This document shows positions 1-64,000 of a stretch of 64,000 nt of DNA, in pieces. The DNA is taken from positions 103,394 through 167,393 of the forward strand of contig CAVXXD010000013.1 in assembly GCA_963765625.1 (NCBI GenBank). Direction: 5' to 3'. The notes under the pieces were generated by a model that saw only the letters and a program-made list of their open reading frames with translations, had not been told where the DNA came from and did no database searches. Every line of letters begins with the position of its first letter. Within the stretch, counting starts at the first letter, position 1. This DNA is from an uncultured bacterium (lineage in GTDB: Bacteria; Actinomycetota; Geothermincolia; Geothermincolales; Geothermincolaceae). Position numbers and translations under genes: made by a program.

Positions 1-113
1 TCTTTAAGACGTCGAAATGGCAAGGGGTTTTACGCATGAAACCGGGAATGGGCGAGGGGAAACGTCCTTTGACAAAACGTTTCCCCTCGAATCTTACAGA
101 AGGAAGCAGCAGC

Positions 114-398
114 CTACTTTTTACCCTTGTTGACGGAATCCTTCAGGGTGGCGCCCGGCTTGAACGCTACGGACTTGGTAGCCTTGATCTTGATCTCCTC
201 ACGGGTGCGGGGGTTGATGCCCTTGCGGGCCTTCCTGGCGCGCACCTCGAAGGTTCCAAATCCGACCAGCGTGACCTTGTCGCCCTTCTTCAAGGCCTTC
301 TCGATGGACGCGAGGACCGCGTCCAGGGCTGCGGCGGCGTCTTTCTTGGTCAGATCAGCCGACTTTGCAACTTCCGCTACCAGCTCAGTCTTGTTCAC
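114..398 (-). CDS. hup: DNA-binding protein HU
   Basis: 94 aa; classic HU/IHF fold signature (GFGTFEVRARKARKGINPRT, basic C-terminal arm). Confidence 0.9.
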   Translation of the reverse strand: MNKTELVAEVAKSADLTKKDAAAALDAVLASIEKALKKGDKVTLVGFGTFEVRARKARKGINPRTREEIKIKATKSVAFKPGATLKDSVNKGKK

Positions 399-568
399 TT
401 TTTACCTCCTTTACAAGCCCTCTAATTTCAAGGAGAACTTCGCCCCCTCCCTCCTGAATTCCTTTTAAATACTGGAAATTTTTAAGGTCAGGCCGAAATA
501 TTTCAGGAATCATGCCAGATTCAGGCGGCTTGTGAGAAGAAATACCTGGTAAACGAGGGTCTAGGCCA

Positions 569-1351
569 TTAGATGGAGAGGCCGTCGAGGGCGCGGTCGA
601 TCTCCTTGATCACGCGCTCCTGCCCCTCCAGGATGCGGGCCAGCTCCAGCGATTCCTTTACTTCCTTGCCGCCCAGTTCGCCCAGGGCGCGCACCGCCTC
701 GATGCGGTCGGTCTCCACCTTGCTGGAGAGCATGCGCAGGAGATGGTTGATGGAGCCACGCGCCTTGAGCTTGCCCATGGCCCGGGCAGCCTGGGCCCGC
801 ACGCCGGGCGAGGGGTCGTCCAGCAGTTCGCTGATGGGTGACCACAGGGTGGCCTCGTCGACGTTGGAAAGGGAGTCGATGGCCCGCAGGCGCACGATGT
901 TGGCGTTGTCGCTCAGGGCGTCGATAAGGAAGGCTACGCTCCGCCGGTCGGAGAACTCGCCCAGCCCGCGCACCGCGTTGTAACGCAGTATCAGCGAGGG
1001 GTTGCGGGTCATGCGGCAGAGGGCGGGGACGGCCCGGGGGTCACGCAGTTCGGCCAGCGCGTCGATGATGAACTGGGCCACTCCCGCTTCTTCACGGCGC
1101 AGGTGGCGCAGCAGGGGGACCACCGCCTTGTTGTTGCCGATGCCCCCCAGGGCGCGGATGGCGCCCTTGCGTACTTCGGGATTGGGGTTGTCCAGGGCGG
1201 TCAGCAGTGCCGGCAGGGCCGCCTCGCCCAGGCGGATGAGCAGGTCGGAGGCCTGCATGCGTAAATGGGCCTGGGGGTGTCCCAGGACCTTGACCAGCCC
1301 TTCGACATCACTCTCATCCATCATCCGGTGGAAGTCCGGTGGGTTGTTCAT
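569..1351 (-). CDS. HEAT-repeat (PBS-lyase-like) protein
   Basis: Repeated ~30-aa units such as EVRKGAIRALGGIGNNKAVVPLL and IVRLRAIDSLSNV typical of PBS-lyase HEAT repeats. Start moved to the ATG at 1351 preceded by GGAGGTGG. Confidence 0.6.
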   Translation of the reverse strand: MNNPPDFHRMMDESDVEGLVKVLGHPQAHLRMQASDLLIRLGEAALPALLTALDNPNPEVRKGAIRALGGIGNNKAVVPLLRHLRREEAGVAQFIIDALAELRDPRAVPALCRMTRNPSLILRYNAVRGLGEFSDRRSVAFLIDALSDNANIVRLRAIDSLSNVDEATLWSPISELLDDPSPGVRAQAARAMGKLKARGSINHLLRMLSSKVETDRIEAVRALGELGGKEVKESLELARILEGQERVIKEIDRALDGLSI

Positions 1352-1423
1352 GCATCCACCTCCAGGAAGCCACTTCGCACACTTATTATATATGCCAGAC
1401 ATGGCTTATATAAACGATTTAGA

Positions 1424-2269
1424 TCAGAGGCCCGAAACCGGCTTGGCCTTCTTCGCTTCCTCCGGCAGCACTATCTGGATGTCCGCGCCGTAATCGTAGA
1501 ACTCGGTGGTGAAGGACATCACCACCAGCCCGATCATGGGCGTGTTGGGCATGTTCATGACCGTCTCCTGCTTCTGCAGGTGGCCGCTGCTGCGATAGAT
1601 GGTACTGGTTATGGTGGCCGTGGAGCCCTGCATCAACTGGAGCAGGCTGTTGTAGACAGCCAGTTCTTCTTCGGTCTGGTAGAGGTCCTTTTTCTTTTCC
1701 AGGGAAGAGACGAGGTATTCATTCCCCGCGTCGAACGACAGGATGACTCTCTCGGGGCTGTCCTCGATCACGTTGATCTCGCCCACGAAGCCCATCATCT
1801 TCTCAAAGTCCTCATGGGAGAAGAAATACATGCTGGAGAGGTTGAGGCGCTGGGAGGCGAGGTCCGTCACCGTCCAGCCGCCCGACTTGGTGTATTGATA
1901 AGAAAGGTTGTCGACGATGTAGTTCTCGGTGGTCTCGGCCATCCCCTTGGACACGGAGTGCTGGCTGTAGTCGCCGTCCTGCTGCGTTGTCTCTCCCTCC
2001 AGCGAGAGGTAGCTGGGGAATCTCGAGGCGACGGTGGCCTTGTCCGCGTCGCTCAACTCGGGGAACTCGTATTTGACCTCGGAACGGAAACGGTAACTCG
2101 GAGCCTCGGCCATCATCTGGTAGGCCGACTCGATGTACTCCCTCGCTTCGTCCTGGCTCATCGCCTTGTCGCCGCACCCCGTCGCCGCCGGCAGCGCCGC
2201 CACCGCCAGCGATACGAACAGAACCGCCGCTATCCATCTTCTTCCGAAATTTCTTCTGAAAACATGCAT
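1424..2269 (-). CDS. putative secreted lipoprotein, hypothetical
   Basis: N-terminal signal peptide with a lipobox-like AATGC; no recognised catalytic motif. Confidence 0.4.
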   Translation of the reverse strand: MHVFRRNFGRRWIAAVLFVSLAVAALPAATGCGDKAMSQDEAREYIESAYQMMAEAPSYRFRSEVKYEFPELSDADKATVASRFPSYLSLEGETTQQDGDYSQHSVSKGMAETTENYIVDNLSYQYTKSGGWTVTDLASQRLNLSSMYFFSHEDFEKMMGFVGEINVIEDSPERVILSFDAGNEYLVSSLEKKKDLYQTEEELAVYNSLLQLMQGSTATITSTIYRSSGHLQKQETVMNMPNTPMIGLVVMSFTTEFYDYGADIQIVLPEEAKKAKPVSGL

Positions 2270-2404
2270 GGCGCACATCCTTTCTTTTATCGTATCTGAC
2301 TATATCACGCGAACGCGACAACCCGCTCCGAGCAAAGCCATCCCGGCAGATGATTGTGGTATCATCGAAGCAGCGAAACTGGCTGCGCGGACCCCGGAGT
2401 GAAG

Positions 2405-3169
2405 ATGAGATACGGCATCATCTCGGACATCCATTCGAACCTGGAAGGCTTAACCGCCGTGTTGGAGTCCCTGGAAGAAGCAAGGGTTGATTCCATCCTC
2501 TGCTGCGGCGACATCGTGGGCTACGGGGCGGAGCCGGTGGCCTGCCTGGAAATGCTGCTGAGCAGAGATGTCGTCTGTATCAAGGGCAACCATGAAAGGG
2601 GCCTGGTGGACCTGGCGGAAGACCGGGAACCGGCCATGAACGAGCTGGCCCTTGCCGCCATCGAGTATTCCGAGCAGCAGCTGGAACCGGAGAACAAGAT
2701 GATCCTCCTGGGGTTCCCGGACCTCAAGGAGATAAACTCGGAGTTCTACATCTTCCACGGCTCCCCCACCCACCCGGACGACTACATCTTCGATCCCTTC
2801 GACGCTCAGTACGCCTTCAAGTCCCTGCGCACGCATTACCATGAGCCCGCCAACCACCTCGGTTTCGTCGGGCATACCCACGTCTGCGCCATCTACCTGC
2901 TGGAGCGGGAGGCCCAGAAGCTGGTCCACGGCGAGGTCTCCAAGCCCGGCCGCATCGGGCTGCCCGAGAACCACGACGTCATCATCAACGTGGGTAGCTG
3001 CGGGCAGTACCGGGGCGGCATGGTCGTGGCTTCTTTCTGCGTCTACAACTCGGAGGAACGGGCCGTGGAGTTCCACTTCGTCGAGTACGACGTGGGGAGT
3101 GCCATGAAGAAGATCCACGAAGCGGGCCTGCCCACCGAACTGGCCGACCGCCTCGCGCTGGGCATGTGA
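2405..3169 (+). CDS. metallophosphoesterase (calcineurin-like phosphoesterase)
   Basis: MRYGIISDIHSN...CCGDIVGYG...GNHE motif series; start at 2405 after a GGAG-type RBS. Confidence 0.75.
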   Translation: MRYGIISDIHSNLEGLTAVLESLEEARVDSILCCGDIVGYGAEPVACLEMLLSRDVVCIKGNHERGLVDLAEDREPAMNELALAAIEYSEQQLEPENKMILLGFPDLKEINSEFYIFHGSPTHPDDYIFDPFDAQYAFKSLRTHYHEPANHLGFVGHTHVCAIYLLEREAQKLVHGEVSKPGRIGLPENHDVIINVGSCGQYRGGMVVASFCVYNSEERAVEFHFVEYDVGSAMKKIHEAGLPTELADRLALGM

Positions 3170-3291
3170 CCCGCCGGGCCGTCCGGCCCTGTGACAATTC
3201 GCGCTTTACCATGTTACGCTCTTGCATACTCGGTGTTATGGAGTGAGAATTGAGCGTACCGTAAAGCTGTAAACAGGGAGGTTCTTTAAAG

Positions 3292-4026
3292 ATGAAGGCA
3301 AAGCTGCCCAGGAAACTGTGGATAATGACCGTGGCCATCTACGCCACTTTGCGGATATCCATCCTCAACATCCTCAAAGTCTATGTCGGGGGCGGCTACA
3401 GCCGCGCCTATGCCGACCGCATATTCCGTTGGTACGCCAACCTGTTGTGCGATTCGGTGAGGATGCGGCGCATTGTCAACGACCCCTACGGCTTGGAGTT
3501 AGAGCCGGGTAAGCCTTACATGGTGATGTGCAACCACCGCAGCCTCTACGACATCCCCCTGTCGGTGGTCAGCCTCCCCGGCAGTGTGCGCATGCTATCC
3601 AAGCAGGAACTCCGCCGCGTGCCTGTCTGGGGCAAGGCGCTCGATTGCGGGGAATTCGTCTTCATCGACCGCTCCGACCTGGAGAAGGCCAAGAAGTCGC
3701 TGGCCGTGGCGCGCAAGGTGATGGAGAGCGGCGTACTGCTCTGGGTCGCGGCCGAGGGCACCCGTTCCGACGACGGCAAGCTCGGCAAGTTCAAGAAGGG
3801 CGGGTTTGTCACCGCCATCGAGGCGGGAGCCACTATCATACCGGTGGGAATTACGGGGACGGAGAAGGTCCTGCCCCCGCGGACCTACGATTTCCACCTC
3901 GACCAGGAGGTCTTCTTCAACATCGGCAAGCCCATCGACGCGTCCGTCTACACCATGGAACAGAGGGATGAACTGATTGAAGTGGTGCGGACCGCTATGG
4001 CTGAGCTTACCGGCGAGACCGCGTAG
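3292..4026 (+). CDS. plsC: 1-acyl-sn-glycerol-3-phosphate acyltransferase
   Basis: NHRSLYD (HX4D) acyltransferase motif, downstream EGTRS motif, N-terminal TM segment; RBS GGGAGG. Confidence 0.8.
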   Translation: MKAKLPRKLWIMTVAIYATLRISILNILKVYVGGGYSRAYADRIFRWYANLLCDSVRMRRIVNDPYGLELEPGKPYMVMCNHRSLYDIPLSVVSLPGSVRMLSKQELRRVPVWGKALDCGEFVFIDRSDLEKAKKSLAVARKVMESGVLLWVAAEGTRSDDGKLGKFKKGGFVTAIEAGATIIPVGITGTEKVLPPRTYDFHLDQEVFFNIGKPIDASVYTMEQRDELIEVVRTAMAELTGETA

Positions 4027-4036
4027 GAGACAACCT

Positions 4037-4070
4037 CTGTCATTGCGAGGAGCGCGGCGACGAAGCAACC
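4037..4070. repeat. single copy of the GTCATTGCGAGGAGCGCGGCGACGAAGCAA unit
   Basis: Differs at only about 3 of 30 nt from the reverse complement of the right arm at 5627-5658; lies just after the plsC stop. Confidence 0.5.
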
Positions 4071-4081
4071 TGATTGCACAC

Positions 4082-5026
4082 CTATTTCTTTTTCTTGTGG
4101 GGTGAGGGGCCGGGCTTGCGCGACGGGACCTGGGCCTTGCCGCCCGACGCGTCTTTCTTCCCGGACGAGGGAAGCTGCTTCTTCTCCACCTTTTTGGGCT
4201 CCGTCTTCTTAGGCTGGGGCGCCTTGGCATCCTTGGCGGGATTCTTCTTTTTAATCTCCCTCTCCTCCACCTCCACCTGGTCGAGGAAGTGGTTGAAGGC
4301 CGCGGCGATGTAGGCGGTTTTGGCCCCTTCGATGAAGGACAGCACCACGATGGCCAGGATACGGATAAGCGCGAACATTATCCCCAGGTCAACGGCGAGG
4401 GGCAGCAGGATACCGAAGAGCAGCAGGGCGCCGCACTCCACCATCATGGGCACCAGTACCAGGGGCAGGGCGCGCTTGTATCTTCCCTTGATCAGTTGCT
4501 GGCTCATCCGCAGCACGCCCGAAGGGTTGGGGGTCTCCTCCTCGAAGTCGTGGCGCAGGGTGGCCAGTTGGGGGACCAGGGCATAGAAGGTCAGGGCCAG
4601 TGCCAGCAGGATGTAGACGAGGAAGTAAAATATGATGCCGATGGCGGTGCTCGCGGTAGCGCTGGTCGCCAGCACCAGCATGTTGAGGAGCATGGGGATG
4701 ACGAAATAGCTGGCCGCGAATACCCCCAGGCCGAAGATGGCCGAGAGGTTGAGGAACTTCAGGGGCTGGTAAGCCAGCACTGCTCGCGCCTCCGCCAGCA
4801 TCTCCCGGGTACCCACCTCGGGCTCGCCCCCGTAGGTGTAGGCCGCCATGCACCAGGCCAGGAAGAGAAGCATGTACGTGAGGAGGAACCCCAGGATGAA
4901 CACCACGTCCGGCGCCCCCGTGGAGACGGCGAAAGTATAGGGGACGCACGCAGCCGACACCAGCAGCCAGACCAGCGGGCGCGAGCGGAAGCTCTTCCAG
5001 GCCCTGAGCAGTAACTCTTTCTCCAT
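4082..5026 (-). CDS. hypothetical polytopic membrane protein with Lys-rich C-terminal tail
   Basis: Multiple hydrophobic helices followed by a ~70-aa K/P-rich tail; start chosen at 5026 (MEKELLL) with AAAGGGGAG RBS rather than the track start at 5086. Confidence 0.45.
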   Translation of the reverse strand: MEKELLLRAWKSFRSRPLVWLLVSAACVPYTFAVSTGAPDVVFILGFLLTYMLLFLAWCMAAYTYGGEPEVGTREMLAEARAVLAYQPLKFLNLSAIFGLGVFAASYFVIPMLLNMLVLATSATASTAIGIIFYFLVYILLALALTFYALVPQLATLRHDFEEETPNPSGVLRMSQQLIKGRYKRALPLVLVPMMVECGALLLFGILLPLAVDLGIMFALIRILAIVVLSFIEGAKTAYIAAAFNHFLDQVEVEEREIKKKNPAKDAKAPQPKKTEPKKVEKKQLPSSGKKDASGGKAQVPSRKPGPSPHKKKK

Positions 5027-5114
5027 GTCTTTCTTCGTCTCCCCTTTCGTCTTTGTAACCTTATGCGCCGCCCGCCTGTTCGTCAAGAATCCTATATAAT
5101 AAGAACCTGATGCG

Positions 5115-5160
5115 TGTGGAGGGTGTGGAGGTTGATGACAGGCACCATGTGGAGGTGGGG
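5115..5160 (+). promoter_or_regulatory. G-rich GTGGAGG-repeat motif, copy A (TGTGGAGGGTGTGGAGGTTGATGACAGGCACCATGTGGAGGTGGGG), includes the RBS of the 5162 gene
   Basis: About 44-nt near-identical match to 26666-26709. Confidence 0.45.
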
Positions 5161-5161
5161 T

Positions 5162-5590
5162 ATGAAAGAGACCGAGGGGAAGAAGAAGTTCGACAAGAAG
5201 CTATTGCTGCTGCCGTTACTGTCCTTGCTGCTCATCCCCCTGCTGGCGGCACGCCGGGCGCTCGGGTTCTTGAATAAGAGAAAAGAGCGCGCCGCCGTCA
5301 AGGCCCTGGCCAGACAGCTGGTACAGGAGCGCAAGAGCGGCAGGAAAAGCGGGAAGAGCGTGAAGGGCAAAAAGGCCGGCAAGGCCTCCGTCAAGGTCGT
5401 CGTCAGGGAGGCCGCGGAGTCACGGGCAGGCGTCATCACTCAGGTCAAAAACCTCTTGAGCAAGAGGATGGTCAAGTTCATACTGATGGCGCTGGCGGAG
5501 CGGATCATCGCCGCTCAGCGGGCCAAGATGAAGGAATCACTCCCATCCATACCCTTGAGCGGGCGCCTCTCCAAAGCCAAAGACATCTGA
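5162..5590 (+). CDS. hypothetical Lys/Arg-rich protein with N-terminal TM segment
   Basis: ORF in the 5114 frame; start at 5162 (MKETEGKKK) directly after GGAGGTGGGG. No recognised domain. Confidence 0.35.
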   Translation: MKETEGKKKFDKKLLLLPLLSLLLIPLLAARRALGFLNKRKERAAVKALARQLVQERKSGRKSGKSVKGKKAGKASVKVVVREAAESRAGVITQVKNLLSKRMVKFILMALAERIIAAQRAKMKESLPSIPLSGRLSKAKDI

Positions 5591-5596
5591 TTGCCG

Positions 5597-5658
5597 CTGT
5601 CATTGCGAGCGAAGCGAAGCAATCATATTGCTTCGCCGCTGTGCTCCTCGCAATGACA
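5597..5658. repeat. inverted repeat built from the GTCATTGCGAG(GAG)CG..GAAGCAAT unit (second repeat family); bidirectional terminator-like hairpin
   Basis: Arms 5597-5623 and 5627-5658 pair as a ~27-bp hairpin between convergent genes; the same unit occurs singly at 4037-4070. Confidence 0.6.
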
Positions 5659-5662
5659 TGGG

Positions 5663-5866
5663 TTAGAAACCGGTTTTGATGCCTTTGTCTTTGCGCGCCT
5701 CTTCCTCCGCCGCGATGATCAGGTCGTAAGCCTTACGGTAGAGCCCGAAGTACTCGTCGGCGCTGGTGTACGCCGCCTTCTCCTTCTCGTCCGCGAAATC
5801 AAGGTAGCTCTTCACCAGTTCCAGCGCCACCTCGGCCGAAGTCTTGGACAGAAAACCGTTGGGCAT
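5663..5866 (-). CDS. hypothetical small protein (67 aa)
   Basis: Intact ORF with coding-like composition, convergent with the upstream gene; no recognisable motif. Confidence 0.3.
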   Translation of the reverse strand: MPNGFLSKTSAEVALELVKSYLDFADEKEKAAYTSADEYFGLYRKAYDLIIAAEEEARKDKGIKTGF

Positions 5867-5965
5867 GATGTTACCTCCATCGGGTTGCCTCTTCTATATT
5901 CCACACTCGCCTCATTTTACCAGATAAACGAATTCCGCTATGATGTTCGGGTGAGGTGAGCCCTA

Positions 5966-6334
5966 TTGCAGAACGACGTCGTTTTCGCGGTCCTGTCAAC
6001 CCTGCTCGGTACCTTTTTCATGGCCTGGACATCCTCCTACTGCCGCCGGATGCGGTCGATGGGCGGTGACTTCTCGCGCCGCATAGTGATGAAGATACTC
6101 GACGGGGACGCTGCCCCCGATGAGGTGGATGAAGAGATAACCCACCTGCGCGGACGCCTGTTCGCCACCGGCCTGGCCTTGCTGGGCCTGGCCGCCGCCC
6201 TGCTGGCCTCCTGCCTGATGCTGTGGCTCTTCGATTCCAGCCTGAGCCCTCTCTACCCGGCCGGCCTGGCTTCTCTCTCCCTCTGCCTCGCCCTCAGCGC
6301 CTTCATCCTGCGGGGCAGCATCTCCACGGCCTGA
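5966..6334 (+). CDS. hypothetical small membrane protein
   Basis: Three predicted TM helices; TTG/alternative start uncertain. Confidence 0.25.
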   Translation: MQNDVVFAVLSTLLGTFFMAWTSSYCRRMRSMGGDFSRRIVMKILDGDAAPDEVDEEITHLRGRLFATGLALLGLAAALLASCLMLWLFDSSLSPLYPAGLASLSLCLALSAFILRGSISTA

Positions 6335-6450
6335 AGAACGCTTCCCTGGAGGCCCCATCCCCGCTCTATTAAAGGGATTGTGCGTCATAACGCTGTATAA
6401 TATCTTGAAACATCCTTGAAAAGAACCGAGTCTGGAAGACCCATACGAAT

Positions 6451-8697
6451 ATGAAAAAGAAGAACGTCCTGATACTGTACCTGAACTTCCTACCCCACCT
6501 GGCCTTCTGGTTGATCGCGGCCTTCGGGTACGTCCGCTACGCTTCCTACGCCGGCCTGGCCCTGGCGCTGCTGGTAAGCCTGGCCACCTGGAAAGTCTGC
6601 GGCCTGGCGCCCCTTGTCTATTTCAACCTGCTCTTCTTCGCCATCGCCGCGACGGCTTCGCTGACCATGGGTACCAGCATCGAAAAGAGGCTGCCCAACC
6701 TGATGTCGGGCGAGTTCGTCTCCCTTCTTCTGATGTCTTTCTACACCATCCTCTTCGAAGGGCAACCCTTCTTTCTGGACTTCGCCTCGCGCGACTACCC
6801 GGAGAGCATGCATTACAACCCCCTCTTCAGGAGGACCTACTCCTGGCTGACCTATGTCTGGACGGCTTGCTTCGCGGCCGGCCTGGGGGTCTCGGCCTTC
6901 TCACTCCTGACGCTGTCCGGCGAGACCGCCCGCATGGTGCCCGCCGTGACCTGCTCCGTCATGCTGGTGGTGCTGGCCGTCACCACCTCGGTGGTGATCA
7001 TGCTCATGCCCCGCTTCTTCGGGCGTCACCTGCTGGCCAAGTCCAACCTCAAGGGCACCTGGACGGCTCCCACTCTCGACCCCGACCGCAAGCTGCGCGA
7101 GAGCGAGTTCGACGTAGCCGTCATCGGGGCCGGAATAGGCGGCTTGACCTGCGCCGCCATGCTGGCTAAGGCCGGCTTGAAGGTCCTCCTGGCCGAGCAG
7201 CGCAAGCAAGTGGGGGGCTACTGTTCCTCGGTGACCCGCGACGGCTTCGTACTCAACGTGGGCCCCACCGTCTTCACCGGGGTGAGGGAAGGAGGAGCCC
7301 TCTCCCTCCTCCTCGAGAACCTGGGCATCCGGGACCGCGTCCCCTTCGCCCGCCCTACCCTGGGGGCCATCACCGACGCTAACGCCATGCGCATCACCGA
7401 CAACGTGGAATCCTATATCAACAAGCTGATAACCAAATTCCCGGGTGATGAAGAAGGGTTGCTCCGCTTCCTCACCGACCTCCGCTCCTTCCGCGGTGAG
7501 CTCAACGACCACAAGGAGCCCGGCCTCCCCATACTGGTGGAGGACCTCGAGGACTTCAACGAGCAGTTCTACGCCTATCCCATCATCTCGAAATGGCACA
7601 ACCTCAACGCCGCGCAGATGCTCTACGAATACTTCGGCGACCCGGCCCTGCGCGACCTCTTCTCCTGCCTGCTCTTCCCGGTGGCGGGGGACCCTTCGGC
7701 CATCTCGGCTTACGACGCCGGATATCTTTACAAGGAGATGCTCCTGGACGGTTGCGGCTTCCCCGTGGGGGGCTTGAGGCCCTTCACCGGCCTCCTCTCC
7801 CGTGCCTGCCACGGATTTGGGGTAACCGTGCTCACCGACTGCATGGTGGAGAAGATAATGCTCAAGGACACCTCTTCCGGGCCCCGGATAGTCGGCCTGA
7901 AGATGGAGGACGGCTCGCAGCACCGCTGCCAGATGGTGGTGATGTCCGGTGATCCCGCGCAACTCACCCACGACCTGCTGCCGCCCGATGCCCTGGGTTC
8001 CAAGTACCGGAAGAAGCTGGCGGAGATGCAGCCCTCCAACTCCTTCCAGGTTCTCTTCCTGGGGGTGGAAGGCGACCTGGACATCCCCGATCGCGTCTTC
8101 CTCACCACCGACAAGCCGCGCCGCATCCGTACCGGCAACACCTACCTGGAGATCAAGCACCTCACCATCAGCCTGCTGTCGCGCCAGGACCCCTCCCTGG
8201 CTCCGGCCGGCACCCACCTCCTCAACGTGTGGGCAGCCGTGCCGGGCAAGTGTTACGACGCCTTCACCGGCGAAACCAACCGCAAGGGCCTGGAAGAAGC
8301 CCTGACCCTCGCGATAAAGCAGGACCTGCGCCGCATCATCCCCCGCATTGACCAGCGTATCGTCTTCCAGGAGAGGCTCTCTCCCCTCCACCTGAACAAG
8401 CTCACCCTCAACACCCGTGGAGCAGCCTTCGGCTACCAGCCCTCGCTTGAGCAACACCTGTTCCACCGCCCGGACATCCACACCCCCTTCCACAACCTCT
8501 ACCTGTCCGGCGCCTGGGGACGCTACGGCCTGGGCATGGAGGGTGCCGTCGTCAACAGCATGCTGGTGGCCAGGCACATCCTGGCCGGGGGAGGGGAAGT
8601 GCCGGTGGAGGCCGAGCCTCCCATCCTGGAGGCCGAAGAATCCGGCCGGGAAAGCAGGCGCAGGCGGGGGAAGAGCAAGGCGAAAATAGAAGCCTAG
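6451..8697 (+). CDS. membrane-anchored FAD-dependent oxidoreductase, phytoene desaturase (CrtI/amine oxidase) family
   Basis: N-terminal ~190 aa with about six TM helices, then dinucleotide-binding motif DVAVIGAGIGGLTCAAMLAKAGLKVLLAEQRKQVGGYC and a CrtI-like C-terminal region. Confidence 0.65.
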   Translation: MKKKNVLILYLNFLPHLAFWLIAAFGYVRYASYAGLALALLVSLATWKVCGLAPLVYFNLLFFAIAATASLTMGTSIEKRLPNLMSGEFVSLLLMSFYTILFEGQPFFLDFASRDYPESMHYNPLFRRTYSWLTYVWTACFAAGLGVSAFSLLTLSGETARMVPAVTCSVMLVVLAVTTSVVIMLMPRFFGRHLLAKSNLKGTWTAPTLDPDRKLRESEFDVAVIGAGIGGLTCAAMLAKAGLKVLLAEQRKQVGGYCSSVTRDGFVLNVGPTVFTGVREGGALSLLLENLGIRDRVPFARPTLGAITDANAMRITDNVESYINKLITKFPGDEEGLLRFLTDLRSFRGELNDHKEPGLPILVEDLEDFNEQFYAYPIISKWHNLNAAQMLYEYFGDPALRDLFSCLLFPVAGDPSAISAYDAGYLYKEMLLDGCGFPVGGLRPFTGLLSRACHGFGVTVLTDCMVEKIMLKDTSSGPRIVGLKMEDGSQHRCQMVVMSGDPAQLTHDLLPPDALGSKYRKKLAEMQPSNSFQVLFLGVEGDLDIPDRVFLTTDKPRRIRTGNTYLEIKHLTISLLSRQDPSLAPAGTHLLNVWAAVPGKCYDAFTGETNRKGLEEALTLAIKQDLRRIIPRIDQRIVFQERLSPLHLNKLTLNTRGAAFGYQPSLEQHLFHRPDIHTPFHNLYLSGAWGRYGLGMEGAVVNSMLVARHILAGGGEVPVEAEPPILEAEESGRESRRRRGKSKAKIEA

Positions 8698-8712
8698 AGG
8701 CTCAAGGCGGGC

Positions 8713-9090
8713 TTAAGGCATGTGCTCTTCGATAATCTTCAGCAGGTCCCCGAAGACATAGGGCTTGGCGATAAAGGCCACCGCCCCCATCTCCTGGCTC
8801 CTATCGATATCTTCGTGCTGGGCCTTGACGGAGGAGACGATCACGGGGATTTCCGCCAGCTCAGGGTCCTGTTTCAGCTCTCCCAGGATCTCCCACCCCG
8901 TCTTCCCGGGCATGAGGATGTCCAGGATGATAAGGCCGGGGTGCTCATCGAGGCAGGCTTCCCGGTACTTGAGGCTGTTGGTGCACCCGGCCACGCGATA
9001 ACCGGCCCTTCCCAGCGTACGCTCCATCAATTCAACGATCACGCTGTTGTCTTCAACGACCAGAATGGTCCGCTCTCCGTCTTTCTTCAT
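8713..9090 (-). CDS. single-domain response regulator (CheY-like receiver)
   Basis: ILVVEDN...ILDILMPGKTGWE...IPVIVSS...AFIAKP receiver-domain motifs; no output domain and no adjacent kinase. Confidence 0.8.
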   Translation of the reverse strand: MKKDGERTILVVEDNSVIVELMERTLGRAGYRVAGCTNSLKYREACLDEHPGLIILDILMPGKTGWEILGELKQDPELAEIPVIVSSVKAQHEDIDRSQEMGAVAFIAKPYVFGDLLKIIEEHMP

Positions 9091-9225
9091 CGCACAGCCT
9101 CCCTGGCGGGCATTCAGGCAAATTATCTTGATTTCCTGACTTATGTGTGATTATACCCCCGTTTCCGTATATAATGTTGTACAGGGTATTTTTCGTACTC
9201 GCAAGAATACGGTTAAGGAGTGCTA

Positions 9226-9957
9226 TTGGAGGTCCACGTCGGATGTTGCGGCTATCCGCAACCCAAGAAAAAGTATTACGAGCATTTTGATCTCGTAGAG
9301 ATCCAGAAGACTTTCTACCAGCTGCCCAGGGTCAAATCGGCCCAGGCCTGGAGGATGGAGGCTCCGCCGTCGGTGGAATTCACCCTGCTGGCCTGGCAGC
9401 TCATCACCCACCGTCCTTCCAGCTCGAGCTACCGCCATCTCACCGTGCCGGTGGACGAGTCCAAGCGCGACTCCTACGGTTCTTTCAAACCCACCCCCGA
9501 GATATTCGAGGCCTGGGACCAGACCCTGGAGGTGGCGCACGCCCTGGAGTCGGAGATGGTCATCTTCCAGGCACCCACCACCTTCGGCCCGGGCCCCAAG
9601 AACACCTCCAACCTGCGAGAGTTCTTCGGCCGGTGCAACCGCGACGGTCTCCAACTGGGCTGGGAACCCAAGGGTAACGACTGGGACACGGAGGACGTCG
9701 GCAAGCTCTGCCGCGAGCTGGACCTCATCCACATCGTCGACCCCTACCTGGGGCGCGAAAAGGCGGGGAGCATCATCTACTGGCGCATGAACGGCATCGG
9801 CGGCTTCCGCCATCAGTATACCGATCAGGAACTGCGCAAGTTCGTCTCCATCCTGCGGAAATCCAAAAAGAAGAAGGCTTACGTCCTCTTCAACAATATC
9901 CACATGTGGGAAGACGCCCTCCGTTTCCAGGCCCTCTGGGAAGAGCGCAAGGTCTGA
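9226..9957 (+). CDS. DUF72 family protein
   Basis: N-terminal VHVGCCGY...YYEHFDLVEIQKTFYQLP matches the DUF72/UPF0759 pattern (IGTSGW...FNTVEINSTFY); TTG start at 9226 after AAGGAG. Confidence 0.6.
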   Translation: MEVHVGCCGYPQPKKKYYEHFDLVEIQKTFYQLPRVKSAQAWRMEAPPSVEFTLLAWQLITHRPSSSSYRHLTVPVDESKRDSYGSFKPTPEIFEAWDQTLEVAHALESEMVIFQAPTTFGPGPKNTSNLREFFGRCNRDGLQLGWEPKGNDWDTEDVGKLCRELDLIHIVDPYLGREKAGSIIYWRMNGIGGFRHQYTDQELRKFVSILRKSKKKKAYVLFNNIHMWEDALRFQALWEERKV

Positions 9958-10062
9958 GCCAGGCCTGCAAAGAGGCCTGCAAAGCTCAGACCCGAGGATC
10001 AACCCTCCAGAAAGCTTTCCCGGGGTGACGGCCCCGGGTCCAGGGGAGCATGAACCACCATC

Positions 10063-11034
10063 TCAAGGTTCCTGATTCTCTCTTCCACGCTCGGCTGCAG
10101 GTCGGGCTGGCTCATGCTCTCGAACCTGAAGTTGCAGATGGGCGCAGAAGAATATCCCTTTGAGGAAACACAGGCTGGCATAATTGCTGTGCGCCTGGAC
10201 TTTGCGCAGCGCGGCGGCCATCGCTTCCGGGTACATGGTCCACTTCACCGCCAGCTCGTCGGCGTGCATCTCCCGGCAGGGGTCGATCAGCCTCTGCATG
10301 ACACGGCTGAATATCACCATCACCACGAAGTTCAGGAGCAGCACCAGGACGGCCGAGATGATTATGCGCGCCGCTTCCGAAGAGCCCTTCCCTACGGTCA
10401 GGCTGAGGAGGGGAAAAAGAACGACGAACATGATCAGAGTCGGAAGCACCATCAACTCCCAGATGGCGCCGAATACTGGAGTGTCGACCGCCCCTGCCAC
10501 GTGCTCGGCCAGGGAGCGCACGATCAGCGAGAAACCCCTCAGGGAAGCGATGAAGGTGTTGAGGGTGGCGTCCTCGTAGTAGAGGTGGGCCATCTCGTGC
10601 GCCACCACCGCTCGCAGCTCGTCGTCGTCCAGGTCCCTTACCAGCCCGCTGGTGACGATGATCACACCCCGGTCACGTTTCTTCAGGGAGAAGGCGTTGC
10701 GAAACTCTTCATCTATCATCATGATCTCCGGTAAGGGCATGCCGGTGGCGATGGAGATGTCCTCGGCCGCGGACTGGACGGCGGCGGCCCCGCCACGGTA
10801 GACGGGGGTGGCCCGGCTGGCCCAGCGCACCATCCACAGGCCGCTGCGGGTGGCGACGTAGATGGTCAGAAGGTCGACGATGACGAAACCAGCCAGGGCC
10901 AGCCAGCCGGCGAGGTTGTCGTAGGTGGCGATGATCCAGGCACCGAAGACCGCCGTGACGGCCATGATGGTGACGATAAACGCGGCGCCGCCCAGCATCA
11001 CCTTGCGCTTGTTCTTCCGGATCAGCTCGTCCAT
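10063..11034 (-). CDS. htpX: M48 family zinc metalloprotease HtpX-like
   Basis: TM helices plus HEMAH (HEXXH) zinc motif and the downstream E ligand region. Confidence 0.7.
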   Translation of the reverse strand: MDELIRKNKRKVMLGGAAFIVTIMAVTAVFGAWIIATYDNLAGWLALAGFVIVDLLTIYVATRSGLWMVRWASRATPVYRGGAAAVQSAAEDISIATGMPLPEIMMIDEEFRNAFSLKKRDRGVIIVTSGLVRDLDDDELRAVVAHEMAHLYYEDATLNTFIASLRGFSLIVRSLAEHVAGAVDTPVFGAIWELMVLPTLIMFVVLFPLLSLTVGKGSSEAARIIISAVLVLLLNFVVMVIFSRVMQRLIDPCREMHADELAVKWTMYPEAMAAALRKVQAHSNYASLCFLKGIFFCAHLQLQVREHEPARPAAERGRENQEP

Positions 11035-11071
11035 GGTTAAAGGATAGGGGACGGGGCCGGTTCCTGAGAAG

Positions 11072-11106
11072 TGTCAATTTCTGGGGTCAGCCCCTGACAA
11101 TTGACA
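11072..11106. promoter_or_regulatory. imperfect nested palindrome TGTCAATT-TCTGGG-GTCAG-CCC-CTGAC-AATTGACA in the divergent htpX/YVTN intergenic region; candidate operator
   Basis: Outer arms TGTCAATT/AATTGACA and inner GTCAG/CTGAC are exact reverse complements; lies between divergent promoters. Confidence 0.35.
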
Positions 11107-11190
11107 TTTACGGCGCGGGCGGGTGTTCGGGGCGGGTGATAGAATTACTGTTGATGGTGATTCTTTTTCGACAAGAAAGGGGCCGAGGAT

Positions 11191-14100
11191 ATGCATCACC
11201 CGTCATCTTTCCGCAAACCGTTGTTCCTTGTACTGACCTTCTTGCTGCTATGCGCGCAACTGTTCGGGGGATTGCTCCCCGCGGTGGGCGCTCCCAGTGT
11301 GATCGCCACCGTCGGGGTGAGCGGTTACCCCATCGACGTGGCCGTCAACTCCAGCACCAACCTCTACTACGTCGCCAGAACCTCCGCCGGCAGCGTCAAC
11401 GTGATGAACGGCGCGACCAACGCGGTGACAGCGACGGTGGCGGTGGGTTCCGCTCCCTATGCAGTCGAGGTGAACGAATCGACCAACCGCATCTACTCGG
11501 CGAATTATAGCAGCAACAACGTCTCGGTCATCGACGGAGCCACCAACACGGTGATAACGACCGTCGGCGCGGGCACGGCCCCTTATGCCCTTGACGTGAA
11601 CCCCACCACCAACATGATCTACGTAGTCAATATGAACAGTGATAACGTTTCGGTGATAAACGGCGCGACCAATACGGTCACGGCAACCATCGGGGTGGGG
11701 GACCGCCCCACCGGCGTCGCCGTCAACAGCGGCACCAACCTGGTCTACGTGGCCAATGCCAACAGCAACACCGTTTCGGTGATAAACGGCGCGACCAACA
11801 CGGTCACAGCGACCATACCGGTCGGCGACGGGCCCGAAGCCATCGACGTCAACGCCACTACCAACCGCATCTACGTGGCCAACCAATGGCAATACACCGT
11901 TTCCGTCATCGAGGGGGGCTCCAACGCGGTGGTGGCGACGGTGTCCCTCGGCAACATGAACAACCAGGGACTGACCATAAACCCGGTCACCAACCGCGTC
12001 TACGTGTCGAGCTTCTACAACGGCGTGGTCAACGTGATCGATGCCTCCGGCAACACGGTCACGGCGAACTTCGGCGTGGGCAGCGGTCCCTGGGGCGTCG
12101 GCGTCAATCCCTCCACCAGCCGCATCTATATCGGCAACTCCAACGGCGACACCGTTTCGGTAGTGTATGACCCTTACGCCATCACCGCCTCGGCCGGGCC
12201 GGGGGGCTCCATCTCCCCTTCCGGTACGATCGGCGTGAACCCCGGCGGAAGCCAGGCCTTCACCATCTCCCCGGACACCGGCTACCATATCTCCCAGGTG
12301 TTTGCTGACGGTGTCTACCAGGGGGCCCCGGCTTCTTTCAACTTCTCCAACGTCCATGCCGATCACACCATCAGCGCGCAGTTCGCCGTCAATACCTACA
12401 CCGTAAGCGCCTCGGTGTCGGGCGGGCACGGCAGCGTCCAGGGGACGCAGAGCGTCAACTACAACGAGAGCGCCGGCGTGGCCATCAGTCCCGGATGCCG
12501 GCTACCACATCGCCTCCATAACCGACAACGGCTCGAGCCCGAGCCGTGTCCAACCCCTACGTGATCAACAACGTCACCGCCGCCCACAACGTGGTGGTTA
12601 CCTTCGCCCCGGACACCTTCACACTGTCGGCCTCGGCAGGTCCGGGAGGGTCCATCTCGCCGGCCGGGGCCACCGTGGTCGATTATGGGGGATCGCAGTC
12701 CTACACCATCACGCCGCTCGGCGGACGGCACATAGCCGACGTGCTGGTGGACGGGATCAGCGTGGGAGCGGTAGCTTCTTATAACTTCACCAGCGTGGCC
12801 GCCTCTCATACCATCAGCGCCTCTTTCGCCCTCGATTCCTTGACCATCACCGCGTCGGCGGGTTCGGGAGGGTCCATCTCGCCGGCCGGCCCGGTGGCCG
12901 TGGACTACGGCGCCGACAAAACCTTCAGCATCAACCCGGAGGCCCACTACCACGTGGCCGACGTGCTGGTGGACGGGGCAAGTGTAGGGGCGATGGGTTC
13001 CTACACCTTCGCCGGGGTGGCCGCCGCCCACACCATCAGCGCCTCCTTCGCCCTCGACACCTACGCCATCTACACCTTCGTCTCGGGATCGGGGGAGGCC
13101 ACGGGGGGAGGCGCCTGCGTGCACGGGGCCACCGTAGACCTCACCGCCACCCCGGATACCGGCTGGCACTTTGTAAACTGGACCGAGAACGGCACGGTAG
13201 TCTCTACCGACGCTTCCTACTCCTTCACCGCTTCCTCGAGCCGTATCCTGGTGGCTTGCTTCGCCGTCGACACTCATACCATCACCGCCACCGTTGACGG
13301 CAGCGGTACCACGGAGGGCGCGGGCACCTACGATTACGGCTCCACCGCCACCCTCACCGCCACACCGGCCGAAAACCGGCACTTCACCGGCTGGACCGAG
13401 GGAGGGGTGGAGGTCTCCACCAGTGCCTCCTATTCCTTCACCGTCACCGGCGACCGCGACCTGACCGCCCACTTCGCCGTCGATACCTTCACCGTCAACG
13501 CCTCGGTCTTCGGGGGGCACGGCTCGGTCGAACCGGCTTCCCAGAGCGTCCCCATCGGCGGGATCGCAGGTATTGACCTGGTCCCCGACCCCGGGTATCA
13601 CGCCTCCTATATCACCGACAACGGGGAGACGAAGCCGGCAACAGACCCTTACGTCATTGAAGACGTGAGCGAGGAACACAACGTCTTCGTTTTCTTCGAA
13701 GGCGACAGCGACGCCTGGTACCTGGCGGAGGGATGCACCGCGGGTGGGGTTGAGACCTGGGTGATGGTGGAGAACGTCAACGATTTTCCCGTCTCCCTGG
13801 GCCTCGTCTTCTCGACGCCCCAGGGGGTCTTCATACCCATCGAGATCGAGGGGACGATGCTGGCCCCCGGGTCTCGCGTCTCCTTCAACGTAGGCAATTT
13901 CGTCGAATCCTACCAGGTTTCCACGATGATCCGGGCCAGCGGCGGTGACGTGGTCTGTGAGCGCGCCATGTACGGCAACGAGCGCACCTGGGCTACGGAT
14001 TCCATAGGCACCCGGACTCCCGCTTCCACCTGGTACCTGGCGGAAGGAAGCACCGGCGAGGGCTTCGAGACCTGGGTGCTGGTGCAGAACCCGGGAGACG

Positions 14101-14955
14101 CGGAGGTCACCGTGGACTTAACCCTGACGACCTCGTCCGGTGAGTTGAAGCCCGAGGGGCTGCAGGGTGTGAGCATCCCCGCCGTCTCGCGCCGTTCCTT
14201 CAACCTGAACGACTTCGTCACCGACTACGACGTCTCCACCGTGGTCAGCGCCTCCGGCCCGGTGGTGGCGGAGCGCTCCATGTACGGCAACGACCGCGCC
14301 TGGGGCACCTGCTCCATCGGCACCGCTGCTCCCGCCGCTACCTGGTACCTGGCCGAGGGTTCCACCGGCGAGGGCTTCGAGACCTGGGTGCTGGTGCAGA
14401 ACCCGGGAGACGCGGCGGTCACCGTGGACCTGACCCTGACGACCTCGTCCGGTGAGCTGAAGCCCGAGGGGTTGCAGGACGTGGTGCTCCCGGCCGGGAC
14501 GCGCCGTTCCTTCAACCTGAACGACTTCGTCACCGACTACGACGTCTCCACCGTGGTCAGCGCCTCCGGCCCGGTGGTGGCGGAGCGCTCCATGTACGGC
14601 AACGACCGCGCCTGGGGCACCTGACTCCATCGGCACCGCTGCTCCCGCCGCTACCTGGTACCTGGCCGAGGGTTCCACCGGCGAGGGCTTCGAGACCTGG
14701 GTGCTGGTGCAGAACCCCGGGGATACGGAAGTGAACGTGGACCTGACCTTCTTTACGTCGACGGGACCGGTGGAAGGCCCGCAAGATGTTGCCGTCCCCG
14801 CCGGCTACCGCAAATCCTTCCGGCTCAACGATTTCGTCACCGACTACGATATCTCCACCGTGGTCTCTTCCACCGGAGGGGACGTGGTGGTGGAGCGCTC
14901 TATGTACGGGAACGGCAGGCTATGGGCCACCTGCTCCATAGGGTATGCCCCGTAG
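11191..14955 (+). pseudogene. secreted YVTN-family beta-propeller repeat protein with Ig-like repeats and four C-terminal ~105-aa WYLAEG modules. Interrupted by three 1-nt frameshifts (about 12495, 12540, 14622), possibly assembly errors
   Basis: Signal peptide; about 10 repeats of NxxTNxxYVANxxSNTVSVIDGATNTV (YVTN propeller). Central repeats SASAGPGGSISPAG...GYH. Reading frames 11191-12564, 12546-14624 and 14701-14955 join into one protein once the single-nucleotide indels are corrected. The last two modules are near-identical at nucleotide level. Confidence 0.6.
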
Positions 14956-14964
14956 GTGTGAGCC

Positions 14965-15831
14965 ATGGAATTCTTTAAATACCACGGAGCGGGCAACGAC
15001 TATGTGCTGATCGACGCCATGGCAGCGGAGGTGAGCCTGCCCCCCGAGTTGATCCGCGCCCTCTGCCACCGCAACCTGGGCATCGGGGCGGACGGGGTGA
15101 TCGTCTTCTCGCCCGCCGCGGGCAACAGTGCCGCCTGCCACATGACCTGCTACAACTCCGACGCCAGCCAGGCCGGCTTCAGCGGCAACGGCATCCGCTG
15201 CCTGGCCATGCACCTCTACGACCGGGGCATCAACCCCGCCACGGAGATGAGCATCGAGACGGCCGCCGGCGTCAAGGAAGTGCGCCTGCTGGTGGTGGAA
15301 GGGCTGGTGCGTGAGGTGCAGGTGGAGATGGGCAAGCCGGACTTCCGCCGTTCCTCCGTCCCCATGCTGGGCGAGGGGGAGGAGGCGGTGGACGTACCAC
15401 TCGAGGTGGGCGGCCGGGAGTTCAGGGTCACCTGCCTCTCCTTCGACAACCCCCACTGCGTGATCTTCTCGGAAGAACCGACCCGGGAACTGGTGTGCGA
15501 GGTCGGCCCCCTCGTCGAGAGCCACCCCGCCTTCCCCCTCAAGGTCAACGTGGAGTTCGCCTCTGTGCCCAACCTCTCCGAGATGATCCAGCGCACCTGG
15601 GAGCGGGGCGCCGGCTACACCCTCTCCAGCGCCACCGGAGCCTGCGCGGCGGTGGCGGCGGCTATCCGGGCCGGCAAGGGCAAGACCAGCATGTACGTGC
15701 GCCAGCCGGGTGGGCTGCTGGAGGTGTCGGTGGCCGCGGACGGCACCTATTTCCTCAAAGGTCCGGTGCGGAGGGTCTTCTCCGGCGAGCTGGATCCCAA
15801 CTGGTGGGATAAGTCCAGGATTTGGGTATAA
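14965..15831 (+). CDS. dapF: diaminopimelate epimerase
   Basis: YHGAGNDYVLID N-terminal motif and the two catalytic Cys regions (SGNGIRC; GTGAC-like SATGACAA). Confidence 0.85.
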   Translation: MEFFKYHGAGNDYVLIDAMAAEVSLPPELIRALCHRNLGIGADGVIVFSPAAGNSAACHMTCYNSDASQAGFSGNGIRCLAMHLYDRGINPATEMSIETAAGVKEVRLLVVEGLVREVQVEMGKPDFRRSSVPMLGEGEEAVDVPLEVGGREFRVTCLSFDNPHCVIFSEEPTRELVCEVGPLVESHPAFPLKVNVEFASVPNLSEMIQRTWERGAGYTLSSATGACAAVAAAIRAGKGKTSMYVRQPGGLLEVSVAADGTYFLKGPVRRVFSGELDPNWWDKSRIWV

Positions 15832-15857
15832 TGTGAGGGAATAACGAAAGGACCAAA

Positions 15858-16799
15858 ATGTCGGAACTTCTTGACGTAGCCATCATCGGCGGAGGCCCGG
15901 CCGGACTGGCCGCCGGCATATATGCCGCCAGGGCGCGCCTCAAGACGGTGCTCATAGAAGAGAAGCTGACCGGCGGGGCGCCGGCTACCACCGAGACCAT
16001 CGAGAACTACCCCGGTTTTCCCGGTGGCATCGGCGGGGCCGAACTGGTGGAGCGGATGCGCGAGCAGGCCGCCTCCTTCGGCCTGGAATTCAGCACCTTC
16101 AACCGGGTCAAGCGGGTCGAGCGCCAAGAAGAGTCGTTCCTGGTCACCACCGACGAGGGTGGATACCAGGCCTTGAGCCTGGTGCTGGCCACCGGCATGC
16201 ACGCCTCCAAGCTGGGCATCCCCGGCGAGGAGGAACTGCTGGGCCGGGGCGTCTCCTACTGCGCCACCTGCGACGGGGCCTTCTTTAAAGAAAAAGAGGT
16301 CGCGGTGATCGGCGGCGGCAACTCGGCGGTGGAGGAAGCGGTTTTCCTGACGCGTTTCGCTTCCAGGGTTTACATCGTTCACCGGAGAGACCGCCTGCGC
16401 GCCTACCAGATCGTGCAGGAGCGCGCCCTCGCCGACCCCAAGATCGAGGTGCTATGGAGGCACGTGCCGGTGGAGATCAAGGGTGAGAAGACGGTCTCTT
16501 CCATGGTGCTCAAAAACCTCGATGACGGCAGCCTGAGCGAGCAGCCGGTGAGCGGCGTCTTTTTCTATGTGGGGAGCATCCCCAATACCACACCTTTCGA
16601 GGGGTTCGTGGACATGGATAAGGGCGGCTACATCGTCACCGACGACTCGCTGCGTACTTCGGTGGAGGGCGTCTACGCCGCCGGCGACGTGCGCGCGGGC
16701 AGCATCAAGCAGGTGGCCGCGGCGGTGGGTGAGGGCGTGACCGCCCTGATGCACGCCCAGCGTTTCGCCGAGGAGCGGAAGGGGACCGCTTACGTCTGA
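15858..16799 (+). CDS. trxB: thioredoxin-disulfide reductase
   Basis: FAD motif AIIGGGPAGLAAGIYAA, redox-active CATCDG, NADPH motif GGGNSAVEEA. Confidence 0.9.
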   Translation: MSELLDVAIIGGGPAGLAAGIYAARARLKTVLIEEKLTGGAPATTETIENYPGFPGGIGGAELVERMREQAASFGLEFSTFNRVKRVERQEESFLVTTDEGGYQALSLVLATGMHASKLGIPGEEELLGRGVSYCATCDGAFFKEKEVAVIGGGNSAVEEAVFLTRFASRVYIVHRRDRLRAYQIVQERALADPKIEVLWRHVPVEIKGEKTVSSMVLKNLDDGSLSEQPVSGVFFYVGSIPNTTPFEGFVDMDKGGYIVTDDSLRTSVEGVYAAGDVRAGSIKQVAAAVGEGVTALMHAQRFAEERKGTAYV

Positions 16800-16880
16800 G
16801 AATCATCTGATATGAAACATGGGCACGACACGGGTTCTTCCGTATTCTTTTAAGAAAACAGGAAACAGGAGGTATGCGAG

Positions 16881-17207
16881 ATGGCTGGAGCAGTTAGCGA
16901 AGTGACCGACGCGCAATTCGACGAGATGGTGCTCAAGAGTGACCTGCCGGTGCTGGTGGACTTCTGGGCCCCCTGGTGCGGGCCCTGCCGCATGATGACC
17001 CCGGTGATGGAGGAACTAGCGGTGGAGCTGGAAGGCAAGGCCAAGATATGCAAGCTTAACGTGGACGAGCAGCAGGCCACGGCCCGCGCCTACGAGGTGC
17101 AGTCCATCCCCACCATGATCATTTTCAAGGGCGGCGAGGCTGCCAAGCAACTGGTCGGGGCGCGCCCCAAGGCTGACCTGAAGAAGGAGCTCGAGGGGCT
17201 TATCTAG
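16881..17207 (+). CDS. trxA: thioredoxin
   Basis: WCGPC active site, 108 aa, AGGAGG RBS 8 nt upstream. Confidence 0.9.
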
Positions 17208-17208
17208 C

Positions 17209-17616
17209 ATGATCATCGCGGTCGTCGACGGCATGGGTGGCTCCATCGGCCACCAGATAATCCTTTACCTGCGGCGGGAACTGCCGGAGGACGTGGAGAT
17301 AATAGCCCTGGGCACCAATTCCGTCGCCACTATGAACATGATGAAAGCCCGGGCCAACCGGGGCGGGACCGGGGAGAACTCCATCCGCGTCTGCATAGGT
17401 GACGCGGACGTGGTGATGGGGTGCCTCTCCATTCTTATACCCAATTCCATGATGGGCGAGCTCACCCCGAACATGGCCGGGTACATATCCCTGAGCAAGG
17501 CCCGTAAGGTGCTGCTGCCGTTGACGAATCCCCGCATCGAGCTGATGGGAGTGGTGGAGGCGCCGCTGCCTCAACTCATCGCGGATGCCATCGAGAAGTT
17601 GAAGGATGTGAATTAA
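17209..17616 (+). CDS. DUF3842-like protein
   Basis: MIIAVVDGMGGSIGHQII...IIALGTNSVAT...GENSI pattern resembles the DUF3842 family; translationally coupled to trxA. Confidence 0.4.
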   Translation: MIIAVVDGMGGSIGHQIILYLRRELPEDVEIIALGTNSVATMNMMKARANRGGTGENSIRVCIGDADVVMGCLSILIPNSMMGELTPNMAGYISLSKARKVLLPLTNPRIELMGVVEAPLPQLIADAIEKLKDVN

Positions 17617-17619
17617 AGA

Positions 17620-17808
17620 ATGTGCGAAGCCGTCGTGTTTATCGAGAGAGAAGGCCGCCAGGAAAAGCTGATGGACGACGTGGTCGAGGTCAAGCCCGAG
17701 GGGGGCAAGCTGGTGCTGGTGGACGTCTTCGGTGAGCAGAAGGTGGTAAGCGCCAGGATCCGGGAAGTCCGGCTGATGGAGCACGAGATCCTGCTTATTC
17801 CGGTGTAG
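17620..17808 (+). CDS. cooT: CooT-family nickel-binding protein
   Basis: 62 aa starting MCEA (Cys2 Ni ligand). Overall pattern MC.A.V....G....L.DV.EV..EGG.L.L..FGE...... matches CooT. Confidence 0.6.
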   Translation: MCEAVVFIEREGRQEKLMDDVVEVKPEGGKLVLVDVFGEQKVVSARIREVRLMEHEILLIPV

Positions 17809-18766
17809 CCTCCATCTCCCATTTCCCGCAGCGCCCGCCCCAGCGGGCCAGCACCTCGTCGTCGAGGTTGATGCGCACCACTTCGCAGGAGTTGGAGCAG
17901 CCCGCGCAGTTGAAACTGGAAGTCTTGAAGTCCATGTCCGCCATATGGAAACCCTTGAAGCGAGTGGCGGGCACCTCCGCCTCCATGGCCAGCAGGGCCG
18001 CGCCCACCGCCCCCATCACGTTAAAGTGATCGGGGATGATGATCTCCACCTCCAGCCCTTCCTCGAAAGCACGCTTCATGCCGCTGTTGGCGGCCACGCC
18101 GCCCTGGAACACCACCGGCGACTCTATGTGCTTGCCTTTGGCCAGGTTGTTGAGGTAGTTGCGCACCAGGGCCTGGCAGAGACCGTAGATGATGCTGTCG
18201 GTAGTGTGGCCGATCTGCTGCTTATGGATCATGTCCGACTCAGCGAACACCGAGCAGCGGCCGGCTATCTGCACGCCTCTGTCGGCTCTTACGGCGTATC
18301 CGCCGAAATCCTCGATCGGTATGCCCAGGCGGGTGGCCTGGTGGTCGAGGAAAGAGCCGGTCCCGGCGGCGCATACGGTGTTCATGGCGAAGTCGACCAC
18401 CACGCTGTCCTGCAGGAGGATGATCTTGGAATCCTGCCCGCCGATCTCCAGCACCGTGCGCACATCGGGGACGAGATGGATGGCGGCCACGGCGTGGGCG
18501 GTGATCTCGTTCTTGACGATGTCGGCCCCGACGATGACTCCACTCAGGTAGCGGGCGCTGCCGGTAGTACCGGCCGCCGCGATCTCCAGGCCGTCGGGGA
18601 GCAGCTCGCCCAGCTGGCGCATGCCCTCCTGCACCGCCGCGATGGGATTGCCTTGCGTGCGGTGGTAGACGGAAGCCAGCACCTCGCCTTCCTTGTCGAT
18701 GACCACCAGGTTGGTGCTCACCGAACCGACGTCCACGCCCAGGTAACCCGTCACCTTATCAGCCAT
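17795..18766 (-). CDS. BadF/BadG/BcrA/BcrD-type ATPase, CoA-substrate-specific enzyme activase family
   Basis: Acetate/sugar-kinase-fold motifs GVDVGSVSTNLVVID, EIGGQDSK, CAAGTGSFLD, plus a Cys-rich C-terminal tail CAGCSNSCE...RCGKWE. Confidence 0.7.
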   Translation of the reverse strand: MADKVTGYLGVDVGSVSTNLVVIDKEGEVLASVYHRTQGNPIAAVQEGMRQLGELLPDGLEIAAAGTTGSARYLSGVIVGADIVKNEITAHAVAAIHLVPDVRTVLEIGGQDSKIILLQDSVVVDFAMNTVCAAGTGSFLDHQATRLGIPIEDFGGYAVRADRGVQIAGRCSVFAESDMIHKQQIGHTTDSIIYGLCQALVRNYLNNLAKGKHIESPVVFQGGVAANSGMKRAFEEGLEVEIIIPDHFNVMGAVGAALLAMEAEVPATRFKGFHMADMDFKTSSFNCAGCSNSCEVVRINLDDEVLARWGGRCGKWEMEATPE

Positions 18767-18850
18767 ATCAGACTACTCCTGTCAATAAAATCGCGGCTTG
18801 GAAAACAGCATACAGGATACATGATGCCGCCCCCCCGCTTCAAGTCAGGA

Positions 18851-18948
18851 AAGTTGGGGTCAGACCCCTTCTCCACTTTCTCGGAAATCTCCGGAAAAAG
18901 TTGCTGGTGCCGGAGAAAGTGGAGAAGGGGTCTGACCCCAACTTTCTT
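18851..18948. repeat. 34-bp perfect inverted repeat AAAGTTGGGGTCAGACCCCTTCTCCACTTTCTC with 30-nt spacer; member of the KGSDPNF/GGGTCTGACCCCAA repeat family; putative terminator of the rpsF-dnaB operon
   Basis: Arms 18851-18884 and 18915-18948 are exact reverse complements; overlaps the dnaB stop. Confidence 0.7.
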
Positions 18949-20323
18949 AATCGCGGTAGCTGGAGGAGGGCATGTCGTTGAAACAAGTGAATTCACCGTT
19001 GAAGGTGAGTTTGATCTCGCCGGTGGGACCGTGGCGATGCTTGCCGATGTTCAGCTCGGCCACGCCTTGAACGTCAGGGTTGTCGTGGTCGTAGACCTCT
19101 TCGCGGTAGATGAAGAGAATGAGGTCGGCGTCCTGCTCGATGGCGCCTGACTCCCGCAGGTCGCTCATGATGGGCCGCCGGTTCTGCCGCTTCTCCGGTT
19201 CGCGGGAGAGCTGGCTGACGGCGATGACCGGGACGTTGAACTCGCGGGCGATAACCTTGAGGGCGCGGCTGATGGCGGATATCTCCTGCACGCGGTTCTC
19301 CATGCGCCGGTCGAAGTTCATCAGCTGGATGTAGTCGACGATCACCAGGCCCAGGTCCAGGTTGTCGCGGGTCTTCATCCGCCTGATCTTGGAACGCATC
19401 TCCATGATGCTTACGCCGGCATCGTCATCGATGATGACAGGCGCTTCAGAGAGTACCTTCATGCTGTCGACCAGCCTTTTCCACTCACCGGCGTCGTTTT
19501 TCTTGTACTCGCCCTCGAGGAGTTTCTTGGCATTGACCCGGGCGTGGGAGCAGAGCATGCGCTGGGCCAGTTCCCTGGAGCTCATCTCCAGGCTGAAGAT
19601 GGCCACGGCCTTGCTGGACTTGATGGCGATGTTGGAGGCGATGTTCAGGGCCAGGCTGGTCTTCCCCATGGAAGGGCGGGCCGCCACGATGATGAGGTCT
19701 GCCGGGTGGAGGCCCATTATCTTTTTGTCCAGTTCGACGAACCCGGTGGATATGTAGGAAGATTCTCTTTTCCCGAGGCCCAGCGCTTCCATCTCGTCGT
19801 AGGTCTCCGCCAGCAACATCTTCCAGTTGGCCACCTGCCCGTCCCGTTCCCGGTCGGATATCTGGTAGACGACGTTCTCGGCCTCATCCAGGGAGGCGGC
19901 GATATCTTCGGCCTGGCCATAGCCGATGGCGGTGATGCGGTTGCCGGCCTCGATCAGCCGGCGCCGGGTGGCATGGTCGTGGACGATCTCGGCGTAATTG
20001 ACGGCATTGACGGTGGTAGGGACCAGGGAACAGAGAGCATGCAGGTAGGAACGGTCTCCCACCGCTTCAAGGTCACCCTGGGCGCGCAGGGCCTCCGCGA
20101 CGGTGATAGGGTCGACCGGCTCGCCCCTGCTGTAGAGGACGTAGGCGACCTCGTAGATCTTGCGGTGGGCGTCCTTGTAGAAGTCCTCGGGCAGGAGGAC
20201 TTCGGTGACGTTGGCGATGGCATCCTTCGACAGCATGATCGCGCCCAGCACGGACTGCTCAGCTTCCAGGCTGTAGGGGGGATTGCGGTCGCTCATGCCA
20301 TACATCTGCGCGGTCGTTGCCAT
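18947..20323 (-). CDS. dnaB: replicative DNA helicase
   Basis: DnaB N-terminal domain, Walker A GKTSLALN, H4 motif SQLSR; no intein. Confidence 0.9.
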   Translation of the reverse strand: MATTAQMYGMSDRNPPYSLEAEQSVLGAIMLSKDAIANVTEVLLPEDFYKDAHRKIYEVAYVLYSRGEPVDPITVAEALRAQGDLEAVGDRSYLHALCSLVPTTVNAVNYAEIVHDHATRRRLIEAGNRITAIGYGQAEDIAASLDEAENVVYQISDRERDGQVANWKMLLAETYDEMEALGLGKRESSYISTGFVELDKKIMGLHPADLIIVAARPSMGKTSLALNIASNIAIKSSKAVAIFSLEMSSRELAQRMLCSHARVNAKKLLEGEYKKNDAGEWKRLVDSMKVLSEAPVIIDDDAGVSIMEMRSKIRRMKTRDNLDLGLVIVDYIQLMNFDRRMENRVQEISAISRALKVIAREFNVPVIAVSQLSREPEKRQNRRPIMSDLRESGAIEQDADLILFIYREEVYDHDNPDVQGVAELNIGKHRHGPTGEIKLTFNGEFTCFNDMPSSSYRD

Positions 20324-20380
20324 TCCGCATTACCCCTTACATCATCGGCCGGACACGGGCTTGTCGGTGAAAACCGCCGG

Positions 20381-21010
20381 CTATTCGCCGGCGGCTTCCT
20401 CTACGGGCTCCACGGCTTCGCTCCCGGCTGCCTCGTCGGCCTCGGGGGCCTCCGCAACAGCTTCGGGCTCGGCGGCCACGGCCGGAGCTTCTTCCATGGA
20501 GGCCTCGGCGGCCTCGGGGGCCTCAGCGGCCTCGGTCTTGGGTTCCGGAAGCACGGTGGTTCCGTCCTCGGATACCACCCTGATGTGCACGATGGTCTCT
20601 TCCTGGGGATGGAGCTTGAGCCTGGCCTCGTAGATCCCCACGCGCTTGATGTGCTCATCCAAATGGATCTTTTTGCGATCGACCTCGATGCCCAGTTCGT
20701 CCTTGATGTGCTGCGAGACCTCCTTGGGGGTGATGGTACCGAAGAGCTTGCCTTCCGCTCCCACCTTGACCCGGATCTCGAACTTGTGCTCCTGGATCCT
20801 CTCGGAAACGCCGCGCGCCTTGGACAGTTCGCGGTCGGCCTTGATCATTTTGACCTTGGCCAGCTGCTCTACTTCCTTGGTCTTGCCGCGCGTGGCCCGG
20901 AGCGCCAGGTTCTGCGGTATCAGGAAGTTGTTGGCATAGCCGTCCTTGACCTCGACGATCTGGCCGCGCTCGCCCAAACCCTTAACGCTGGATATAAGAA
21001 TGACTTTCAA
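20381..21010 (-). CDS. rplI: 50S ribosomal protein L9 with ~60-aa Ala/Glu/Pro-rich C-terminal extension
   Basis: MKVILISSVKGLGERGQIVEVKDGYANNFLIP L9 signature; C-terminal low-complexity tail AEAPEAAEASMEEAPAVAAEPEAVAEAPEADEAAG. Confidence 0.85.
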   Translation of the reverse strand: MKVILISSVKGLGERGQIVEVKDGYANNFLIPQNLALRATRGKTKEVEQLAKVKMIKADRELSKARGVSERIQEHKFEIRVKVGAEGKLFGTITPKEVSQHIKDELGIEVDRKKIHLDEHIKRVGIYEARLKLHPQEETIVHIRVVSEDGTTVLPEPKTEAAEAPEAAEASMEEAPAVAAEPEAVAEAPEADEAAGSEAVEPVEEAAGE

Positions 21011-21028
21011 GATCAGCCCTCTCTTTCC

Positions 21029-21283
21029 TTACTTTACTTCGCCCTGGCGGGAAGTATAGGGCACCAGCGCCACCTCACGGGCGTTTTTGACCGCTTTGGC
21101 CACTATCTTCTGGTGCTGGGTGCAATTACCGGTCACCCGGCGGGGCTTGATCTTTCCTTTTTCGGAGAGAAAGCGCTTGATGGTGGGCAGGTCCTTGTAA
21201 TCGAGGAAATCGATTTTATCTTTGCAGAACATGCATACCTTCCGCTTAGGTTTCTTAACGTAGCCCGCTGGCATTTTAACCAA
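21029..21283 (-). CDS. rpsR: 30S ribosomal protein S18
   Basis: KVCMFCKDKIDFLDYKD...TGNCTQHQKI S18 signature. Confidence 0.85.
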   Translation of the reverse strand: MVKMPAGYVKKPKRKVCMFCKDKIDFLDYKDLPTIKRFLSEKGKIKPRRVTGNCTQHQKIVAKAVKNAREVALVPYTSRQGEVK

Positions 21284-21334
21284 CCTCCAATTCCTTTCTA
21301 CTAGTTGATGTCCGGCGGGGCTACGGCTTTGGGT

Positions 21335-21838
21335 CTAAAAGGCGATCTCGTCGTCGGTTTCCGGCAGGACGTTGTCCTCGATCGGCATGTCGCCGAATTC
21401 GTCGTGTACGCCGTTGCCGCCGCGGCCCGGGCCTGTCTGGCCACCTCCGCCTCCGCCTCCGCCTCCTGAATCTCCACCGTATCCTCCGCCGTTGTAGGCG
21501 CCTTCCGAGCGATCGCGGCTGCCAAGGAAGACGACCCGGTCGGCCACGATATCCGTGGCGTAGCGTTTCTGGCCGTCCTGCCCTTCCCAGCTGCGGTTCT
21601 GCAGGCGCCCTTCCACCAGAACCGGCCTCCCCTTGGAGAGATACTCGGCTGACGTCTCCGCCTGCCTCGCCCAGACCACTACGTTAAAGAAGTCGGTCTC
21701 GCGCTCACCCTGCTGGTTGGCGCGGTCGCGGTTGACGGCGATCTTCAGTTTGGTCATCGCCGTGCCGCTGGGCAGGTATCTCAGTTCGGGATCCTGGGTC
21801 AGGTTGCCTACCAAAATCACCCGGTTGTAGCTTGCCAT
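21335..21838 (-). CDS. ssb: single-stranded DNA-binding protein
   Basis: OB-fold N-terminus NRVILVGNLTQDPELRY, Gly-rich linker, acidic tail DDEIAF. Confidence 0.9.
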   Translation of the reverse strand: MASYNRVILVGNLTQDPELRYLPSGTAMTKLKIAVNRDRANQQGERETDFFNVVVWARQAETSAEYLSKGRPVLVEGRLQNRSWEGQDGQKRYATDIVADRVVFLGSRDRSEGAYNGGGYGGDSGGGGGGGGGQTGPGRGGNGVHDEFGDMPIEDNVLPETDDEIAF

Positions 21839-21938
21839 TTCATCCTCCTGTGAATCGTCCTCTGCCTATGGCTTGAATGCTATCAGGCCGCAAAGACGAT
21901 TCGCGTCGCTTGCATCGCCCCTCTTTTCTTTCAAAGAA

Positions 21939-22229
21939 TCAGTCCTGGTTGAGTACGAAGATCTTGAACCGCAGGACCTCGTCGTTGATGGAGAGGACAC
22001 GGTCCAGCTCCGTGATCAGAGGGTTGTCGCCCTTGAAGTTGACTACCGTGTAGTAGCCGTCAGCCTGGTGCTTGATGGGATAAGCAAGATGGCGTTTGCC
22101 CCAGATATCAGTTCTGTCGACAGACCCGCCATACTCGGCGATCAGGCCCGTCGCCCGGTTGAGCAGCGCCTGTTGCTGCTCATCTTCCAGTTCCGCCCGG
22201 CTGATGAGCATGAGCTCATAGTCGCGCAT
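21939..22229 (-). CDS. rpsF: 30S ribosomal protein S6
   Basis: MRDYELMLI...WGKRHLAYPI S6 signature. Confidence 0.85.
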   Translation of the reverse strand: MRDYELMLISRAELEDEQQQALLNRATGLIAEYGGSVDRTDIWGKRHLAYPIKHQADGYYTVVNFKGDNPLITELDRVLSINDEVLRFKIFVLNQD

Positions 22230-22737
22230 ATTTCACCTCCTTCGGTCTAAACGGCCCCCGGTCCCGCCGGGAGCAGAAGGCAATCCCGGTTCGAACATTT
22301 TCGAACCCGCTAGTTTTTTCGAACCGTGTAAATATAGCACAGTGGGAAAGCTGCGTAAACCGGGGTAACTCAATAAGAGCTCCGTCCCTCCTGGAGAGAA
22401 AGCCTCCCTGGGTACCTCCTTAGTACTTAGGCCACTCCACACCAAGAAGACGTGCGGGGCTTGGGGTATGCGAATGTTCGATAAATCATTCGATGGTACA
22501 GCTCGTTACCCGGAGGGTTTCAAATCCCAAATATGGGATAAGTATAAAGGAGCAGCTAAAAGGGGGGCACCGTTCCGTGGAACTGGAAGTAAACGAGCCT
22601 GGAGGAGGCTGCCGGTTTGCTGCAAGAGTATGCGCTCGCGCTGGTCTACGGCGAGAGAAGCCCGCCGCCTTTTAACGCCCATGTCCATCATGCCGCAAAC
22701 AGGGGAGGCAAAACCTAACCTGACAGGAGGAAAGGAC

Positions 22738-24027
22738 ATGTTCAGACGGAATACATCCATGCTGGCCATCTTGGTCATGCTGGCCAGCATAGCCTTAATG
22801 ATAACGCCCGCGGCGGCGGCGACCGGCCCGGGTTACGCCTGGGTGCGGGTGGCTCACGCCTCCCCCGACGCCCCGGCGGTGGACGTATGGGTGGACGGAG
22901 CAGTGGCGGTAAGCGACCTGGCCTTTGGTGAGGTCACCAGCTATCTGCTGGTACCCGCCGGAGCATACAACATCAAGGTCACACCTACCGGGCTCACCAC
23001 CCCGGTGGTCATCGACGCCGACTTGACCTTCGACAAGGGCACAGCCTACACCGTCGCCGCCACGGATTACCTGGCCTCGATCACCCCCATGGTCTACATC
23101 GACGACAATTCCTGGCCCGACCCGGGCGAGGCTAACGCCAATTTCATCCACCTCTCCCCCGACGCCCCAGCGGTGGACGTGGGAGTTGTGGGAGGCGCCA
23201 ACCTTTTTACCGACATAGAGTTCCAGGAGGCCTCGACCTACGTCGGCGTCCCCTCGGGGATTTACGACCTCGAGGTCAAGCTGGCCGGGACCTCCACGGT
23301 GGTCCTGACCCTCAACGACGTGGACCTGATGGCGGGAACGGTCTACACCGTCTTCGCCGAAGGCCTGGCCGGCGGGGGGCCGCCTCCACTGCAGGCGGTA
23401 TTCGCGTCCTTCGCCCCCAAGGGCACGGTGTGGTACCTGGCCGAGGGGTGCACCGAGAGCGATTTCGAGACCTTCATCCTGGTGCAGAACCCCAATTCCA
23501 CCGCCACCACGGTTGGCTTGACCTTCATGACCGACACCGGGGCGGTGACCGGGCCCAGCGCGACCCTGCCACCCTTCTCGCGCCAGACCTGGAAGGCCAA
23601 CGATTACGTCACCAACTGGAACGTCTCCACCCTGGTGGACGCGAACCAGATGGTGGTGGCGGAGCGCTCTATGTATGGGAACAACCGAACCTGGGGACAC
23701 GACTCTATCGGGGTCACCGCGCCCGCCATGCTATGGTACCTGGCTGAGGGTTCCACCCAGGGCGGCTTCGAGACCTTCATCCTGGTGCAGAACCCTGGAG
23801 CGGTAGAGGCCAACGTGGAGTTGACCTTCATGACCGAGGCCGGGCAGGTGGCCGGGCCGTCCATGAAAATACCGCCCCATACGCGCTATACCTGGAAGGC
23901 CAACGACTTCGTCACCAACTGGAACGTCTCCACCATGGTTGAGTCGGATGAGTTAGTCATCGCCGAGCGGGCCATGTACGGGGACAACCGCACCTGGGCT
24001 CACGATTCCATCGGATACGCTCCTTAG
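22738..24027 (+). CDS. secreted DUF4397-domain protein with two C-terminal ~105-aa WYLAEG modules
   Basis: Start moved to MFRRN (22738, GGAGGA RBS) with a signal peptide. Two DUF4397-like halves (VRVAHASPDAPAVDVWVDG / IHLSPDAPAVDVGVVGG) followed by two WYLAEG...QNP...ERSMYG modules; ends SIGYAP like the YVTN gene. Confidence 0.6.
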   Translation: MFRRNTSMLAILVMLASIALMITPAAAATGPGYAWVRVAHASPDAPAVDVWVDGAVAVSDLAFGEVTSYLLVPAGAYNIKVTPTGLTTPVVIDADLTFDKGTAYTVAATDYLASITPMVYIDDNSWPDPGEANANFIHLSPDAPAVDVGVVGGANLFTDIEFQEASTYVGVPSGIYDLEVKLAGTSTVVLTLNDVDLMAGTVYTVFAEGLAGGGPPPLQAVFASFAPKGTVWYLAEGCTESDFETFILVQNPNSTATTVGLTFMTDTGAVTGPSATLPPFSRQTWKANDYVTNWNVSTLVDANQMVVAERSMYGNNRTWGHDSIGVTAPAMLWYLAEGSTQGGFETFILVQNPGAVEANVELTFMTEAGQVAGPSMKIPPHTRYTWKANDFVTNWNVSTMVESDELVIAERAMYGDNRTWAHDSIGYAP

Positions 24028-24053
24028 GCGAGCCGCGAGACCTGTTTCTAATA

Positions 24054-24087
24054 AAGGAGGCCCGGTTCAGCCGGGCCTCCTGTTCTA
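24054..24087 (+). terminator. rho-independent terminator-like hairpin
   Basis: AGGAGGCCCGG-TTCA-CCGGGCCTCCT perfect 11-bp stem 27 nt after the stop of 22738-24027. Confidence 0.5.
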
Positions 24088-24274
24088 TCCGTGCCGGCTC
24101 CTTCCCGCGGTGAACCCGGGGTTATGCCCTCAAGCAGAAAACCAGTCCTTGTGGGGGCAGTAAGCAATGCGATCTGAGTGCCCTTAAGGATTCACATGAT
24201 ACCTGCAGGGTAATATATAAGAAGTAATACGACGATTCTTTCGGCTGACCCGGAGGAGCTGAGGAGGTAGAAGT

Positions 24275-25061
24275 ATGGGCAAACGTCTGGTGGACCTGAG
24301 CATCAGTATCGAGAACGACCTGCCATCCGACCCCCCCATGATGATTCCCAAGGTGACCTACGTCGACCACGCCATGGGGGCGCCGTCCATGACCGAGTTC
24401 TTCCCCGGCATCGACCCGGCGCGCGACCTGCCCGGCGGCGTGGGGTGGGCCCTGGAGTTCGTCACGCTCTCCACCCACTCCGGCACCCACCTGGACGCGC
24501 CCTGGCACTACCACCCCACCATGGACAACGGGGCGCCTTCTTTGACCATCGACCAGGTACCGCTGGAGTGGTGCATGGGCGACGGGGTGGTGCTGGACTT
24601 CCGGGGGTTCGGGGACGGCTACCTGGTCAGCGCGGCGGACATGGAAGCGGCTTTCGAGAAGATGGAGTACCAGCTCAAGCCGGGGGACATCGTGCTGGTG
24701 AATCACCGGCGCCTCCGCCTGGTGGGGCAAGCCGGAGTATCTCCTCAAGGGGTGCGGCATGGGCCGGGAAGCCACCCTGTGGCTGACCGAGCGGGGGGTG
24801 CACGTGGTGGGGACCGACGCCTGGAGCTGGGACCGGCCCCTGCCGCTGATCGCGAAGGAGTACGAGGAGTCGCACGACGCTTCGATAATCTGGGAGGGCC
24901 ACTTCGCCGGCATCGAGAAGGGTTATTGCCACATCGAGAAGCTCACCAACCTGAAGACCCTGCCATCCACCGGCTTCACCTTCTTCTGCTTCCCGGTGAA
25001 GGTCAAGGGCGCCAGTGCCGGCTGGATCCGCGCGGTGGCGCTGGTGGACGAGGACGACTGA
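24275..25061 (+). CDS. cyclase family protein (kynurenine formamidase-like), one frameshift near 24700
   Basis: HSGTHLDAPWHY motif; the C-terminal half (WLTERGVHVVGTDAWSWD) is in the 24759 frame; a 1-nt indel at about 24700 joins them. Confidence 0.6.
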
Positions 25062-25108
25062 GGATCAAGGGCTGAGGTTGGAGTGCTGAGAAGGTTTAGG
25101 GGGGATGC

Positions 25109-25849
25109 GTGATGGTTGAGGAGAAGAAGTTCACGCGGGAGGAGCTGGCGAGACACGACGGGGTTACCGAGCCGACGATATATGTCGCGTACAAGGGCGC
25201 GGTCTACGACGTCACCGCGAGCCCCCTGTGGAAGAAGGGGTCGCACATGCAGCGCCACACCGCCGGGCGCGACCTCACCGCTGAGCTGGGGGCCGCCCCG
25301 CACGGCGAGGAAATGCTCGGCCGCGTGGCCCGCGTGGGGGTGCTGGCCGAAGAGCCGGACACATCCCTGGACCATCTTCCGAAGAGCCTGCGGGTTCTTC
25401 TTCAGAGATACCCGGAGTTGAGGAGGCCGGTCCACCCGGTGGTGGTCCACATCCCCATGGCCTCGGCCCTGCTCGCTCCTTTCTTTGACCTGGCCTACCT
25501 GGCGACGGGGCGGAAGAGCTTCGAGGAGACGGGTTTCTACCTCGAGGTGCTGGCGCTGCTGATGGCGCCAGCGGCCATCGCCAGCGGGGCCTTCAGCTGG
25601 TGGGTGAACTATCGCGCCGGGCGCATGGCCCCCATCATGATCAAGATCCCCGCGGCGGGGGCTTATACGGTGACGGCGGCAGCGCTGGTGGCGTGGCGGG
25701 TGGCCGACCCGGGCGTGCTCGACGAACCCGGGAGCGGGGGCGGGAGCGGTAGCAGGAAGCGCCGCGGCTACCTGGCCCTCTCCATGCTCATGCCCGCCAT
25801 GGCCCTGGTGCTGGGATACTTCGGGGGCAAGATCGCCCACCCACACTGA
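25109..25849 (+). CDS. cytochrome b5-like heme-binding domain protein fused to a membrane domain
   Basis: N-terminal FTREELARHDG...YDVT...HTAGRD (cyt b5/steroid-binding fold), then about four TM helices. Confidence 0.55.
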   Translation: MMVEEKKFTREELARHDGVTEPTIYVAYKGAVYDVTASPLWKKGSHMQRHTAGRDLTAELGAAPHGEEMLGRVARVGVLAEEPDTSLDHLPKSLRVLLQRYPELRRPVHPVVVHIPMASALLAPFFDLAYLATGRKSFEETGFYLEVLALLMAPAAIASGAFSWWVNYRAGRMAPIMIKIPAAGAYTVTAAALVAWRVADPGVLDEPGSGGGSGSRKRRGYLALSMLMPAMALVLGYFGGKIAHPH

Positions 25850-25857
25850 GGAATGGG

Positions 25858-26643
25858 GTGAGTGCCGTGAAGAAAGTGACCGCTCTGGTCGGGAGCGCCC
25901 GCAAAAAAGACACCTACGATGCGGTCCGAGAATTCCTCGACAGGCTGGAGAAGCTCGGCAACGTCGAGAGCGAGATCGTCATGCTCTCGGACTACCGCAT
26001 CGAGACCTGCCGGGGATGCAAGATCTGTTTCACCAAGGGAGAGGAGTTCTGCCCGCACAAGGACGACCGGGACGTGCTGATCGGGAAGATGATGGCCTCG
26101 GACGGCGTTGTCTTCGCTTCGCCCAACTATTCTTTCCAGGTGTCCGGGATAATGAAGGTCTTCCTCGACCGGCTCGGCTTCGCGTTCCATCGCCCCCGGT
26201 TTCACGGCAGGACCTCCACCAGCATCGTGATGCAGGGGATCTATGGGGGGAAGAAGATCGTCAAGTACCTCGATTTCGTGGGGTTCGGGCTCGGCTTTGC
26301 GAAGGTGAAGGGGAGTTGCCACACCGCCTTCGAGCCCATGACCGCCAAGGAGCGGCGGAAGCGCGATAAAGCCCTCGCCAAACACAGCAAACGCTTCTAC
26401 AAGCAGCTGATAAAGCCAGCTGGTCGCGGGCCCAGCCTGCTTGAGCTGCTGCTGTTCTCCATGGCCCGTTCAAGCATGAGTGTGACCCTCGACGACAGTT
26501 CCAGGGACTACCGGTACTATTCCGAACGCGGGTGGTTCGAGTCGGATTATTACACTCCGGTGCGGCTGGGCTTCTTGAAGAAGATTTTGCTCAGGCTCTT
26601 CGACGCGGTGTGGAAGATGGCCTACCGGGGCAAGGCACGATAG
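25858..26643 (+). CDS. flavodoxin-like NAD(P)H-dependent FMN reductase / iron-sulfur flavoprotein family
   Basis: VTALVGSARKKDTYDAV...VVFASPNY flavodoxin-like fold motifs; CRGCKIC...CPH cysteine cluster. Exact start uncertain (GTG at 25858 or 25867). Confidence 0.55.
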   Translation: MSAVKKVTALVGSARKKDTYDAVREFLDRLEKLGNVESEIVMLSDYRIETCRGCKICFTKGEEFCPHKDDRDVLIGKMMASDGVVFASPNYSFQVSGIMKVFLDRLGFAFHRPRFHGRTSTSIVMQGIYGGKKIVKYLDFVGFGLGFAKVKGSCHTAFEPMTAKERRKRDKALAKHSKRFYKQLIKPAGRGPSLLELLLFSMARSSMSVTLDDSSRDYRYYSERGWFESDYYTPVRLGFLKKILLRLFDAVWKMAYRGKAR

Positions 26644-26657
26644 GACGCTAGGCGCCA

Positions 26658-26709
26658 TGTGGAGGTGTGGAGGGTGTGGAGGTTGGTGACAGGCACCTTG
26701 TGGAGGGGG
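26658..26709 (+). promoter_or_regulatory. G-rich GTGGAGG-repeat motif, copy B (TGTGGAGGTGTGGAGGGTGTGGAGGTTGGTGACAGGCACCTTGTGGAGGGGG)
   Basis: Matches copy A with 2-3 substitutions; about 85 nt upstream of the 4Fe-4S gene. Confidence 0.45.
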
Positions 26710-26792
26710 CAGCAGATTGTCGACCGTTTTTGCCTTCTTCCGAGCCTCTTGTTACCTTAATCACAAGTAGAGGCAGACTCAGGAGGTAACGA

Positions 26793-27692
26793 ATGTTTGC
26801 GCATGTCAGCGAATCGGGCAACCGTATGCACCAGCATATCCCTTTCCCCCTCAGCATCCTGGGCCCCAAGTACGAGTACATGATCATGAAGCTGCTAGGG
26901 ATCATGTCGGATACCAACTGGCTTTACCGCTTCCGCATCACCCGCTGGATCGTAGACAAGCTGGCCAACCAGGTGGTCATCCCCATCATCCACGGCGAGG
27001 TGGTGACCCCTGATGAGATCGACAGCCTGGTCCACCAGCTCGAAAAAGAAGGCCACCCCATCTACGTCGGCATATGCGAATGCAGGCACGGCGAGAACCG
27101 CATCGACCCCGAGATGGTCGAGGGGCACGACCCCAACTACACCTGCGTGATGATCGGCGACTGGGGCAGAGGGCCACATCTACAGCTACCCCAGATATTA
27201 CAAGCCCATCAATGCCGACGAGCTGATGGAGCAGACCCGTTTCTGGCACGCGCGAGGACCGGGTGCTCAACGCCTGGGGCATCAGCGCCAGCCACGGTTT
27301 CGTCATCTCCTACTGCCACTGCCAGCCCGAGTACTGTATCCCGCTGCGCCACCAGTTCAAGCGAGGCGATACGGTGTTCAGGCCCGGATACCACTACGCC
27401 GTGGTCGACCAGGAGAAGTGCCAGGGCGTTGATGATTGCGAGTGGGACTGCAGCAAGCGACTGCTGGTTCAACGCCATCAGCGTCGAAGGCGGCAAGCCG
27501 GTGGTCGACACCGAGCGCTGCCACGGCTGCGGCCAGTGCTTCGAGTACTGCCCCACCGGCGCGGCGGCAGCAGTGCGCAAGGAGGACTTCGAGCTCTACT
27601 ATCTGCTCCGACGACCTCCTTCACCCCGAAGCCCGCACCTTATCCGCATCCGCCCCAGCGAAGCAAATAGCGGGGAAGGCAGGGGTTATTGA
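26793..27692 (+). pseudogene. 4Fe-4S dicluster domain protein interrupted by about 3-4 frameshifts (27180-27600)
   Basis: Two ferredoxin motifs (EKCQGVDDCEWDC and ERCHGCGQCFEYCP) lie in different frames (26793, 27263 and 27226 frames). Joining them needs several 1-nt indels. Confidence 0.45.
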
Positions 27693-27826
27693 GGAAGTAG
27701 AGGTCTAGGCCGGGCCCGGACCTCCACTCATCGCAGTCCCTCCCTCCTCCACGTCAGACCCCGATGTGGAGGATTCTTCTTCTCAAATCAAGCCTGAGAT
27801 GAGAGAATAGCGGCTGAGGTTTAACC

Positions 27827-28456
27827 ATGAGCGAATATATAGACAGGATCAAGCTCGCCCTCCGCCGCCCGAGCATCGCCTGGCACCAGTGGCAGCTGCG
27901 CCGCGGCGGCGTCGACGCGGCCCCTTACGTGTGGATATCCGGCAAGCCCGACGTGGCCCTCAGCGCCGGCGCCACCTGCACCATCGGCAACGCCACCTTC
28001 ATCCCTTCCACCATCCAGATCCGCGGCGCCGACCGCGGCCGCATCATCGTCGGCGAGCACTGCAGCATCGACTCCTTCTCCCGCCTCTTCGCGGCCAACG
28101 ACGCCACCCTGAGACTGGAGGAAGGCGTGGCCGTCGGCCCCTTCAACATCATCAACGCCTTCGACGACTGCACCATCAAGCGGAACACCATGCTCGGCCC
28201 CTACGTCAACATCAACTGCGCCGACCACGGCATAGAGATGACCGGCGAATGCATGCGCTTCCAGCCCGGATGCTACGGGCCGGTGGTGATCGAGGAGGAC
28301 TGCTGGATATGCTCCCACGCCGTCATCCTGCGCGGGGTGACCGTGGGCAAGGGCTCGGTGGTGGCGGCGGGTTCGGTGGTCAACTGCGACGTCCCGCCCT
28401 ACAGCATCGTGGCCGGCGTGCCCGCCAAGGTCGTGGGCACGCGCGAGGAATGTTAA
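27827..28456 (+). CDS. hexapeptide-repeat (LbH) acetyltransferase
   Basis: Left-handed beta-helix hexapeptide repeats (IGEHCSIDSFSRL, IKRNTMLGPYVNI, CSHAVILRGVTVGKGSVV), maltose/galactoside O-acetyltransferase-like. Confidence 0.7.
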   Translation: MSEYIDRIKLALRRPSIAWHQWQLRRGGVDAAPYVWISGKPDVALSAGATCTIGNATFIPSTIQIRGADRGRIIVGEHCSIDSFSRLFAANDATLRLEEGVAVGPFNIINAFDDCTIKRNTMLGPYVNINCADHGIEMTGECMRFQPGCYGPVVIEEDCWICSHAVILRGVTVGKGSVVAAGSVVNCDVPPYSIVAGVPAKVVGTREEC

Positions 28457-28488
28457 GAAGAAGAGTCGCACTACGAGAGGAGCTTTTC

Positions 28489-29259
28489 ATGGAAGATACG
28501 AACGCCGCCGGCAGCACGGACCGGATGCACGAACTGACGGTGGTCCTGCCCACCTATAACGAGAAAGAAAACGTCCGCAAGATCGCCGAAGCGATTCTTT
28601 CCCAGCCCCTGGACCTGGGCCTGCTGATAGTAGACGACGGCTCCCCCGACGGCACCGGCGACATCGCCGACGAGATGGCCGCGGCCGACCCCCGCATCCG
28701 GGTGATGCACCGCGAGGGCAAGGGCGGCCTGGGCACCGCTTACCTGGCCGGCTTCCGTTACGCCATGGACCGCGGGGCGGAGTACCTCTTCGAGATAGAC
28801 GCCGACTTCTCCCACAACCCCGCCGACCTCCCCCGCCTCTACGAGGCGGCCTCCAAGGCCGACGCGGCCATCGGCTCGCGCTACGTCAAGGGCGGCGGCT
28901 GCGAGGGCTGGAGCTGGTTCCGCTGGATGATCAGCCGCGGCGGCAACCTCTACACCAAAATAGTGGCCCGCACCAAAACCACCGACACCACCGCCGGCTT
29001 CCGCTGCTACACCAGACGGGTGTTGGAGGCGCTGATGGCCCTGGACCGCATCGACGCGCGCGGCTACGCCTTCCAGGTGGAGATGACCTTCGTGGCCGAA
29101 GCCCTGGGCTTCGAGATCACCGAGGTGCCCATCACCTTCACCGAGCGGGTCGAGGGCGAGTCCAAGATGAGCGGCAACATCTTCGTCGAAGGCCTCAGGG
29201 TAGTCTGGGGCCTGCGCCGCAAGTACCGCGACCTCCTCAAGGCGAAGAAGGCAAAATAA
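28489..29259 (+). CDS. GT2 family glycosyltransferase, polyprenol/dolichol-phosphate mannosyltransferase (Ppm1/DPM1-like)
   Basis: LTVVLPTYNEKEN...LIVDDGSPDGT...GKGGLGTAYLAGF...DAD motifs. Start at 28489 in the 27889 frame after GAGAGG. Confidence 0.75.
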   Translation: MEDTNAAGSTDRMHELTVVLPTYNEKENVRKIAEAILSQPLDLGLLIVDDGSPDGTGDIADEMAAADPRIRVMHREGKGGLGTAYLAGFRYAMDRGAEYLFEIDADFSHNPADLPRLYEAASKADAAIGSRYVKGGGCEGWSWFRWMISRGGNLYTKIVARTKTTDTTAGFRCYTRRVLEALMALDRIDARGYAFQVEMTFVAEALGFEITEVPITFTERVEGESKMSGNIFVEGLRVVWGLRRKYRDLLKAKKAK

Positions 29260-29283
29260 CCCGCCACGGGTCAACCCCGTAGG

Positions 29284-29392
29284 AAAGTTGGGGTCAGACC
29301 CTTTCTTTAGTTTCTCTAGGCAGGCTGCTTTCGAATGCCGGTTTCGGAGAAATTCAAGAAAGGGTCTGACCCCAACTTTCTTTCCGGCTACG
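29284..29392. repeat. inverted repeat of the same family (GAAAGTTGGGGTCAGACCCTTTCTT arms) between convergent genes
   Basis: Arms 29284-29308 and 29367-29392 are reverse complements; lies between GT2 (+) and HAMP sensor (-) stops. Confidence 0.65.
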
Positions 29393-31079
29393 CCATCGAC
29401 CTCAGCACTTCCTGCGCCCGCTTGAGCAGCCGCTGGATGTCGGCGAAGGAACTCTTCTCATCCACGACGATCTCTTCGTCCAGTTCCCCCTCCATCAGCC
29501 TCGCGGATATGCCGTCCAGCTCGATGATGGGCCTGGTGATGAAACGTCGGGTGGCCCAGGCCATGGCCAGGGGAGAGAGCAACAGGCAGAGCGCCAGGAA
29601 CAACAGGCTGAGCCAGAGCTGGCTGGTCAGCAGGCTGCTGCTGCCGCTCTCGTACAGGTCGCCCAGGACGTCCGCCTGGGGTGTGACGTCCACTACGAAA
29701 TAATCGAACTGGTCGCTGCCGAACCCCGGATATGCGGTCCTGTTCTCAAGCACTATCACCAGGTCGCCTTCGGTGTAGTAATCTTCGTAGATGGTCACCG
29801 GAGCCCCCATCTCGGACGGCAGGGGCTGCTTGAGCTCCTCGCCTTCTTTGACGGAGGTGAAGTAACGGCCTTCACCTGTCGCCGGGTCCCGTATGAAGGC
29901 CACCGTAGAGTCGCAGTTATAGGTGTACCTGATCATCTCCACCAACCGCTCTATCACCTGGAGGCGGTCCATCTCCACATTCGGGTCCCAGAGTTCCTTG
30001 CCGATGTAGACGCTCGGGTGTGACCATGCATAATCGATGATGCTGTCGTTCGCGCCGCTCCAGTAACCCGCCATCTCCCGGTTGACGTTGTCCAGTATCG
30101 CGTCGGTCTTGTTGTTGACCAGGACTATCGAGGTGACCAGCAGCGCCACGGTCGCGACAAGAAATATAATGGTGGTCACCAGCGCCCACACCGCGATCAC
30201 CTGGTTGGTCTCCCTTTTCTGCGCGGCGGTATCGGATTCCGCTTCCGTAACGCTTTCACCTCCCGCTTTCGCCAGGATGACGCGGCCGCTGTTTACCAGG
30301 CGCTGAAGGTTGGCGAAGATGCTCTTCTCGTGTACTTCTTCCTCGGCCTCCGACTCTCCCTTGAGGATGTCCCTGGCCTCCTTGCTAAGTCGCGAGATAG
30401 GCCGCTCCAGCAGCCGGGTTATGGAGAACCTTATGATGAAGAAGGAGAGGGCCAGGAAGAGGAGGAAGATCACCGCGACCCATATTATCTGCTCCTTGAT
30501 CTGGCTGGATTTCTCTTCGTCGTAGGCCTGCTTGAGGATCTCGTTCTGCTCGGTGTTGTCGATCACGATGATGGCCTCGTCACCCGGGATTATCCCTTCT
30601 TTATCCAGGACCAGGAAGGAGCCTTCCCTCCCTCCCAACTCGTTCATGACAACGTATTCCTCCCCGCCGGCTATGCCCCTCGGCAGGTCCGGTATGGCCA
30701 TGCTCTCATCCCTGGCCCTGGAGACCACCCGGCCGTCCGCTGCGTAGTAGATCACGAAGTCCGCGTCGTAAGCCTTTTGAAAGGAATCGGTGTAAAAAGT
30801 TACGGCCTTGGTGTTGGCGGGGTCCCGCAGGGTCGAGCCGAAATCGATGCCGGTCTGTTTGAAGAACTCCTCCATGCTGGCATAACATCCCTGGATGTGA
30901 TCGGCGATCTGCCCGGCCATGGCCAGCTTCATCTGGTGGGTCTGCTCCTTCAGGTTGTTGCGCGAACTGATCATGAGGTAGAGCGATACGGAGGCGATGA
31001 GCAGGACGCAGCAGAGAGTGCTCACCAAAACGAGTTTCCTTATTTCGGCACCTTTAAACATCCTGATGAATCCGCTCAC
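29388..31079 (-). CDS. membrane protein with two tandem periplasmic-sensor + HAMP modules and no output domain
   Basis: TM - periplasmic region - TM - HAMP (ITRLLERPISRL...EKSIFANLQRLV), then the same arrangement repeated (ITRPIIELDGISARL...EKSSFADIQRLL). No kinase, MCP or GGDEF domain. Confidence 0.55.
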   Translation of the reverse strand: MSGFIRMFKGAEIRKLVLVSTLCCVLLIASVSLYLMISSRNNLKEQTHQMKLAMAGQIADHIQGCYASMEEFFKQTGIDFGSTLRDPANTKAVTFYTDSFQKAYDADFVIYYAADGRVVSRARDESMAIPDLPRGIAGGEEYVVMNELGGREGSFLVLDKEGIIPGDEAIIVIDNTEQNEILKQAYDEEKSSQIKEQIIWVAVIFLLFLALSFFIIRFSITRLLERPISRLSKEARDILKGESEAEEEVHEKSIFANLQRLVNSGRVILAKAGGESVTEAESDTAAQKRETNQVIAVWALVTTIIFLVATVALLVTSIVLVNNKTDAILDNVNREMAGYWSGANDSIIDYAWSHPSVYIGKELWDPNVEMDRLQVIERLVEMIRYTYNCDSTVAFIRDPATGEGRYFTSVKEGEELKQPLPSEMGAPVTIYEDYYTEGDLVIVLENRTAYPGFGSDQFDYFVVDVTPQADVLGDLYESGSSSLLTSQLWLSLLFLALCLLLSPLAMAWATRRFITRPIIELDGISARLMEGELDEEIVVDEKSSFADIQRLLKRAQEVLRSMA

Positions 31080-31195
31080 CGCAAAGCCCCCTTCATCGGT
31101 TTCCTTATGTCTAATAGTACCCCGGAAAGCTGGATTTTACTTCCATCAAGAAAAAAAAGAAAGAATGGTCGACAGTTGCTCGAGCGGGCGGGAGA

Positions 31196-31262
31196 AAATC
31201 AAAAAGGGGTCTGACCCCAATTTTCCTACCAATTTTCCTATGACCCCAATTTTCCTACCGGA
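31196..31262. repeat. half-unit of the same family (AAGGGGTCTGACCCCAATTTT) plus tandem CCCCAATTTTCCTACC x2
   Basis: Seen directly; intergenic between the HAMP sensor and GGDEF genes. Confidence 0.5.
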
Positions 31263-32625
31263 GGTCGTCTGAGAAGAGGCGGACCTGGTCCGGGCCGGCG
31301 GCCTGCGCGGCTTCCATAGCCAGCACGGCTTTCTCCAGCAGGACGGTGTCGTTCTCGGCGCTGGCGGGGAAGGAAGCGACGCCGACGCAGGCGGTCAACC
31401 GCTCCGCCTCCCGGCCCTTCTGGGCGGGGAAGGGGTAATCCTCCACCACCTGCCGCAGCCTCTCGGCCAGGCGCATGGCCCCCAGGCGGCGTGTCTCCGG
31501 CAGGAGCACGGCGAAGCGGCTCTCGCCGATGCGGGCAGGGACATCGACTTCGCGGGTGCTTTTTCTGATGGCGTTGCCCAGGTCGGACAGGGCCAGGTCG
31601 GCGAGGGCGCTGCCGTTGTTCCGTTCGTACTGGTCGAAACCGTCGAGCTCCAGGACGACGAGGCAGACCACCAGGCTGTAGCGGCGAGCGCGGTTTACCT
31701 CCTCCGCCAGGCGCGAGAGAAAGAAGTACTGGTTGAAGAGGCCACTGACGGCGTCGCGGGTGATGTTGGACTCCAGCTTGCCGTAGAGCTGCGATATCTG
31801 CAAGGCCAGAGAAGCCTGGGTAGCCGCAACCGTGAGCACTCCCAGGAGGTAAGGCATGAAGCCGTCCTCGTTCCGCCTGCCCACCAGCAGGACTCCGGCC
31901 GCGCGGCCGCTCATCTTCAAGGGAACGGCCATGAGGCTCTTCACGCCGGCCTCTCGCAGAAACTCGTCGGTGTCAAAGTCCTCGGGCGACAGTTTCAGCG
32001 ACAGGCTCTTGCCCAGTTCCATCACCGCGTCAAGGATTGAACCGGCAACGCGGACGCTCCTGTTGATCGGATGCGCGGCGCCCTTCCCATCGGCCACCAC
32101 CATGTCGAGTTCGCCCGGCAACTCGCCCGGGAGGAGGACAAAACCGACGTCGGCGCCGCACAGCTTGATGGCATGGACGAGCACCTCGGTCAACTTGGGC
32201 AGGGGATCGGTATAGGCATCGACCACCTGGACGCTCTCGTAGAAGGTGCTGATGTCCCTGAGGACCTGGCGCAGGTGCTCGTCGTCGGCCTCCCGCACCG
32301 AGGTGAGGTAGGCGAGAAAAGCGTTCTCAGGGCTGCCGCCCCCGATGTTAGTTATATTACCCTTGTAGCTGCTGCCTCTGCGCGCTTCTTCCCCACGCGT
32401 GCTGAAAAGAATATCCAGGCTCTTATCGCGCAAGAGGGAATCGAAGTCGGGGTATCTCGGCGGAGTAGGCACGCCCTTCGACCACTCGACGTCAGGCAGC
32501 TCGCCGACCCAGCCGGCGAACTCGATGTCGCCGCCCATCTCGTGAAGGAAGCCGTAGGCCTTCGCCGCCAGTTCGTTGTAACCGTCGAATGCGATTTTCA
32601 GGGTCACCCGCAAACCTCCATTCAT
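31255..32625 (-). CDS. GAF-domain protein with a degenerate GGDEF domain
   Basis: GGDEF-fold region (FNQYFF...LELDGFDQYERNNGSALADLAL...) in which the GG[DE]EF motif is replaced by RIGESRF; N-terminal GAF-like region. Confidence 0.6.
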   Translation of the reverse strand: MNGGLRVTLKIAFDGYNELAAKAYGFLHEMGGDIEFAGWVGELPDVEWSKGVPTPPRYPDFDSLLRDKSLDILFSTRGEEARRGSSYKGNITNIGGGSPENAFLAYLTSVREADDEHLRQVLRDISTFYESVQVVDAYTDPLPKLTEVLVHAIKLCGADVGFVLLPGELPGELDMVVADGKGAAHPINRSVRVAGSILDAVMELGKSLSLKLSPEDFDTDEFLREAGVKSLMAVPLKMSGRAAGVLLVGRRNEDGFMPYLLGVLTVAATQASLALQISQLYGKLESNITRDAVSGLFNQYFFLSRLAEEVNRARRYSLVVCLVVLELDGFDQYERNNGSALADLALSDLGNAIRKSTREVDVPARIGESRFAVLLPETRRLGAMRLAERLRQVVEDYPFPAQKGREAERLTACVGVASFPASAENDTVLLEKAVLAMEAAQAAGPDQVRLFSDDLR

Positions 32626-32813
32626 GCTTGTTGCCGCAGTGATATTCTACACTCTAAAGAATTCCTTGACCAGCGATTAATCAAGGGAAATCCCTTGTCG
32701 GAAGAGTAGGGGTGTTTACTTGAAATGAACCCGTGGTAAAATATGTTAACGGCTTTCAATATCAGGGCTTCAAGGAATCCAAACCGGGGCTGCCATAGTT
32801 AGGGAGGGTTGCA

Positions 32814-34187
32814 ATGAAGCGCAGGGTATTATCCATCTCATCCGTCGTTGTCTTCGCGTTGCTGCTGTCGTCCGTATTGGGTTCCGTCACCGTGGCGGAA
32901 ACGCCGGCCACGACGGCCGACGGCGAGAGGCTTCTTTCGGACATCTTCACCGCCCACACCGTGGACGGAGTAGACCTGAAGGTCTGGCACTACCGTCCCG
33001 AGGTCACCAGCTCACTCAATGAAGGAGCTCAGCCCATCATCATGATGCCCGGCATGGCCTGCAACTTCGACTTCTTCGACACCCACACCAAGGAAGGAGT
33101 CACCTGCTCCACCACTCTCCCGGCCGATCTGGCGGATTGGGCCGTAGGCGACACCTACCTGCAGAACGAGGACCCCATGCGCTACTACAGCCTGGCTTAC
33201 TATCTCTGGTCCGAAGGCTATGACGTCTGGATGGCCAACTACCGCGGTCAAGGCCGGGACGAGGTCCGCAGCGGCGGTGCCACCGGTTACTCCATCGACG
33301 AACTGGCCATCTACGACATGCCGGCCATCATCAGCATGGTCAGGGAACTTTCGGGCTTAAAGCCCATCTGGACCGGTCACAGCATGGGCGGCATGATGTC
33401 CTACTACTACCTGCAGGGCTGCCGGTTCGAGGACATGGCCGACCACGACTCCAGCGTCATCTCGGACCCGGCCCTGTGCGCCGAGCGCAACAATGGCGAC
33501 GGACCGCAGGCCCTGAAAGCCCTTTTCACCCTGGACAGCCCGGACAGCCCCTGCGGCGAAGTGCCATGGATACTGGGCGCGCTGGTCTATTCGGTCTGTT
33601 ACGTGCCCTGGTACCTGGACATCAGGCCCCTCACCGCCACCTTCGGCGGCATTCTCGGCGACCCCGTCCTCGGCCTGGAGAGTTTCTACCGCCAGGTATG
33701 GGCCGACTTCGGGCTGCCGGACCTCTTCTTCCCGCTCAACATCCTCCTCAGCTTCAATCCGCCAAATCTCAACGGCGACCTCGCTTCGTATTTCATCACT
33801 AACGGCGCCGACGGATTCAGCAACCGCGCCGTGATCCAGCTGATGGACGGATGCAACAACCGGGTAATGCGCGAGGACTACCGCAACGGCACCTTCAACT
33901 GGTGGCGCTGGTACCCGCCCATCCCGGCCGAAGGTGACGGTTATTACTACTACTCCAGCAACATGGACAAGATCAGCCTGCCGACGTTTATCCTCATCGA
34001 CGGCACGCGCGACATCACCAACCCCGAGGACGTCAAGGCGGTCTACGACAAGAAAACCCGCGACCCGCTGGACGACTACTACCTGGTCTCCAACTCCGCC
34101 CACGCCGACATCGTCCAGGGCTTGACCGCCCCGACGGACCTGTACCCCGCGATCGGCGCCTGGCTGGACACCTTGCCGGCCGACTGA
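32814..34187 (+). CDS. secreted alpha/beta hydrolase (lipase/esterase-like)
   Basis: Signal peptide; nucleophile elbow GHSMGG (GxSxG). Confidence 0.6.
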   Translation: MKRRVLSISSVVVFALLLSSVLGSVTVAETPATTADGERLLSDIFTAHTVDGVDLKVWHYRPEVTSSLNEGAQPIIMMPGMACNFDFFDTHTKEGVTCSTTLPADLADWAVGDTYLQNEDPMRYYSLAYYLWSEGYDVWMANYRGQGRDEVRSGGATGYSIDELAIYDMPAIISMVRELSGLKPIWTGHSMGGMMSYYYLQGCRFEDMADHDSSVISDPALCAERNNGDGPQALKALFTLDSPDSPCGEVPWILGALVYSVCYVPWYLDIRPLTATFGGILGDPVLGLESFYRQVWADFGLPDLFFPLNILLSFNPPNLNGDLASYFITNGADGFSNRAVIQLMDGCNNRVMREDYRNGTFNWWRWYPPIPAEGDGYYYYSSNMDKISLPTFILIDGTRDITNPEDVKAVYDKKTRDPLDDYYLVSNSAHADIVQGLTAPTDLYPAIGAWLDTLPAD

Positions 34188-34210
34188 ACGAAAATTGGGG
34201 TCAGATGTCC
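34186..34210. repeat. degenerate half-unit of the same family (AAAATTGGGGTCAGATGTCC)
   Basis: Between convergent stops of the alpha/beta hydrolase and the ABC-2 permease. Confidence 0.35.
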
Positions 34211-34962
34211 TTGCGGTTGAAGATGTACACGGCGCCGGAGGCAAACGCCACAATGAGGACCGTGGCGGAGGCGAGGGACGGCAGCGCCTCACCGAAGCCG
34301 CTGGTCCGGCAGATGATCCCGGAGGATACCTCCACCAGATAGCCGGGCCCGTATTTCTTCAACGGCTCGAACAGCCCGGGGATCACGAACACCGAGAACG
34401 TGCTGATCAGGGCAAGCCCCGCCGCCGCCCCGCTCGACCTGACCAGTGTGCTGTAGAAGGTGGTCAGCGACAACGCCACCAGCAGGAAGGCGCTGGTACA
34501 AACGATAGACAGCGGCACTCCGGCCGGCGAGAAATAATCGAAGATTATGACGGAATAAATGTAAAACACCGCGGTCCCAAGGATGTTGCCGCCAACGATG
34601 ACCATGGCGTTGGCGGTGTACCGGGAGAGCAGGTAGTCCCGTCTGGAGATGGGCTTGGTGAGCATCATGGCGGCCACCCGGCGCGACTTGTCGCCGGCGA
34701 CGGTCCCCATGGCGAAGATGATCACCAGCAGCAGCGCCATCTGGCTGATGAAGCTCATGTACTGCAGGGCGGCGTCGATCACGCTGGCTTCCCCGGTTAT
34801 GGTCATGGTAAGGCTGCCGGTATCGGTGACGGGCATCATCTCGGGCAGCATCTTCATGGCCAGGGGAGCGGTCATCCCGAAGACCCCGAAGATGATCACC
34901 GCTATCAGCACGCGGTAGGTCTTGAGCTGCTCGCGAAGGTCCCTGGCTAGCAACCTGCTCAC
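34201..34962 (-). CDS. ABC-2 type transporter permease
   Basis: Six TM helices; ABC-2 family organisation directly downstream of an ABC ATPase. Confidence 0.6.
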   Translation of the reverse strand: MSRLLARDLREQLKTYRVLIAVIIFGVFGMTAPLAMKMLPEMMPVTDTGSLTMTITGEASVIDAALQYMSFISQMALLLVIIFAMGTVAGDKSRRVAAMMLTKPISRRDYLLSRYTANAMVIVGGNILGTAVFYIYSVIIFDYFSPAGVPLSIVCTSAFLLVALSLTTFYSTLVRSSGAAAGLALISTFSVFVIPGLFEPLKKYGPGYLVEVSSGIICRTSGFGEALPSLASATVLIVAFASGAVYIFNRKDI

Positions 34963-35904
34963 GGTTTCGCCTCCCCGCTTCTCCCGAGCTCGTCCAGGGC
35001 GCGCATGAACACCTCTTCCAGGTCCGGCTGGTCCATGCGCAGGTTCCTGATGCCCAGGCCGAGCGCCACGGCGGCGGCGGGTACATCCATGGCGGCCGCC
35101 CGGGCGTCACGGGACACGGCCTCGATGCCGGAATCCTTCAAGTCCGCCCTCTCGCACCAGCCGAAACCCCTGATCCGGTCGAAGAAGCGCCCCGGGATCT
35201 CCCTCCACTTCCACCCACAGGGTGTTGGAATCGTAGCGTCGCTTGAGCCCGGCGATGGAATCGTCGGCGATGAGGCGGCCCCTGTCGATCATCAGCACCC
35301 GGTCGCAGACCGTTTCCACGTCCGCCAGCAGGTGGGTGGAGAAGATGATGGTCGTCCTGCCCTTGAGCCCGTCGATGTAGTCGAGGAGCTGCCGGCGCCC
35401 GATGGGGTCCAGTCCGGAGGTGGGCTCGTCCATCACCAGGATGGAGGGCCCGCCGGTCATGGCGTGGGCCAGGGCCAGCCGCTGCCTCTCCCCCTTCGAG
35501 AAACCCCCGGCTTTGCGGCTCTTCAACTTCTCCAGCCCGAAAAGCCTGATGGACTCCTCCGCCTTCTCGCGGGCTTCCTTCTTATCTTTAAAGAAGAACC
35601 CACCGAGGAACTCGAGGTGCGCAAGCGGCGTCACCCAGCTGGAGAAAGCCGGATCGTCCGGCATGTATCCCAGGTTCGAGGGCGCGCCGTTTCCGGGCCC
35701 CCCCGCCGCACCACCGAAGAGGGTGATCTCTCCCTCCGTGGGACGCGAGAGGCCGGCCATGATCTTCATAGTGGTGGTCTTGCCGGCGCCGTTAGGGCCG
35801 ACGAAGCCGACGATCTCGCCTTCGTCAACCGTGAAGGAAAGATCCTTTACGGCAGTGAACTTACCATATCGCTTTCGGAGGTTCGCGCACTCAATAATCG
35901 CCAT
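34959..35904 (-). CDS. ABC transporter ATP-binding protein, one frameshift near 35200
   Basis: Walker A GPNGAGKTT, signature FSKGERQRL, Walker B ILVMDEPT. The C-terminal about 60 aa are in the 34959 frame. Confidence 0.7.
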
Positions 35905-36106
35905 CGGAGCCGGTATCCTCCTCGCGGCCCCAGATGAGATAGGCGATCGGGCCGATCAGGTTGAAGATCAGGATCACTACAGCCCACACGATCTTGTTGC
36001 CCCTGACCCGCTCCCGCTTCAACAGGTCCACCAGGGCCACGACCATCAGCACCAGCTCCAGTATTATCAGTGGAGCGAGTAGAAGAAGCATCTGCCAGAT
36101 CTCCAT
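35891..36106 (-). CDS. PLD nuclease N-terminal (PLDc_N) domain small membrane protein
   Basis: LLLLAPLIILELVLMVVALVDLL...WAVVILIFNLIGPIAYLIWGR matches PLDc_N, commonly paired with ABC-2 transporters; start at 36106 after GGGGAGG. Confidence 0.55.
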   Translation of the reverse strand: MEIWQMLLLLAPLIILELVLMVVALVDLLKRERVRGNKIVWAVVILIFNLIGPIAYLIWGREEDTGSDGDY

Positions 36107-36220
36107 GGAGTCCTCCCCACTCGGCACGGATACCGTTTCCGCCTTCTTCTAAATCATACCATCGTTGAGCGGCTGAGGACTTTGCCGGCAGCGGGAGAAA
36201 AAGAAAGCCGGGAATTTCCC

Positions 36221-36451
36221 TCAGGCCAGAGCCTTGATCTTCTCGGCCACAACCTTCCCGCTTCCGTCGCCGGAGAAGAATTTGACCGATTTCTCGATGT
36301 AGACAGCCAGTTCAGGAAGCTGCGAGGCGCAAATGCTGTCCACGGTGGCCCCGATCAGTTCGCAATTCTTCTTCAGGGTGGCCTGGGCGATGAACTCCCC
36401 TAAGGCCTCCGAAAGGATAGCCTCGATGTCTTTTGCAAGCTTGTTAGCCAT
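36221..36451 (-). CDS. hypothetical small protein (76 aa)
   Basis: Intact ORF upstream of the HAMP gene; no recognised motif. Confidence 0.3.
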   Translation of the reverse strand: MANKLAKDIEAILSEALGEFIAQATLKKNCELIGATVDSICASQLPELAVYIEKSVKFFSGDGSGKVVAEKIKALA

Positions 36452-36457
36452 GGTCTT

Positions 36458-37315
36458 CTACTCCCCCAGTTCGTCGTCCATCTGGCTCAGGACCTTCTGG
36501 CCGCTGCGTAGCAGGCCCTGGATGGGCGCGAACGAGCTTTTGGGGTCGTACTCGAGCTCCCCCTCGAAGGTGCCGGTGACGATGCCCTCCGCCGCTTCGT
36601 TGAGGTTGTTGACGGGCTTCATGACATACTTGTTGACCAGGAACCGCAGGCCCAGGGTGGTCAGCAGGGCGAAGAGGATGATGGCGACGATCTCCACGAT
36701 GGTGAGCCTCACCAGGAGGTCGCTCCGCTGTTTCTCCAGGGTGTCCTCGATGGTCTTGAGCTCGGCGGTGCGGTCTACGATGAAGTTGGCGTAGATATCC
36801 TGCATGCCCAGCAGACTTAGGTTCACGGGAAAGTAGGCGGAGATGAAGTACCCTTCTTTGTCGCCCAGCTGGTCCAGGGTGACGTACCCGCTCTCGGGGA
36901 CCTCCGTGGACAGGGTGGCGGGGTCAAGTTCCAGCCCCTTGGCCGTGCCGGAGGCTATCAGTTCCCCGCCCTGGATCAACCCGATGTACTCGATGGGATA
37001 GAAGTTTATGGCTATGGCCGGCCCCATCTCGTTGAACGCCTGGTAATCCCCCCTCATAATGTTGTTCATCAGCTCGGGGTTGAAGTATTTCAACAGAGCC
37101 GTATTGGTGCTCATCCCGGTGATGCTGTCACCCATCTCCTTCATGTTCTGCACGGCCTGGTCGATCATCATCTGCTTGTTCTGTTCGATGTTGTCGCTGG
37201 TGGTGACGGCCACATCCACCAGGAAGTAGGAGATTACCGATATGAATAATAGCAGCGTGAAAAAGGTCGCCCAGAATATCAGTTTCTTCATCTCGCTCCC
37301 CAGCTTGCGTTTCAT
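36458..37315 (-). CDS. membrane sensor protein with single periplasmic domain + C-terminal HAMP, no output domain
   Basis: Start at MKRKLGSEMKKLIFW (37315). Ends with HAMP-like ...EGELEYDPKSSFAPIQGLL, the same C-terminal signature as 29388-31079. Confidence 0.5.
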   Translation of the reverse strand: MKRKLGSEMKKLIFWATFFTLLLFISVISYFLVDVAVTTSDNIEQNKQMMIDQAVQNMKEMGDSITGMSTNTALLKYFNPELMNNIMRGDYQAFNEMGPAIAINFYPIEYIGLIQGGELIASGTAKGLELDPATLSTEVPESGYVTLDQLGDKEGYFISAYFPVNLSLLGMQDIYANFIVDRTAELKTIEDTLEKQRSDLLVRLTIVEIVAIILFALLTTLGLRFLVNKYVMKPVNNLNEAAEGIVTGTFEGELEYDPKSSFAPIQGLLRSGQKVLSQMDDELGE

Positions 37316-37571
37316 CGCAGTCTCCTTTCCGATCTCTCCCGATGTTATACCTACCGACCAGTCGGTCAATTTAATATATATAGGATGATAGGCCGATAAC
37401 CGGTGTTCCCTGGTTCTGACACCAGAGATGTTACTTTTTGCTTGGCATGCTGCTTTATCTATATTGCCCTTGCTCGCGCCACGCCAGAAGTAATGGGTTC
37501 TTGCCGCCGGCTTGCTTAACGTTATAATTAGTCGGATGTACTCAGTCGAAGCAACAGGAGGTAGAAGAAGT

Positions 37572-38450
37572 ATGTCGTTATCGGACAAGTGTATTATCAC
37601 GGCCGCCCTGGCCGGAGCCACCACCATGAAGACCGCGAACCCGGCCGTCCCCTACACCACGGAGGAGTTCGTAGAAGAAGCTTACCGGTGTTACAACGCC
37701 GGGGCTTCCATCGTCCACATCCACGCGCGCGACATCGAAACCGGCCTCCCCACTTCCGACCTGGAGCAGCTGGGGACCATCGTCAAAGGCATCCATGAAA
37801 AGTGCCCCATCGTCATCAACCTCTCCACCGCCATCGGCATAGGCGTTCCCCCGGAGGAGCGCATCCGCGTGGTCGAGAGGTTCAAGCCGGAGATGTCCTC
37901 GCTCAACACCAACTCCATGAACTTCGCCCAGGCCGACTGGAAGAAGCACGTGGTGACCAGCGAGAGTGTCTTCACCAACACCTTCGCCATGCTGGTGGAG
38001 TTCGCCGGCAAGATGCGCGACGCCGGCACCAAGCCCGAGATGGAGGTCTACGACCTGGGCGGCATGTACAACGTCCTCTTCGTGTCCGAGCAGGAAGGCC
38101 TGTTCGTCAAGCCCCTCCACTTCCAGTTCGTCTGGGGCATACTGGGCGGCTGCCCCCTGGACATGGGCATCATGAAGCGCTACATGGAACTGATTCCCGC
38201 CGGCTCCACCTGGTCGAGCTGCGGCGTCGGACCGGCCCAGTTCCGCAGCGCCTTCCACGCCGCGGTCGAGGGCGGCCACATCCGCTGCGGCCTGGAGGAC
38301 AACACCAACATCACCAAGGGCGTAAAGGCCGCGGGTTCCTACGAGCAGGTCGAGAAGTGCGCCCGCATCGCCGAGCTGGCCGACCGCGAAGTCGCCACCC
38401 CGGACGAGGCCCGCGAGATCCTCGGCCTCAAGGGCGCCCCCGAGATTTAA
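37572..38450 (+). CDS. kce: 3-keto-5-aminohexanoate cleavage enzyme family (BKACE/DUF849)
   Basis: IITAALAGATT...PYTTEE...GASIVHIHARD...LEDN signature of the BKACE TIM-barrel family; AGGAGG RBS. Confidence 0.7.
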   Translation: MSLSDKCIITAALAGATTMKTANPAVPYTTEEFVEEAYRCYNAGASIVHIHARDIETGLPTSDLEQLGTIVKGIHEKCPIVINLSTAIGIGVPPEERIRVVERFKPEMSSLNTNSMNFAQADWKKHVVTSESVFTNTFAMLVEFAGKMRDAGTKPEMEVYDLGGMYNVLFVSEQEGLFVKPLHFQFVWGILGGCPLDMGIMKRYMELIPAGSTWSSCGVGPAQFRSAFHAAVEGGHIRCGLEDNTNITKGVKAAGSYEQVEKCARIAELADREVATPDEAREILGLKGAPEI

Positions 38451-38471
38451 GAGTAATCACTACATAAGCAA

Positions 38472-38501
38472 GCGGCCCCCGCCGGGGCCGCTTTTCTTTT
38501 T
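38472..38501 (+). terminator. rho-independent terminator
   Basis: GCGGCCCC-CGCC-GGGGCCGC stem then TTTTCTTTTT, 22 nt after the kce stop. Confidence 0.75.
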
Positions 38502-38552
38502 GACTGAACCGGGTCCCTTCCACCTCAGCTGCTAGCTTGGTCTTGCTGGCCT

Positions 38553-39020
38553 TCACTCTCTTCTTCTGAGGATATGGATACCAAAGTGGAAGCCTAAGGC
38601 GATTATGGAGAATAGAGCAAGGGCGACTATTTCGGCCTCTAAGAGTGTAATTACTGCATCCTTTGCGGAGACATCATAAATGCTTAAGAGTAAGACCATT
38701 AAACCAACAATAAACACCTGTGATGAAATAAAGATGATTGCCAGGAGCCGTTTACTCTGTTTCTTTCTGCCTTCAATATTGATCGATTCTTCTCTTCTTG
38801 TAGCGGGAACCCCTCTCTTCAATATAAGGACAATCAATGCAACAGCACTAGCCGCTGCAACAAGGCTGAATATCTCAGAACCAAGAGTCCAGCGAAGGAC
38901 TATCGAGACAAGTATTATGATTTCGAGTGTATAAAATGCTATTTTGACCGACTTCTCTTGCGCCCCGTCTTGCTTCATCGATTTCCCCTGTTTCATTATT
39001 GAGACAACGGTTTCCATCAT
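38553..39020 (-). CDS. hypothetical membrane protein
   Basis: Four predicted TM helices; lower GC than surroundings. Confidence 0.35.
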   Translation of the reverse strand: MMETVVSIMKQGKSMKQDGAQEKSVKIAFYTLEIIILVSIVLRWTLGSEIFSLVAAASAVALIVLILKRGVPATRREESINIEGRKKQSKRLLAIIFISSQVFIVGLMVLLLSIYDVSAKDAVITLLEAEIVALALFSIIALGFHFGIHILRRRE

Positions 39021-39315
39021 TATAGCGTTAGCAAAGCATAGTTCCGGTAATCCGGCTGCCGGGCTTAAACAGGATCAGCCTGTCGCTATCAGCGTCCTTC
39101 TTCTGTATAGCCGCAGCGAGGCGAGATAGAAGACGACCAGAATACTGAGAGTCCACGCCAGCGCTGCCCACGCGCTGTCGCCAGCCGTGCCACTCGTAAG
39201 GAGCGAACCATGATCATGTATTCCATATATCAAGACCCTCTAAGTTATAATTATTTTCGGCCTGGGGACCCTGCTTACGGATTGAATACGAATCGGAAAG
39301 GAAGGGGTTCGGATC

Positions 39316-40821
39316 ATGGGTAAGAAAATCGCCATCATAGGAGCGGGCATCGCTGGCCTGTCGGCGGGCTGCTACCTCCAGATGAACGGGTACGAAACCG
39401 AGATCTTCGAACTGCACGACAAGCCGGGGGGTATCTGCACTTCGTGGACCCGCAAGGGTTATACGTTCGATGGATGCATACACTGGCTGGTAGGGACGAA
39501 AAACGGGTCCAGCTTCAACCAGGTATGGCGCGAGCTCGGCGCGCTCTCGGGAGTGCGTTGCATCAATCATGGCGAATTCACCAGGTTTGAAAATGCCGAC
39601 GGCAAGCAGCTGGTGCTCTACAACGATATCAACAGGCTGGAGAGGCACCTCAAGGAACTGTCCCCCTCTGACGCCGCAATGATCGAGGGCTTCTGCAACG
39701 ACATCCGGAAGCTGGCGAAAATCAAGATGCCGGCCGGTGAGCCCACCAACACCAGAGAGATGCTCGCGTTCTTGAAAATCCTTCCCGGCATGATGAAGCT
39801 GGTGGCCATGTTCTTGAAGAAGCGCAAGATGACCATGGAAAAGTTTCGTCAGGGCTTCAAGGACCCGTTCCTGCGCCAGTCCTTCGGCCAGCTGATGGAG
39901 ACACCGGAATTCCCCCTGATGTTCATGCTCCTCAACCTGGCCTGGATCAGCATTGGCGATGCCGGTTATCCCGAGGGAGGGTCTCTCGAGTTCGCCAGGT
40001 CTATCGAGCACAAATACCTGAGCCTGGGCGGGAAGATGTCCTACAAGTCCCGGGTGGCGGAGATTACCGTGGAAAACAGCCGAGTCACGGGTTTGAAGCT
40101 GGAGGACGGCAGCCTGCGCCCCGCTGACGTGGTCATCTCCGCGGCCGACGGGCGTTCCACCATCTTCGAGATGCTCGGCGGAAGGTACATAAACGACAAG
40201 ATCAAGGAGAGGTATCGTACCTGGAAGCTCTACGACCCGCTGGTGCAGGTATCTATCGGGGTAAAGAGGGACCTCTCGGGCGAGCCTCACTCGCTCCGCT
40301 TTCCATTGGAGAAGCCCATCGTCGTGGGCGGCGTGGAGCACTCCGGCTTGAGCTACAGCCACTACTGCTTCGATCCCACCCTCACGCCCGCGGGCAAGTC
40401 CGCGGTAGTTTCTTATCTTTCCACGGATTACGACTACTGGGAGAAGCTCTATGAGGATCGGGAGGCTTACAAGGCCGAGAAGAAGCGCATCGGCGAAGAG
40501 GTGGTCGAGGCACTCAACCGGCGCTGGCCTGGGTTTAAAGATGACGTCGAGGTCGTCGACGTGGCCTCGCCGATGACTTACGTCCGCTATACCGCCAACT
40601 GGCGCGGGAGCTACGAGGGCTGGCTCCTGAACGCAAAGAACAGCCGGTACATGATGATCGGTCTGGAGAAGAACCTCCCGGGACTCGAGGGCTTCTACCT
40701 GATCGGGCAGTGGATGCTCCCCGGCGGCGGCCTGCCGCCCGCGGCCGTACACGCTCGGGAAGTCGCCGCGTTGATCTGCAAGAAGGACGGCAAAAAGTTC
40801 ACCGCCACCAGCACCGTCTGA
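39316..40821 (+). CDS. FAD-dependent oxidoreductase, phytoene desaturase (CrtI) family
   Basis: KIAIIGAGIAGLSAGCYLQMNGYETEIFELHDKPGGICTSW dinucleotide-binding motif; about 500 aa CrtI-like. Confidence 0.7.
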   Translation: MGKKIAIIGAGIAGLSAGCYLQMNGYETEIFELHDKPGGICTSWTRKGYTFDGCIHWLVGTKNGSSFNQVWRELGALSGVRCINHGEFTRFENADGKQLVLYNDINRLERHLKELSPSDAAMIEGFCNDIRKLAKIKMPAGEPTNTREMLAFLKILPGMMKLVAMFLKKRKMTMEKFRQGFKDPFLRQSFGQLMETPEFPLMFMLLNLAWISIGDAGYPEGGSLEFARSIEHKYLSLGGKMSYKSRVAEITVENSRVTGLKLEDGSLRPADVVISAADGRSTIFEMLGGRYINDKIKERYRTWKLYDPLVQVSIGVKRDLSGEPHSLRFPLEKPIVVGGVEHSGLSYSHYCFDPTLTPAGKSAVVSYLSTDYDYWEKLYEDREAYKAEKKRIGEEVVEALNRRWPGFKDDVEVVDVASPMTYVRYTANWRGSYEGWLLNAKNSRYMMIGLEKNLPGLEGFYLIGQWMLPGGGLPPAAVHAREVAALICKKDGKKFTATSTV

Positions 40822-41028
40822 CCCATGGTATTCTATAACGAACATTCTTCATATGCCCTTCTCCTTACCAACATCATACCGTCAAGCAAGGCGACGTGAC
40901 CCTCCTGCCGTCGTGCGGCGGGAATGGGAGATGGCCTTGGCCCCGATCTTGACCAGCTTGAGCTGGATGCTCCGCAGCGACCAGGCGGACATTGAAAAAC
41001 GGGACTTAAACGTACAAGCGGCCCTACG

Positions 41029-41055
41029 GGGCCGCTTTGCCTTGGGACATGACCC
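41029..41055. terminator. terminator-like hairpin between convergent CrtI-like (+) and RLP (-) genes
   Basis: GCGGCCC-TACG-GGGCCGC followed by TTTGCCTTG. Confidence 0.45.
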
Positions 41056-41175
41056 GGGTCCCCTCCACGAGACCCGGCCGTGAATTAAACCCAAGAAAGA
41101 AGGGTCCGTCGTACAAAACATCGGGTATGGCCCGGTTTTGGTAGGCGGACCCTTCTTTCTTTCTTTTGAATTACG

Positions 41176-42478
41176 CTACGCTTTGTTCTCGTAGAAGACG
41201 CCCGTCCAGATGCCCATGGCCACGGCCAGCTCCTGGTGGTCCTTGGCGTACTCCTCCAGCGTTATGCCCTGCATGGTGGCGTCGATGGCCTGACGGAAGG
41301 CTTTAGCCCCCGCCGCCGGTCCCATGGGGTGGGCGTGCACGCCGCCGCCCGAGCCGATCATGATGTCCGGCCCCAGGTCGGCCACGCAGGTGGGTACCAT
41401 CTGCGGGGTGATGCCGCCCGAGGGCATGGGCATGGTCGGCTTGAGGTCGTGCATGGGATAGGTCATGGCGTCGGCACACGGCAGGAAGCGTTCTTTCAAG
41501 AAGGGGGCCTTGCCGTAGGGGGCGGGAAATACCACCACGTCCGCCCCGGCCAGACGGGGCAGCTTGCCCAGCACCAGGTGGGAGGACATTCCCGAGTAAT
41601 GCGATTCGTACAACGCCCCGGCACAGTCCATGTGAGCGAGGATGGGCACGTTAACCTCGTCGTCCTCGGCCAGCGCCTGCAGGGCCGGCAGGCCCACCGC
41701 CAGGTAGTTGACCATGATGGCGTTGGCGCCGGCGGCCACGGCGCGCCGGGCGGTATCGAACATCTTGGGCAGGTTGTCGGAGACGTTGACCGTATACAGA
41801 CGTGCGCTCGCCCGTCTCCTCGAACACCCGCTTCTCCAGGGCCATGTACGCCTTGACCCTGTCCTCCACCCGGTTGAACATCATGTCCGCGATAAGCTCG
41901 TCGTCCTTGACCACGTCGCAGCCGCCGCGAGCCGCCTCGTAGAAGAGGTCGGCGCCGATCTGGCAGGGGTATCCGGTGCAGGGCTTGGTCATGTTGTTGA
42001 GCAGGGGGCGGCCCTCCACTCCCAGCGCCTTGTAGATACCCTCGATGCCGAACTTGGGCCCGACGAAGCCATCGGTGAACACCTTGGGGAAGTAGATGTC
42101 CAGCAGCTTGATCTTGCCGCCCATGGAGATGTTGCCCAGCACCGCGGTGAGCAGCATGGGGATCTGGTTTTCGATGTTGCGGAAAGGGAAGGCGATCTGG
42201 ATAACGTAAGAACGCTCGTCGACCTCCTTGGGCACCTCGAACTCGTACTGGGGCACCTCGTAGACGCCGATGACCTTGGCCACGTGGGCCGCCCGCACCT
42301 CGGCGGTCTCACCCGGCACCGGGGTCCAGGTGCCGGTGGACTGCTCCACCGCCAGGAAGGGGCCGATGTAGTAGGCCAGCATCTCCCGGGGCATGGCCCC
42401 GTAATAGGTGGCCACGATGTGGTCCCCGTAGTCGATGCCCTCGGGCAGGGCCCGCGGTTCCGCCGCGAAGTTCTTCAT
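41176..42478 (-). CDS. RuBisCO large-subunit-like protein (form IV RLP or divergent form III), one frameshift near 41775
   Basis: EQSTGTWTPVP (RuBisCO ESSTGTW), TKP (K175), GGCDVVKDDE (GGLDFTKDDE with K201), MPMPSGGI (PVASGGIH). The HR pair is changed to HM(D), suggesting an RLP. Frames 41651-42478 and 41176-41763 join after a 1-nt indel. Confidence 0.6.
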
Positions 42479-42506
42479 CTCACTTACCTCCTTGTTTTTC
42501 AGCCGG

Positions 42507-44042
42507 TCAGGCCGGCTCGTTGATCTTCCTGTAGATGCCTGAAAGCTTCCGGTAGGACTTCCGGAAGGCGTCGTACAACTCGTCGTAAATCTGCCGGTTG
42601 CCCCGGTCCGGCTCGAAGGTGCGGCGCACCTTGACCACTTCTTTTAAATCCTTGTAATCGCGGTAGATATTCAGGGCCACCGCCACGGCCAGAGCGCAGC
42701 CCACCGCGCCCGCCTCCTGGGCGTCCTCCACCGCCTCGATGCGGTGGCCGGTGACGTCGGCGAAGATCTGCATCCAGGCGTCGGAGCGGGCGCCGCCGCC
42801 GATGGCCCGCACGGTGGGGCAGGGGTAGCCGGCGCTGCCCACCGCTTCCAGCAGCCAGCGGCTGTTCATGGCCACGCCCTCGTAGACAGCGCGCAGCATG
42901 TCCTCGCGGGTGTGCTCCAGACTGACGTTGAGAAAGGCGCCGCGCAGGGTGGTGTCGGTTACCGGGGAGCGCTCGCCGAACATCCACGGGGTAAAGATGA
43001 GCTTGCGCGAGCCCGCCGGCACTTGATCGATCACCTTGTCCAGAACGGCGAAGATCTCCATCTCCTTCTCGGCCTGGTCCCACTCCTCCTTGCGGCCCAG
43101 CTGCTCGGCGAACCACTTGAGGCAGGCGCCGGCCGTCTCCGTCTCCCCAATCATTAAAAAAGAAGAAGGGTCGGCCGAGGCGATGGAGGCGATGCCGTTC
43201 TTGACCAAGCTCTTGGGTTTGGCCACGCTGATGCAGAGCCAGCCCGAGGTGCCGATGCTGATGTGGGCGTCACCCTCGCCCAGGGCCCCCGAACCGGTGG
43301 CGGCGGCGGGAACGTCGCCCATGCCCCCGATCACCGGCAAGCCGGGGTGCAGGCCCATGGCCTTAGCCGCGTCGTCGTTGAGCACCCCCACCACTTCGAT
43401 GGACTTCTTCACCGGGGGGAGCTTGTCCAGGGGGATGCGCAATACCCGGCTGAGCAGGTGGGACCAGTCGCGGGTCTTGTTGTCCAGCAGGCCGGTGGCG
43501 GCGGCGTTGGTCTGGTCGATGATGATGTTGCCGGTGGAGCGGTAGACCAGGTAGCCGTTGACGTCGAGGATGGCTTTCGCCCTTTCGTAGAACTGCGGCT
43601 CTTCTTCTTTTAACCACATGATCTTGCAGATGACGTCTTTCCCGGAAGGGACGGCGCCGGCTATACGCGCCACTATCTTCTCCCCGCCCATGTGCTTGAC
43701 CAGGCGGCAGGCCTGTTCGTCGGCGCGGGAGTCGATCCAGATGATGGCCGGGCGCAGGGGCAGGCCCTTGTCGTCGATGGGCAGCACCCCCAGCATCTGG
43801 GTGGCGTAGCCGATGCCCAGCACCTCCCGGGGGTCGATCCCGGTTTCCTCCACCAGGCGGCGGGTGGACTCGGTCACCGCTCTCCACCAGTCCTCCGGGT
43901 CCTGCTCGGCCCAGGCGGGACGGCAGTAGTCGACGCAGTAGGGCTCGAAGCTGTAAGAGATTATCTTGCCCTCCAGGTCGGTGAGGACGGCCTTGCTGCC
44001 GCCCGTCCCCACGTCGTGGCTGATGATGTACTTACCCCCCAT
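42507..44042 (-). CDS. FGGY-family carbohydrate kinase (xylulokinase-like)
   Basis: HDVGTGGSKAVL N-terminal motif and FGGY C-terminal domain; 511 aa. Confidence 0.75.
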   Translation of the reverse strand: MGGKYIISHDVGTGGSKAVLTDLEGKIISYSFEPYCVDYCRPAWAEQDPEDWWRAVTESTRRLVEETGIDPREVLGIGYATQMLGVLPIDDKGLPLRPAIIWIDSRADEQACRLVKHMGGEKIVARIAGAVPSGKDVICKIMWLKEEEPQFYERAKAILDVNGYLVYRSTGNIIIDQTNAAATGLLDNKTRDWSHLLSRVLRIPLDKLPPVKKSIEVVGVLNDDAAKAMGLHPGLPVIGGMGDVPAAATGSGALGEGDAHISIGTSGWLCISVAKPKSLVKNGIASIASADPSSFLMIGETETAGACLKWFAEQLGRKEEWDQAEKEMEIFAVLDKVIDQVPAGSRKLIFTPWMFGERSPVTDTTLRGAFLNVSLEHTREDMLRAVYEGVAMNSRWLLEAVGSAGYPCPTVRAIGGGARSDAWMQIFADVTGHRIEAVEDAQEAGAVGCALAVAVALNIYRDYKDLKEVVKVRRTFEPDRGNRQIYDELYDAFRKSYRKLSGIYRKINEPA

Positions 44043-44045
44043 GCA

Positions 44046-44672
44046 TTACCCCCTCATACCCTGGTTGGACGCCAACAGGAACTGCAGACTTATCTCCATG
44101 CCCCGGCGGAGGTCGAAGGTTTCCGGGTCCTCCAGCCACTGTATCTCCATCCCCTCCACCAGCCCCAGCAGGATGCAGGCAAGGTAGTAGGAGTCCACCG
44201 GCGGCAACAGTTCTTCCTTGATGCCCTGGCTGATGATCTTCTCGAGTTCTTTCTTGGTCCGCTCGACGTAGCCAAGCAGCTGTTCGACGAACTCGGGCGA
44301 GAAAGCTTCGCGTTCCTCGGCCCGCATCTTCCAGGAGAGTTTGCAGTAATCGCGTTCGCGGTAGTAAAGGTCGATCATCCCTTCGCCCATCCAGGTGAGC
44401 TTTTCCAGCGCGGTCCCCTGGCGGCTGGATATCTCTTCCACCAGCCGCAGGATCTCCTCGTGCATCTCGCGGATGAGGGAGAAGTAGAGTTCTTCCTTGG
44501 ATTTCCAGTACCAGTAGAGGGTGCCCTTGCCGAAGCCGGCCTCCATGGCGATCTCGGCCATGGTGGCGCGGTGGTATCCCTTGGCGGAGAATATCTTGAG
44601 CGCCGCCTGCTTGAATTCCTGCTCTCTCTGGTCCTTCACGGGGTTGTTCCTGATACCCAGTGATTTGGCCAT
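44046..44672 (-). CDS. TetR/AcrR family transcriptional regulator
   Basis: N-terminal HTH (GYHRATMAEIAMEAGFGKGTLYWYW). First gene of the TetR-FGGY-RLP operon. Confidence 0.8.
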   Translation of the reverse strand: MAKSLGIRNNPVKDQREQEFKQAALKIFSAKGYHRATMAEIAMEAGFGKGTLYWYWKSKEELYFSLIREMHEEILRLVEEISSRQGTALEKLTWMGEGMIDLYYRERDYCKLSWKMRAEEREAFSPEFVEQLLGYVERTKKELEKIISQGIKEELLPPVDSYYLACILLGLVEGMEIQWLEDPETFDLRRGMEISLQFLLASNQGMRG

Positions 44673-44820
44673 GAACTGCTCCTTCGGGCTTAGACCGACC
44701 GGTTGGTCTTAGAATATCGCAGCCCGGAAGTGTTGTCAATCGCTTATGTTGTTAGAATCACTTTGGAGAAGAAATGCGGTTTCCAGTAATTACGGGAGCA
44801 GAGAGAAGAAGGTAGGCGAC

Positions 44821-45576
44821 ATGAAGGGCATAGGCCCGGACAGCCGGAAGGATAGCCTGTCCAACCGCGCCTCCCCCCTGGCCTGGGCGTGCACTGAGGC
44901 CATTTCGGCCGGGCTGATCCTGGGGTATGGCGCCCTGGCTAACCGCGTTATCCCCGGAGCATTGTACATCCCGGCCAACCTGACCGCTGCCGCTGCCGCC
45001 ATATTTCTTTTCAGCCGCCTGGGCGTGACCATGGCAGACATGGGGCTGGAGCGCAGCCGTCTGGCAAACGGACTCAAGGTAGGATTGATCTCGGCTATCC
45101 CCATCGCCGCCGTAATCGCCGCCGGGGTAGCTATCCCCTGGAGCCGTGAGTATTTTCAAGACAGCAACATCATCGGGATGAGTACCGGCAAGGCTTTGTA
45201 CGAGATGCTGGTGCGCATACCCATCGGAACCGCCTTGTCCGAGGAACTGCTCTTCCGTGGGGCGCTTCTCGGGCTCCTTCTCCAGCGCCACCGGCCCTGG
45301 GTGGCGGTGTCCTTGAGCTCAGTAGTCTTCGGGTTCTGGCATATCCTCCCGACTCTGCAGTCTCTTACCACCAACACGGCGGCATCCTCCGCCGTGGGAA
45401 CCGGGTCGGCGGCAAAGGCCGGCACGGTGGCGGGAGTGGTGGCGATAACCGCCATAGCCGGTGCGGCCTTTTCCTGGCTGCGGCTGCGCTCCGGAAGCAT
45501 CGCCGCGCCCTGGGTCGCCCACACCGCCCTTAATTCACTCTCTTTTCTCGGCGGCCGGATCGGGGCGAACTTATAG
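44821..45576 (+). CDS. CPBP family intramembrane glutamic endopeptidase (CAAX protease-like)
   Basis: SEELLFRG (EExxxR) and FGFWH (FxxxH) motifs within TM helices. Confidence 0.7.
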   Translation: MKGIGPDSRKDSLSNRASPLAWACTEAISAGLILGYGALANRVIPGALYIPANLTAAAAAIFLFSRLGVTMADMGLERSRLANGLKVGLISAIPIAAVIAAGVAIPWSREYFQDSNIIGMSTGKALYEMLVRIPIGTALSEELLFRGALLGLLLQRHRPWVAVSLSSVVFGFWHILPTLQSLTTNTAASSAVGTGSAAKAGTVAGVVAITAIAGAAFSWLRLRSGSIAAPWVAHTALNSLSFLGGRIGANL

Positions 45577-45702
45577 TGGGGCATGCCGGCTGAAAACAGG
45601 TACCTTTTCTTGTGGGCTCTTCGGACTGTAAAATAGGTGCACGTTAAAGCCTGATCGGAATGGAGTGCTTATTTTCTGGACAATAAAACGCCGGAGGGAA
45701 AA

Positions 45703-47422
45703 ATGGATTCTGAATTTCTGGAGGAGAACGAATCTGTGCCGGAACAGAGCTCTCAAGCCGAGAGCAAAAGAACATTTTGGGGCCGCCTGAAACAATATTT
45801 CAGCCGGCTGCATCATGGCGGGCTCGTTTTTGCGCTCATCTTTTTCTGCTTCTCGATGCTGCCTTCGCTCCTTCCCAGGCCGTGGTTTTTCCAGGGGCTG
45901 GTCAGTGGTATCAGCCTGGTTATCGGTTATGGCATAGGCGTTCTATTGTGCAAGACGGCCAGCTGGTTGTCACAACTCGAGCTGCCTGAGAAATTCTCAT
46001 ACTACGGCTGGAGATCATTCCTGGTGATCGGCCCCATCGTCACTATCCTCTTCTCTTACTGGGGATCCGTCTGGCAGAAGCAGGTTCACGAGCTGGTCGG
46101 GATGACCTCTCACCATTCACACCTACATGCTCCTGGCCCTTGTCCTGACAATGGTCACGGCGCTCTTGCTGCTCGGTATCGGCCGTAGCATCCGCCGGCT
46201 CGGCAGATGGATCATAGGCTTGCTCGACAGGATCCTGCCCCGGAGGATCAGTGTGGCGGCCGGTGTTCTCATCCTCATCCTGTTGCTCTGGTGGATCTAC
46301 AGCGGGATATTCGTGAACTTCTTCGAAACCACGTCCGATTATTTATATAGGAACCACAACAAGACGACGCCGGAAGGTGTCAGTCAGCCGACCTCTCCCT
46401 TACGCTCCGGAAGTCCCGATTCGCTGGTCACATGGGATACCATCGGTTATCAAGGCCAGGCTTTCGTAGGCAAGGGCCCAAGCAAGGAACAGATCAGCGA
46501 CTTTACCGGGCGGGAAGCAGAAGAACCCATCCGCATCTACGTGGGGTTGAATACGGCGCCAACGCCGGCCGACCGCGCAGCCATCGTCATTCAGGAAATG
46601 GAACGCACCAATGCTTTCGAGAGGGATGTGCTGATACTGGCAACACCAACCGGTACGGGTTGGCTGGAACGGCAGACGGTCGACGCCGTCGAGTACCTGC
46701 ACGACGGCGACACGGCGATAGTGACGCAGCAATACTCATACCTGCCGAGCTGGATCTCTTTCCTGGTCGACAAGGAGGATGCTCGTGCCTCCGGCAGAGC
46801 GCTGTTCGACGCGCTATTCCCGGTGTGGTTCAGCCTGCCCGAAGAGACGAGGCCCAAGCTGATCGCCTATGGATTGAGCCTCGGGTCTTTCGGCGGCCAG
46901 GCGGCATACAGCGGCGTAAACGACATGCGGCTATCCCTGGATGGTGCCCTGTTCGTGGGAACCCCCAACGATACCGAGCTATGGCGCGACATCACCGATA
47001 ACCGGGACCCCGGTTCCCCGGAATGGTTGCCCGTGTACGGCAATGGCACAGCCGTTCGATTTGCCGCAACCAACGACGACATCAATGAAAACCAGGAAAG
47101 CTGGCAACAGCCTCGCATACTGTATTTGCAGCATGCTTCCGATGCGGTCGTATGGTTCAGCTTCGACCTGTGGTTCAGGAAGCCCGACTGGCTTCGTGAG
47201 CAGCGCGGCCCGGACGTGTCCCCAACCATGCGATGGTATCCGTTTGTGACCTTCTTTCAGGTAGCGGTCGATCAAGCCTTAGCCGCCGCCGTGCCTAACG
47301 GCCATGGCCATAATTACTCCAATGCCATTGTTGCAGCCTGGCAGGCTGTCGTGCCGGCAGACGCATCGTTATGGCAAGAAGACGATATTGTCCGGCTGCA
47401 GGAGTACATAGACAGCTACTAG
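45703..47422 (+). CDS. Abhydrolase_9-family membrane alpha/beta hydrolase, one frameshift near 46105
   Basis: N-terminal TM domain (45703 frame) followed by the catalytic domain (46127 frame). GLSLGSFGG nucleophile elbow; architecture of PF15420 + PF10081. Confidence 0.55.
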
Positions 47423-47601
47423 GTCCGGTAAGCCCGCGCAACGATGCCGTAAACAGCCCTTCAGCTCCGCTGTTTCTTCGGAAGACTGACCCATGATGTC
47501 CATGGGAAGTCTGGCTCACCGGCAGGGAATGGTTGAGGTTCTTCCCAACAAAGGGAAACCGGTGCCCTCGAGCGAAATTTCTACCATGGAGGTGATCGAT
47601 A

Positions 47602-48129
47602 ATGGCGTACGGAAGAGATAAGGACGGTACCGTTCCCCCGCTGGAGGGGCAGGCTTATATACCCGAGGAGCAGCCGGCCGAGCAGGCCAGGATAGTCGTC
47701 GAGCCCCGCAAGCCCCATAAGAAGATCAGTTGGGTGACGGCGATGGTCGCCGGCCTGGTGGTGGTGTTCGTAGTGGCCGTACTCCTGCTGGCCACCCTTT
47801 TCACCAACTACCGGCGCGGCACCAAACTGGAGAAGGTTATCCACGGCTCCGAGAAGATCGAGGTCAACATCTATACCACCGAGGAAGCGATGCGCAACAA
47901 CAGCGTGGACCTCTTCGACTCCCAGGACAAGGTCCAGCAGGTCATCTCGGAGATGGGGGTGCCCCGCGAAAACGTCAAGGTGACCATCTACCTGACCGAC
48001 CGCATGATCGAGCCGCAGGAAGAGCCCGACACCAACGACACCAACGAAAACAACGGCACCAGTAGCAGCAACAGCAGTACAAGTAGTAGCAGCAGTAACG
48101 GCGGCGGCACCAGCAACAGCGGGCAGTAG
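47602..48129 (+). CDS. hypothetical membrane-anchored protein with Ser/Asn-rich C-terminus
   Basis: One TM helix; C-terminal low-complexity region SSSNSSTSSSSSNGGGTSNSGQ. Confidence 0.35.
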   Translation: MAYGRDKDGTVPPLEGQAYIPEEQPAEQARIVVEPRKPHKKISWVTAMVAGLVVVFVVAVLLLATLFTNYRRGTKLEKVIHGSEKIEVNIYTTEEAMRNNSVDLFDSQDKVQQVISEMGVPRENVKVTIYLTDRMIEPQEEPDTNDTNENNGTSSSNSSTSSSSSNGGGTSNSGQ

Positions 48130-48138
48130 GGGCTCGCC

Positions 48139-48978
48139 ATGCTCGCCAACATCGCCGTCGATGCTTTCGAGAAGTTCTACAACGGCCTGGTGGACAGGCT
48201 GCCGTCCATCCTCACCGCCCTGCTGGTATTCCTGGTCTTCTATATACTCTCGAGGATGGTGCGGGCGGGGACTCGCAAGGCCCTGGGCCGCCTCTCCACC
48301 ACCGCCCACGTGGACGTCCTGGTCTCGCGCATACTCGCCTACCTGACCATCGCCGTCGGCGTCATCATCGCCCTGGGGGTGCTCGGTGTCAACATGGGTG
48401 CGCTCATCGCCTCGCTGGGGCTGGTCTCGGTGGGACTTGGCTTCGCCATGAAGGACATCATCAGCAACTTCCTGGCCGGGTTCATCCTGATACTGCAGAG
48501 GTCCTACCTGGTGGGCGACTCCATCGCCGTTGGCGACGTCGAGGGGACGGTGGAAGACATCCGTATCCGCGACACCATCCTCAAGCGGGCCGACGGACGC
48601 CTGGTGTTCGTCCCCAACAACAACATCTTCACCACCGCCGTCACCAACAACACGGCGGCCGGCCACCGCCGCAACGAGATTACGCTGCCGGTGCGCTACC
48701 GGGTGGACGTGGACAAGGCAGTCGAGCTGATCGCCTCATCCCTGGCGGGTGTGGAAGGAATCCTCCCCGACCCGGCCTGCAAGGTGGGGGTGGAAGAAGT
48801 GAAAGAAGACCTTCTACAGGTTAAGGTGGTCTACTGGACTGAGCTGGATACCGACGCTTTCGAGGTGAAGAACAGTGCCATCCTGGCTCTCACCCACGAC
48901 CTGGCGGCCGCGGGTTACTCCACCTGCGAGGTTCCGGCAGAGCCCTCCGAGCCCTCCGAGCCCTCCGAATCATCTTGA
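48139..48978 (+). CDS. mechanosensitive ion channel (MscS family)
   Basis: Three TM helices then MscS beta-domain (DVEGTVEDIRIRDTILKRADGRLVFVPNNNIF); C-terminal PSEPSEPSE repeat. Confidence 0.7.
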   Translation: MLANIAVDAFEKFYNGLVDRLPSILTALLVFLVFYILSRMVRAGTRKALGRLSTTAHVDVLVSRILAYLTIAVGVIIALGVLGVNMGALIASLGLVSVGLGFAMKDIISNFLAGFILILQRSYLVGDSIAVGDVEGTVEDIRIRDTILKRADGRLVFVPNNNIFTTAVTNNTAAGHRRNEITLPVRYRVDVDKAVELIASSLAGVEGILPDPACKVGVEEVKEDLLQVKVVYWTELDTDAFEVKNSAILALTHDLAAAGYSTCEVPAEPSEPSEPSESS

Positions 48979-49676
48979 ACCCCCAGCCAGCGGAACATGT
49001 ACGGGGGAGGGAAGTAGGCCAGGTGGGCGGCGATGCCGGATAAGATGGTAAGCAGCCGTGAGATCAGAACAACAGCGCTGCTCCGGTTGATCAGCATGCC
49101 CCAGCCCAGGGCCAGCAGCCCCAGGCAGATCACCGTCATCACCAGGCGGTAGCGGACCAGCCGGCTTTCACTGACCGGCAGGAGCAACGCCAGAAAAGCC
49201 ACCAGGCTGGCTGCCAGCGGTAGGATCCCAACTATCAGGTAGTAGACGGCAACCCGTTTACTCACGAAGTCCCAGGTGGAACCCCAGTTGAAATCCTTGG
49301 CGACCACCGAGGTGGAGAAGATCAGGCCGACCCCGACCAGGGCCAGCGCCACGCCCAGTACCATCAGCTTCCAGCTGAGGCCGTACTTTCCCCAGAGCAG
49401 GTAGCTGGCAAAAAAGAAGTACGGGACGATGGTGAGAAAGGCGAAACTGTAGCTGAGCCGGAATGCAAACTGGTCGGCCAGGGGGTGGCCGGTCAGGTTG
49501 AACACCTGGGTCATGCAGGTCAAGAAAGCGGTGACGCCTAAGTTCAGCCAGACTAAGCCGTAAGCGATGAAGGCAGGGGTGAAATCCCCGGGCCTTTCCC
49601 GGTACTTGACGACATGATGCATCCCCACGCTGAAAAAGAGCGCGAAGATGACTGTCGCTGAAAACAAGCTGATCAT
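48915..49676 (-). CDS. hypothetical polytopic membrane protein
   Basis: Seven to eight TM helices; C-terminal SEGSEGSEGS encoded by the same 9-bp tandem repeat, in the 64-nt overlap with the convergent MscS gene. Confidence 0.4.
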   Translation of the reverse strand: MISLFSATVIFALFFSVGMHHVVKYRERPGDFTPAFIAYGLVWLNLGVTAFLTCMTQVFNLTGHPLADQFAFRLSYSFAFLTIVPYFFFASYLLWGKYGLSWKLMVLGVALALVGVGLIFSTSVVAKDFNWGSTWDFVSKRVAVYYLIVGILPLAASLVAFLALLLPVSESRLVRYRLVMTVICLGLLALGWGMLINRSSAVVLISRLLTILSGIAAHLAYFPPPYMFRWLGVQDDSEGSEGSEGSAGTSQVE

Positions 49677-49725
49677 TTGACTCCGTTCCCGGAGTTGAAT
49701 CTCCGGTCTTTGCCGGCCGCCTCAG

Positions 49726-49959
49726 TCAGTCCAGCTCAACCACCAGGCGGGTGTCGGTCCCTCTGACGCCCTCGATATTGTGAAGGTCAGCCAGGATGAC
49801 GTCGCCGACCTTCTTGGCGTCGTCCGCCTCCAGCATGATGACGAGGTCGTCCGGCCCGGTCAAGCCGAATGCCTGGCTGACGTTGCGCAGGTCCCTGACG
49901 GCGTTGTAGACGTCCCTGACCTTCCCCGGTTCCACCTTGATAAGAACGAATGCCTTCAT
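49726..49959 (-). CDS. Lrp/AsnC C-terminal (RAM) domain-only protein
   Basis: 77 aa from MKAFVLIKV...VRGTDTRLV, the AsnC ligand-binding domain alone; GGAGGTTGAGG RBS. Confidence 0.55.
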   Translation of the reverse strand: MKAFVLIKVEPGKVRDVYNAVRDLRNVSQAFGLTGPDDLVIMLEADDAKKVGDVILADLHNIEGVRGTDTRLVVELD

Positions 49960-50124
49960 CCTCAACCTCCTCAGGTCTGCTTGTATTTCTATCAATATAT
50001 TTCCATCTTGACCCTCCGTCAAACCGCGGCCACTCCCCGGCCGGGGCCGGACACTGGATTTTGCGCTTGGAATTTGCAAAGAAGAGTGGTAGCATTATTG
50101 TCCGTACGATTAGGAGGTAATGAG

Positions 50125-50316
50125 ATGTCCAAGATCTGCGAAGTATGCGGCAAGCAGCCAAGTTTCGGCTGTAATGTGAGCCATTCGCACAGGAAGACCA
50201 ATCGCCGGTGGAACCCCAACATCCAGCGGGTGAGGGCCATCGTTGACGGTACGCCGAAGCGGGTCAACGTCTGCACCAAGTGCATGAAGGCCGGCAAGGT
50301 CGACCGCGCTAAATAA
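50125..50316 (+). CDS. rpmB: 50S ribosomal protein L28
   Basis: MSKICEVCGK...SHSHRKTNRRWNPN L28 signature; AGGAGG RBS. Confidence 0.85.
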   Translation: MSKICEVCGKQPSFGCNVSHSHRKTNRRWNPNIQRVRAIVDGTPKRVNVCTKCMKAGKVDRAK

Positions 50317-50337
50317 GGAATACCGCGTTAGTCTCAC

Positions 50338-50367
50338 ATGGGGCGGCCCCGGCCGCCTCTTTGCTTT
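50338..50367 (+). terminator. terminator-like GC hairpin after rpmB
   Basis: GGCGGCC-CC-GGCCGCC then TCTTTGCTTTG. Confidence 0.4.
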
Positions 50368-50544
50368 GCCCGGAACTGGATTGTCGACAATCGCGGCATA
50401 AGTGGGGCAACCTCCCCCGGCAAGATGATAGAATAACCTTGCTGTTCCGGGTAAGGCGGTCCAACAAGAAACACCTGCCGTAGCTTCTTCTTTGTACTTC
50501 TCCTATCCCTGCGATCGCCGATCAGATCTCATGGGGGTAGGCAT

Positions 50545-52014
50545 ATGTCTGAGAACGATTTTGACTGCGTAGTGATCGGCGGCGGGGTCGGGGGGATGTG
50601 CGCGGCGGCCATGATGGCCCACTACGGCTACAGGACCCTGGTGGCCGAGAAGAGGCCGCGGTTGGGCGGGCGGTTTTCCACCATGGAGATCGACGGCTTC
50701 AAGTGCCCGACCGGCGCGGCCATCGTCACCCGCGGTACCGAACTCGAGGAGACCTTCAAGGTGACCGGCGCGGATTTCGACATCGTCAAGTGCTCGACGG
50801 TCGCCTGGCAGATAGGCGACAAAACCTATGACGTGACCGGCAAAGGCATGTTCAAGACCCTGGCCCTGCTGCTCACCCTGCCACCCCGGCTCTACAAGTT
50901 CGCCTTCATGACCATGACCAACGTCTTCCGCTCCATGGGCGAGATGCTCTTCTTCCGCTTCCTCAACCTCTTTCGCCCCGAGGAGAAGTGGACCTTTCGC
51001 CGCAAGGACAAAGGTTCCCTGACCAGCCGGGAATGGACCATGAAGTACACCGACGACCCGGTGGTGATCCAAGCTTCGCACGCCTTCCTCTCCGCCCTGT
51101 TCAACGCCATCAACGACTTCGAGTGCCCGGCTTCCGACGTCTTCGCCTTTGCCGCCAGCATGGCTAACCCCTTCAAGGCCCATACCTTCGGCTACGCCCG
51201 GCGCGGCAACGTCGAGCTGATGGATTCCCTGGGCCGCGTGGTCGAGCGAGAAGGCGGCGAGGTATTGAGGTCCACCGAGGTCAAGGAGATAAAGATGGCC
51301 AACGGCAGGGTCACCGGCGTGGTGCTCTCCGGCCCCGAAGGTGAGCGGGAGGTCTCCGCCAGGACGGTGATCAGCAACGCCGGGCCCAGCGCTACCATGG
51401 AGATGGTCGGCAAGGAGAACTACCCGCGGGACTACGTGCGCAAGCTCAACCAGACCCTGCGGCCCGCCCCCATCGTCATGTGTCACGTGGCCAGCGATGT
51501 CCCCCTGCTGGACCACAAGGGCCTGGTGGTCACCTCCGGTACCAGGACCATCGTCGGCGCCGTCCAGCTGACCCTGCACACCACCGACGTAGCCCCGCCC
51601 GGCCAGCACCTCCTGTGGACCTTCGCCACCCCCTCCTGCTGCACCCGCAAGCTCGACGTCGAGCTGGAGAGGAACAACAACCTGGAAGATCTCGAGACCG
51701 CCTTTCCTCTTTATAAAGAACACGGCCGCCTGCTGGAGATGGTCATCAAGGACATCGACGACGACCTGCCCTGCCTGCGCACCTGGCCCGGCTACGACAT
51801 GCCGGTGACCACCCCCATCCCCAACCTCTTCAACGTCGGCGACGGGGTCAAGGACTTCGGCTGGACGGGCTGTCCGGCCTGCGCCAAGAGCGCCTGGAAG
51901 GTGGTGGACAAGATCCGCCGCGACTTCCCGGCCCCTGCCGCCGGCACCGGCGGTTCCATCGCGGCCGGCAGTACCGCATACGCCGGCATTTCCGTTACGG
52001 CCAGCAGAGTATGA
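50545..52014 (+). CDS. FAD-dependent oxidoreductase, CrtI/amine-oxidase superfamily
   Basis: DCVVIGGGVGGMCAAAMMAHYGYRTLVAEKRPRLGGR dinucleotide-binding motif. Confidence 0.65.
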   Translation: MSENDFDCVVIGGGVGGMCAAAMMAHYGYRTLVAEKRPRLGGRFSTMEIDGFKCPTGAAIVTRGTELEETFKVTGADFDIVKCSTVAWQIGDKTYDVTGKGMFKTLALLLTLPPRLYKFAFMTMTNVFRSMGEMLFFRFLNLFRPEEKWTFRRKDKGSLTSREWTMKYTDDPVVIQASHAFLSALFNAINDFECPASDVFAFAASMANPFKAHTFGYARRGNVELMDSLGRVVEREGGEVLRSTEVKEIKMANGRVTGVVLSGPEGEREVSARTVISNAGPSATMEMVGKENYPRDYVRKLNQTLRPAPIVMCHVASDVPLLDHKGLVVTSGTRTIVGAVQLTLHTTDVAPPGQHLLWTFATPSCCTRKLDVELERNNNLEDLETAFPLYKEHGRLLEMVIKDIDDDLPCLRTWPGYDMPVTTPIPNLFNVGDGVKDFGWTGCPACAKSAWKVVDKIRRDFPAPAAGTGGSIAAGSTAYAGISVTASRV

Positions 52015-52030
52015 GGAAGGGAGGCTTCAC

Positions 52031-53371
52031 ATGGATAAGGCATATGACGTGATCGTGGTCGGGGCTGGGGTCGCGGGCCTGGGCGTGGGCGGGATACTCG
52101 CCCGCGCCGGGAAGAAGGTTCTGGTGCTGGAGAAGAACTCCAACGTGGGCGGCCGGGCCGCTACTTTTACCAGGGACGGCTGGGTGCGGAGCATCGGCCA
52201 GCATGCCGCCCTGAAAGATCAGCGATACGACGCGCTTCTTGGCAAACTGGAGGTCGATTGCCCCCGCGAGTATTTCGGTGACCTGCAGATGTACCACGAG
52301 GGCGCCTTCAAGAGCGTCTTCGAGATAATCCCCACCCTGGTCGCCCGGCTCAGCCCGGAAGATATGGCCAGGATAGGGGAACAGGTACTCAATCCCGACA
52401 TCGATATGGACGCCCTGGACGACATCGCCGCCGACGCCTGGCTGGCGGACATCGTCACCGACGAGGTGATGGTCAACTTCATGCGCATGGCGGCCATCAT
52501 CATGACCACCATCCCCTTTCTGGGAGAGATGTCCGCCAGCGTCCTGAAGGAATCGATGATGATCATCACCCGCACCATGGAGACCTGGCTGGCCGCCAAC
52601 GGCATGGGCGAGTTCATGGAAGCCATGGCCGCCGACATCCGCGCCCACGGCGGGGAGGTCAGCACCGGCACCCCGGTGGAGCGCATCCTCATCCGTGACG
52701 GCAAGGTGGCGGGGGTACTAGTGGGTGAGAGTGTCGCGGAGGAGATCGAGGGCGAGTTCGGTGGTGTAACCCGGATCGAGGCACCGGTGGTGATATCTGC
52801 CATCCCCGTCTGGGAGATCTTCAAGATCATCCCGGAGGAGGAGTTCCCGGAGGGCTTCGTGGAGCAGGCCTGGAAGGTGGAGAAGCGCACCGCCAACCTC
52901 GGCCTCACCGCCGGTCTGAAGAAGTCGGTCTACGAGGGCCGCGGGCTGATCATGGTAGACTATCCCAGCGTCGGGTACCCGGGCAGCATCTTCATGCCCA
53001 CCAATATCTGCCCCAAACTGGCCCCAGAGGGATGCCAGCTTTTCGAAGCCTCCATCATCTGCGACTACGACGTCCGCAAGGACCCGGAGAAACTCCACCA
53101 CATGATGGACATGCTCTACCGGGACCTGGCGGAGTGGTTCCCCGGCTGGGACAGCGAGGCACTATGGATAAAGAACTACTTCCACTACGAGGAGCCCAAG
53201 CGCACCCCGGGCCGCGCCGGCAAGAACCGCCCCGGTTACACCGTGGCCGGGATCGACGGGTTGTACCTCTGCGGGGACTCCATCGGCTCGCGCGCCCTGC
53301 CGGGGCTGGAGTGCGCCGCGGACTCCGCCATCAACTGCGCGGAGGCGGTCCTGGGCGGCTCCGCTCAATAG
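52031..53371 (+). CDS. FAD-dependent oxidoreductase, CrtI/amine-oxidase superfamily (paralog of the upstream gene)
   Basis: DVIVVGAGVAGLGVGGILARAGKKVLVLEKNSNVGGR motif; start 17 nt after the previous stop. Confidence 0.65.
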   Translation: MDKAYDVIVVGAGVAGLGVGGILARAGKKVLVLEKNSNVGGRAATFTRDGWVRSIGQHAALKDQRYDALLGKLEVDCPREYFGDLQMYHEGAFKSVFEIIPTLVARLSPEDMARIGEQVLNPDIDMDALDDIAADAWLADIVTDEVMVNFMRMAAIIMTTIPFLGEMSASVLKESMMIITRTMETWLAANGMGEFMEAMAADIRAHGGEVSTGTPVERILIRDGKVAGVLVGESVAEEIEGEFGGVTRIEAPVVISAIPVWEIFKIIPEEEFPEGFVEQAWKVEKRTANLGLTAGLKKSVYEGRGLIMVDYPSVGYPGSIFMPTNICPKLAPEGCQLFEASIICDYDVRKDPEKLHHMMDMLYRDLAEWFPGWDSEALWIKNYFHYEEPKRTPGRAGKNRPGYTVAGIDGLYLCGDSIGSRALPGLECAADSAINCAEAVLGGSAQ

Positions 53372-53832
53372 GAATGGCCGTTGGGGCACCTGGCGTAAGG
53401 CGGGTTGCCGGACACGATGATGTAGGGTGATCCGTCGGTTGGGCACGTAGGCCACTCCTTCAGGTACATGGGAACGTAGTCGTCCGGGTTGGTGGAATAC
53501 CCGCTGCCATAAGCGCGATACTGCATGATGGCCCCGTCGATGGTCCTGAGGTTGTCCCGGCATTCCCCCTCCTCGGCATTGGCCTTGGCGGAGTTGAAAA
53601 CGGGGATGGCCACGACGGCGACCAGCAGGCCGGCGATCAGCAGGCCCACCACCCCCAGGGTCACCCACAGCCACACCTTGCTCTCCTTCTGGGGCGGGGA
53701 ATAGTAAACCGGCTGTTGGTAGGGCCCCGGTAATTGAGGCTGCGCCTGCGGGGTGAGGCCGGCGCCGCAGGCGATGCAGAAGCCGGCTCCGTCCTGGTTG
53801 ATACCGCCGCAATTCGGGCATGTGACCGCCAT
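53365..53832 (-). CDS. zinc-ribbon + TM + pilin-like domain protein
   Basis: MAVTCPNCGG...CIACG zinc ribbon, Pro/Gln-rich linker, TM helix, then a pilin-like segment FNSAKANAEEGECRDNLRTIDGAIMQY. Confidence 0.4.
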   Translation of the reverse strand: MAVTCPNCGGINQDGAGFCIACGAGLTPQAQPQLPGPYQQPVYYSPPQKESKVWLWVTLGVVGLLIAGLLVAVVAIPVFNSAKANAEEGECRDNLRTIDGAIMQYRAYGSGYSTNPDDYVPMYLKEWPTCPTDGSPYIIVSGNPPYARCPNGHSY

Positions 53833-53873
53833 CTTCTGGTCCTTTCTTTCTAAGTGATATCCGCTAGCCGGGG

Positions 53874-54353
53874 CTAGAACTTCATCAAGCCGCCGAAGGC
53901 CGTGAAGAGCCCGGCGAAGAAGCAGCCCACCATGGACACGTACTCGATGTTGTACAACGCGGTGTCCTTGTAGGGGAAGACCATGGCCATGACGGAGATG
54001 ACGATAATGACGCCGGCGCATCCCATGTAGACCCATCCGGGGCTGCGGGACAGCCAGAAGTCCTTGTTGAAAAGCTTGGAGAACATCACGAACGTCGCGA
54101 AGATGAAACAGCCGAGGGCACACACCAGTATGATGATGCCGTAGGGCGTCTCGAAGCCCTTGTAAATGGAAGCCTCCTTGCCGATCTCCGGCACCTTCAG
54201 GGTGTAGAAGTCGAGAAAACAGAAGAGCACGCAGATGGCCGACGCTACCTGGGCGACGAAGTCGCCGATGGGTTTCGCGGCGTCCCTCATATCCGCGGCC
54301 AGCGCAGGATTCTTTGCCTCCGCTTTACCCTCTATCTTCACACCCGCTTCCAT
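53874..54353 (-). CDS. hypothetical membrane protein
   Basis: Four TM helices; no recognised motif. Confidence 0.35.
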   Translation of the reverse strand: MEAGVKIEGKAEAKNPALAADMRDAAKPIGDFVAQVASAICVLFCFLDFYTLKVPEIGKEASIYKGFETPYGIIILVCALGCFIFATFVMFSKLFNKDFWLSRSPGWVYMGCAGVIIVISVMAMVFPYKDTALYNIEYVSMVGCFFAGLFTAFGGLMKF

Positions 54354-54480
54354 ATGCCACCTCCAGTTTCGAAAGCCTGACAACCCTGCCACCAACATGT
54401 TAGTTCTATAATATGACCCGGATTCCTTCAGCCGGTCGAGCAGGGAAGCCGCCGTGATTCGATGTTACAATGATGGGAAT

Positions 54481-54555
54481 GCCGGTGTAGCTCAAGGGTA
54501 GAGCCACCGCCTTGTAAGCGGTAGGTTGGAGGTTCGATTCCTCTCACCGGCTCCA
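54481..54555 (+). tRNA. tRNA-Thr (anticodon UGU), CCA encoded
   Basis: Cloverleaf: acceptor GCCGGTG/CACCGGC, D-arm GCTC-AAGGGTA-GAGC, anticodon stem ACCGC/GCGGT with loop CUUGUAA (UGU), T-arm GGAGG-TTCGATT-CCTCT, discriminator T, then CCA. Confidence 0.8.
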
Positions 54556-54560
54556 ACGTT

Positions 54561-54594
54561 TAGAGCCACCGCCTTGTAAGCGGTAGGTTGGAGG
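54561..54594 (+). repeat. 34-nt exact duplicate of an internal tRNA-Thr segment (tRNA positions 54499-54532) 5 nt after the tRNA 3' end
   Basis: TAGAGCCACCGCCTTGTAAGCGGTAGGTTGGAGG occurs twice (54499-54532 and 54561-54594). Confidence 0.7.
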
Positions 54595-54600
54595 TATGTT

Positions 54601-54640
54601 AAAGGGCGGGACGCGGGTCCCGCCCTTGCTTCTTCTAAAA
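54601..54640. terminator. bidirectional terminator-like hairpin between tRNA-Thr and the convergent radical SAM gene
   Basis: AAGGGCGGGAC-GCG-GGTCCCGCCCTT followed by GCTTCTTCT. Confidence 0.5.
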
Positions 54641-54648
54641 GAAACCGG

Positions 54649-55881
54649 TTACGCCGTGGCTTCCTTCTCCGCGCTCGCGCTCTTCTTCGCGGCGATCTCG
54701 CGCCAGACCGGGTCGACGAGCTCGATGGGATAGGGCAGTTCCACTCCTTCGGGGATGTTGTGGATGTACTTCCGCCGGAACTCCGGGTCCTGCATGCGGC
54801 AGGTCATGGTCTTGCGGTCGTACTCGGGGTGGAGTTTCATGCGGTTCCAGATGTCGGCCAGAGGCTCCTCGCGGACGTTGCCGAAGGTCAGCGGGTTGAA
54901 ATCGCAGGGGGTGACGAAGCCGCTGTGGGTCATGTGGATCTGCCACTTGACGCCGAAGCACCCCATGATGCTGGTGTTGTTGACGTGGGCCATGTAGCAG
55001 ACGCGGGGGCCCTTGCCGTTTTTCCACTGGCCCTCGTGGATCTTGCAGATCTCGTCGCGCTCGTCGTCGGTGAGGATGAGATCGTCCTGCTTGAGCAGCT
55101 TGCCGGTGGGCACCAGGTCGAAGATGGTCAGCTCGTGGATGCCCAGGTCGTCGGCGAGCTCCAGGTACTTGTGGTGGTAGTCCTTGCGCAGCTGCTCCTT
55201 GCCCATGTAGGTGGAGAGGCCCACGCACATGTCCATTTTCACGGCCCGGCGGATGCCCTCGGTCACCGTCTCGTAGAGGCCGTCCACGCCGCGCAGGAGG
55301 TCGTGCTCCTCGGCGTAGGGGCTGTCCAGGCTGACGAACATGGTGTCGCACCCGGCCGCCTTGACCCGCTTGAGGTTCTCCTCGGTCAGCAGGGAGCCGT
55401 TGGTGAAGAGGTCGGCCACGCAGCCGTTGTCGACGATGCGCTTGACCAGCACTTCCAGGTCGGGGTGGAGGAAGGGCTCGCCCCCGGTGATGATGAGGTC
55501 GGTCAGGCCCATGGCGGCGCACTGGTCGATGACCGAGCACCACTCAGCGGTGGTGAGGGTGTCGGTGGTATTGCGGCCGTGGGCCGAGCAGTGGACGCAG
55601 CGGGCGTTGCACTTCGGGGTCACGGCCATGGTGATGGCGTGGGGGGCCCAGTCGCGCCCCAGGCCGCGGTTGATGATGTTCTGGTAGAAGTCCTGGTAGG
55701 CCTGGGACTTCATCGGCGGCAGGTGGTAGGTGTAGCGGTCCGAGCGGGCGAACTTGATGAAGGGAAAGTGGGGGCCCATGTTCTTGATCAGCCATCCGCC
55801 GGCTACCATGAACATGGGGAAGGTGGGGGGACCGAAGGTCCTGTAGATGCTTCGCTGTATTCTTCGTACTCTCGTTGCCAT
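54649..55881 (-). CDS. radical SAM protein with SPASM/twitch-like C-terminal Cys cluster and ~100-aa N-terminal extension
   Basis: CNARCVHC (CxxxCxxC) rSAM motif, GGEP; C-terminal CYMAHVNN...GCFG...PCDFNP Cys cluster. Start at MATRV (55881) after AAAGGAG. Confidence 0.65.
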   Translation of the reverse strand: MATRVRRIQRSIYRTFGPPTFPMFMVAGGWLIKNMGPHFPFIKFARSDRYTYHLPPMKSQAYQDFYQNIINRGLGRDWAPHAITMAVTPKCNARCVHCSAHGRNTTDTLTTAEWCSVIDQCAAMGLTDLIITGGEPFLHPDLEVLVKRIVDNGCVADLFTNGSLLTEENLKRVKAAGCDTMFVSLDSPYAEEHDLLRGVDGLYETVTEGIRRAVKMDMCVGLSTYMGKEQLRKDYHHKYLELADDLGIHELTIFDLVPTGKLLKQDDLILTDDERDEICKIHEGQWKNGKGPRVCYMAHVNNTSIMGCFGVKWQIHMTHSGFVTPCDFNPLTFGNVREEPLADIWNRMKLHPEYDRKTMTCRMQDPEFRRKYIHNIPEGVELPYPIELVDPVWREIAAKKSASAEKEATA

Positions 55882-56049
55882 GGCTACGCTCGAAACTCCT
55901 TTCGTTCTCGCCCCTCCCGGCCGATATTCAATTAAGTTAGTAGTCATTAACCTGACTAGTATATGTTAACACAAATTTTCGGTCAGGCAACTGATCTCAC
56001 TTTACCTGGTCGACCAAATGATTATCGGGGGTTGGCGGAAGCGGAGCGA

Positions 56050-56559
56050 TCACCGGAAGCGGAGTTCGTCCAGGAGGCGGCGCACCTCTTCGGGCACGCG
56101 CTCCTCCAGGCGGGGGCTTCGCTGGGCTGTGCGCAGGGTCTCGGATTCCGAGGCGATCTCGGCCTGGGCCCCTTCCACCTCGCCGGCCAGCTGGGCCGCG
56201 CTGATTATCCGGGCCCCGTGAAAGAAGGCCAGGTCACCTTCGGCATGATCGCCGGTGGCCACACTGACCTCGTAGTTGGCCGCCATGCGGCGCGTCAGTT
56301 CCTCGATGAGGGCATCGGCCGACTGGTCGCGGCGGGAGAAAAGGACCTTCAGGCCGCCCCTTTCTTCCAGCTGGACGAAGGGGCGGTCCGCCGTACCGCC
56401 GTCGAAGACCACCCAGACCTGGAAGGACTCCAGGTCGGCCAGGGGCTCGAGAGAGGAAAGAAGCCCTTCGCGCGCCAGCTCCAGCTTTTCTTCCAGCAGC
56501 GCGGACAGGCGCGGCCAGGCGTGGATGATGTTATATCCGTCGACCAGGAGTACCCTCAC
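56050..56559 (-). CDS. yacP: NYN/PIN-domain RNA-binding protein YacP (Rae1-like)
   Basis: LLVDGYNIIHAW...VVFDG pattern; canonical position directly downstream of rlmB. Confidence 0.65.
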   Translation of the reverse strand: MRVLLVDGYNIIHAWPRLSALLEEKLELAREGLLSSLEPLADLESFQVWVVFDGGTADRPFVQLEERGGLKVLFSRRDQSADALIEELTRRMAANYEVSVATGDHAEGDLAFFHGARIISAAQLAGEVEGAQAEIASESETLRTAQRSPRLEERVPEEVRRLLDELRFR

Positions 56560-56569
56560 TGCACTTGCC

Positions 56570-57324
56570 TCAGGAGGCTCTAGCGGCCTTCCTCTGCCGC
56601 ATGGCCTCGAAGAGCAGCACGGCGGAAGCGGCGCCGACGTTCAGAGAAGGGATCTTGCCGTACGTGGGGATGCGCACCAGCAGGTCGCAGTGTTCCTGCA
56701 CCAGGCGGGAGATGCCGCGGTGTTCCGCCCCCATCACCAGGGCCATCGAGCCGGTGAAGTCCGCCTCGTAGCATGTCTGTTCGGCCTCGGCCGCCGCGCC
56801 CACCACCCAGAAACCGGCCTGCTTCAGCTCTTCGATAACCATGGTCAGGTTGGGCACGGTGCAGATATTCATGTGCTCCAGCGCACCCGAGGCCACGTGG
56901 GCCACGGTGGGGGTCACCGGCGCGGCGCGGTGGCGGGGGAGGATGATGGCGTAGACCCCGGCAACCTCGGCGGTGCGGATGATGCCGCCCAGGTTCTGGG
57001 GATCGGTGACGCCGTCCAGCAGCAGCAACAGGGGCTTCTCCTCCTCTTGCGCCATGTTCTCCATGAGCTTGCGGAAGCCGATGTAGCGGAAGGGCTCCAC
57101 CCGCAGGATGACGCCCTGGTTGTTCTCGGTCTTGGCCAGGCGGTCCAGTTCTTCGCGGGGCATGTTGAAGACCGAGCACCCTGTTGCGCCGGGCCAGGCT
57201 TGGTGATCTCCGCCATGGACCGGTCTTCTTTCAGGGTCTTGGAAAGAAGCAGCTCGTAGGCGGCACGGGGGCCCCTCAAAGCCTCCAGTACTGAGTTCTT
57301 GCCTTCGATCTGTTCGTACTTCAT
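56570..57324 (-). CDS. rlmB: 23S rRNA (guanosine-2'-O-)-methyltransferase RlmB (SpoU/TrmH family), one frameshift near 57180
   Basis: SpoU motifs (LLLLDGVTDPQNLGGIIRTAEV, LVMGAEHRGIS, IPTYGKIPSLNVGAASAVLLFE) in the 56570 frame; the N-terminal substrate-binding part (MKYEQIEGKNSVLEAL) is in the 56914 frame. Confidence 0.7.
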
Positions 57325-57374
57325 GGAGACAATGATAGCACAGCGGCGCTGCCGTTCGGTGGGGCAGTCGAGGG

Positions 57375-58209
57375 TCAGTTGATGTTGAAGCGGTCGTTGA
57401 TGTTCTGCTCCAGGCGGAAGGCTTCTTTTAGTTCGTCGGAGCACTTGTCGCCGCAGGTGATGACGATGAGCCTCTTCTCCCCGGGGTCGTCGGGGTTTTC
57501 CAGCGAAGTGAAGATGGCCAGGATGGTGCGGTTGACCGCGGGAAGGTGCAGGGGGACGATCAACCCTTCCTCGCCGTGGAACTCGAAGCCGGGCTTGAGG
57601 TTGAGGCGGCTCCAGCAGACCCGGTCACCGGGGAGGAGCTCGCAGTTGCACCAGGCGCAGTAGAAGAGGGCTTCTTCTTCGGCTTCCTCCTCGTCGTCCC
57701 AGCCCTCCCAGTCCTCCAGGTCGTCGAGCTCGTCGGTGAAATCCTCCTCGCTGGAGAATCCCTGCTCGATCAGCCAGGCGCGGATCAGCCCGCAGTCACG
57801 GGGCTCGATGTAGACGGCATCTTCTTCAGCGTCCGGTGCTCCGCTCGTTCAGCTCGTCGTCAGCCGTGTCGGCAGGGACGCAGGTGATGTCGCATTCGCC
57901 GCATTCCGCGCAGACGTTGTAATGGCCGCATTCCAGGTCGGGGGTGATGATGGGGGCGCAGCACTCGATGCACCACATACCGCCGCAGGTTTTGCACAGG
58001 CCTACCGCGGGGTTGTCCAGGTCCTCCACTCCGGTCAGGTCCATGGTGAACTCGCTGCCGCAGTGGACACACGATCCCACCCACATCTCGGCCAGGAAGA
58101 CGCCTTCGTCGTCCAGGGGCTCCCGCATGGCCTGACGCAGCCTCACCTTGGTGAGGTCGTCGAGTTCCCGCCATACGGAGTGGGTTGATTCGGGATCTAT
58201 GTCGGGCAT
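57375..58209 (-). CDS. hypothetical cysteine-rich, acidic protein, one frameshift near 57835
   Basis: Multiple CxxC pairs (CVHCG, CKTCGG, CIECC, CAECGEC, CAWCNC, CGDKC), acidic linker DDLEDWEGWDDEEEAEEE. Two reading frames join after a 1-nt indel. Confidence 0.4.
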
Positions 58210-58516
58210 TCCCCTTTCTCCCTTTACGTTCGCTTGCTCCCCCTGATGCGCGGCGATTTTCAACCTTCTAAACTCAACATATTACCGGGTGTGAAACAAG
58301 TCAATAGGGGGGGATTCACGCAGCCTCGAGCCCGAGATTGCCGCCGGTGAAATGCGACATCGAATGTCGTATTTTACTACCATGCGCTGTCCAATTTGAC
58401 AGGTACGTTTGTCCTATTGCTGTCATAATGAATAAGTTGACGCGAAGCTGGAGTGGGTATGGACAAGAGGAAACCTGTTCAAAGAAGGAAGGCACCCTGA
58501 GATCGAGAAGGCCTGG

Positions 58517-59200
58517 GTGTTTACGGGAGTCGCCCTCTGCTTGCTGGTGGTCCTGGTCATCCCGCTGTCGGTCGCAGTTTTTCCGGAGGACAAGAACCGC
58601 CCAGAGGACGTGGTGCGCCAGTTCATTGAATCAAGCTATGTGAACTTTGACCCCGAGATCATCGTTGGGCTTTTCTCCCCGGAAGATATCGCGGTATTAA
58701 GGGAGATCTATGGTGAGTATTTTGAGACATGCTTTCAGCATCACTTCGATCCCGATCCTTATGACGAAAAGGGATACGATATCCAGAGCATATCCATTGA
58801 AACCGATATAAGGGGGTCTTCTGCGCTTGTCTATCTATCCGCTGAGGGGACCTTTCTCGATGTAGAACACTACTGGAAATATAATTCCGTCAGACCCTTG
58901 CAGGATGATCCGAGATTTTCCGGCGCGCCCTACAGGCTCGAGAAGGTCGACGGTCAGTGGTACTTCGACCCCGTATTTATCCTTGGTGTAGTGAATTACG
59001 GAGCATTTCATGATGCACGCGAAGATGAGTATACAGAAGTGTTGAGGCATGCAATCGAGGATATCCCGGAGACGGAAAACTTGGATGTTGTTTTTCAATC
59101 GTGGAAAGAAGAATTGGAAGAGGAGAAGGAGAAGCTCCGGGAAGATATGAGTGATCCCGAGTGGCGGCCTGCATATATCGACCCTCCCGGTTTTTTCTAA
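58517..59200 (+). CDS. hypothetical protein with N-terminal TM/signal segment, in a low-GC island
   Basis: 227 aa ORF; local GC about 48% versus about 65% flanking; no recognised motif. Confidence 0.4.
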   Translation: MFTGVALCLLVVLVIPLSVAVFPEDKNRPEDVVRQFIESSYVNFDPEIIVGLFSPEDIAVLREIYGEYFETCFQHHFDPDPYDEKGYDIQSISIETDIRGSSALVYLSAEGTFLDVEHYWKYNSVRPLQDDPRFSGAPYRLEKVDGQWYFDPVFILGVVNYGAFHDAREDEYTEVLRHAIEDIPETENLDVVFQSWKEELEEEKEKLREDMSDPEWRPAYIDPPGFF

Positions 59201-59334
59201 CAACTTCAGGATCATGTCTGGCGATATCTCCACCTTGAAGACCGTTATGGACAAACTGAAAGACAATCCATGTCTACGACGCATGGGCTGTCCCGATCTG
59301 GACAGGTATCTCCGACATCCTTCTTCAGGGCTAT

Positions 59335-59877
59335 AGGGTTTCGGAGGACATCTCCCTGCCGGTCTCCAGCTCGACGACGCGCACCGTGCCGTCCTCGAAG
59401 AAGGCCGGCCGAGGCGGGGTTGCCGCCCATGGGGATGGAGATGCTGCCGGGGTTGACCAGCAGCAGGGAGCCATAGCGCTTGACGCCCGGCAGGTGGGTG
59501 TGGCCGCGCACCACCACGTGGGCGCGGTAGCTTGAGCCCAGTTCGGCCAGGTCTTCTTCTTTATCCTGATGGCCGTGGATGACCAGGAAGTCCCAGTCGC
59601 CCAGGCGGGCCAGGATGAAGGGCACGATGGGCGCGTCGAGGGCGAAGTCGTCCACCTCGGAGTCGCAGTTGCCCTTGGCGTGGAGGATGGGGATGGGGCT
59701 GGAGTTCATCATCTCCACCAGGTTCTTGGGGTAATAAGAAGGCAGGACGGGGTTGAAGGCCCCGTTGTAGAAGTGGTCGCCGGCGTGGAGGATGTAGTCG
59801 CAGCCTTCGAAGAGGCTCGTCGCCTTCTCCCAGGCTTCGACGTCTCCATGGGTATCGCTGACCAGCCCTATCTTCAT
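59335..59877 (-). CDS. YfcE-like metallophosphoesterase, one frameshift near 59385
   Basis: MKIGLVSDTHGD...HAGD...GNCD...HGH...RGHTH motifs; correct C-terminus (AFFEDGTVRVVELETGREMSSETL) is in another frame. Confidence 0.65.
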
Positions 59878-59970
59878 GGCGCCCCTCTCCTTTCTTTTCC
59901 GTCTTCTCCAACGATTATCATACCAGAGAGAGATTTGATTAAAACCGAATGGAAGAGTTGAGGAGGAGCC

Positions 59971-60663
59971 ATGCAAGAACTCACTGGAGCCCTGGCCGCG
60001 AACCCCTATCCGGGGCGAGGCTTACTTTGCGCGCGGACCCTGGGGGGCGGCGTGGTCGGCGGGTACTTCGTCACCGGGCGGAGCGACGCGTCGCGCGAAC
60101 GCGAGATAAGGACGGTCGACACGGTATCCCTGGCCGTCGTAGCCAAGGGCGACGTGGGCTTCGACCCGCTGCGCCACTACCAGGCCGTGAAGATGTTGCC
60201 CGGCTGGGTCGTGCTGGGCAACGGGTCGCAGGTCTCCACGGTAGCCGACCGGCTGGCCGATGGCGAACCGCCCGCGGTTGCCCTGGACAACCTGGAACAC
60301 GAGCCGGACGGGCCCATCTTCACCGACCGCATCACCGCTATCTTCGAGCGCCCAGCGGGGAAATTGGCGGTGATGGGGGCGGCGCGTAAGAGCAAGGGGT
60401 CGAGGGTGAGTAGCAACATCGTCACCTTTACCTTGCGTGACCTGGAGCCCGGGGAAGGCGTGCTGCTGACCACGTACATGTCGGACGGCCAGGTCATCGA
60501 AGGCGGGGAGTTCACCGAGGTGAGCCTGGGAGCGGCCTGCGGCAGCAGCGCCGGGGATCTGCTCGAGGCGATGTGGGAGGCGCTGAACCCGGCCTACCGG
60601 GTATCGGCCGTGGTGCTGCCGGTCGAAGCGGAGATCGCCGCAGCGCTCATCCGCAATACGTAG
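59971..60663 (+). CDS. PurO-like IMP cyclohydrolase family protein (tentative)
   Basis: Overall pattern (NPYPGRGLLCARTLGGGVVGGYFVTGRS...VSLAVVAKGD...VVLGNGSQVSTVADRL) resembles archaeal-type PurO/NTN-hydrolase fold; low certainty. Confidence 0.35.
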   Translation: MQELTGALAANPYPGRGLLCARTLGGGVVGGYFVTGRSDASREREIRTVDTVSLAVVAKGDVGFDPLRHYQAVKMLPGWVVLGNGSQVSTVADRLADGEPPAVALDNLEHEPDGPIFTDRITAIFERPAGKLAVMGAARKSKGSRVSSNIVTFTLRDLEPGEGVLLTTYMSDGQVIEGGEFTEVSLGAACGSSAGDLLEAMWEALNPAYRVSAVVLPVEAEIAAALIRNT

Positions 60664-60684
60664 CGGCGCTTTGTAAAAGAAAAA

Positions 60685-60736
60685 GACCGGGCGGGAACCT
60701 TCGGAGCATGTTCCCGTCCAGTCTTTTTCTTCTTTT
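60685..60736. terminator. terminator hairpin between convergent PurO-like and PD40 genes
   Basis: GACCGGGCGGGAAC ... GTTCCCGTCCAGTC stem (two G-U wobbles) followed by TTTTTCTTCTTTT. Confidence 0.55.
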
Positions 60737-63342
60737 CAGGGCATGTACCCCACCACGTCGTGCCCCCCGGTCCAGGCCCCGCGGAAGTTGAAGTACATGG
60801 GGCGCTCCACGATCACCGGTTGGTCGGAGGCCAGGCCGGCGCAGAGGGAGAGGCCGGAACCCGCGTCGGTGTTGACGTTGACGGTGGCGCGGGAGTTGGC
60901 CGCCACGGTGAAAGCGTCCTTGACGATGGGGGCGCCGCCCTCGGGGTAATATACGATCTCCACGCTGGCCGCGGTGGGTCCGGGGTTCTGGATGCAGAGC
61001 CACTCCTCGAAACCGTCCCCGGTGTAGCCCTCGGCGAAGAACCACTCGGTGGCCTGGGCCGTAGCCCCGATGACGCAGTGGCCCCCGGTCCAGTCCCAGG
61101 AAGCCGTACCCGTGTAGTAGAAATACATGGGGCGTTCGGCCAGAAAGTCGGAGGCCGAAGAGAGGTGGACACTGACGTCCTGATCAGTGCCTACCACGTC
61201 GGGAACGTATACGGTTACGCGGGTGTTGGCCGGGATCTCGTAATAATCGGTAACCGGGGTGCCCGAACCGAGCTGGTAGACGGCATCGACGGTGATAGCG
61301 GAGCTGCCCGGATTCTGCAGGGTCAGCCACTCCTCGAAACCGTCCCCGGTGTAGCCCTCGGCGAAGTAGTAATCCTTTGAAAGGGTGGGCACTCCCATCA
61401 CGCAGTGACCACCGGTCCAGCCCCAGTAGGCCGTTCCCTGGTAGCTGAAGTACATAGGCCTCTCGGCTACCACCGGGACGTCGGAGGTGAGCGCCAGGGA
61501 GGTCTGGTAGGACACGCCCCCCAGCAGGTCGTTGGCCTTGAAAGTGGCACGGGAGTGGGCGGGTACACCGAAGTCGCCCTCCGGCTCTATCAGCCCGGCT
61601 TCCTGGGTCTGAAAGTGGAACTTGAGCTTGGCCGGGTCATCCCCCGGGTTGAGCACGCAGATCCACTCGTCGAAGCCCGGGCCGGTGTAGCCCTCGGCGA
61701 AGTACCAGGTCTCCGAGGTGGAGGTAGCCCCCACGGCGTCGTGGCCCCCGGTCCAGCTCTCTCCCGCCCCGGTGTAGTCGAAGTACATGGGGCGCTCGGC
61801 CACGAAAGGGGAAGCGGCAGTGCACTGGATGGAGACGTTGCGGTCCGCTCCCACCTCGGCGTTGACGTCGGCGGTGAAGCGGGACAGCGCCGGGACGGTG
61901 TAGGTCGTCGGCATGCGAGGTACCGTCGGCGAAGAGGTAGGTGACGCCCACCGCCACTTCGGTATCGCCCGGGTTGCCCAGGCAGAGGTATTCCTGGAAG
62001 CCGGGGCCGGTGTAGCCCTCGGCGAAGTAGAAGGTGAAGCCGGGCGAGGCCAGCTCTTTGCGGAAGACCTGCATAACGGTGGTGGCATATCCCAGGTTGG
62101 TGGCATCCGACGCGAAAGAGACGTACCTGGCGTCGGGAGTCATGTCGGGATTCTCACTCCAGTCGTTTCCCGAGGTACCGGAGGCATCGGATGAACACGA
62201 TGATGATCTCGCCGGTGTCCATGTCCTTGCAGGTAGACCTGGCGGTGGGGGTCGCTGCCGGGCACCAGGTTTTGGAGAAGGAATCGAAGGCCACGCACTG
62301 CCCCGTGGACCGGAGATGGAGGCGCTTACGCTGTTGAGGTTGCCCTTGATGCCCGGTTTCGTCGCAGGAAACCAGGGCGACCTCGCCGGTTTCCAGGTCC
62401 TTGCGAAAGATCTGGGTGCCGTCGGAGCCCGGCACCAGGTTGGAGGAGGAAGATTGAAAGACCACGAACCTGCCGTCGGCCGTGATGCCCGCGGGATATG
62501 AGTTCGGGTTGCCCATGTTGTCGCCGGTATCACCGGAGACCAGCAGGACTTCCCCGGTCTGAAGGTCCTTGCGGTAGTCCTGCCAGTAGGAACTGGACCC
62601 GTATCCAAGGTTGTCGGCGATGGATTGAAAGGCCACGTACCTCGCGTCGGGGGTAAGCCGCGGATTTTGCGAAGGCCACGCACCGACGACCCCCGAAGCG
62701 TTGGTGGAACAAATCGTTACGGTGCCGGTGTCCATGTCCTTGAGGAAAACCTGGATCTGGGTAGTGCCCGGAGTCACGAGGTTGGTGGCCCTGGAGTCGA
62801 AGGCTACGTACCTGCCGTCGGCGGAGGGGGAAGGAGCGGATTGAGAGTCGTCGTTCCCCTGGGTGCCGGAGGAGTCGCAGGAACAGAGCTTCACTTCCCC
62901 GGTGTCCATATCCTTGCGGTAGACATGGTACTTGCCGTTGTCGGCCCCGGCCACCAGGTTGGTCGACGGGCTGTAGAAGAAGACGTATCTGCCGTCGGCG
63001 GACATGTCAGGCATACTGCTGGCGGAATTGCCCAGGGTACCGGTGGAATCGCAGGAGACAACGGCTATCGCGCCGGTCTGGAGGTCCTTGCGGCAGATAT
63101 TAGTGAAGGTCGAACCCGGGATGAGGTTGCCCGCGGAGGTCTGAAAAGCGACATATCTGCCGTCGTCCGATATACGGGATATCCAGCTCATGGCGTCGCC
63201 TTGTACGCCCGAGGCGGTGCAGGAGGCGAGCACGACGTCGCCCTCCGCCGCCTGACGCCCCGGAAACCCCCAGGGCCGGCAAGGCCAGCGCCAGTATGCA
63301 ACAGATGAGCATCAATCGCATCAGTGAAGATGTTTTCTTCAT
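60736..63342 (-). pseudogene. secreted PD40/TolB-like beta-propeller protein with four C-terminal ~105-aa W[YF]FAEGYTG modules. Interrupted by about six frameshifts (about 61912, 62160-62350, 63240), possibly assembly errors
   Basis: Signal peptide (MKKTSSLMRLMLICCILALALPALG in the 63100-63342 frame). PD40 repeats (SADGRYVAF.S.ATNLV...DTG...VS). Four modules (W[YF]FAEGYTG.GF.E[WY]L...NPG...AERPMYF) spread over three reading frames; ends HDVVGYMP. Confidence 0.5.
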
Positions 63343-63393
63343 GGATATACCCCCTCCGTTTTTAACGCCCTTTTTCTTCTCAATATTATAAGG

Positions 63394-64000
63394 TCAAGGA
63401 AAATCGTGCGGAGGGTGGACGGGGTGGGCGCCGTGGCCCATCTCCAGGGCCCTCTCGATGGCCGCGGTCACCAGCCTTTTGGCGTGCCCCACCGCGGTGG
63501 AGAGGTCTTCGCCCTTGGCCAGGAAGGCGGCGATGGCGGCCGAAAAGGTGCAACCCGAGCCGTGCGGGTTGACGCCGGCGATGCGCGGCGCGGTGAATTC
63601 TTCAACCAGGCCGTCGCCGGTGTAGAGCAGGTCGACGGCTTCTTTTTTATCCGGGTCCACGTGTCCCCCCTTGATCACCACGGCACGCGGGCCGGTGGCG
63701 AGGATGTGCCGGGCCGCTTCGTCGAAGCCTTTGCGGTCGCGGGGTGAGAAGCCGGCCAGCTTCGCGGCTTCCGCCAGGTTGGGGGTGACCACCGTGGCCA
63801 GGGGGAAGAGCTCGGAGACCAGCGTGCCGACCGCTTCTTCGTCCAGCAGGGAGTGGCCGCTGGTGGAGATCATCACCGGGTCGACCACGAGGTTTACAAC
63901 CTGGTACTCGCGCAGGGTGGCGGCAACGGTATGGATGATAGGGGCACTCGCCAGCATGCCCGTCTTGGCCGCGGCCACCGGCAGGTCGTCGAGGATGGCC
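63394..64000 (-). CDS. thiD: hydroxymethylpyrimidine/phosphomethylpyrimidine kinase (partial, N-terminus beyond window)
   Basis: PfkB/ThiD C-terminal motifs (VVDPVMISTSG, VVTPNLAEA, AVVIKGGH, GSGCTFSAAIAAFLAKG). Confidence 0.75.
   Translation of the reverse strand, partial: AILDDLPVAAAKTGMLASAPIIHTVAATLREYQVVNLVVDPVMISTSGHSLLDEEAVGTLVSELFPLATVVTPNLAEAAKLAGFSPRDRKGFDEAARHILATGPRAVVIKGGHVDPDKKEAVDLLYTGDGLVEEFTAPRIAGVNPHGSGCTFSAAIAAFLAKGEDLSTAVGHAKRLVTAAIERALEMGHGAHPVHPPHDFP

Follow-up and report, generated by a model that had tools for sequence, protein, structure and literature searches.

Near-identity among the modules of a DUF5719 tetrad in a frame-broken actinobacterial surface-protein gene is best explained by intragenic gene conversion

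The gene considered here lies at 11191-14955 on the forward strand of the window, by which we mean the whole 64-kb stretch of DNA that was analysed, and it is split over three open reading frames (ORFs), 11191-12564, 12546-14624 and 14701-14955. From the N- to the C-terminus it encodes a signal peptide, a YVTN/YncE-like beta-propeller, about seven InlB-B-repeat (Flg_new_2) domains and four tandem DUF5719 modules of about 104 aa each; in the repaired protein the tetrad occupies about residues 840-1253. The repaired translation has Pfam matches to PF21783, PF18998 and PF18986, and the last of these (DUF5719) scores 109.3 bits against a gathering cut-off of 26.2, in three matched stretches. The product is a secreted, probably cell-envelope-associated protein whose C-terminus is a DUF5719 tetrad. 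The organism is an uncultured actinobacterium whose best-named relatives are MAGs of Geothermincolia and Anoxymicrobium. L001, which has the closest homologue with this architecture, shows an intact ORF and four modules; no synteny was found between L001 and the window, and L001 is not a positional orthologue. When the intact 1118-aa L001 homologue was used as a tblastn query, the alignment passed through frames 1, 2, 3 and 1 of the gene. The main features are as follows:

11191-14955, + strand: whole gene of the secreted surface protein, about 1253 aa after removal of three +1 frame breaks
12487-12492, + strand: first +1 frame break, ambiguous between the A at 12487 and one C of CCC at 12490-12492
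12530-12546, + strand: second +1 frame break, position ambiguous (frame-2 HSP 12491-12556, frame-3 HSP from 12543)
13713-14027, + strand: DUF5719 module 1 (module HMM match 13713-14024), divergent, with 63% nt identity to modules 2 and 3
14028-14339, + strand: DUF5719 module 2 (module HMM, codon boundaries)
14340-14652, + strand: DUF5719 module 3 (module HMM, codon boundaries), which holds the extra A
14624, + strand: extra A relative to the module-2 copy, which makes an in-frame TGA at 14622-14624, shifts the frame by +1 and ends ORF 12546-14624
14653-14955, + strand: DUF5719 module 4 (codons 14653-14952, in the frame of ORF 14701-14955) and stop codon

At the first break, the HSP in frame 1 runs to 12492 and that in frame 2 begins at 12491, and VPDAGYHIASITDNG is readable in frame 2 only. 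This break and the second, at about 12487 and about 12530-12546, had been overlooked in a preliminary description of the same gene, which reported a 1-nt insertion at about 14622. That insertion is indeed there as a single extra A, which the comparison of the two copies (CACCTGCTCC vs CACCTGACTCC) places at 14624; it does not, as was stated, fall exactly at a repeat boundary, and lies instead 29 nt ahead of module 4, within the final strand of module 3 and midway along an exact 218-nt copy. The deposited record carries the same base, its truncated P0003 and 84-aa P0004 being exactly as in the window. The context, CCTG-A-CTCC, contains no homopolymer or short tandem repeat, and an insertion outside a homopolymer is not the most frequent kind of nanopore error.

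At least 14 frame breaks are present in the 64-kb window, three of them in this gene, and 12 of the 14 are +1 (binomial p ~0.013). Those outside this gene lie at about 24700, 41800, 46110-46190, 57200-57230 and 61905-62345. The genes whose Pfam domains are divided between frames encode a cyclase, a RuBisCO-like protein, a SpoU methylase and an Abhydrolase_9 protein, and the same shattering of reading frames is seen in L010, a nanopore-derived relative. In long-read assemblies, indels are known to produce spurious pseudogenes (PMC12007338, PMC9262707). The extra A and the two upstream +1 breaks are thus read most readily in the nucleotide data as consensus errors in the assembly, one of the causes named in the preliminary description and the best explanation given the census above and the open repaired frame: most likely they are not mutations, the source assembly is probably an indel-prone, long-read one, and the real gene is probably intact.

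The alternative is that the gene was genuinely inactivated not long ago and is now a pseudogene, in which the A at 14624 and the two upstream bases are true mutations. Truncated products are encoded in the public record, surface-protein genes are frequently lost, and the two DUF5719 tetrad genes hold more breaks than the minimum rate elsewhere would give; the present gene has three, where the minimum rate outside both tetrad genes, taken from an incomplete census, predicts about 0.33 (Poisson p ~0.005), and this excess could reflect real decay of surface-protein genes. However, the repaired ORF is otherwise undamaged: it runs for 1253 codons without a stop, all 15 invariant columns of the family and the nearly invariant ones are kept, and the four modules are modelled at high confidence (see below). 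Ordinary conserved genes (those of the RuBisCO-like protein, SpoU, the cyclase and the hydrolase) are broken too, and the paralogue, i.e. the other DUF5719 tetrad gene, has six frame breaks, of which five lie inside 150 nt. Moreover, bacterial pseudogenes are biased to deletions, a pattern with which the predominance of +1 breaks does not agree. We therefore consider true inactivation unlikely.

Independent sequence over these sites was sought in three ways. A search for homologues of the 75-aa peptide encoded by the exact repeat returned nothing above 91% identity, a 271-aa query over the two upstream breaks gave matches dominated by B-repeat proteins, and an exact-pattern scan of JGI metagenomes gave no match to the site with or without the extra base. 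The only other contig with the neighbouring dapF, a Logan contig of ERR15459707, starts downstream of the break at 14624. Every frame break in the contig needs read-level confirmation before a pseudogene is called, and in annotation the three ORFs should be read as one secreted protein of about 1253 aa.

The near-identical tandem repeats of the preliminary description correspond to DUF5719 modules 2-4. Modules 2 and 3 share 94% nt identity, and modules 3 and 4 share 75%. A period of 315 nt had been given for modules 2-3; the spacings of successive modules are 315, 312 and 313 nt, so that the period in question is 312 nt. The start of module 4 does repeat that of module 3 exactly, over 64 nt rather than about 70. 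The identity was also described as interrupted by a single central patch, for which the peptides (GVSIPAVSRR and DVVLPAGTRR) had been correctly read, but the identity is in fact a mosaic with a second, silent patch. Compared segment by segment in the coordinates of module 2, modules 2 and 3 differ as follows, the exact duplicates being listed with their full extents:

14029-14041: 0/13 differences
14042-14050, + strand: silent patch, 5/9 differences, all synonymous; pairs with 14354-14362, both encoding AEGS (Ser AGC vs TCC)
14051-14166, + strand: older tract, putatively converted, 5/116 differences (4 synonymous, 1 Glu/Ala); pairs with 14363-14478
14167-14187, + strand: variable patch of module 2 (GVSIPAVS), 10/21 differences; pairs with 14479-14499 of module 3 (DVVLPAGT)
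14188-14404, + strand: 0/217 differences; exact duplicate copy 1, 217 nt, comprising the second half of module 2 and the first 64 nt of module 3
14500-14717, + strand: exact duplicate copy 2, 218 nt with the extra A, comprising the second half of module 3 and the first 64 nt of module 4

This mosaic is not due to chance: in 100,000 permutations of the 20 differences, a 217-nt identical run never arose, nor were 10 differences ever packed into a 21-nt window. The two tracts also differ in age (5/116 vs 0/217, Fisher p = 0.005). As all five of its differences are synonymous, the silent patch is invisible in the protein; at these positions module 2 is like module 1, and module 3 is identical to module 4.

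These observations fit a course of events in which modules 2 and 3 and the start of module 4 were homogenised within the gene on at least two occasions, one older than the other, by gene conversion or unequal recombination. An older event would have joined 14051-14166 and 14363-14478, which have since diverged by 4%, and a recent one would have produced the exact tract 14188-14404 = 14500-14717. The 21-nt patch, which codes for a hairpin, and the 9-nt silent patch would have escaped conversion and retained old divergence, and the silent patch is the left edge of the converted region. Existing modules would thus have been partly overwritten by each other while their count was held at four. Probably 14188-14404 was the donor copy in the recent event, because the module tail, RAWGTCSIGT.APA, agrees with that of module 2 in L001; the direction of transfer between modules is accordingly an interpretation of such resemblances. 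When the same module positions are compared between the window and L001, nt identity is 75%, 76% and 68%. Homogenised modules also occur in homologues with intact ORFs, namely in L023 (4.0 copies at 99% nt identity, no indels) and in L022 (modules 2-3 at 97% nt identity). We infer that intragenic gene conversion, a process that would recur in the family, best accounts for the near-identity; conversion and an unequal crossing-over that restored four copies cannot be told apart, as one sequence fits both. The whole account, i.e. a converted DUF5719 tetrad that is fixed at four modules and whose frame breaks are consensus errors, is in our judgement likely.

The variable patch deserves separate consideration. 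The stretch 14167-14187 encodes a short beta-strand and a turn just ahead of the invariant Arg. In variability across the family, the columns of the patch come 8th, 3rd and 6th out of 105. The codon changes are two- and three-base replacements, one codon differing at all three bases (AGC vs GTG). Both variants occur in other organisms: the module 2 motif QGV.[IVL]PA was found in 13 modules of 12 other proteins, and the module 3 motif [QKN]D[VILM].[IVL]PA in 13 modules of 11 other proteins, while a search of the 64-kb window for a donor of either variant found no other copy. From the codon replacements, the presence of both variants elsewhere and the unequal ages of the flanks, the patch therefore looks like old divergence that conversion left untouched, and the localised diversification that had been suggested for it does not agree with the same three observations.

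The opposite reading starts from a recent duplication, or a complete homogenisation, of an entire module, after which the patch was diversified by positive selection or by a local mutational process. Such a history would account for the clustering of the differences (10 in 21 nt vs 5 in 333 nt, p = 1e-10), for the change of amino acid in five of the seven patch codons, and for the position of the patch in the most variable part of the module. It leaves unexplained, however, why the two flanks differ in age, why codons were replaced at two or three bases at once, and how both variants come to be found in other organisms; besides, the second patch is purely synonymous and hence beyond the reach of selection on the protein, and no recurrent patch is seen at these columns in other homogenised members of the family. 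We regard new diversification as quite improbable. A separate, speculative suggestion is that the hairpin patch before the invariant Arg might set ligand specificity, with selection holding the modules different there while conversion erases their surroundings, a proposal that we find possible but doubtful.

As for the number of modules, the preliminary description had raised the possibility of a recent repeat expansion and had cautioned that the true copy number may differ from that in the assembly. Exactly four modules are present in 115 of 122 homologues, as they are in L001, and for module positions 1-4 the best match falls on the same position in 83, 67, 78 and 69 of 115 cases, respectively, so that across the family the modules appear mostly to group by position. 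Both observations speak against an expansion and indicate that the module number did not change. The structural models point in the same direction. AlphaFold2 gave a pLDDT of 97.5 and a pTM of 0.92 for three modules, and 97.6 and 0.94 for the repaired four. A Foldseek search with the AlphaFold2 model of pLDDT 97.5 retrieved ASRT (2ii7, 2ii8, 2iia) and TM1070 (1nc7) with a probability of 1.0, at TM-scores of 0.74-0.78 normalised to the target and an rmsd of 1.8-3.1 over 93-116 columns; the family profile searched against the PDB gave marginal matches to the same proteins (ASRT E = 0.08, TM1070 E = 0.42). As modelled, each module is an ASRT/TM1070-like beta-sandwich, and the pTM of 0.94, from which a fixed mutual packing is read, indicates that the four modules would form one compact body. 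Since four is the family norm, the four-module model is compact and the fold is that of ASRT/TM1070, the copy number of four is very probably correct.

A repeat structure that is itself an assembly artefact, in which two strain alleles of one module were wrongly set in tandem or a longer array was collapsed, would imply a true number other than four. The assembly is clearly error-prone, the short-read contigs of relatives often stop inside the arrays (e.g. L009, L014, L016, L018-L021), and a 1582-nt Logan contig from run ERR15459707 begins at about 14693, in the last 25 nt of the exact repeat. Yet the constancy of four in the homologues and L001 and the confident, compact model are contrary to it, the silent patch and the five scattered differences fit neighbouring modules and not alleles, and long reads easily span a 1.2-kb array; such an artefact seems to us very unlikely.

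Two further readings can be dealt with briefly. A programmed +1 frameshift of the RF2 (prfB) type at ACC-UGA-C, with the stop bypassed and Asp read (WGT-D-SIG), would mean that the full-length four-module anchor is expressed conditionally. An in-frame UGA is followed by C (ACC TGA C, 14619-14625) just downstream of a G-rich TGGGG, and skipping one base gives GAC (Asp), the family consensus in this column (WGHDSIG). But the P-site codon is ACC and not the slippery CUU, CCU, the codon in the +1 frame, does not pair at its first base, and the G-run encodes a conserved Trp-Gly that is also found in the unbroken module 2; the break is seen in no homologue, L001 and the 115 four-module homologues being continuous, whereas the two upstream breaks have no such context and many other frame breaks occur in the window. 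Recoding is thus extremely unlikely. Two other candidates at this site were rejected, namely selenocysteine at TGA 14622-14624, after which the downstream frame would be nonsense, and phase variation at 14624, where the indel has no repeat of the kind required. Finally, two near-identical repeats with a short block of clustered differences recall a diversity-generating retroelement, for which one module would serve as template while the patch of the other, as variable repeat, would be the target of hypermutation. The substitution pattern refutes this, since an A occurs, in one copy or the other, at only 2 of the 10 positions that differ. Neither patch has a further copy in the window, and a motif scan of all six frames of the window for a reverse transcriptase turned up one isolated YIDD match but no ORF resembling such an enzyme; the probability of this reading is practically negligible.

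With gene conversion within a tetrad of fixed size as the preferred reading, homogenised repeats in a DUF5719 tetrad are ordinary and hold no surprise for a specialist. It is a general phenomenon that tandem repeats of bacterial surface proteins evolve in concert through recombination or gene conversion within the gene, as in the streptococcal alpha-C/Rib proteins. Like such repeats, those described here are closer to each other within the gene than to the same repeat in a related genome, show mosaic tracts of identity with sharp edges, and recur across the DUF5719 family; unlike them in general, with their variable copy number, they are fixed at four, presumably because four modules pack into one body. 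The frame breaks resemble long-read indel errors (PMC12007338; PMC9262707) in that many single-base breaks interrupt otherwise intact genes, with local clusters and a strong insertion bias, and differ from typical ones in that the break at 14624 lies outside a homopolymer.

The WYLAEG, ETW.L.QNP, R and ER.MY positions of DUF5719 (PF18986) are present in the protein with all its four modules. Because the PF18986 model, with 319 positions, covers about three modules, it captures neither the 104-aa unit nor the arrangement in fours, and in the literature that was searched we found no mention of the family. The DUF5719 tetrad is an unstudied module, common in Geothermincolia-like actinobacteria and found there with peptidoglycan hydrolases, proteases and adhesin-like domains, of which the present gene provides a worked example. 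Elsewhere in the window, the gene at 22468-24027 carries DUF5719 modules as a dyad, and the paralogue at 60736-62139 has a Pfam ASRT (PF07100) match of 27.7 bits against a cut-off of 25. Pfam ASRT matches are also precomputed for some homologues, and some homologues combine the modules in one protein with peptidoglycan amidases or with other enzymes of the envelope.

According to de Souza, Iyer & Aravind 2009 (PMC2739507), ASRT and TM1070 are tetramers, and the ASRAH superfamily includes secreted dyad and tetrad versions, for which sugar binding is predicted. The present system is like that superfamily in its ASRT/TM1070 fold, its secretion, and its tetrad here and dyad at 22468-24027, and also in the fusion of DUF5719 homologues to peptidoglycan amidases and envelope enzymes. 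By analogy, the tetrad may bind a cell-envelope glycan, and judging from the model it could mimic the homotetramer of free-standing ASRT domains; four ASRT-fold units, fixed in count and repeatedly homogenised, are as expected if one chain imitates a homotetramer. The protein differs from the ASRT family in that the signature SHEshChhN is replaced by GFETWVLVQNP, and from the published architectures consulted in PMC2739507 in its N-terminal YVTN propeller and B-repeats.

Open reading frames 11191-12564, 12546-14624 and 14701-14955 are three pieces of one gene for a secreted surface protein. Dropping a single base at three sites leaves a frame that stays open for 1253 codons. The encoded protein begins with a signal peptide, followed by a YncE/YVTN-type propeller (PF21783) and InlB-B-repeat domains (PF18998), and its C-terminus consists of four modules matching DUF5719 (PF18986, 109 bits). 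In a related MAG (locus L001 on the NODE_-named contig CAZGWK010000019.1), an unbroken 1118-aa protein shares this layout, from the signal peptide through propeller and B-repeats to the four modules; in tblastn it follows frame 1 of the window over 11191-12492 (67% identity), frame 2 over 12491-12556 and frame 3 over 12543-14621, then returns to frame 1 up to 14952. Besides the extra A at 14624, the gene (11191-14955) thus has two more frame breaks, and each of the three is +1. A 238-kb contig of the public record encodes truncated products identical to those of the window; therefore, the extra A belongs to the deposited sequence.

Altogether, at least 14 frame breaks lie in the window; of the 14 counted, 12 are +1 (a net one-base insertion). 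In four ordinary genes they divide Pfam domains between adjacent frames.

Other frame-broken genes of the window, and the intact dyad gene
22468-24027, + strand: dyad gene, two DUF5719 modules (23431-24018), intact 519-aa ORF
24275-25075, + strand: cyclase (PF04199), profile 1-102 and 100-142, +1 break near 24700
41176-42643, - strand: RuBisCO large-chain-like gene, +1 break near 41800
45703-47422, + strand: Abhydrolase_9 protein, N-terminal domain 3-86 and 89-208, +1 break near 46110-46190
56570-57427, - strand: SpoU-type methylase, two +1 breaks near 57200
60736-63233, - strand: second tetrad gene, PD40-like repeats and four DUF5719 modules (60745-62035)

In the cyclase, Abhydrolase_9 and SpoU-type genes the Pfam profile resumes in the next frame, and in the RuBisCO-like gene the Pfam N-terminal domain and catalytic positions 1-83 lie in one ORF and the remainder to 299 in the next. 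The second tetrad gene has six frame changes (~62342, 62306, 62271, 62229, 62195 and 61909), across which its PD40-like repeat unit reads perfectly; five of them fall within 150 nt, a sign that the consensus there is very poor. The density of breaks in the two tetrad genes exceeds the minimum count for the rest of the window (Poisson p ~0.005), as expected if repeats or strain-variable genes were hard to polish, and real decay would fit as well. Nevertheless, a real pseudogene, i.e. a gene truly inactivated, is an unlikely explanation, because insertions predominate, breaks are tightly clustered in the paralogue and this gene is otherwise undamaged: its 1253 codons run without a stop, no invariant residue is lost and the structural model is near-perfect. 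For these same reasons, the consensus error offered in the preliminary description is preferred to a mutation, and the extra base most probably arose in assembly, independently of the repeats, with the caveat that its site is not a homopolymer. Speculatively, the column-wise consensus TGAC could stem from a mixture of reads, some with TGC (Cys) and others with GAC, which codes for Asp, the consensus residue of the family in that column. The same pattern is seen in a relative, a MAG of a nanopore series (MFD04716.bin.2.264, CAWFDJ010000029.1, 413-1635), where four DUF5719 modules 97% identical at the DNA level, with 1% indels, and the neighbouring genes lie in many short ORFs; the protein database also holds several short fragments on long contigs with frame-shifted tails after QNPG. 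Fragmentation of genes by such indels has been documented for long-read assemblies (PMC12007338, PMC9262707).

Tandem Repeats Finder reported an array at 13959-14865 (period 312, 2.9 copies, 85-90% matches), and the repeat finder placed the module starts at 13714, 14029, 14341 and 14654, spaced by 315, 312 and 313 nt, so that the period claimed earlier as 315 bp is 312 for modules 2-3. Base-by-base comparison upheld the near-identity of these two modules around a central patch, and revealed a mosaic of identity.

Differences between copy 2 and copy 3
14029-14041: 0 of 13 nt
14042-14050 (vs 14354-14362), silent patch: 5 of 9 nt; AEGS in both, Ser AGC vs TCC
14051-14166: 5 of 116 nt; four synonymous and one Glu/Ala
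14167-14187, central patch: 10 of 21 nt; GVSIPAVS vs DVVLPAGT
14188-14404, exact block: 0 of 217 nt from the 14500-14717 copy, extra A aside

The exact block runs from just past the module-2 patch to 64 nt into module 3, and its second copy from just past the module-3 patch to 64 nt into module 4. Neither a 217-nt identical run nor 10 differences in 21 nt occurred in 100,000 permutations, which excludes a chance origin of the pattern. The variable patch is therefore not single, as had been proposed, since the silent one, invisible in the protein, accompanies it; and the frame-breaking insertion, although present, lies not at a repeat boundary but 29 nt short of the next module, midway through an exact copy, where it is the sole difference and completes an in-frame TGA (14622-14624) with a +1 shift.

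Nucleotide identity inside the window is 94% between modules 2 and 3 and 75% between modules 3 and 4, whereas the window and L001 share only 75%, 76% and 68% at the same module positions; modules more alike within a genome than across genomes are the mark of concerted evolution. Divergence, and hence age, is unequal between the tracts (0/217 vs 5/116; Fisher p = 0.005), which requires two or more transfer events. On the left, the converted region is bounded by the silent patch, where module 2 is like module 1, and modules 3 and 4 are identical. The RAWGTCSIGT.APA tail of the exact block is similar to the module-2 tail of L001, so 14188-14404 is tentatively taken as the donor. In several family proteins all four modules are 93-100% identical, or one pair is at 97%. 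Intact ORFs are found in GCA_936416865.1 (1650-2850; 4.0 copies, 99% nucleotide identity, no indels, 665 aa) and GCA_034188985.1 (2266-2922; modules 2-3 at 97% nucleotide identity), hence homogenisation recurs without frameshifts. Intragenic recombination has probably homogenised the four modules in part, as repeatedly in the DUF5719 family, and the repeat observation is real but ordinary. Near-identical modules appear to be common in the lineage and routinely to break assemblies. Many short-read contigs of related MAGs (L009, L014, L016, L018-L021) end inside DUF5719 arrays. The only other public contig found with an identical DapF protein, a Logan contig of run ERR15459707 (~14693-16274, 1582 nt), begins inside the final 25 nt of the exact repeat, a weak hint that a k-mer assembler met the repeat there.

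Duplication followed by diversification of the patch, close to the localised diversification suggested earlier, is improbable. One patch codon has all three bases changed between the copies; the second patch is synonymous, and selection on the protein cannot be its cause; and other organisms carry both motifs, QGV.[IVL]PA in 13 modules of 12 proteins and the Q/K/N-D type in 13 modules of 11 proteins (KDVIIPAGTRR in the homologous protein P0037). Old divergence that has been retained accounts better for the patch. Its columns rank 8th, 3rd and 6th of 105 by variability family-wide, and none of the other homogenised proteins has a recurrent patch at these columns. In the three-module model it is predicted to form a short strand (residues 154-156) and a turn to the invariant Arg161.

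A search with the four-module region yielded 1586 proteins at E <= 1e-10, the named matches coming from MAGs labelled Actinomycetota, Candidatus Geothermincolia, Anoxymicrobiaceae or Anoxymicrobium; many partners are fused to the module block, including M23 peptidase, amidase_3, IPT/TIG, CAP, S8 peptidase and beta-lactamase-like domains. The module HMM counted exactly four modules in 115 of the 122 best proteins, and the best match in another protein lies at the same module position in 83, 67, 78 and 69 of the 115 (positions 1-4); therefore, the tetrad is old. Four is very probably the true number of copies, and an array falsely duplicated or collapsed, as the preliminary description had allowed, is very unlikely. 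An RF2-like programmed +1 frameshift at ACC-UGA-C is remote, and retroelement-driven diversification, with the wrong substitution pattern and no reverse transcriptase in a motif scan of the 64-kb window, hardly credible.

AlphaFold2 (110 sequences) modelled modules 1-3 straight from the window with pLDDT 97.5 and pTM 0.92, and all four after repair with 97.6 and 0.94. With each module, Foldseek retrieved TM1070 (1nc7) and the Anabaena sensory rhodopsin transducer (2ii7, 2ii8, 2iia) at probability 1.0 and target-normalised TM-scores of 0.74-0.78; the region belongs to DUF5719, a known domain family within the superfamily of the ASRT fold. Both retrieved proteins are homotetramers, whereas the window protein has four such modules in one chain; the fixed count is thus as the structure predicts, and the modelled tetrad may imitate the ASRT tetramer. 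Secreted versions of the ASRAH superfamily have been described as "dyads and tetrads", often amidase-fused, with predicted sugar binding (PMC2739507). A putative role of the module block would be to anchor or target the protein to envelope glycan, and the gene at 22468-24027 fits the description of a "dyad" in this superfamily.

Follow-up and report, generated by a model that had tools for sequence, protein, structure and literature searches.

The stretch of DNA analysed here (the window, 64 kb) harbours a dispersed family of non-coding palindromic repeats that are probably small, non-autonomous, mobile elements of the REP/REPIN type. We base this assignment on the presence of inverted doublets with a fixed spacer, the lack of target-site duplications, the presence or absence of an element at an orthologous site, and the occurrence of the same core on both sides of RAYT-like transposase genes in other genomes (REPIN and RAYT as defined in PMC3337134, PMC5581495 and PMC8266576). 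The family is best read as a new member of this known class, not as a new type of element. The original prediction of a REP/MITE-like family dispersed after gene ends can thus be sharpened to REP/REPIN, while its MITE component, which implies derivation from an insertion sequence and target-site duplications, is unsupported. The host is a probable deep-branching Actinomycetota MAG.

A repeat family at gene 3' ends

Four intergenic sites in the interval 18.8-34.2 kb together contain seven arm-level copies of GGAAARTTGGGGTCA(GACCCC), against 0.15 expected by chance (≤2 mismatches, 64-kb window), which confirms that a dispersed palindromic family exists. The core GGGGTCAGACCCC is a perfect 13-nt palindrome (dyad). 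With ≤1 mismatch it matches at positions 18856, 18927, 29290, 29361 and 31206 (8 strand-matches, 0.24 expected), and allowing ≤2 mismatches to GGAAARTTGGGGTCA adds positions 31241 and 34189. The 17-mer AAGTTGGGGTCAGACCC (≤2 mismatches) yielded 5 matches in the window for 0.01 expected. Searches of the remaining 48 kb with the core and GGAAARTTGGGGTCA patterns revealed no further copies; the local density in the window is therefore 4 sites per 64 kb, all of them inside 16 kb.

The repeat unit is an arm of ~34-41 nt, (GTAG)GAAARTTGGGGTCAGACCCYTTYT....TTTCTC. At two sites, A and B, inverted arms surround a spacer to form a doublet of ~100 nt, with identical spacing in both, and REPIN A aligns with REPIN B over the arms and the equal-length spacer. 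The copies are as follows.

18849..18946, no strand assigned: REPIN A, arms 18849-18882 and 18913-18946, 34 nt, 100% complementary, 30-nt spacer
29276..29387, no strand assigned: REPIN B, arms 29276-29316 and 29347-29387, 41 nt, 88% complementary, 30-nt spacer
31192..31229, minus strand: REP singlet C, one full arm GTAGGAAAATTGGGGTCAGACCCCTTTTTGATTTTCTC, upstream of the start (31079) of a gene coding for a 563-residue protein
31230..31259, minus strand: partial tandem duplications of the 5' part of arm C, GGTAGGAAAATTGGGGTCA then TAGGAAAATTG, with a match at 31241-31255
34190..34204, plus strand: remnant D, 15-nt GAAAATTGGGGTCAG

Two perfect pairs of 25-34 bp with spacers of about 30-60 nt had been anticipated. 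In REPIN B the longest perfect stretch, as read from the sequence, is 25 nt. As part of the same probable reading, C and D would be decayed or partial descendants of doublet elements. For D, the chance of an exact 15-nt match of this kind is estimated at ~1e-4 in 128 kb.

None of the 7 arm copies is found in coding sequence, and each of the four extragenic sites is downstream of at least one gene, as supported by Pfam matches of the neighbours. The dnaB stop codon (TAA, 18947-18949, minus strand) is directly followed by REPIN A, which sits 82 nt upstream of a gene for a BcrAD/BadFG-type ATPase (17795-18766, minus strand). REPIN B separates a gene for a GT2 glycosyltransferase (plus strand, ends at 29259) from the converging 563-aa gene of unknown function (minus strand, stop TAG 29388-29390). 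The outermost GTAG of the copy C duplications includes the TAG stop codon (31255-31257) of a GGDEF/GAF gene. Remnant D fills the 13-nt gap between converging hydrolase (plus strand, stop 34185-34187) and ABC-2 permease (minus strand) genes, and the TGA stop of the latter (34201-34203) corresponds to the TCA of the repeat core. Thus, all four sites are intergenic as proposed, but their description as mostly convergent was slightly overstated, since only B and D have convergent flanking genes, those of A and C being co-directional.

The repeats also generate small annotated ORFs. Three of them had been attributed to the family, and all three indeed encode KGSDPNF from repeat sequence.

18751..18996, minus strand: spurious ORF of 81 aa spanning REPIN A, with ...KKVGVRPLL...EKVEKGSDPNF... 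from both arms
29335..29703, plus strand: spurious ORF of 122 aa starting in REPIN B (MPVSEKFKKGSDPNF...), antisense to the 563-aa gene
30997..31272, plus strand: spurious ORF of 91 aa whose C-terminal part (...KKGSDPNFPTNFPMTPIF...) is translated from copy C and its partial duplications

A protein search with a spurious ORF translation returned no candidates.

Copy A is missing at the orthologous site in relatives

The dnaB-BcrAD gap can be compared between the window and related genomes. It contains REPIN A in the window, no element in loci L115-L117 and a different repeat family in L118. A relative with 66% DnaB identity has a gap without such an element, and one with 77% identity harbours another repeat family, while the promoter-like sequence located downstream is conserved in the relatives. 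Because the orthologous gap is either empty or occupied by a different repeat family, this sequence comparison identifies copy A as an insertion rather than a conserved signal. A conserved regulatory RNA linked to dnaB was rejected, as the element is missing in the relatives.

Transposase genes elsewhere are bordered by this core

The 19-mer GAAARTTGGGGTCAGACCC was found in 88 stretches from ~50 genome assemblies of several phyla, for an estimated ~9 expected. In 48 of the 88 stretches the palindrome extends over at least 6 of 8 further bases, and a single genome, SMAG_U2280, is the source of 19. The recurrence of the core in other genomes does not extend to the arm extension specific to the window (..CCCYTTYT....TTTCTC), which was present in none of the fetched loci and in none of the 26 metagenome contigs matched by a looser pattern scan, among which L093 comes nearest to it. 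Family-wide, 107 of 156 sites are intergenic, compared with 11% of intergenic bases. The flanking genes of the 88 sites are in tandem in 52 cases, convergent in 28 and divergent in 8, and the family is thus depleted between divergent genes (8/88 sites vs 24% of the intergenic length). In these genomes, arms often occur singly or as single units in tandem arrays. BLASTN of the canonical doublet against the PLSDB plasmids and a scan of 2.9 M viral contigs yielded no match, and hence no sign of plasmid or phage carriage. A literature search did not find the core sequence verbatim, returning only unrelated primer matches.

The only recurrent neighbouring gene in the other loci codes for a Y1 transposase and not for a DDE transposase. 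In Gammaproteobacteria, genes for Y1 transposases (RAYT-like, PF01797) have the core or variants differing by 1-2 bases on both sides. In L010, a locus of SMAG_U2280, a 244-aa PF01797 protein (E 2.5e-13; NCBIfam REP_Tyr_transpos, 71.5 bits) is encoded between three core copies on each side. The same or a near-identical core also flanks the transposase genes of L002, L091, L119 and L120; among these are homologues at 49-60% identity whose inverted flanking cores differ by 1-2 bases, namely L002 (GGGGACAGACCAC), L119 (GGGGTCAGAGCCC) and L120 (GGGGACAGACCCC). No clear repeat flanks the transposase gene of L121. L091 carries the transposase cassette and the near-identical contig L099 lacks it, with one REP left at the junction. 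All the RAYT-like proteins examined come from Pseudomonadota, a lineage other than that of the window, and they score just under the NCBIfam equivalog cut-off (71.5-75.9 vs 80). The RAYT-like proteins have at least 8000 homologues. A phmmer search of PDB sequences with the L010 transposase gave no hit at E ≤0.01. In the 64-kb window, tblastn detected no RAYT-like gene.

By analogy with the genomes in which the same core flanks a transposase gene, mobilization in trans is the most likely mode of spread for the elements of the window, through a RAYT-like tyrosine transposase of the Y1 (HUH) type, encoded by a single-copy gene, that would act on the single-stranded hairpin form and leave no target duplication. 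Copies would persist where they do little harm, directly after stop codons, sometimes supplying the stop codon itself.

TnpA-REP acts on single-stranded REPs, with GTAG as a determinant (PMC3337134, PMC5581495, PMC8266576). In the window, GTAG is directly 5' of arm B1 (29279-29282), of C and of the outermost partial copy of C, and a few bases farther out at B2 (the reverse complement of 29389-29392). The family shares the tag at these places with the GTAG-tagged REP superfamily (Di Nocera et al. 2013, PMC3733652), but differs from it in that D lacks GTAG, as do both arms of A (GTCAG and TTAAG in its place), and in that 202 pooled cross-phylum copies from other genomes show no conservation of it. 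The half-core duplications suggest that the transposase may cleave at the apex of the hairpin.

Hairpins and alternative explanations

The inverted pairs are predicted to form very stable RNA hairpins (-61 to -76 kcal/mol at A and B). REPIN A folds at -76.3 and -72.7 kcal/mol, with z about -12, and REPIN B at -71.0 and -60.8 kcal/mol; over both doublets z ranges from -7 to -12. Singlet C alone folds no better than shuffled sequences. The single arms of the window are weakly self-complementary (DNA folds of -3.7 to -6.3 kcal/mol, no better than shuffles), compared with -8.8 kcal/mol and z -4.2 for a gammaproteobacterial unit. Rfam models matched only a tRNA-Thr in the window at the gathering score; at a permissive threshold, REPIN A matched generic long-hairpin miRNA models only, well under their thresholds.

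On either strand, the GC stem of the core is preceded by A-rich and followed by T-rich sequence. In a simple terminator scan, only the short 5-bp core with its T-rich flank passes, at 18927, at 29290 and, on both strands, at 31206. From the positions and the hairpins, it is plausible that the elements double as bidirectional terminators. As RNA, the hairpins would probably block 3' exonucleases and may attenuate read-through, as a secondary effect.

That such a function is the origin of the family, i.e. that the repeats are host-evolved bidirectional intrinsic terminators or mRNA-stabilizing 3' hairpins, alike through functional constraint and not through transposition, appears unlikely. Their design, the stability of their RNA hairpins, their location after a gene 3' end at all four sites, including two between convergent genes, and the depletion of the family between divergent genes are all consistent with it, and a native hairpin of similar design is present at 41079-41175. 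Nevertheless, independent terminators would not have 34-41 nt of sequence and a 30-nt spacer length in common. Intrinsic terminators typically have short stems; those of the doublets, at 34-41 bp, are far longer, and no U-run follows the full-length hairpins in the sequence. C and D are truncated such that they cannot form the hairpin. The same core flanks transposase genes elsewhere, and the lack of the copy after dnaB in relatives disfavours termination as the primary explanation.

Bacterial MITEs, such as the Correia elements of Neisseria, the pneumococcal RUP and the enterobacterial ERIC, are intergenic sequences of ~100-150 nt with inverted ends that can affect transcript ends. Elements of the Correia, RUP and ERIC type derive from DDE-type insertion sequences and create target duplications such as TA. 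The repeats of the window resemble them by their size of ~100 nt, their long terminal inverted repeats and their dispersed intergenic location, and a Phycisphaerae locus (L049) with two inverted motif copies 277 nt apart and extended arm similarity has a MITE-like appearance. We nevertheless consider it improbable, more so than a terminator origin, that they are internally deleted derivatives of a DDE-type insertion sequence mobilized through 34-41-nt terminal inverted repeats. No target-site duplication or flanking direct repeat was found in the sequence at A or B, nor direct repeats flanking C, and neither the window nor the 121 fetched loci contain a parental insertion sequence with matching ends. 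Single arms such as C, and tandem arrays of single units elsewhere, fit the behaviour of REP/BIME elements, and the recurrent neighbouring gene codes for a Y1, not a DDE, transposase.

Least probable of all is that a widely conserved nucleoid or regulatory protein binds the palindrome TTGGGGTCAGACCCCAA, with the repeats as its operators: the perfect 13-nt dyad is conserved across several phyla and E. coli REP/BIME elements bind IHF and gyrase according to PMC2817692 and PMC3479197, but the sites are at gene 3' ends and not at promoters, they occur as truncated remnants as well as in tandem and inverted arrays, they have no link to any candidate for such a protein, and copy A is missing at the orthologous site in relatives.

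Two other types of repeats were rejected. In integron attC sites the order RYYYAAC ... GTTRRRY is the reverse of that found here (GTTGGGG ... CCCCAAC), the neighbours are housekeeping genes (dnaB, GT2 glycosyltransferase), and no integrase was found among the neighbours examined. There is no regular array as in CRISPR.

Relationship to known systems

With the REP/REPIN assignment, the closest described systems are the REP doublets of Pseudomonas fluorescens SBW25 and the REP/BIME elements of E. coli with their TnpA-REP/RayT, which likewise consist of inverted repeats with a short spacer forming a hairpin of ~100 nt (PMC3337134, PMC3116915, PMC5581495). Common to these and to the window family are the extragenic location, the presence of decayed singlets beside doublets, the lack of target duplication and, for the core in other genomes, its position on both sides of a single Y1 (PF01797) gene. 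The window family differs from them in that its core was not found verbatim in the searched literature, that its 34-41-nt arms are only weakly self-palindromic, and that the associated transposases are known from other genomes and fall slightly below the NCBIfam RayT equivalog cut-off. In addition, the host appears to be Actinomycetota-like and deep-branching, and this phylum is not mentioned in the survey of Di Nocera et al. Bidirectional intrinsic terminators have in common with the window repeats the A-tract/GC stem/T-tract design on both strands and the placement after stop codons and between convergent genes; unlike them, the repeats form a mobile-like family with much longer stems, without a clean U-run, that is not conserved at orthologous sites.

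Implications

For the host, a likely consequence of hairpins of -60 to -76 kcal/mol between convergent genes and right behind dnaB is an influence on the 3' ends of transcripts. The repeats create spurious ORFs (KGSDPNF, GVRPLL), and at least two real genes, those for the GGDEF/GAF protein and the ABC-2 permease, have had their stop codon replaced or provided by a repeat. Gene calls in such MAGs would benefit from masking of the repeats.

REPIN/RAYT systems have been characterized mainly in Proteobacteria; here, an Actinomycetota-like MAG and members of several other phyla share one core, which provides material on the co-evolution of REPs and their transposases and on vertical inheritance versus transfer. 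We tentatively propose, as a possibility that we do not favour strongly, that GGGGTCAGACCCC with its A/T-rich flanks marks one ancient REP-RAYT lineage. The core would be nearly fixed across at least Pseudomonadota, Actinomycetota, Acidobacteriota, Planctomycetota and Binatota, with a drift of 1-2 bases alongside transposases of 50-60% identity, and the window would hold the first REPIN population described in a Geothermincolia-like lineage of Actinomycetota. If so, an element shaped like a bidirectional terminator would have persisted vertically for a very long time, or its transposase would have been transferred repeatedly across phyla while keeping an unusually strict sequence specificity.

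Repeat copies in the window

Motif searches bore out the original prediction of a dispersed palindromic repeat family. In the window, the 13-mer GGGGTCAGACCCC (at most one mismatch) was found at five positions with eight strand-matches, against 0.24 expected, the 17-mer AAGTTGGGGTCAGACCC gave five matches (0.01 expected) and the arm start GGAAARTTGGGGTCA seven (0.15 expected), all of them confined to 18.8-34.2 kb. As also predicted, the repeat encodes the KGSDPNF motif present in each of three small ORFs (18751-18996, -; 29335-29703, +; 30997-31272, +). The copies are listed below, with neighbours assigned by Pfam and GC3-guided ORF choice.

Repeat copies and flanking genes
Copy A, 18849-18946: two perfectly complementary 34-nt arms, 30-nt spacer; between dnaB (-) and a BcrAD/BadFG-type ATPase gene (-)
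Copy B, 29276-29387: two 41-nt arms of 88% complementarity, 30-nt spacer; between a convergent GT2 glycosyltransferase gene (+) and a 563-aa gene of no assigned family (-)
Copy C, 31192-31229: one arm, then partial duplications of its 5' part; between a GGDEF/GAF gene (-) and the 563-aa gene (-)
Copy D, 34190-34204: 15-nt remnant; between a convergent alpha/beta-hydrolase gene (+) and an ABC-2 permease gene (-)

Copies A and B can be aligned across both arms, with spacers of the same length. No target duplications, i.e. direct repeats flanking the elements, are visible at the window copies. Each of the four sites follows the 3' end of one gene or more, and no site has divergent genes on its two sides. 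The dnaB stop codon (TAA) directly adjoins arm A2, the TAG of the 563-aa gene is inside the GTAG just beyond arm B2, that of the GGDEF gene lies within the GTAG of the outermost partial copy of C, and the permease TGA corresponds to the TCA of the core in copy D. The RNA folding energies on the two strands are -76.3/-72.7 kcal/mol for copy A and -71.0/-60.8 kcal/mol for copy B (z -7 to -12), and the fold of copy C is no better than those of shuffled sequences.

The window harbours a second dispersed palindromic family (GTCATTGCGAGGAGCG..GCGACGAAGCAA and GTCATTGCGAGCGAAGCGAAGCAATC), represented by a single copy (4032-4077) that follows ORF 3292-4026 and by a hairpin pair (5600-5664). Tandem coding repeats with periods of about 312, 222/443, 327 and 170 nt, such as a WYLAEG...FETWVLVQNP-type module, are found at 12.2-14.9, 23.4-24.0 and 60.7-63.2 kb and indicate putative large repeat-domain proteins. 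The cumulative GC skew has its minimum at about 50-52 kb and rises afterwards, which could be a gene-orientation change or a replication landmark.

The same core in other genomes

Scanning GTDB species-representative genomes with GAAARTTGGGGTCAGACCC yielded 88 stretches in about 50 assemblies, for a chance expectation that we estimate at ~9 (2 strands x 596 Gb x 2 / 4^19). Since in 48 of these stretches the dyad runs on for at least six of the next eight bases, giving GAAAATTGGGGTCAGACCCCAATTTTC, a chance origin is excluded. Copies with the longer dyad were found in Gamma-, Beta- and Alphaproteobacteria, Actinomycetota (Acidimicrobiia and 'Actinomycetes' MAGs), Acidobacteriota, Binatota and Planctomycetota; the matches in Bacillota, Myxococcota and Patescibacteria appear to be fortuitous. 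The copy-rich MAGs are the gammaproteobacterial SMAG_U2280 (19 loci) and the Burkholderiales SMAG_U2685 (9 loci), where many copies are inverted doublets. A metagenome scan added 26 contigs of 32% to 70% G+C; the source genome lies outside both collections.

Of 156 repeat sites in the fetched loci, 107 fall between genes, where 11% of the bases lie; this count is based on crude gene calling that overestimates 'coding' sites. Flanking genes are tandem at 52 sites, convergent at 28 and divergent at 8; weighted by length, the background shares are 55%, 21% and 24%, respectively. Tandem duplications of a half-core with its flank (TGACCCC-AATTTTC beside a full core) were seen at 10 of 424 core sides in unrelated genomes (L010 at 4584, L012, L013, L046, L066 and L107) and in the window at 31230-31259. 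They break at the palindrome centre, pointing to the hairpin apex as a site of nicking or slippage.

Association with Y1 transposases

In Pseudomonadota the repeat is linked to transposases, several Y1 transposase genes of other genomes having it on their flanks. At locus L010 of SMAG_U2280, a 244-aa ORF encoding HVHLL and YIELNP motifs has a cluster of three cores on either side; it matches Pfam Y1_Tnp (E 2.5e-13) and scores 71.5 bits against the NCBIfam 'REP-associated tyrosine transposase', slightly below the 80-bit cut-off. Its homologue at L002 has inverted GGGGACAGACCAC units on its flanks, and a degraded homologue at L091 is bracketed by core copies. L099 is the L091 locus without a 654-nt cassette, with a single REP left at the junction; the two contigs are otherwise near-identical (L091, 1-1249). 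Among further homologues from long contigs, two of three have inverted core variants on their flanks, namely GGGGTCAGAGCCC at L119 (60% identity) and GGGGACAGACCCC at L120 (51%); L121, from a Methylococcales genome of 39% G+C, shows no clear repeat there. The L119 gene is located between DsbB and M20-peptidase genes, and the transposase-flanking sequences of L010 and L091 are alike. Sequence comparison suggests that the transposases of L010, L091 and L119 may occupy the same slot.

REP/RAYT systems are recognised operationally by a transposase gene that carries on its flanks a repeat with many copies in the rest of the genome (PMC5581495, PMC3337134), and the core-flanked Y1 genes of other genomes match this pattern.

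Polymorphism of the dnaB-BcrAD gap

The window DnaB is nearest to that of uncultured Actinomycetota (Geothermincolia, Ca. Solincola; 55-57% identity), with 59-77% identity in closer relatives, and relatives share the gene order rpsF-ssb-rpsR-rplI-dnaB-BcrAD. The inverted doublet of copy A (REPIN A) directly follows the dnaB stop codon in the window. The corresponding gap is without the repeat in the 66%-identity relative (L115-L117) and holds another palindromic family, GTCGTTGCGAGCAAAGCGAAGCAATC, in the 77%-identity one (L118), with a conserved promoter-like sequence downstream in both the window and L118. Because this gap differs among relatives, REPIN A is an insertion; a conserved dnaB signal is ruled out by relatives devoid of the element.

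In L118 (4905-5010) the second palindromic family of the window fills the gap exactly at the position of REPIN A. Related variant cores, GGGGTCAGGCACC, occur elsewhere in the relatives. A variant repeat, GGGGTCAGGCACCAAAACTTCAAT, is found in L115 (4346-4534), three times in direct orientation between divergent genes, and in L118 (1681-1720), where it shows a half-core duplication.

Terminators or mobile elements

The proposal that the repeats double as bidirectional terminators is plausible. Every unit is built as A-tract, GC-stem and T-tract, the short core with its T-rich tail passes a simple terminator scan (on both strands at C, on one at A and B), and the position statistics are consistent with placement after gene ends. 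However, the long hairpins have no U-run, and relatives manage without the element in the dnaB-BcrAD gap. We infer that the elements act on transcripts, termination or 3'-end stabilisation likely being a side effect, not their origin. Beside the end of ORF 41176-41763 (-), a hairpin at 41079-41175 with 41-nt arms (AAGAAAGAAGGGTCCG...CGGACCCTTCTTTCTTTCTTTT) is laid out as a classic terminator (A-tract, GC stem, T-tract); despite its REP-arm-like design, it is unrelated to the family.

That the window repeats are a REP/REPIN family is indicated by their anatomy, by the missing target duplications, by the polymorphism of the orthologous site and by the core-transposase association in other genomes. 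Against this count the absence of a RAYT within the 64-kb window, the GTAG inconsistent from arm to arm, the weak folding of single arms in the window, and a window-specific arm extension not found elsewhere among the fetched loci. By analogy with TnpA-REP of E. coli, Stenotrophomonas and Marinomonas (PMC8266576), a RAYT-like Y1 transposase probably mobilises the repeats in trans and would act on their single-stranded hairpin form; the window's genome would encode, or have formerly encoded, this cognate enzyme.

The window repeats are best placed in the already known REP/REPIN class. No verbatim occurrence of their core turned up in the searchable literature, and the main survey of tagged REPs covers Proteobacteria, Cyanobacteria, Chloroflexi, PVC and a few other phyla, with Actinobacteria unlisted (Di Nocera et al. 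2013, PMC3733652). The most interesting aspect is that the core is near-identical across phyla, drifting by one or two bases beside transposases of 50-60% identity, which leaves the category unchanged and merits systematic study.

Follow-up and report, generated by a model that had tools for sequence, protein, structure and literature searches.

What reaction does a RuBisCO-like protein (RLP, form IV) carry out when its gene directly follows that of an FGGY-family sugar kinase? Such a pair occurs in a three-gene operon of an uncultured Geothermincolaceae bacterium, within a stretch of 64,000 nucleotides called the window here. The only four reaction types assigned to RLPs so far are enolase, 1,3-isomerase, decarboxylase/transcarboxylase and oxygenase, and every characterised RLP acts through an enediolate (PMC10176493).

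The operon

The operon and its signals consist of the following features.

44711..44739, minus strand: sigma-70-like operon promoter (TTGACA, 17 nt spacer, TATTCT), a consensus match only
44689..44712, strand-neutral: palindromic operator, an inverted repeat, CTAAGACCAACCGGTCGGTCTAAG read on the minus strand
44046..44672, minus strand: tetR, TetR-family repressor gene, 208 aa (open reading frame with PF00440 TetR_N, E=4.8e-17)
42507..44042, minus strand: FGGY-family carbohydrate kinase gene, 511 aa (PF00370 and PF02782), xylulokinase-like but outside the XylB equivalog
41176..42478, minus strand: RLP gene, 433 aa once repaired, with a +1 frameshift
41800..41801, minus strand: frameshift site in the RLP gene, one inserted base by DNA alignment to relatives
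41079..41175, minus strand: long imperfect hairpin that directly follows the RLP stop codon and lies between convergent genes

The genes are closely spaced, with 3 nt between the tetR stop and the FGGY start and 28 nt between the FGGY stop and the RLP start. This agrees with the preliminary description, which reported three co-directional minus-strand genes spaced by 3-28 nt. The Pfam domains are TetR_N in the first protein (62 bits), FGGY_N and FGGY_C in the second, and RuBisCO_large_N and RuBisCO_large in the third. None of the NCBIfam equivalogs scored against the TetR protein reached its cut-off.

A consensus scan of 40700-44900 found the promoter as its single match, at 10 of 12 positions. 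Most TetR-bearing relatives have a TTGAC-type -35 and an AT-rich -10 element at the equivalent position. The operator palindrome (22-24 bp) abuts or overlaps the -10 element and the transcription start. Its core, AGAC[CT]GACCGGT[TC]GGTCT, occurs once in the window and is kept upstream of tetR in 13 of the 14 TetR-bearing loci, while the flanks have diverged. This footprint is presumed to be the binding site of TetR. At the other end of the operon, the hairpin has arms of 41 nt that are 76% complementary, and its RNA fold of -42.8 kcal/mol (z = -3.9) was not equalled by any of 200 shuffles. A simple terminator scan gave no call for the hairpin and no Rfam family matched it; it is probably a terminator.

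Only positions 41183-44725 of the window align to the closest genome (L009, 88% nucleotide identity), and this block is tetR-fggy-rlp alone. The BKACE gene (37512/37572-38450) and the CrtI-like flavin amine-oxidase gene (39316-40821) do exist, as first described, but they are not upstream of the operon. They lie past the 3' end of the RLP gene, convergent to it and inside a variable insert, and are unrelated neighbours.

The RuBisCO-like protein

The repaired RLP matches PF02788 with 35 bits (cut-off 20.7) and PF00016 with 163 bits (cut-off 30.1). An AlphaFold model of an ortholog with 94% identity has the RuBisCO large-subunit fold (pTM 0.83). In Foldseek this model reaches TM scores of 0.81-0.93 to RLP and RuBisCO structures, and 0.85-0.93 to those of MtnW.

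The active site follows one pattern in all 83 family members, without exception. Each keeps E60, T65, W66, N123, K175, K201, D203, E204, H294, K334, S379, G380, G381, G403 and G404. K175, K201, D203 and E204, which form the Mg2+/carbamate centre with predicted carbamylation, are also present in the window protein; they had been noticed before together with the GGI loop, and both an SGGI and a GGG loop are found. Six positions are substituted, invariantly: T173M, K177C, R295M, H298A, H327V and L335A. The P1 phosphate site is thus kept, and hydrophobic residues that do not vary within the family take the place of the P2 site (R295M, H298A, H327V, K177C, T173M).

The RLP is therefore not a bona fide RuBisCO, since these six substitutions are fixed in the family and its scores fall short of the RuBisCO models (TIGR03326, 254 vs 497.45; NF003252, 243 vs 438; NF010002, 127 vs 489). 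In the alignment used, form III representatives carry RHH and K177; position 173 is Ile in form III. The preliminary description came to the same status by a different argument, namely the loss of the HR pair. The arginine is indeed lost, as R295 is Met, but H294 is kept, and with H294, K334, E60 and N123 all in place the step from HR loss to loss of carboxylation is weaker than was claimed, and carboxylase- or decarboxylase-type chemistry on a mono-phosphate keeps some probability. The retention of E60, T65, W66, N123 and K334 had been overlooked.

A neighbour-joining tree built from 108 sequences supports the family core with a bootstrap of 92 and places all sequences with an MtnW signature outside it; its deeper nodes lack resolution. 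Judged by sequence, the family is a clade of its own, outside the characterised clades testable here (MtnW/YkrW, OiaX and form III). It does not lie inside a characterised clade with a canonical FGGY neighbourhood.

A conserved pair of genes

The RLP family is found in at least 573 species genomes, of Actinomycetota/Geothermincolia, Dehalococcoidia, Anaerolineae and Caldisericota. The gene pair itself is present in hundreds of uncultured anaerobes. Comparison of gene neighbourhoods shows the FGGY kinase directly upstream of the RLP and co-oriented with it in 78 of 81 informative loci, at a median gap of 69 nt. Because this adjacency spans several phyla, the pair is a conserved two-gene module and not a local accident. 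The identities of kinase and RLP to the window proteins also co-vary across loci (Spearman 0.61, p = 1e-8). The pairing, under a TetR regulator, had been said to fit none of the RLP contexts of methionine salvage, the MTA-isoprenoid shunt and the pathways with DUF1537-type kinases. It is now seen to recur, and the literature that could be searched gave no paper linking an RLP with an FGGY kinase and no published description of the module.

TetR, by contrast, does not belong to the conserved core, although it had been taken as part of a distinctive unit. L001 and L009-L021 are the only loci where a TetR ortholog (60-82% identity) precedes the kinase. Outside this Geothermincolia-type lineage, the FGGY-RLP loci have a MarR regulator or none.

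Clustering of open reading frames at 83 loci gave only three recurrent neighbours, the FGGY kinase, a saccharopine-dehydrogenase-like (SDH) gene and a class-III aminotransferase-like (AT) gene. The SDH-like gene occurs in 36 loci, the AT-like gene in 23, and both together in none (Fisher p = 1e-7, a statistic that ignores phylogenetic non-independence). Cupin genes are absent from the recurrent neighbours in these clusters. Transporters, aldolases and other pathway genes are usually missing from the family loci, and none of the recurrent neighbours suggests CO2 or carboxylic-acid handling.

Enzymes that make ketose phosphates also adjoin the RLP genes of sister clusters (about 50% identity). 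At the loci L090/L091, for example, alcohol dehydrogenases and a sugar ABC transporter accompany other FGGY kinases. At L089 an FGGY kinase stands next to genes for an aminotransferase and a class-II aldolase, and L094 has GlpABC-like dehydrogenase genes.

The kinase

The kinase has both FGGY domains (PF00370, 191 bits; PF02782, 114 bits) and the motifs DVGTGGSK (DxGT), GMGD (GD) and GGGARS (GGGA). Both domains are common to E. coli XylB and other FGGY kinases (LsrK, GntK, GlpK), of which XylB is nearest; the best PDB match is E. coli XylB (2ITM, 215 bits), and the LsrK model scores 202 bits. Membership in the XylB equivalog was rejected, with 350 bits against a cut-off of 380 (380.25) for TIGR01312 and 229 against 912 for NF011601. 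XylB is paired with xylose isomerase, whereas this kinase is paired with an RLP.

Xylulokinases phosphorylate a carbon distant from the carbonyl. It is awkward to reconcile a xylulokinase-like enzyme with a P1 site in which the phosphate must lie beside the reactive carbonyl, unless the carbonyl is shifted by the RLP.

Comparison with known systems

The closest sequences are MtnW/YkrW of Bacillus and Geobacillus (PDB 2OEK, 2ZVI, 4NAS), with 36-38% identity and the same fold. MtnW and the family both keep K175, K201 (predicted to be carbamylated in the family), D203, E204, H294 and the P1 site, and both have a hydrophobic P2 site, so that the expected substrate of either is a mono-phosphate whose tail is non-polar. 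However, E60 and the loop-6 lysine K334 are present in the family and lost in MtnW. At the position of RuBisCO N123, which is Lys98 of MtnW by G. kaustophilus numbering, the window protein and all 83 family members have Asn. A lysine stands there in GkMtnW, in the B. cereus RLP and in every one of the 17 MtnW-like representatives. The partners of MtnW are MtnK/MtnA/MtnB/MtnX, and that of the family is the FGGY kinase.

Form III RuBisCO (Thermococcus kodakarensis, 1GEH/3A12) has in common with the family the whole kept set listed above, from E60 to G403/404, and its structural similarity to the family almost equals that of MtnW. It has R295, H298 and H327 (the P2 site), K177 and its own residue at 173, which the family lacks. 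None of its usual context, AMP-phosphorylase/R15P-isomerase or PRK, is found at the family loci.

The apiose-pathway enzyme OiaX, a 3-oxo-isoapionate-4-phosphate decarboxylase, follows the same logic of a kinase and then an RLP. OiaX systems use DUF1537 kinases, in contrast to the FGGY kinase at 78 loci here, and no acid-sugar dehydrogenase context was seen. With 184 bits against a cut-off of 700 (NF042437), the RLP was rejected as an OiaX.

The DeepYkr RLP of R. rubrum, a 5-methylthioribulose-1-phosphate 1,3-isomerase of the MTA-isoprenoid shunt, is a precedent for shifting a carbonyl along a pentulose mono-phosphate. The Rhodospirillum rubrum enzyme moves the carbonyl via enediolates (PMC6302742). 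Its context of cupin methylsulfurylase and MTA-phosphorylase was not seen at the family loci, the FGGY partner is unique to the family, and the related structure 3QFW matches the RLP with only 107 bits.

A proposed mechanism

The favoured reading, with about an even chance of being right, is that the operon carries under TetR control a copy of a widespread two-enzyme module of uncharacterised function, in which the kinase makes a mono-phosphorylated ketose and the RLP enolises and isomerises it. The type of reaction is suggested by active-site residues and neighbouring genes.

In this model, the FGGY kinase would phosphorylate a small ketose-type compound once. Pentuloses and tetruloses are candidates, as are deoxy, thio or amino derivatives. 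The RLP would bind the mono-phosphate via its P1 site (G381, G403, G404, T65), with the keto/hydroxy group coordinated on a Mg2+ held by carbamylated K201, D203 and E204. Next, it would abstract a proton to give an enediolate, as in RuBisCO. Re-protonation would yield an isomer or epimer entering central metabolism. Since invariant Met, Ala, Val, Met and Cys stand where RuBisCO has its P2 site, the far end of the substrate probably carries no charge or is non-polar. The likeliest specific reaction, with the R. rubrum RLP as model, is a carbonyl migration that would interconvert pentulose 1-phosphate and 5-phosphate skeletons. A pentulose/tetrulose-phosphate pathway is plausible and in line with the neighbours of the sister clades.

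Many genomes would add a third enzyme, either the SDH-like oxidoreductase or the AT-like protein but never both, which suggests that the pair is preceded or followed by the conversion of an aldehyde or ketone to an amine. The TetR of the Geothermincolia-type lineage would repress tetR-fggy-rlp at the operator until it binds a ligand, presumably the substrate or its phosphate.

Alternative reactions

Another model for the RLP is RuBisCO-type C-C chemistry on a mono-phosphate, either carboxylation and cleavage or the reverse, a decarboxylating/hydrolytic reaction as in the apiose RLPs. In RuBisCO, E60, N123, K334 and H294 serve the carboxylation and hydration steps. A simple isomerase does not need K334, E60, N123 and H294, and their retention may mean C-C bond chemistry instead. 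These post-enolisation residues are invariant in 83 of 83 members alongside K175, K201, D203 and E204, and the pure enolase MtnW has lost E60, N123 and K334. Decarboxylating and oxygenating RLPs exist (PMC10176493). In addition, a phosphoglycerate-kinase-like gene follows the RLP at one locus (L082), although this is a single case recognised by eye. An example of such a reaction is the conversion of pentulose 1-phosphate to 3-phosphoglycerate and a C3 acid. This model is unlikely, since the family has neither K177 nor T173 and none of the P2-site residues, the form III model gives 254 bits against a cut-off of 497, and no recurrent neighbour suggests work on CO2 or carboxylic acids. Moreover, many uncharacterised RLP clusters retain an E60/N123/K334-type triad, which may thus simply be ancestral. 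Slightly less probable still is the specific form in which a RuBisCO-type enzyme, specialised for a mono-phosphate, uses the E60/N123/K334/H294 machinery to make or break a C-C bond, for instance as a pentulose-1-phosphate carboxylase fed by its own FGGY kinase. If this were true, subsurface anaerobes would widely possess a reaction new to the superfamily, one of CO2 handling or of cleavage.

The RLP could also be a divergent MtnW (DK-MTP-1-P enolase) in a variant methionine salvage pathway, with the FGGY kinase replacing MtnK. MtnW is its closest characterised relative, and source annotations of its homologs say 'DK-MTP-1-P enolase'. NF007095 is the best NCBIfam match (367 bits), and MtnW structures are the best structural matches (275 bits, 36-38% identity). 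The hydrophobic distal pocket resembles that of MtnW, and an aminotransferase neighbour would suit the final step from keto acid to methionine. Nevertheless, this is very improbable. The catalytic base Lys98 is reportedly essential, the K98A variant being inactive in work attributed to Imker et al. 2007, and it is Asn in 83 of 83 members. Both MtnW models score below cut-off (NF007095, 367 vs 409; TIGR03332, 316 vs 513.6), and the family is a separate clade. The context of mtn genes (mtnK, mtnA, mtnB, mtnX, mtnD), judged only from the clustering at 83 loci, is not among the recurrent neighbours there. Finally, most of the hosts are presumably strict anaerobes, and MtnD, which depends on O2, would not work in them.

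The frameshift

The RLP gene had been described at 41176-42478, with a possible frameshift near 41775. The span of 1303 nt is correct but is not a single open reading frame. It is split into two, 41651-42478 and 41176-41763, in different frames. The frameshift is a one-base insertion at 41800/41801, where the sequence reads ACG-T-CTG against ACC-CTG in relatives, outside any homopolymer run. DNA alignments to six relatives (L009, L001, L010, L011, L012, L017) each open one gap at the insertion. As sequenced, the gene cannot encode a full-length protein. Deleting one base at 41800 restores a protein of 433 aa, which matches the invariant family motif EETGE[RH]TLYTVNVSD and is up to 94% identical to its closest intact 433-aa orthologs.

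Either the extra base inactivated the gene very recently, or it is an error in the sequence. The chance that the RLP is dead in this organism, the pathway of the operon lost and the gene a pseudogene remnant, falls a little short of even. In its favour, the insertion is absent from all six relatives and lies outside a homopolymer, and ten other suspect pairs of open reading frames in the window proved not to be split genes, which indicates that the assembly is not generally frameshift-prone. On the other hand, both halves are open with high GC3 (0.79 and 0.86) and no other decay, and the repaired protein, 94% identical to an intact ortholog, keeps all invariant columns of an 18-sequence family alignment. 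The kinase, tetR, promoter and operator are intact, and a lone assembly or sequencing indel would give an identical picture. Inactivation would bear on the window copy only and not on the nature of the module.

Significance

Most of the diversity of form IV is without an assigned function, and this is a large family whose invariant active site keeps more of the carboxylase machinery than MtnW. Since a dedicated kinase should make the substrate of the RLP, its function is directly testable. A solved function would add a fifth RLP function or pathway and would show which residues predate carboxylation. It would also correct the labels 'DK-MTP-1-P enolase' and 'ribulose 1,5-bisphosphate carboxylase' carried by source databases for genomes of Dehalococcoidia, Anaerolineae, Geothermincolia and Caldisericota.

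Organization of the operon

Between 41176 and 44739, the minus strand of the window carries a promoter-like site, a palindrome, and genes for a TetR regulator, an FGGY kinase and a homolog of the RuBisCO large subunit (a RuBisCO-like protein, RLP), in this order:

44739-44711, minus strand: promoter-like site upstream of tetR (TTGACA, 17-nt spacer, TATTCT)
44689-44712: palindrome CTAAGACCAACCGGTCGGTCTAAG, directly 3' of the promoter-like site in the minus-strand reading
44046-44672, minus strand: tetR, 208 aa, Pfam TetR_N
42507-44042, minus strand: FGGY kinase gene, 511 aa, Pfam FGGY_N and FGGY_C
41176-42478, minus strand: RLP gene, Pfam RuBisCO_large_N and RuBisCO_large

The three co-directional genes lie where the preliminary description placed them, and Pfam confirms the domains of all three. 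The kinase gene begins 3 nt after the tetR stop, and the RLP gene 28 nt after the kinase stop.

The palindrome is followed by a ribosome-binding site (GAAGGAG) and the ATG of tetR. Its core, AGAC[CT]GACCGGT[TC]GGTCT, occurs once in the whole 64-kb window and keeps its position in 13 of the 14 TetR-bearing loci despite differing flanks. The palindrome is the footprint of a putative operator for an autoregulated TetR operon, with both binding and ligand predicted. At the other end of the operon, directly 3' of the RLP stop codon, lies an extended hairpin (41079-41175; -42.8 kcal/mol, z = -3.9), in the interval where the RLP and amine-oxidase genes converge; it is probably a terminator. No RNA element in the operon matched Rfam.

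Frameshift in the window copy

The RLP gene of the window is not a single ORF. Its 1303 nt are divided between two frames, 41651-42478 and 41176-41763, both of them open, with GC3 values of 0.79 and 0.86. A frameshift had been suspected at about 41775; the sequence as given does break frame, but at 41800, where the window has one extra base compared with six relatives. The window reads ACG-T-CTG there and the relatives ACC-CTG, with one base fewer in all six DNA alignments. When the T at 41800 is deleted, the gene reads as a 433-aa protein with 94% identity to an intact 433-aa ortholog. The repaired protein retains all invariant columns of an 18-sequence family alignment, including the motif EETGE[RH]TLYTVNVSD that spans the lesion.

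The site does not lie in a homopolymer run. A programmed frameshift was rejected, since there is no slippery motif and all relatives are in frame. The lesion is isolated, because 10 other adjacent ORF pairs in the window, all candidate split genes, are separate complete genes. The same pairs argue against a generally error-prone assembly, while neither confirming nor excluding a single error. One such error is indistinguishable from a very recent inactivation, and the chance that the copy is a recent pseudogene, as opposed to a sequencing or assembly error, is put slightly below even.

Active site and classification of the RLP

Residues are numbered by alignment to the spinach RbcL sequence, a numbering that is consistent at 21 of 21 reference positions.

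Active-site positions of the family RLP (spinach numbering)
Retained: E60, T65, W66, N123, K175, K201, D203, E204, H294, K334, S379, G380, G381, G403, G404
Substituted: T173M, K177C, R295M, H298A, H327V, L335A

All 21 positions are invariant across the 83 family members, with one exception: three members have Thr or Ser at position 298. K175, K201, D203 and E204 are thus present, as had been claimed. Of the reported loss of the HR pair only half stands, for R295 is replaced by Met and H294 is retained.

In RuBisCO, R295, H298 and H327 are ligands of the second phosphate of ribulose bisphosphate, and G381, G403, G404 and T65 are ligands of the first. Since the second-phosphate residues are replaced and the first-phosphate residues retained, the family RLP should bind a mono-phosphate, with its far end in a hydrophobic pocket.

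Among characterised proteins, the MtnW enolases of methionine salvage come nearest to the family RLP (275 bits, 36-38% identity, TM 0.85-0.93). The two differ exactly where the chemistry is decided. MtnW has its general base, Lys98, at the position where the family RLP keeps N123, and it lacks E60 and K334, both of which the family RLP has. Imker et al. reportedly found the K98A variant of MtnW inactive in 2007.

The window RLP scores under the curated cut-off of every model tested.

Scores of the window RLP against curated models
MtnW NF007095: 367 bits, cut-off 409
MtnW TIGR03332: 316 bits, cut-off 513.6
Form III TIGR03326: 254 bits, cut-off 497
OiaX (apiose-pathway decarboxylase) NF042437: 184 bits, cut-off 700

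Among the 1.84 billion cluster representatives searched, the matches form a continuum of RLP clusters. In a neighbor-joining tree of 108 sequences, whose resolution ends above the deeper branching, the family core forms a clade (bootstrap 92) without any MtnW-signature or RuBisCO-signature sequence. Its nearest neighbors are other uncharacterised clusters with the same E60/N123/M173-K175-C177/K334 pattern. With its own clade and with sub-cut-off scores for MtnW, form III and OiaX, the RLP falls outside the characterised RLP and RuBisCO groups tested. Source databases label family proteins “DK-MTP-1-P enolase” or “ribulose 1,5-bisphosphate carboxylase”; the former label is contradicted, on residue evidence.

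Conservation of the kinase-RLP pair

DNA alignment to the closest genome (locus L009) covers only 41183-44725, that is, tetR, the kinase and RLP genes and the leader, at 88% nucleotide identity; the flanks are unaligned. A pattern scan in which each GTDB species was represented by a single genome yielded 600 candidate stretches, and at least 573 relatives were confirmed among them. The hosts are nearly all uncultured. Among the matches listed they belong to Geothermincolia and other Actinomycetota, Dehalococcoidia, Anaerolineae and Caldisericota, with one “Deltaproteobacteria” MAG.

For comparison, 83 non-redundant loci were used, 80 from the species scan and the rest from earlier look-ups. 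In 78 of the 83, the RLP is preceded on its own strand by an ortholog of the window kinase. Two of the other five have too short an upstream flank to judge, and three are genuinely kinase-less, one of these belonging to a MAG that has the pair as well and carries this RLP as an additional copy. Two family copies, one with the kinase (FGGY) and one without, are seen in the Dehalococcoidia MAG JAFGHL01 (L031 and L066). The gap between kinase and RLP has a median of 69 nt, and one gene intervenes in seven loci. Across loci, the closer a kinase is in identity to the window kinase, the closer its RLP tends to be to the window RLP (Spearman 0.61, p = 1e-8), as expected under joint inheritance.

The regulator, presented earlier as part of the system, is not conserved. 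TetR orthologs are confined to L001 and L009-L021; a divergent MarR is present in Dehalococcoidia loci, and the others show no recognisable regulator. In 13 related loci (L003, L032, L038, L052 and about nine further Dehalococcoidia), a radical-SAM gene and a MarR gene precede the kinase in divergent orientation, at a distance of roughly 1.5-2.8 kb ahead of the RLP start. Simple synteny could account for this, or it could hint at a link to S-adenosylmethionine by-products.

Recurrent neighbors and sister clusters

Two further genes recur beside the pair. One encodes a saccharopine-dehydrogenase-like (SDH-like) oxidoreductase (PF03435 and PF16653; 36 of 83 loci); this gene closely follows the RLP in Chloroflexota and separates tetR from the kinase in Actinomycetota loci L012-L021. 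The other encodes a 485-aa class-III aminotransferase (23 loci) that resembles glutamate-1-semialdehyde (GSA) aminomutase but scores under its cut-offs. No locus has both, 36 have the SDH-like gene, 23 the aminotransferase and 24 neither (Fisher p = 1e-7, ignoring relatedness), and each set spans several phyla. Because both enzyme families work on aldehyde/ketone-amine pairs, the two may be alternative routes for one step. Their closest PDB entries are too remote to point to a substrate: saccharopine and carboxyspermidine dehydrogenases at about 70 bits for the SDH-like protein, and GSA aminomutases at about 229 bits for the aminotransferase.

In the sub-lineage that the window shares with L001, L009-L011 and L017, the operon contains neither gene, and no homolog of the SDH-like, aminotransferase, aldolase or alcohol dehydrogenase (ADH) accessory genes was found within the 64-kb window. 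Other flanking clusters (HNH, CBS, SurE, hydrolases, serpin, acyl-CoA dehydrogenase; named by eye) were set aside as lineage-specific and incoherent.

In the “Deltaproteobacteria” MAG (L082, 4348-10273), an aminotransferase-like gene lies between kinase and RLP, and a phosphoglycerate-kinase-like gene, recognised by eye, follows the RLP. The latter is the sole hint of 3-phosphoglycerate as a possible product.

RLP clusters of sister rank, with identities of about 50%, repeat this general picture in other forms.

Gene content of sister clusters
L090 and L091: GntR, Fe-ADH, RLP, Zn-ADH, FGGY, sugar-type ABC transporter genes
L089: RLP, FGGY, class-II aldolase, Rrf2, class-III aminotransferase, Liv-type ABC transporter
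L092: SorC-type sugar regulator
L094, 106-5631: sister RLP P0129 (47% identity) between GlpA-, GlpB- and GlpC-like genes, no kinase

At L094, the GlpABC-like anaerobic polyol-phosphate dehydrogenase would be a second route to a ketose phosphate for an RLP. Neither the sister kinases (31-33% identity to the window's) nor the sister aminotransferase (28%, over part of the protein) qualifies as an ortholog of the family's. Since the kinases are so divergent, the shared theme is an RLP beside a ketose-phosphate-producing enzyme, not one orthologous operon.

Other features of the window

The BKACE and CrtI-like genes 3' of the RLP were rejected as pathway members, since they are not conserved beside the kinase-RLP module, and the rest of the window holds nothing of relevance to the pathway. 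Some 7-8.5 kb separate the RLP from alpha/beta-hydrolase and GGDEF genes (32646-41176); in the nearest relatives this interval is under 2 kb (L009 9296-11059; L001 7312-7647). The stretch beside the operon is therefore a variable insert, with an ABC-2 transporter, two proteins without family match, BKACE and an amine oxidase.

Further features are as follows:

6409-8697, 39316-40821, 50545-52014 and 51809-53371, plus strand: four paralogous flavin amine-oxidase/phytoene-desaturase-like genes (PF01593), the first with an N-terminal extension of roughly 230 aa without Pfam match, the last two in tandem with ORFs overlapping by about 200 nt
12522-14624, 22369-24027 and 60736-62139: three large proteins combining DUF5719 with Flg_new_2, DUF4397 and ASRT-like domains, probably a cell-surface family repeated across the window
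54481-54552, plus strand: tRNA (69.8 bits), the sole Rfam match in the window
54649-55965, minus strand: radical-SAM/SPASM maturase-type gene adjoining the tRNA
36458-37627, 29388-31136, 4082-5200 and 1424-2299, minus strand: sizeable ORFs with coding-like GC3 and no Pfam match, the first also without NCBIfam match and overlapping the annotated start region of the opposite-strand BKACE gene

Proposed mechanism

Xylulokinase is the nearest match of the window kinase, which at 350 bits nevertheless falls short of the equivalog cut-off of 380 and scores 215 bits against E. coli XylB. An AI-2 pathway, with an LsrK-like kinase and the RLP as LsrG analogue, has no specific support, because the kinase scores 202 bits to LsrK as against 350 to XylB. 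An AI-2 compound is kept simply as one possible kinase substrate.

In the general scheme proposed here, which is given an even chance, the FGGY kinase would form a mono-phosphorylated ketose. The RLP would enolise this product on its Mg2+-carbamate center, and re-protonation by the RLP would then give an isomer or epimer. The best specific guess is that the carbonyl migrates, as in the reaction of the R. rubrum RLP. Retention of E60, N123, K334 and H294 throughout the family could instead point to real C-C chemistry on a mono-phosphate, either carboxylation with cleavage or the reverse, and this is considered unlikely. Still less probable, to the point of being very doubtful, is a variant MtnW enolase: the catalytic Lys is missing, with Asn in its place, scores are sub-threshold for both MtnW models, and the family forms a separate clade.

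Relation to known RuBisCO-like proteins

In a 2023 review by a group that studies RLPs, no more than four reaction types are listed for these proteins, and an FGGY kinase is coupled to none of them (PMC10176493). In the full-text literature, with subscription papers partly covered, no paper linking RLPs with FGGY or any sugar kinase was found. The proposal that the pairing matches no known RLP context therefore agrees with the searchable full texts, and a prior mention of this genome context in subscription literature is possible. Form IV genes of Chloroflexota are mentioned in metagenomic papers without explanation. The RLP of the Hakuba actinobacterium was rejected as the same system, being a different RLP in a DeoR/epimerase context. 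The family described here is regarded as an apparently new functional subfamily within the RuBisCO superfamily, clearly bounded and paired with a kinase of its own.
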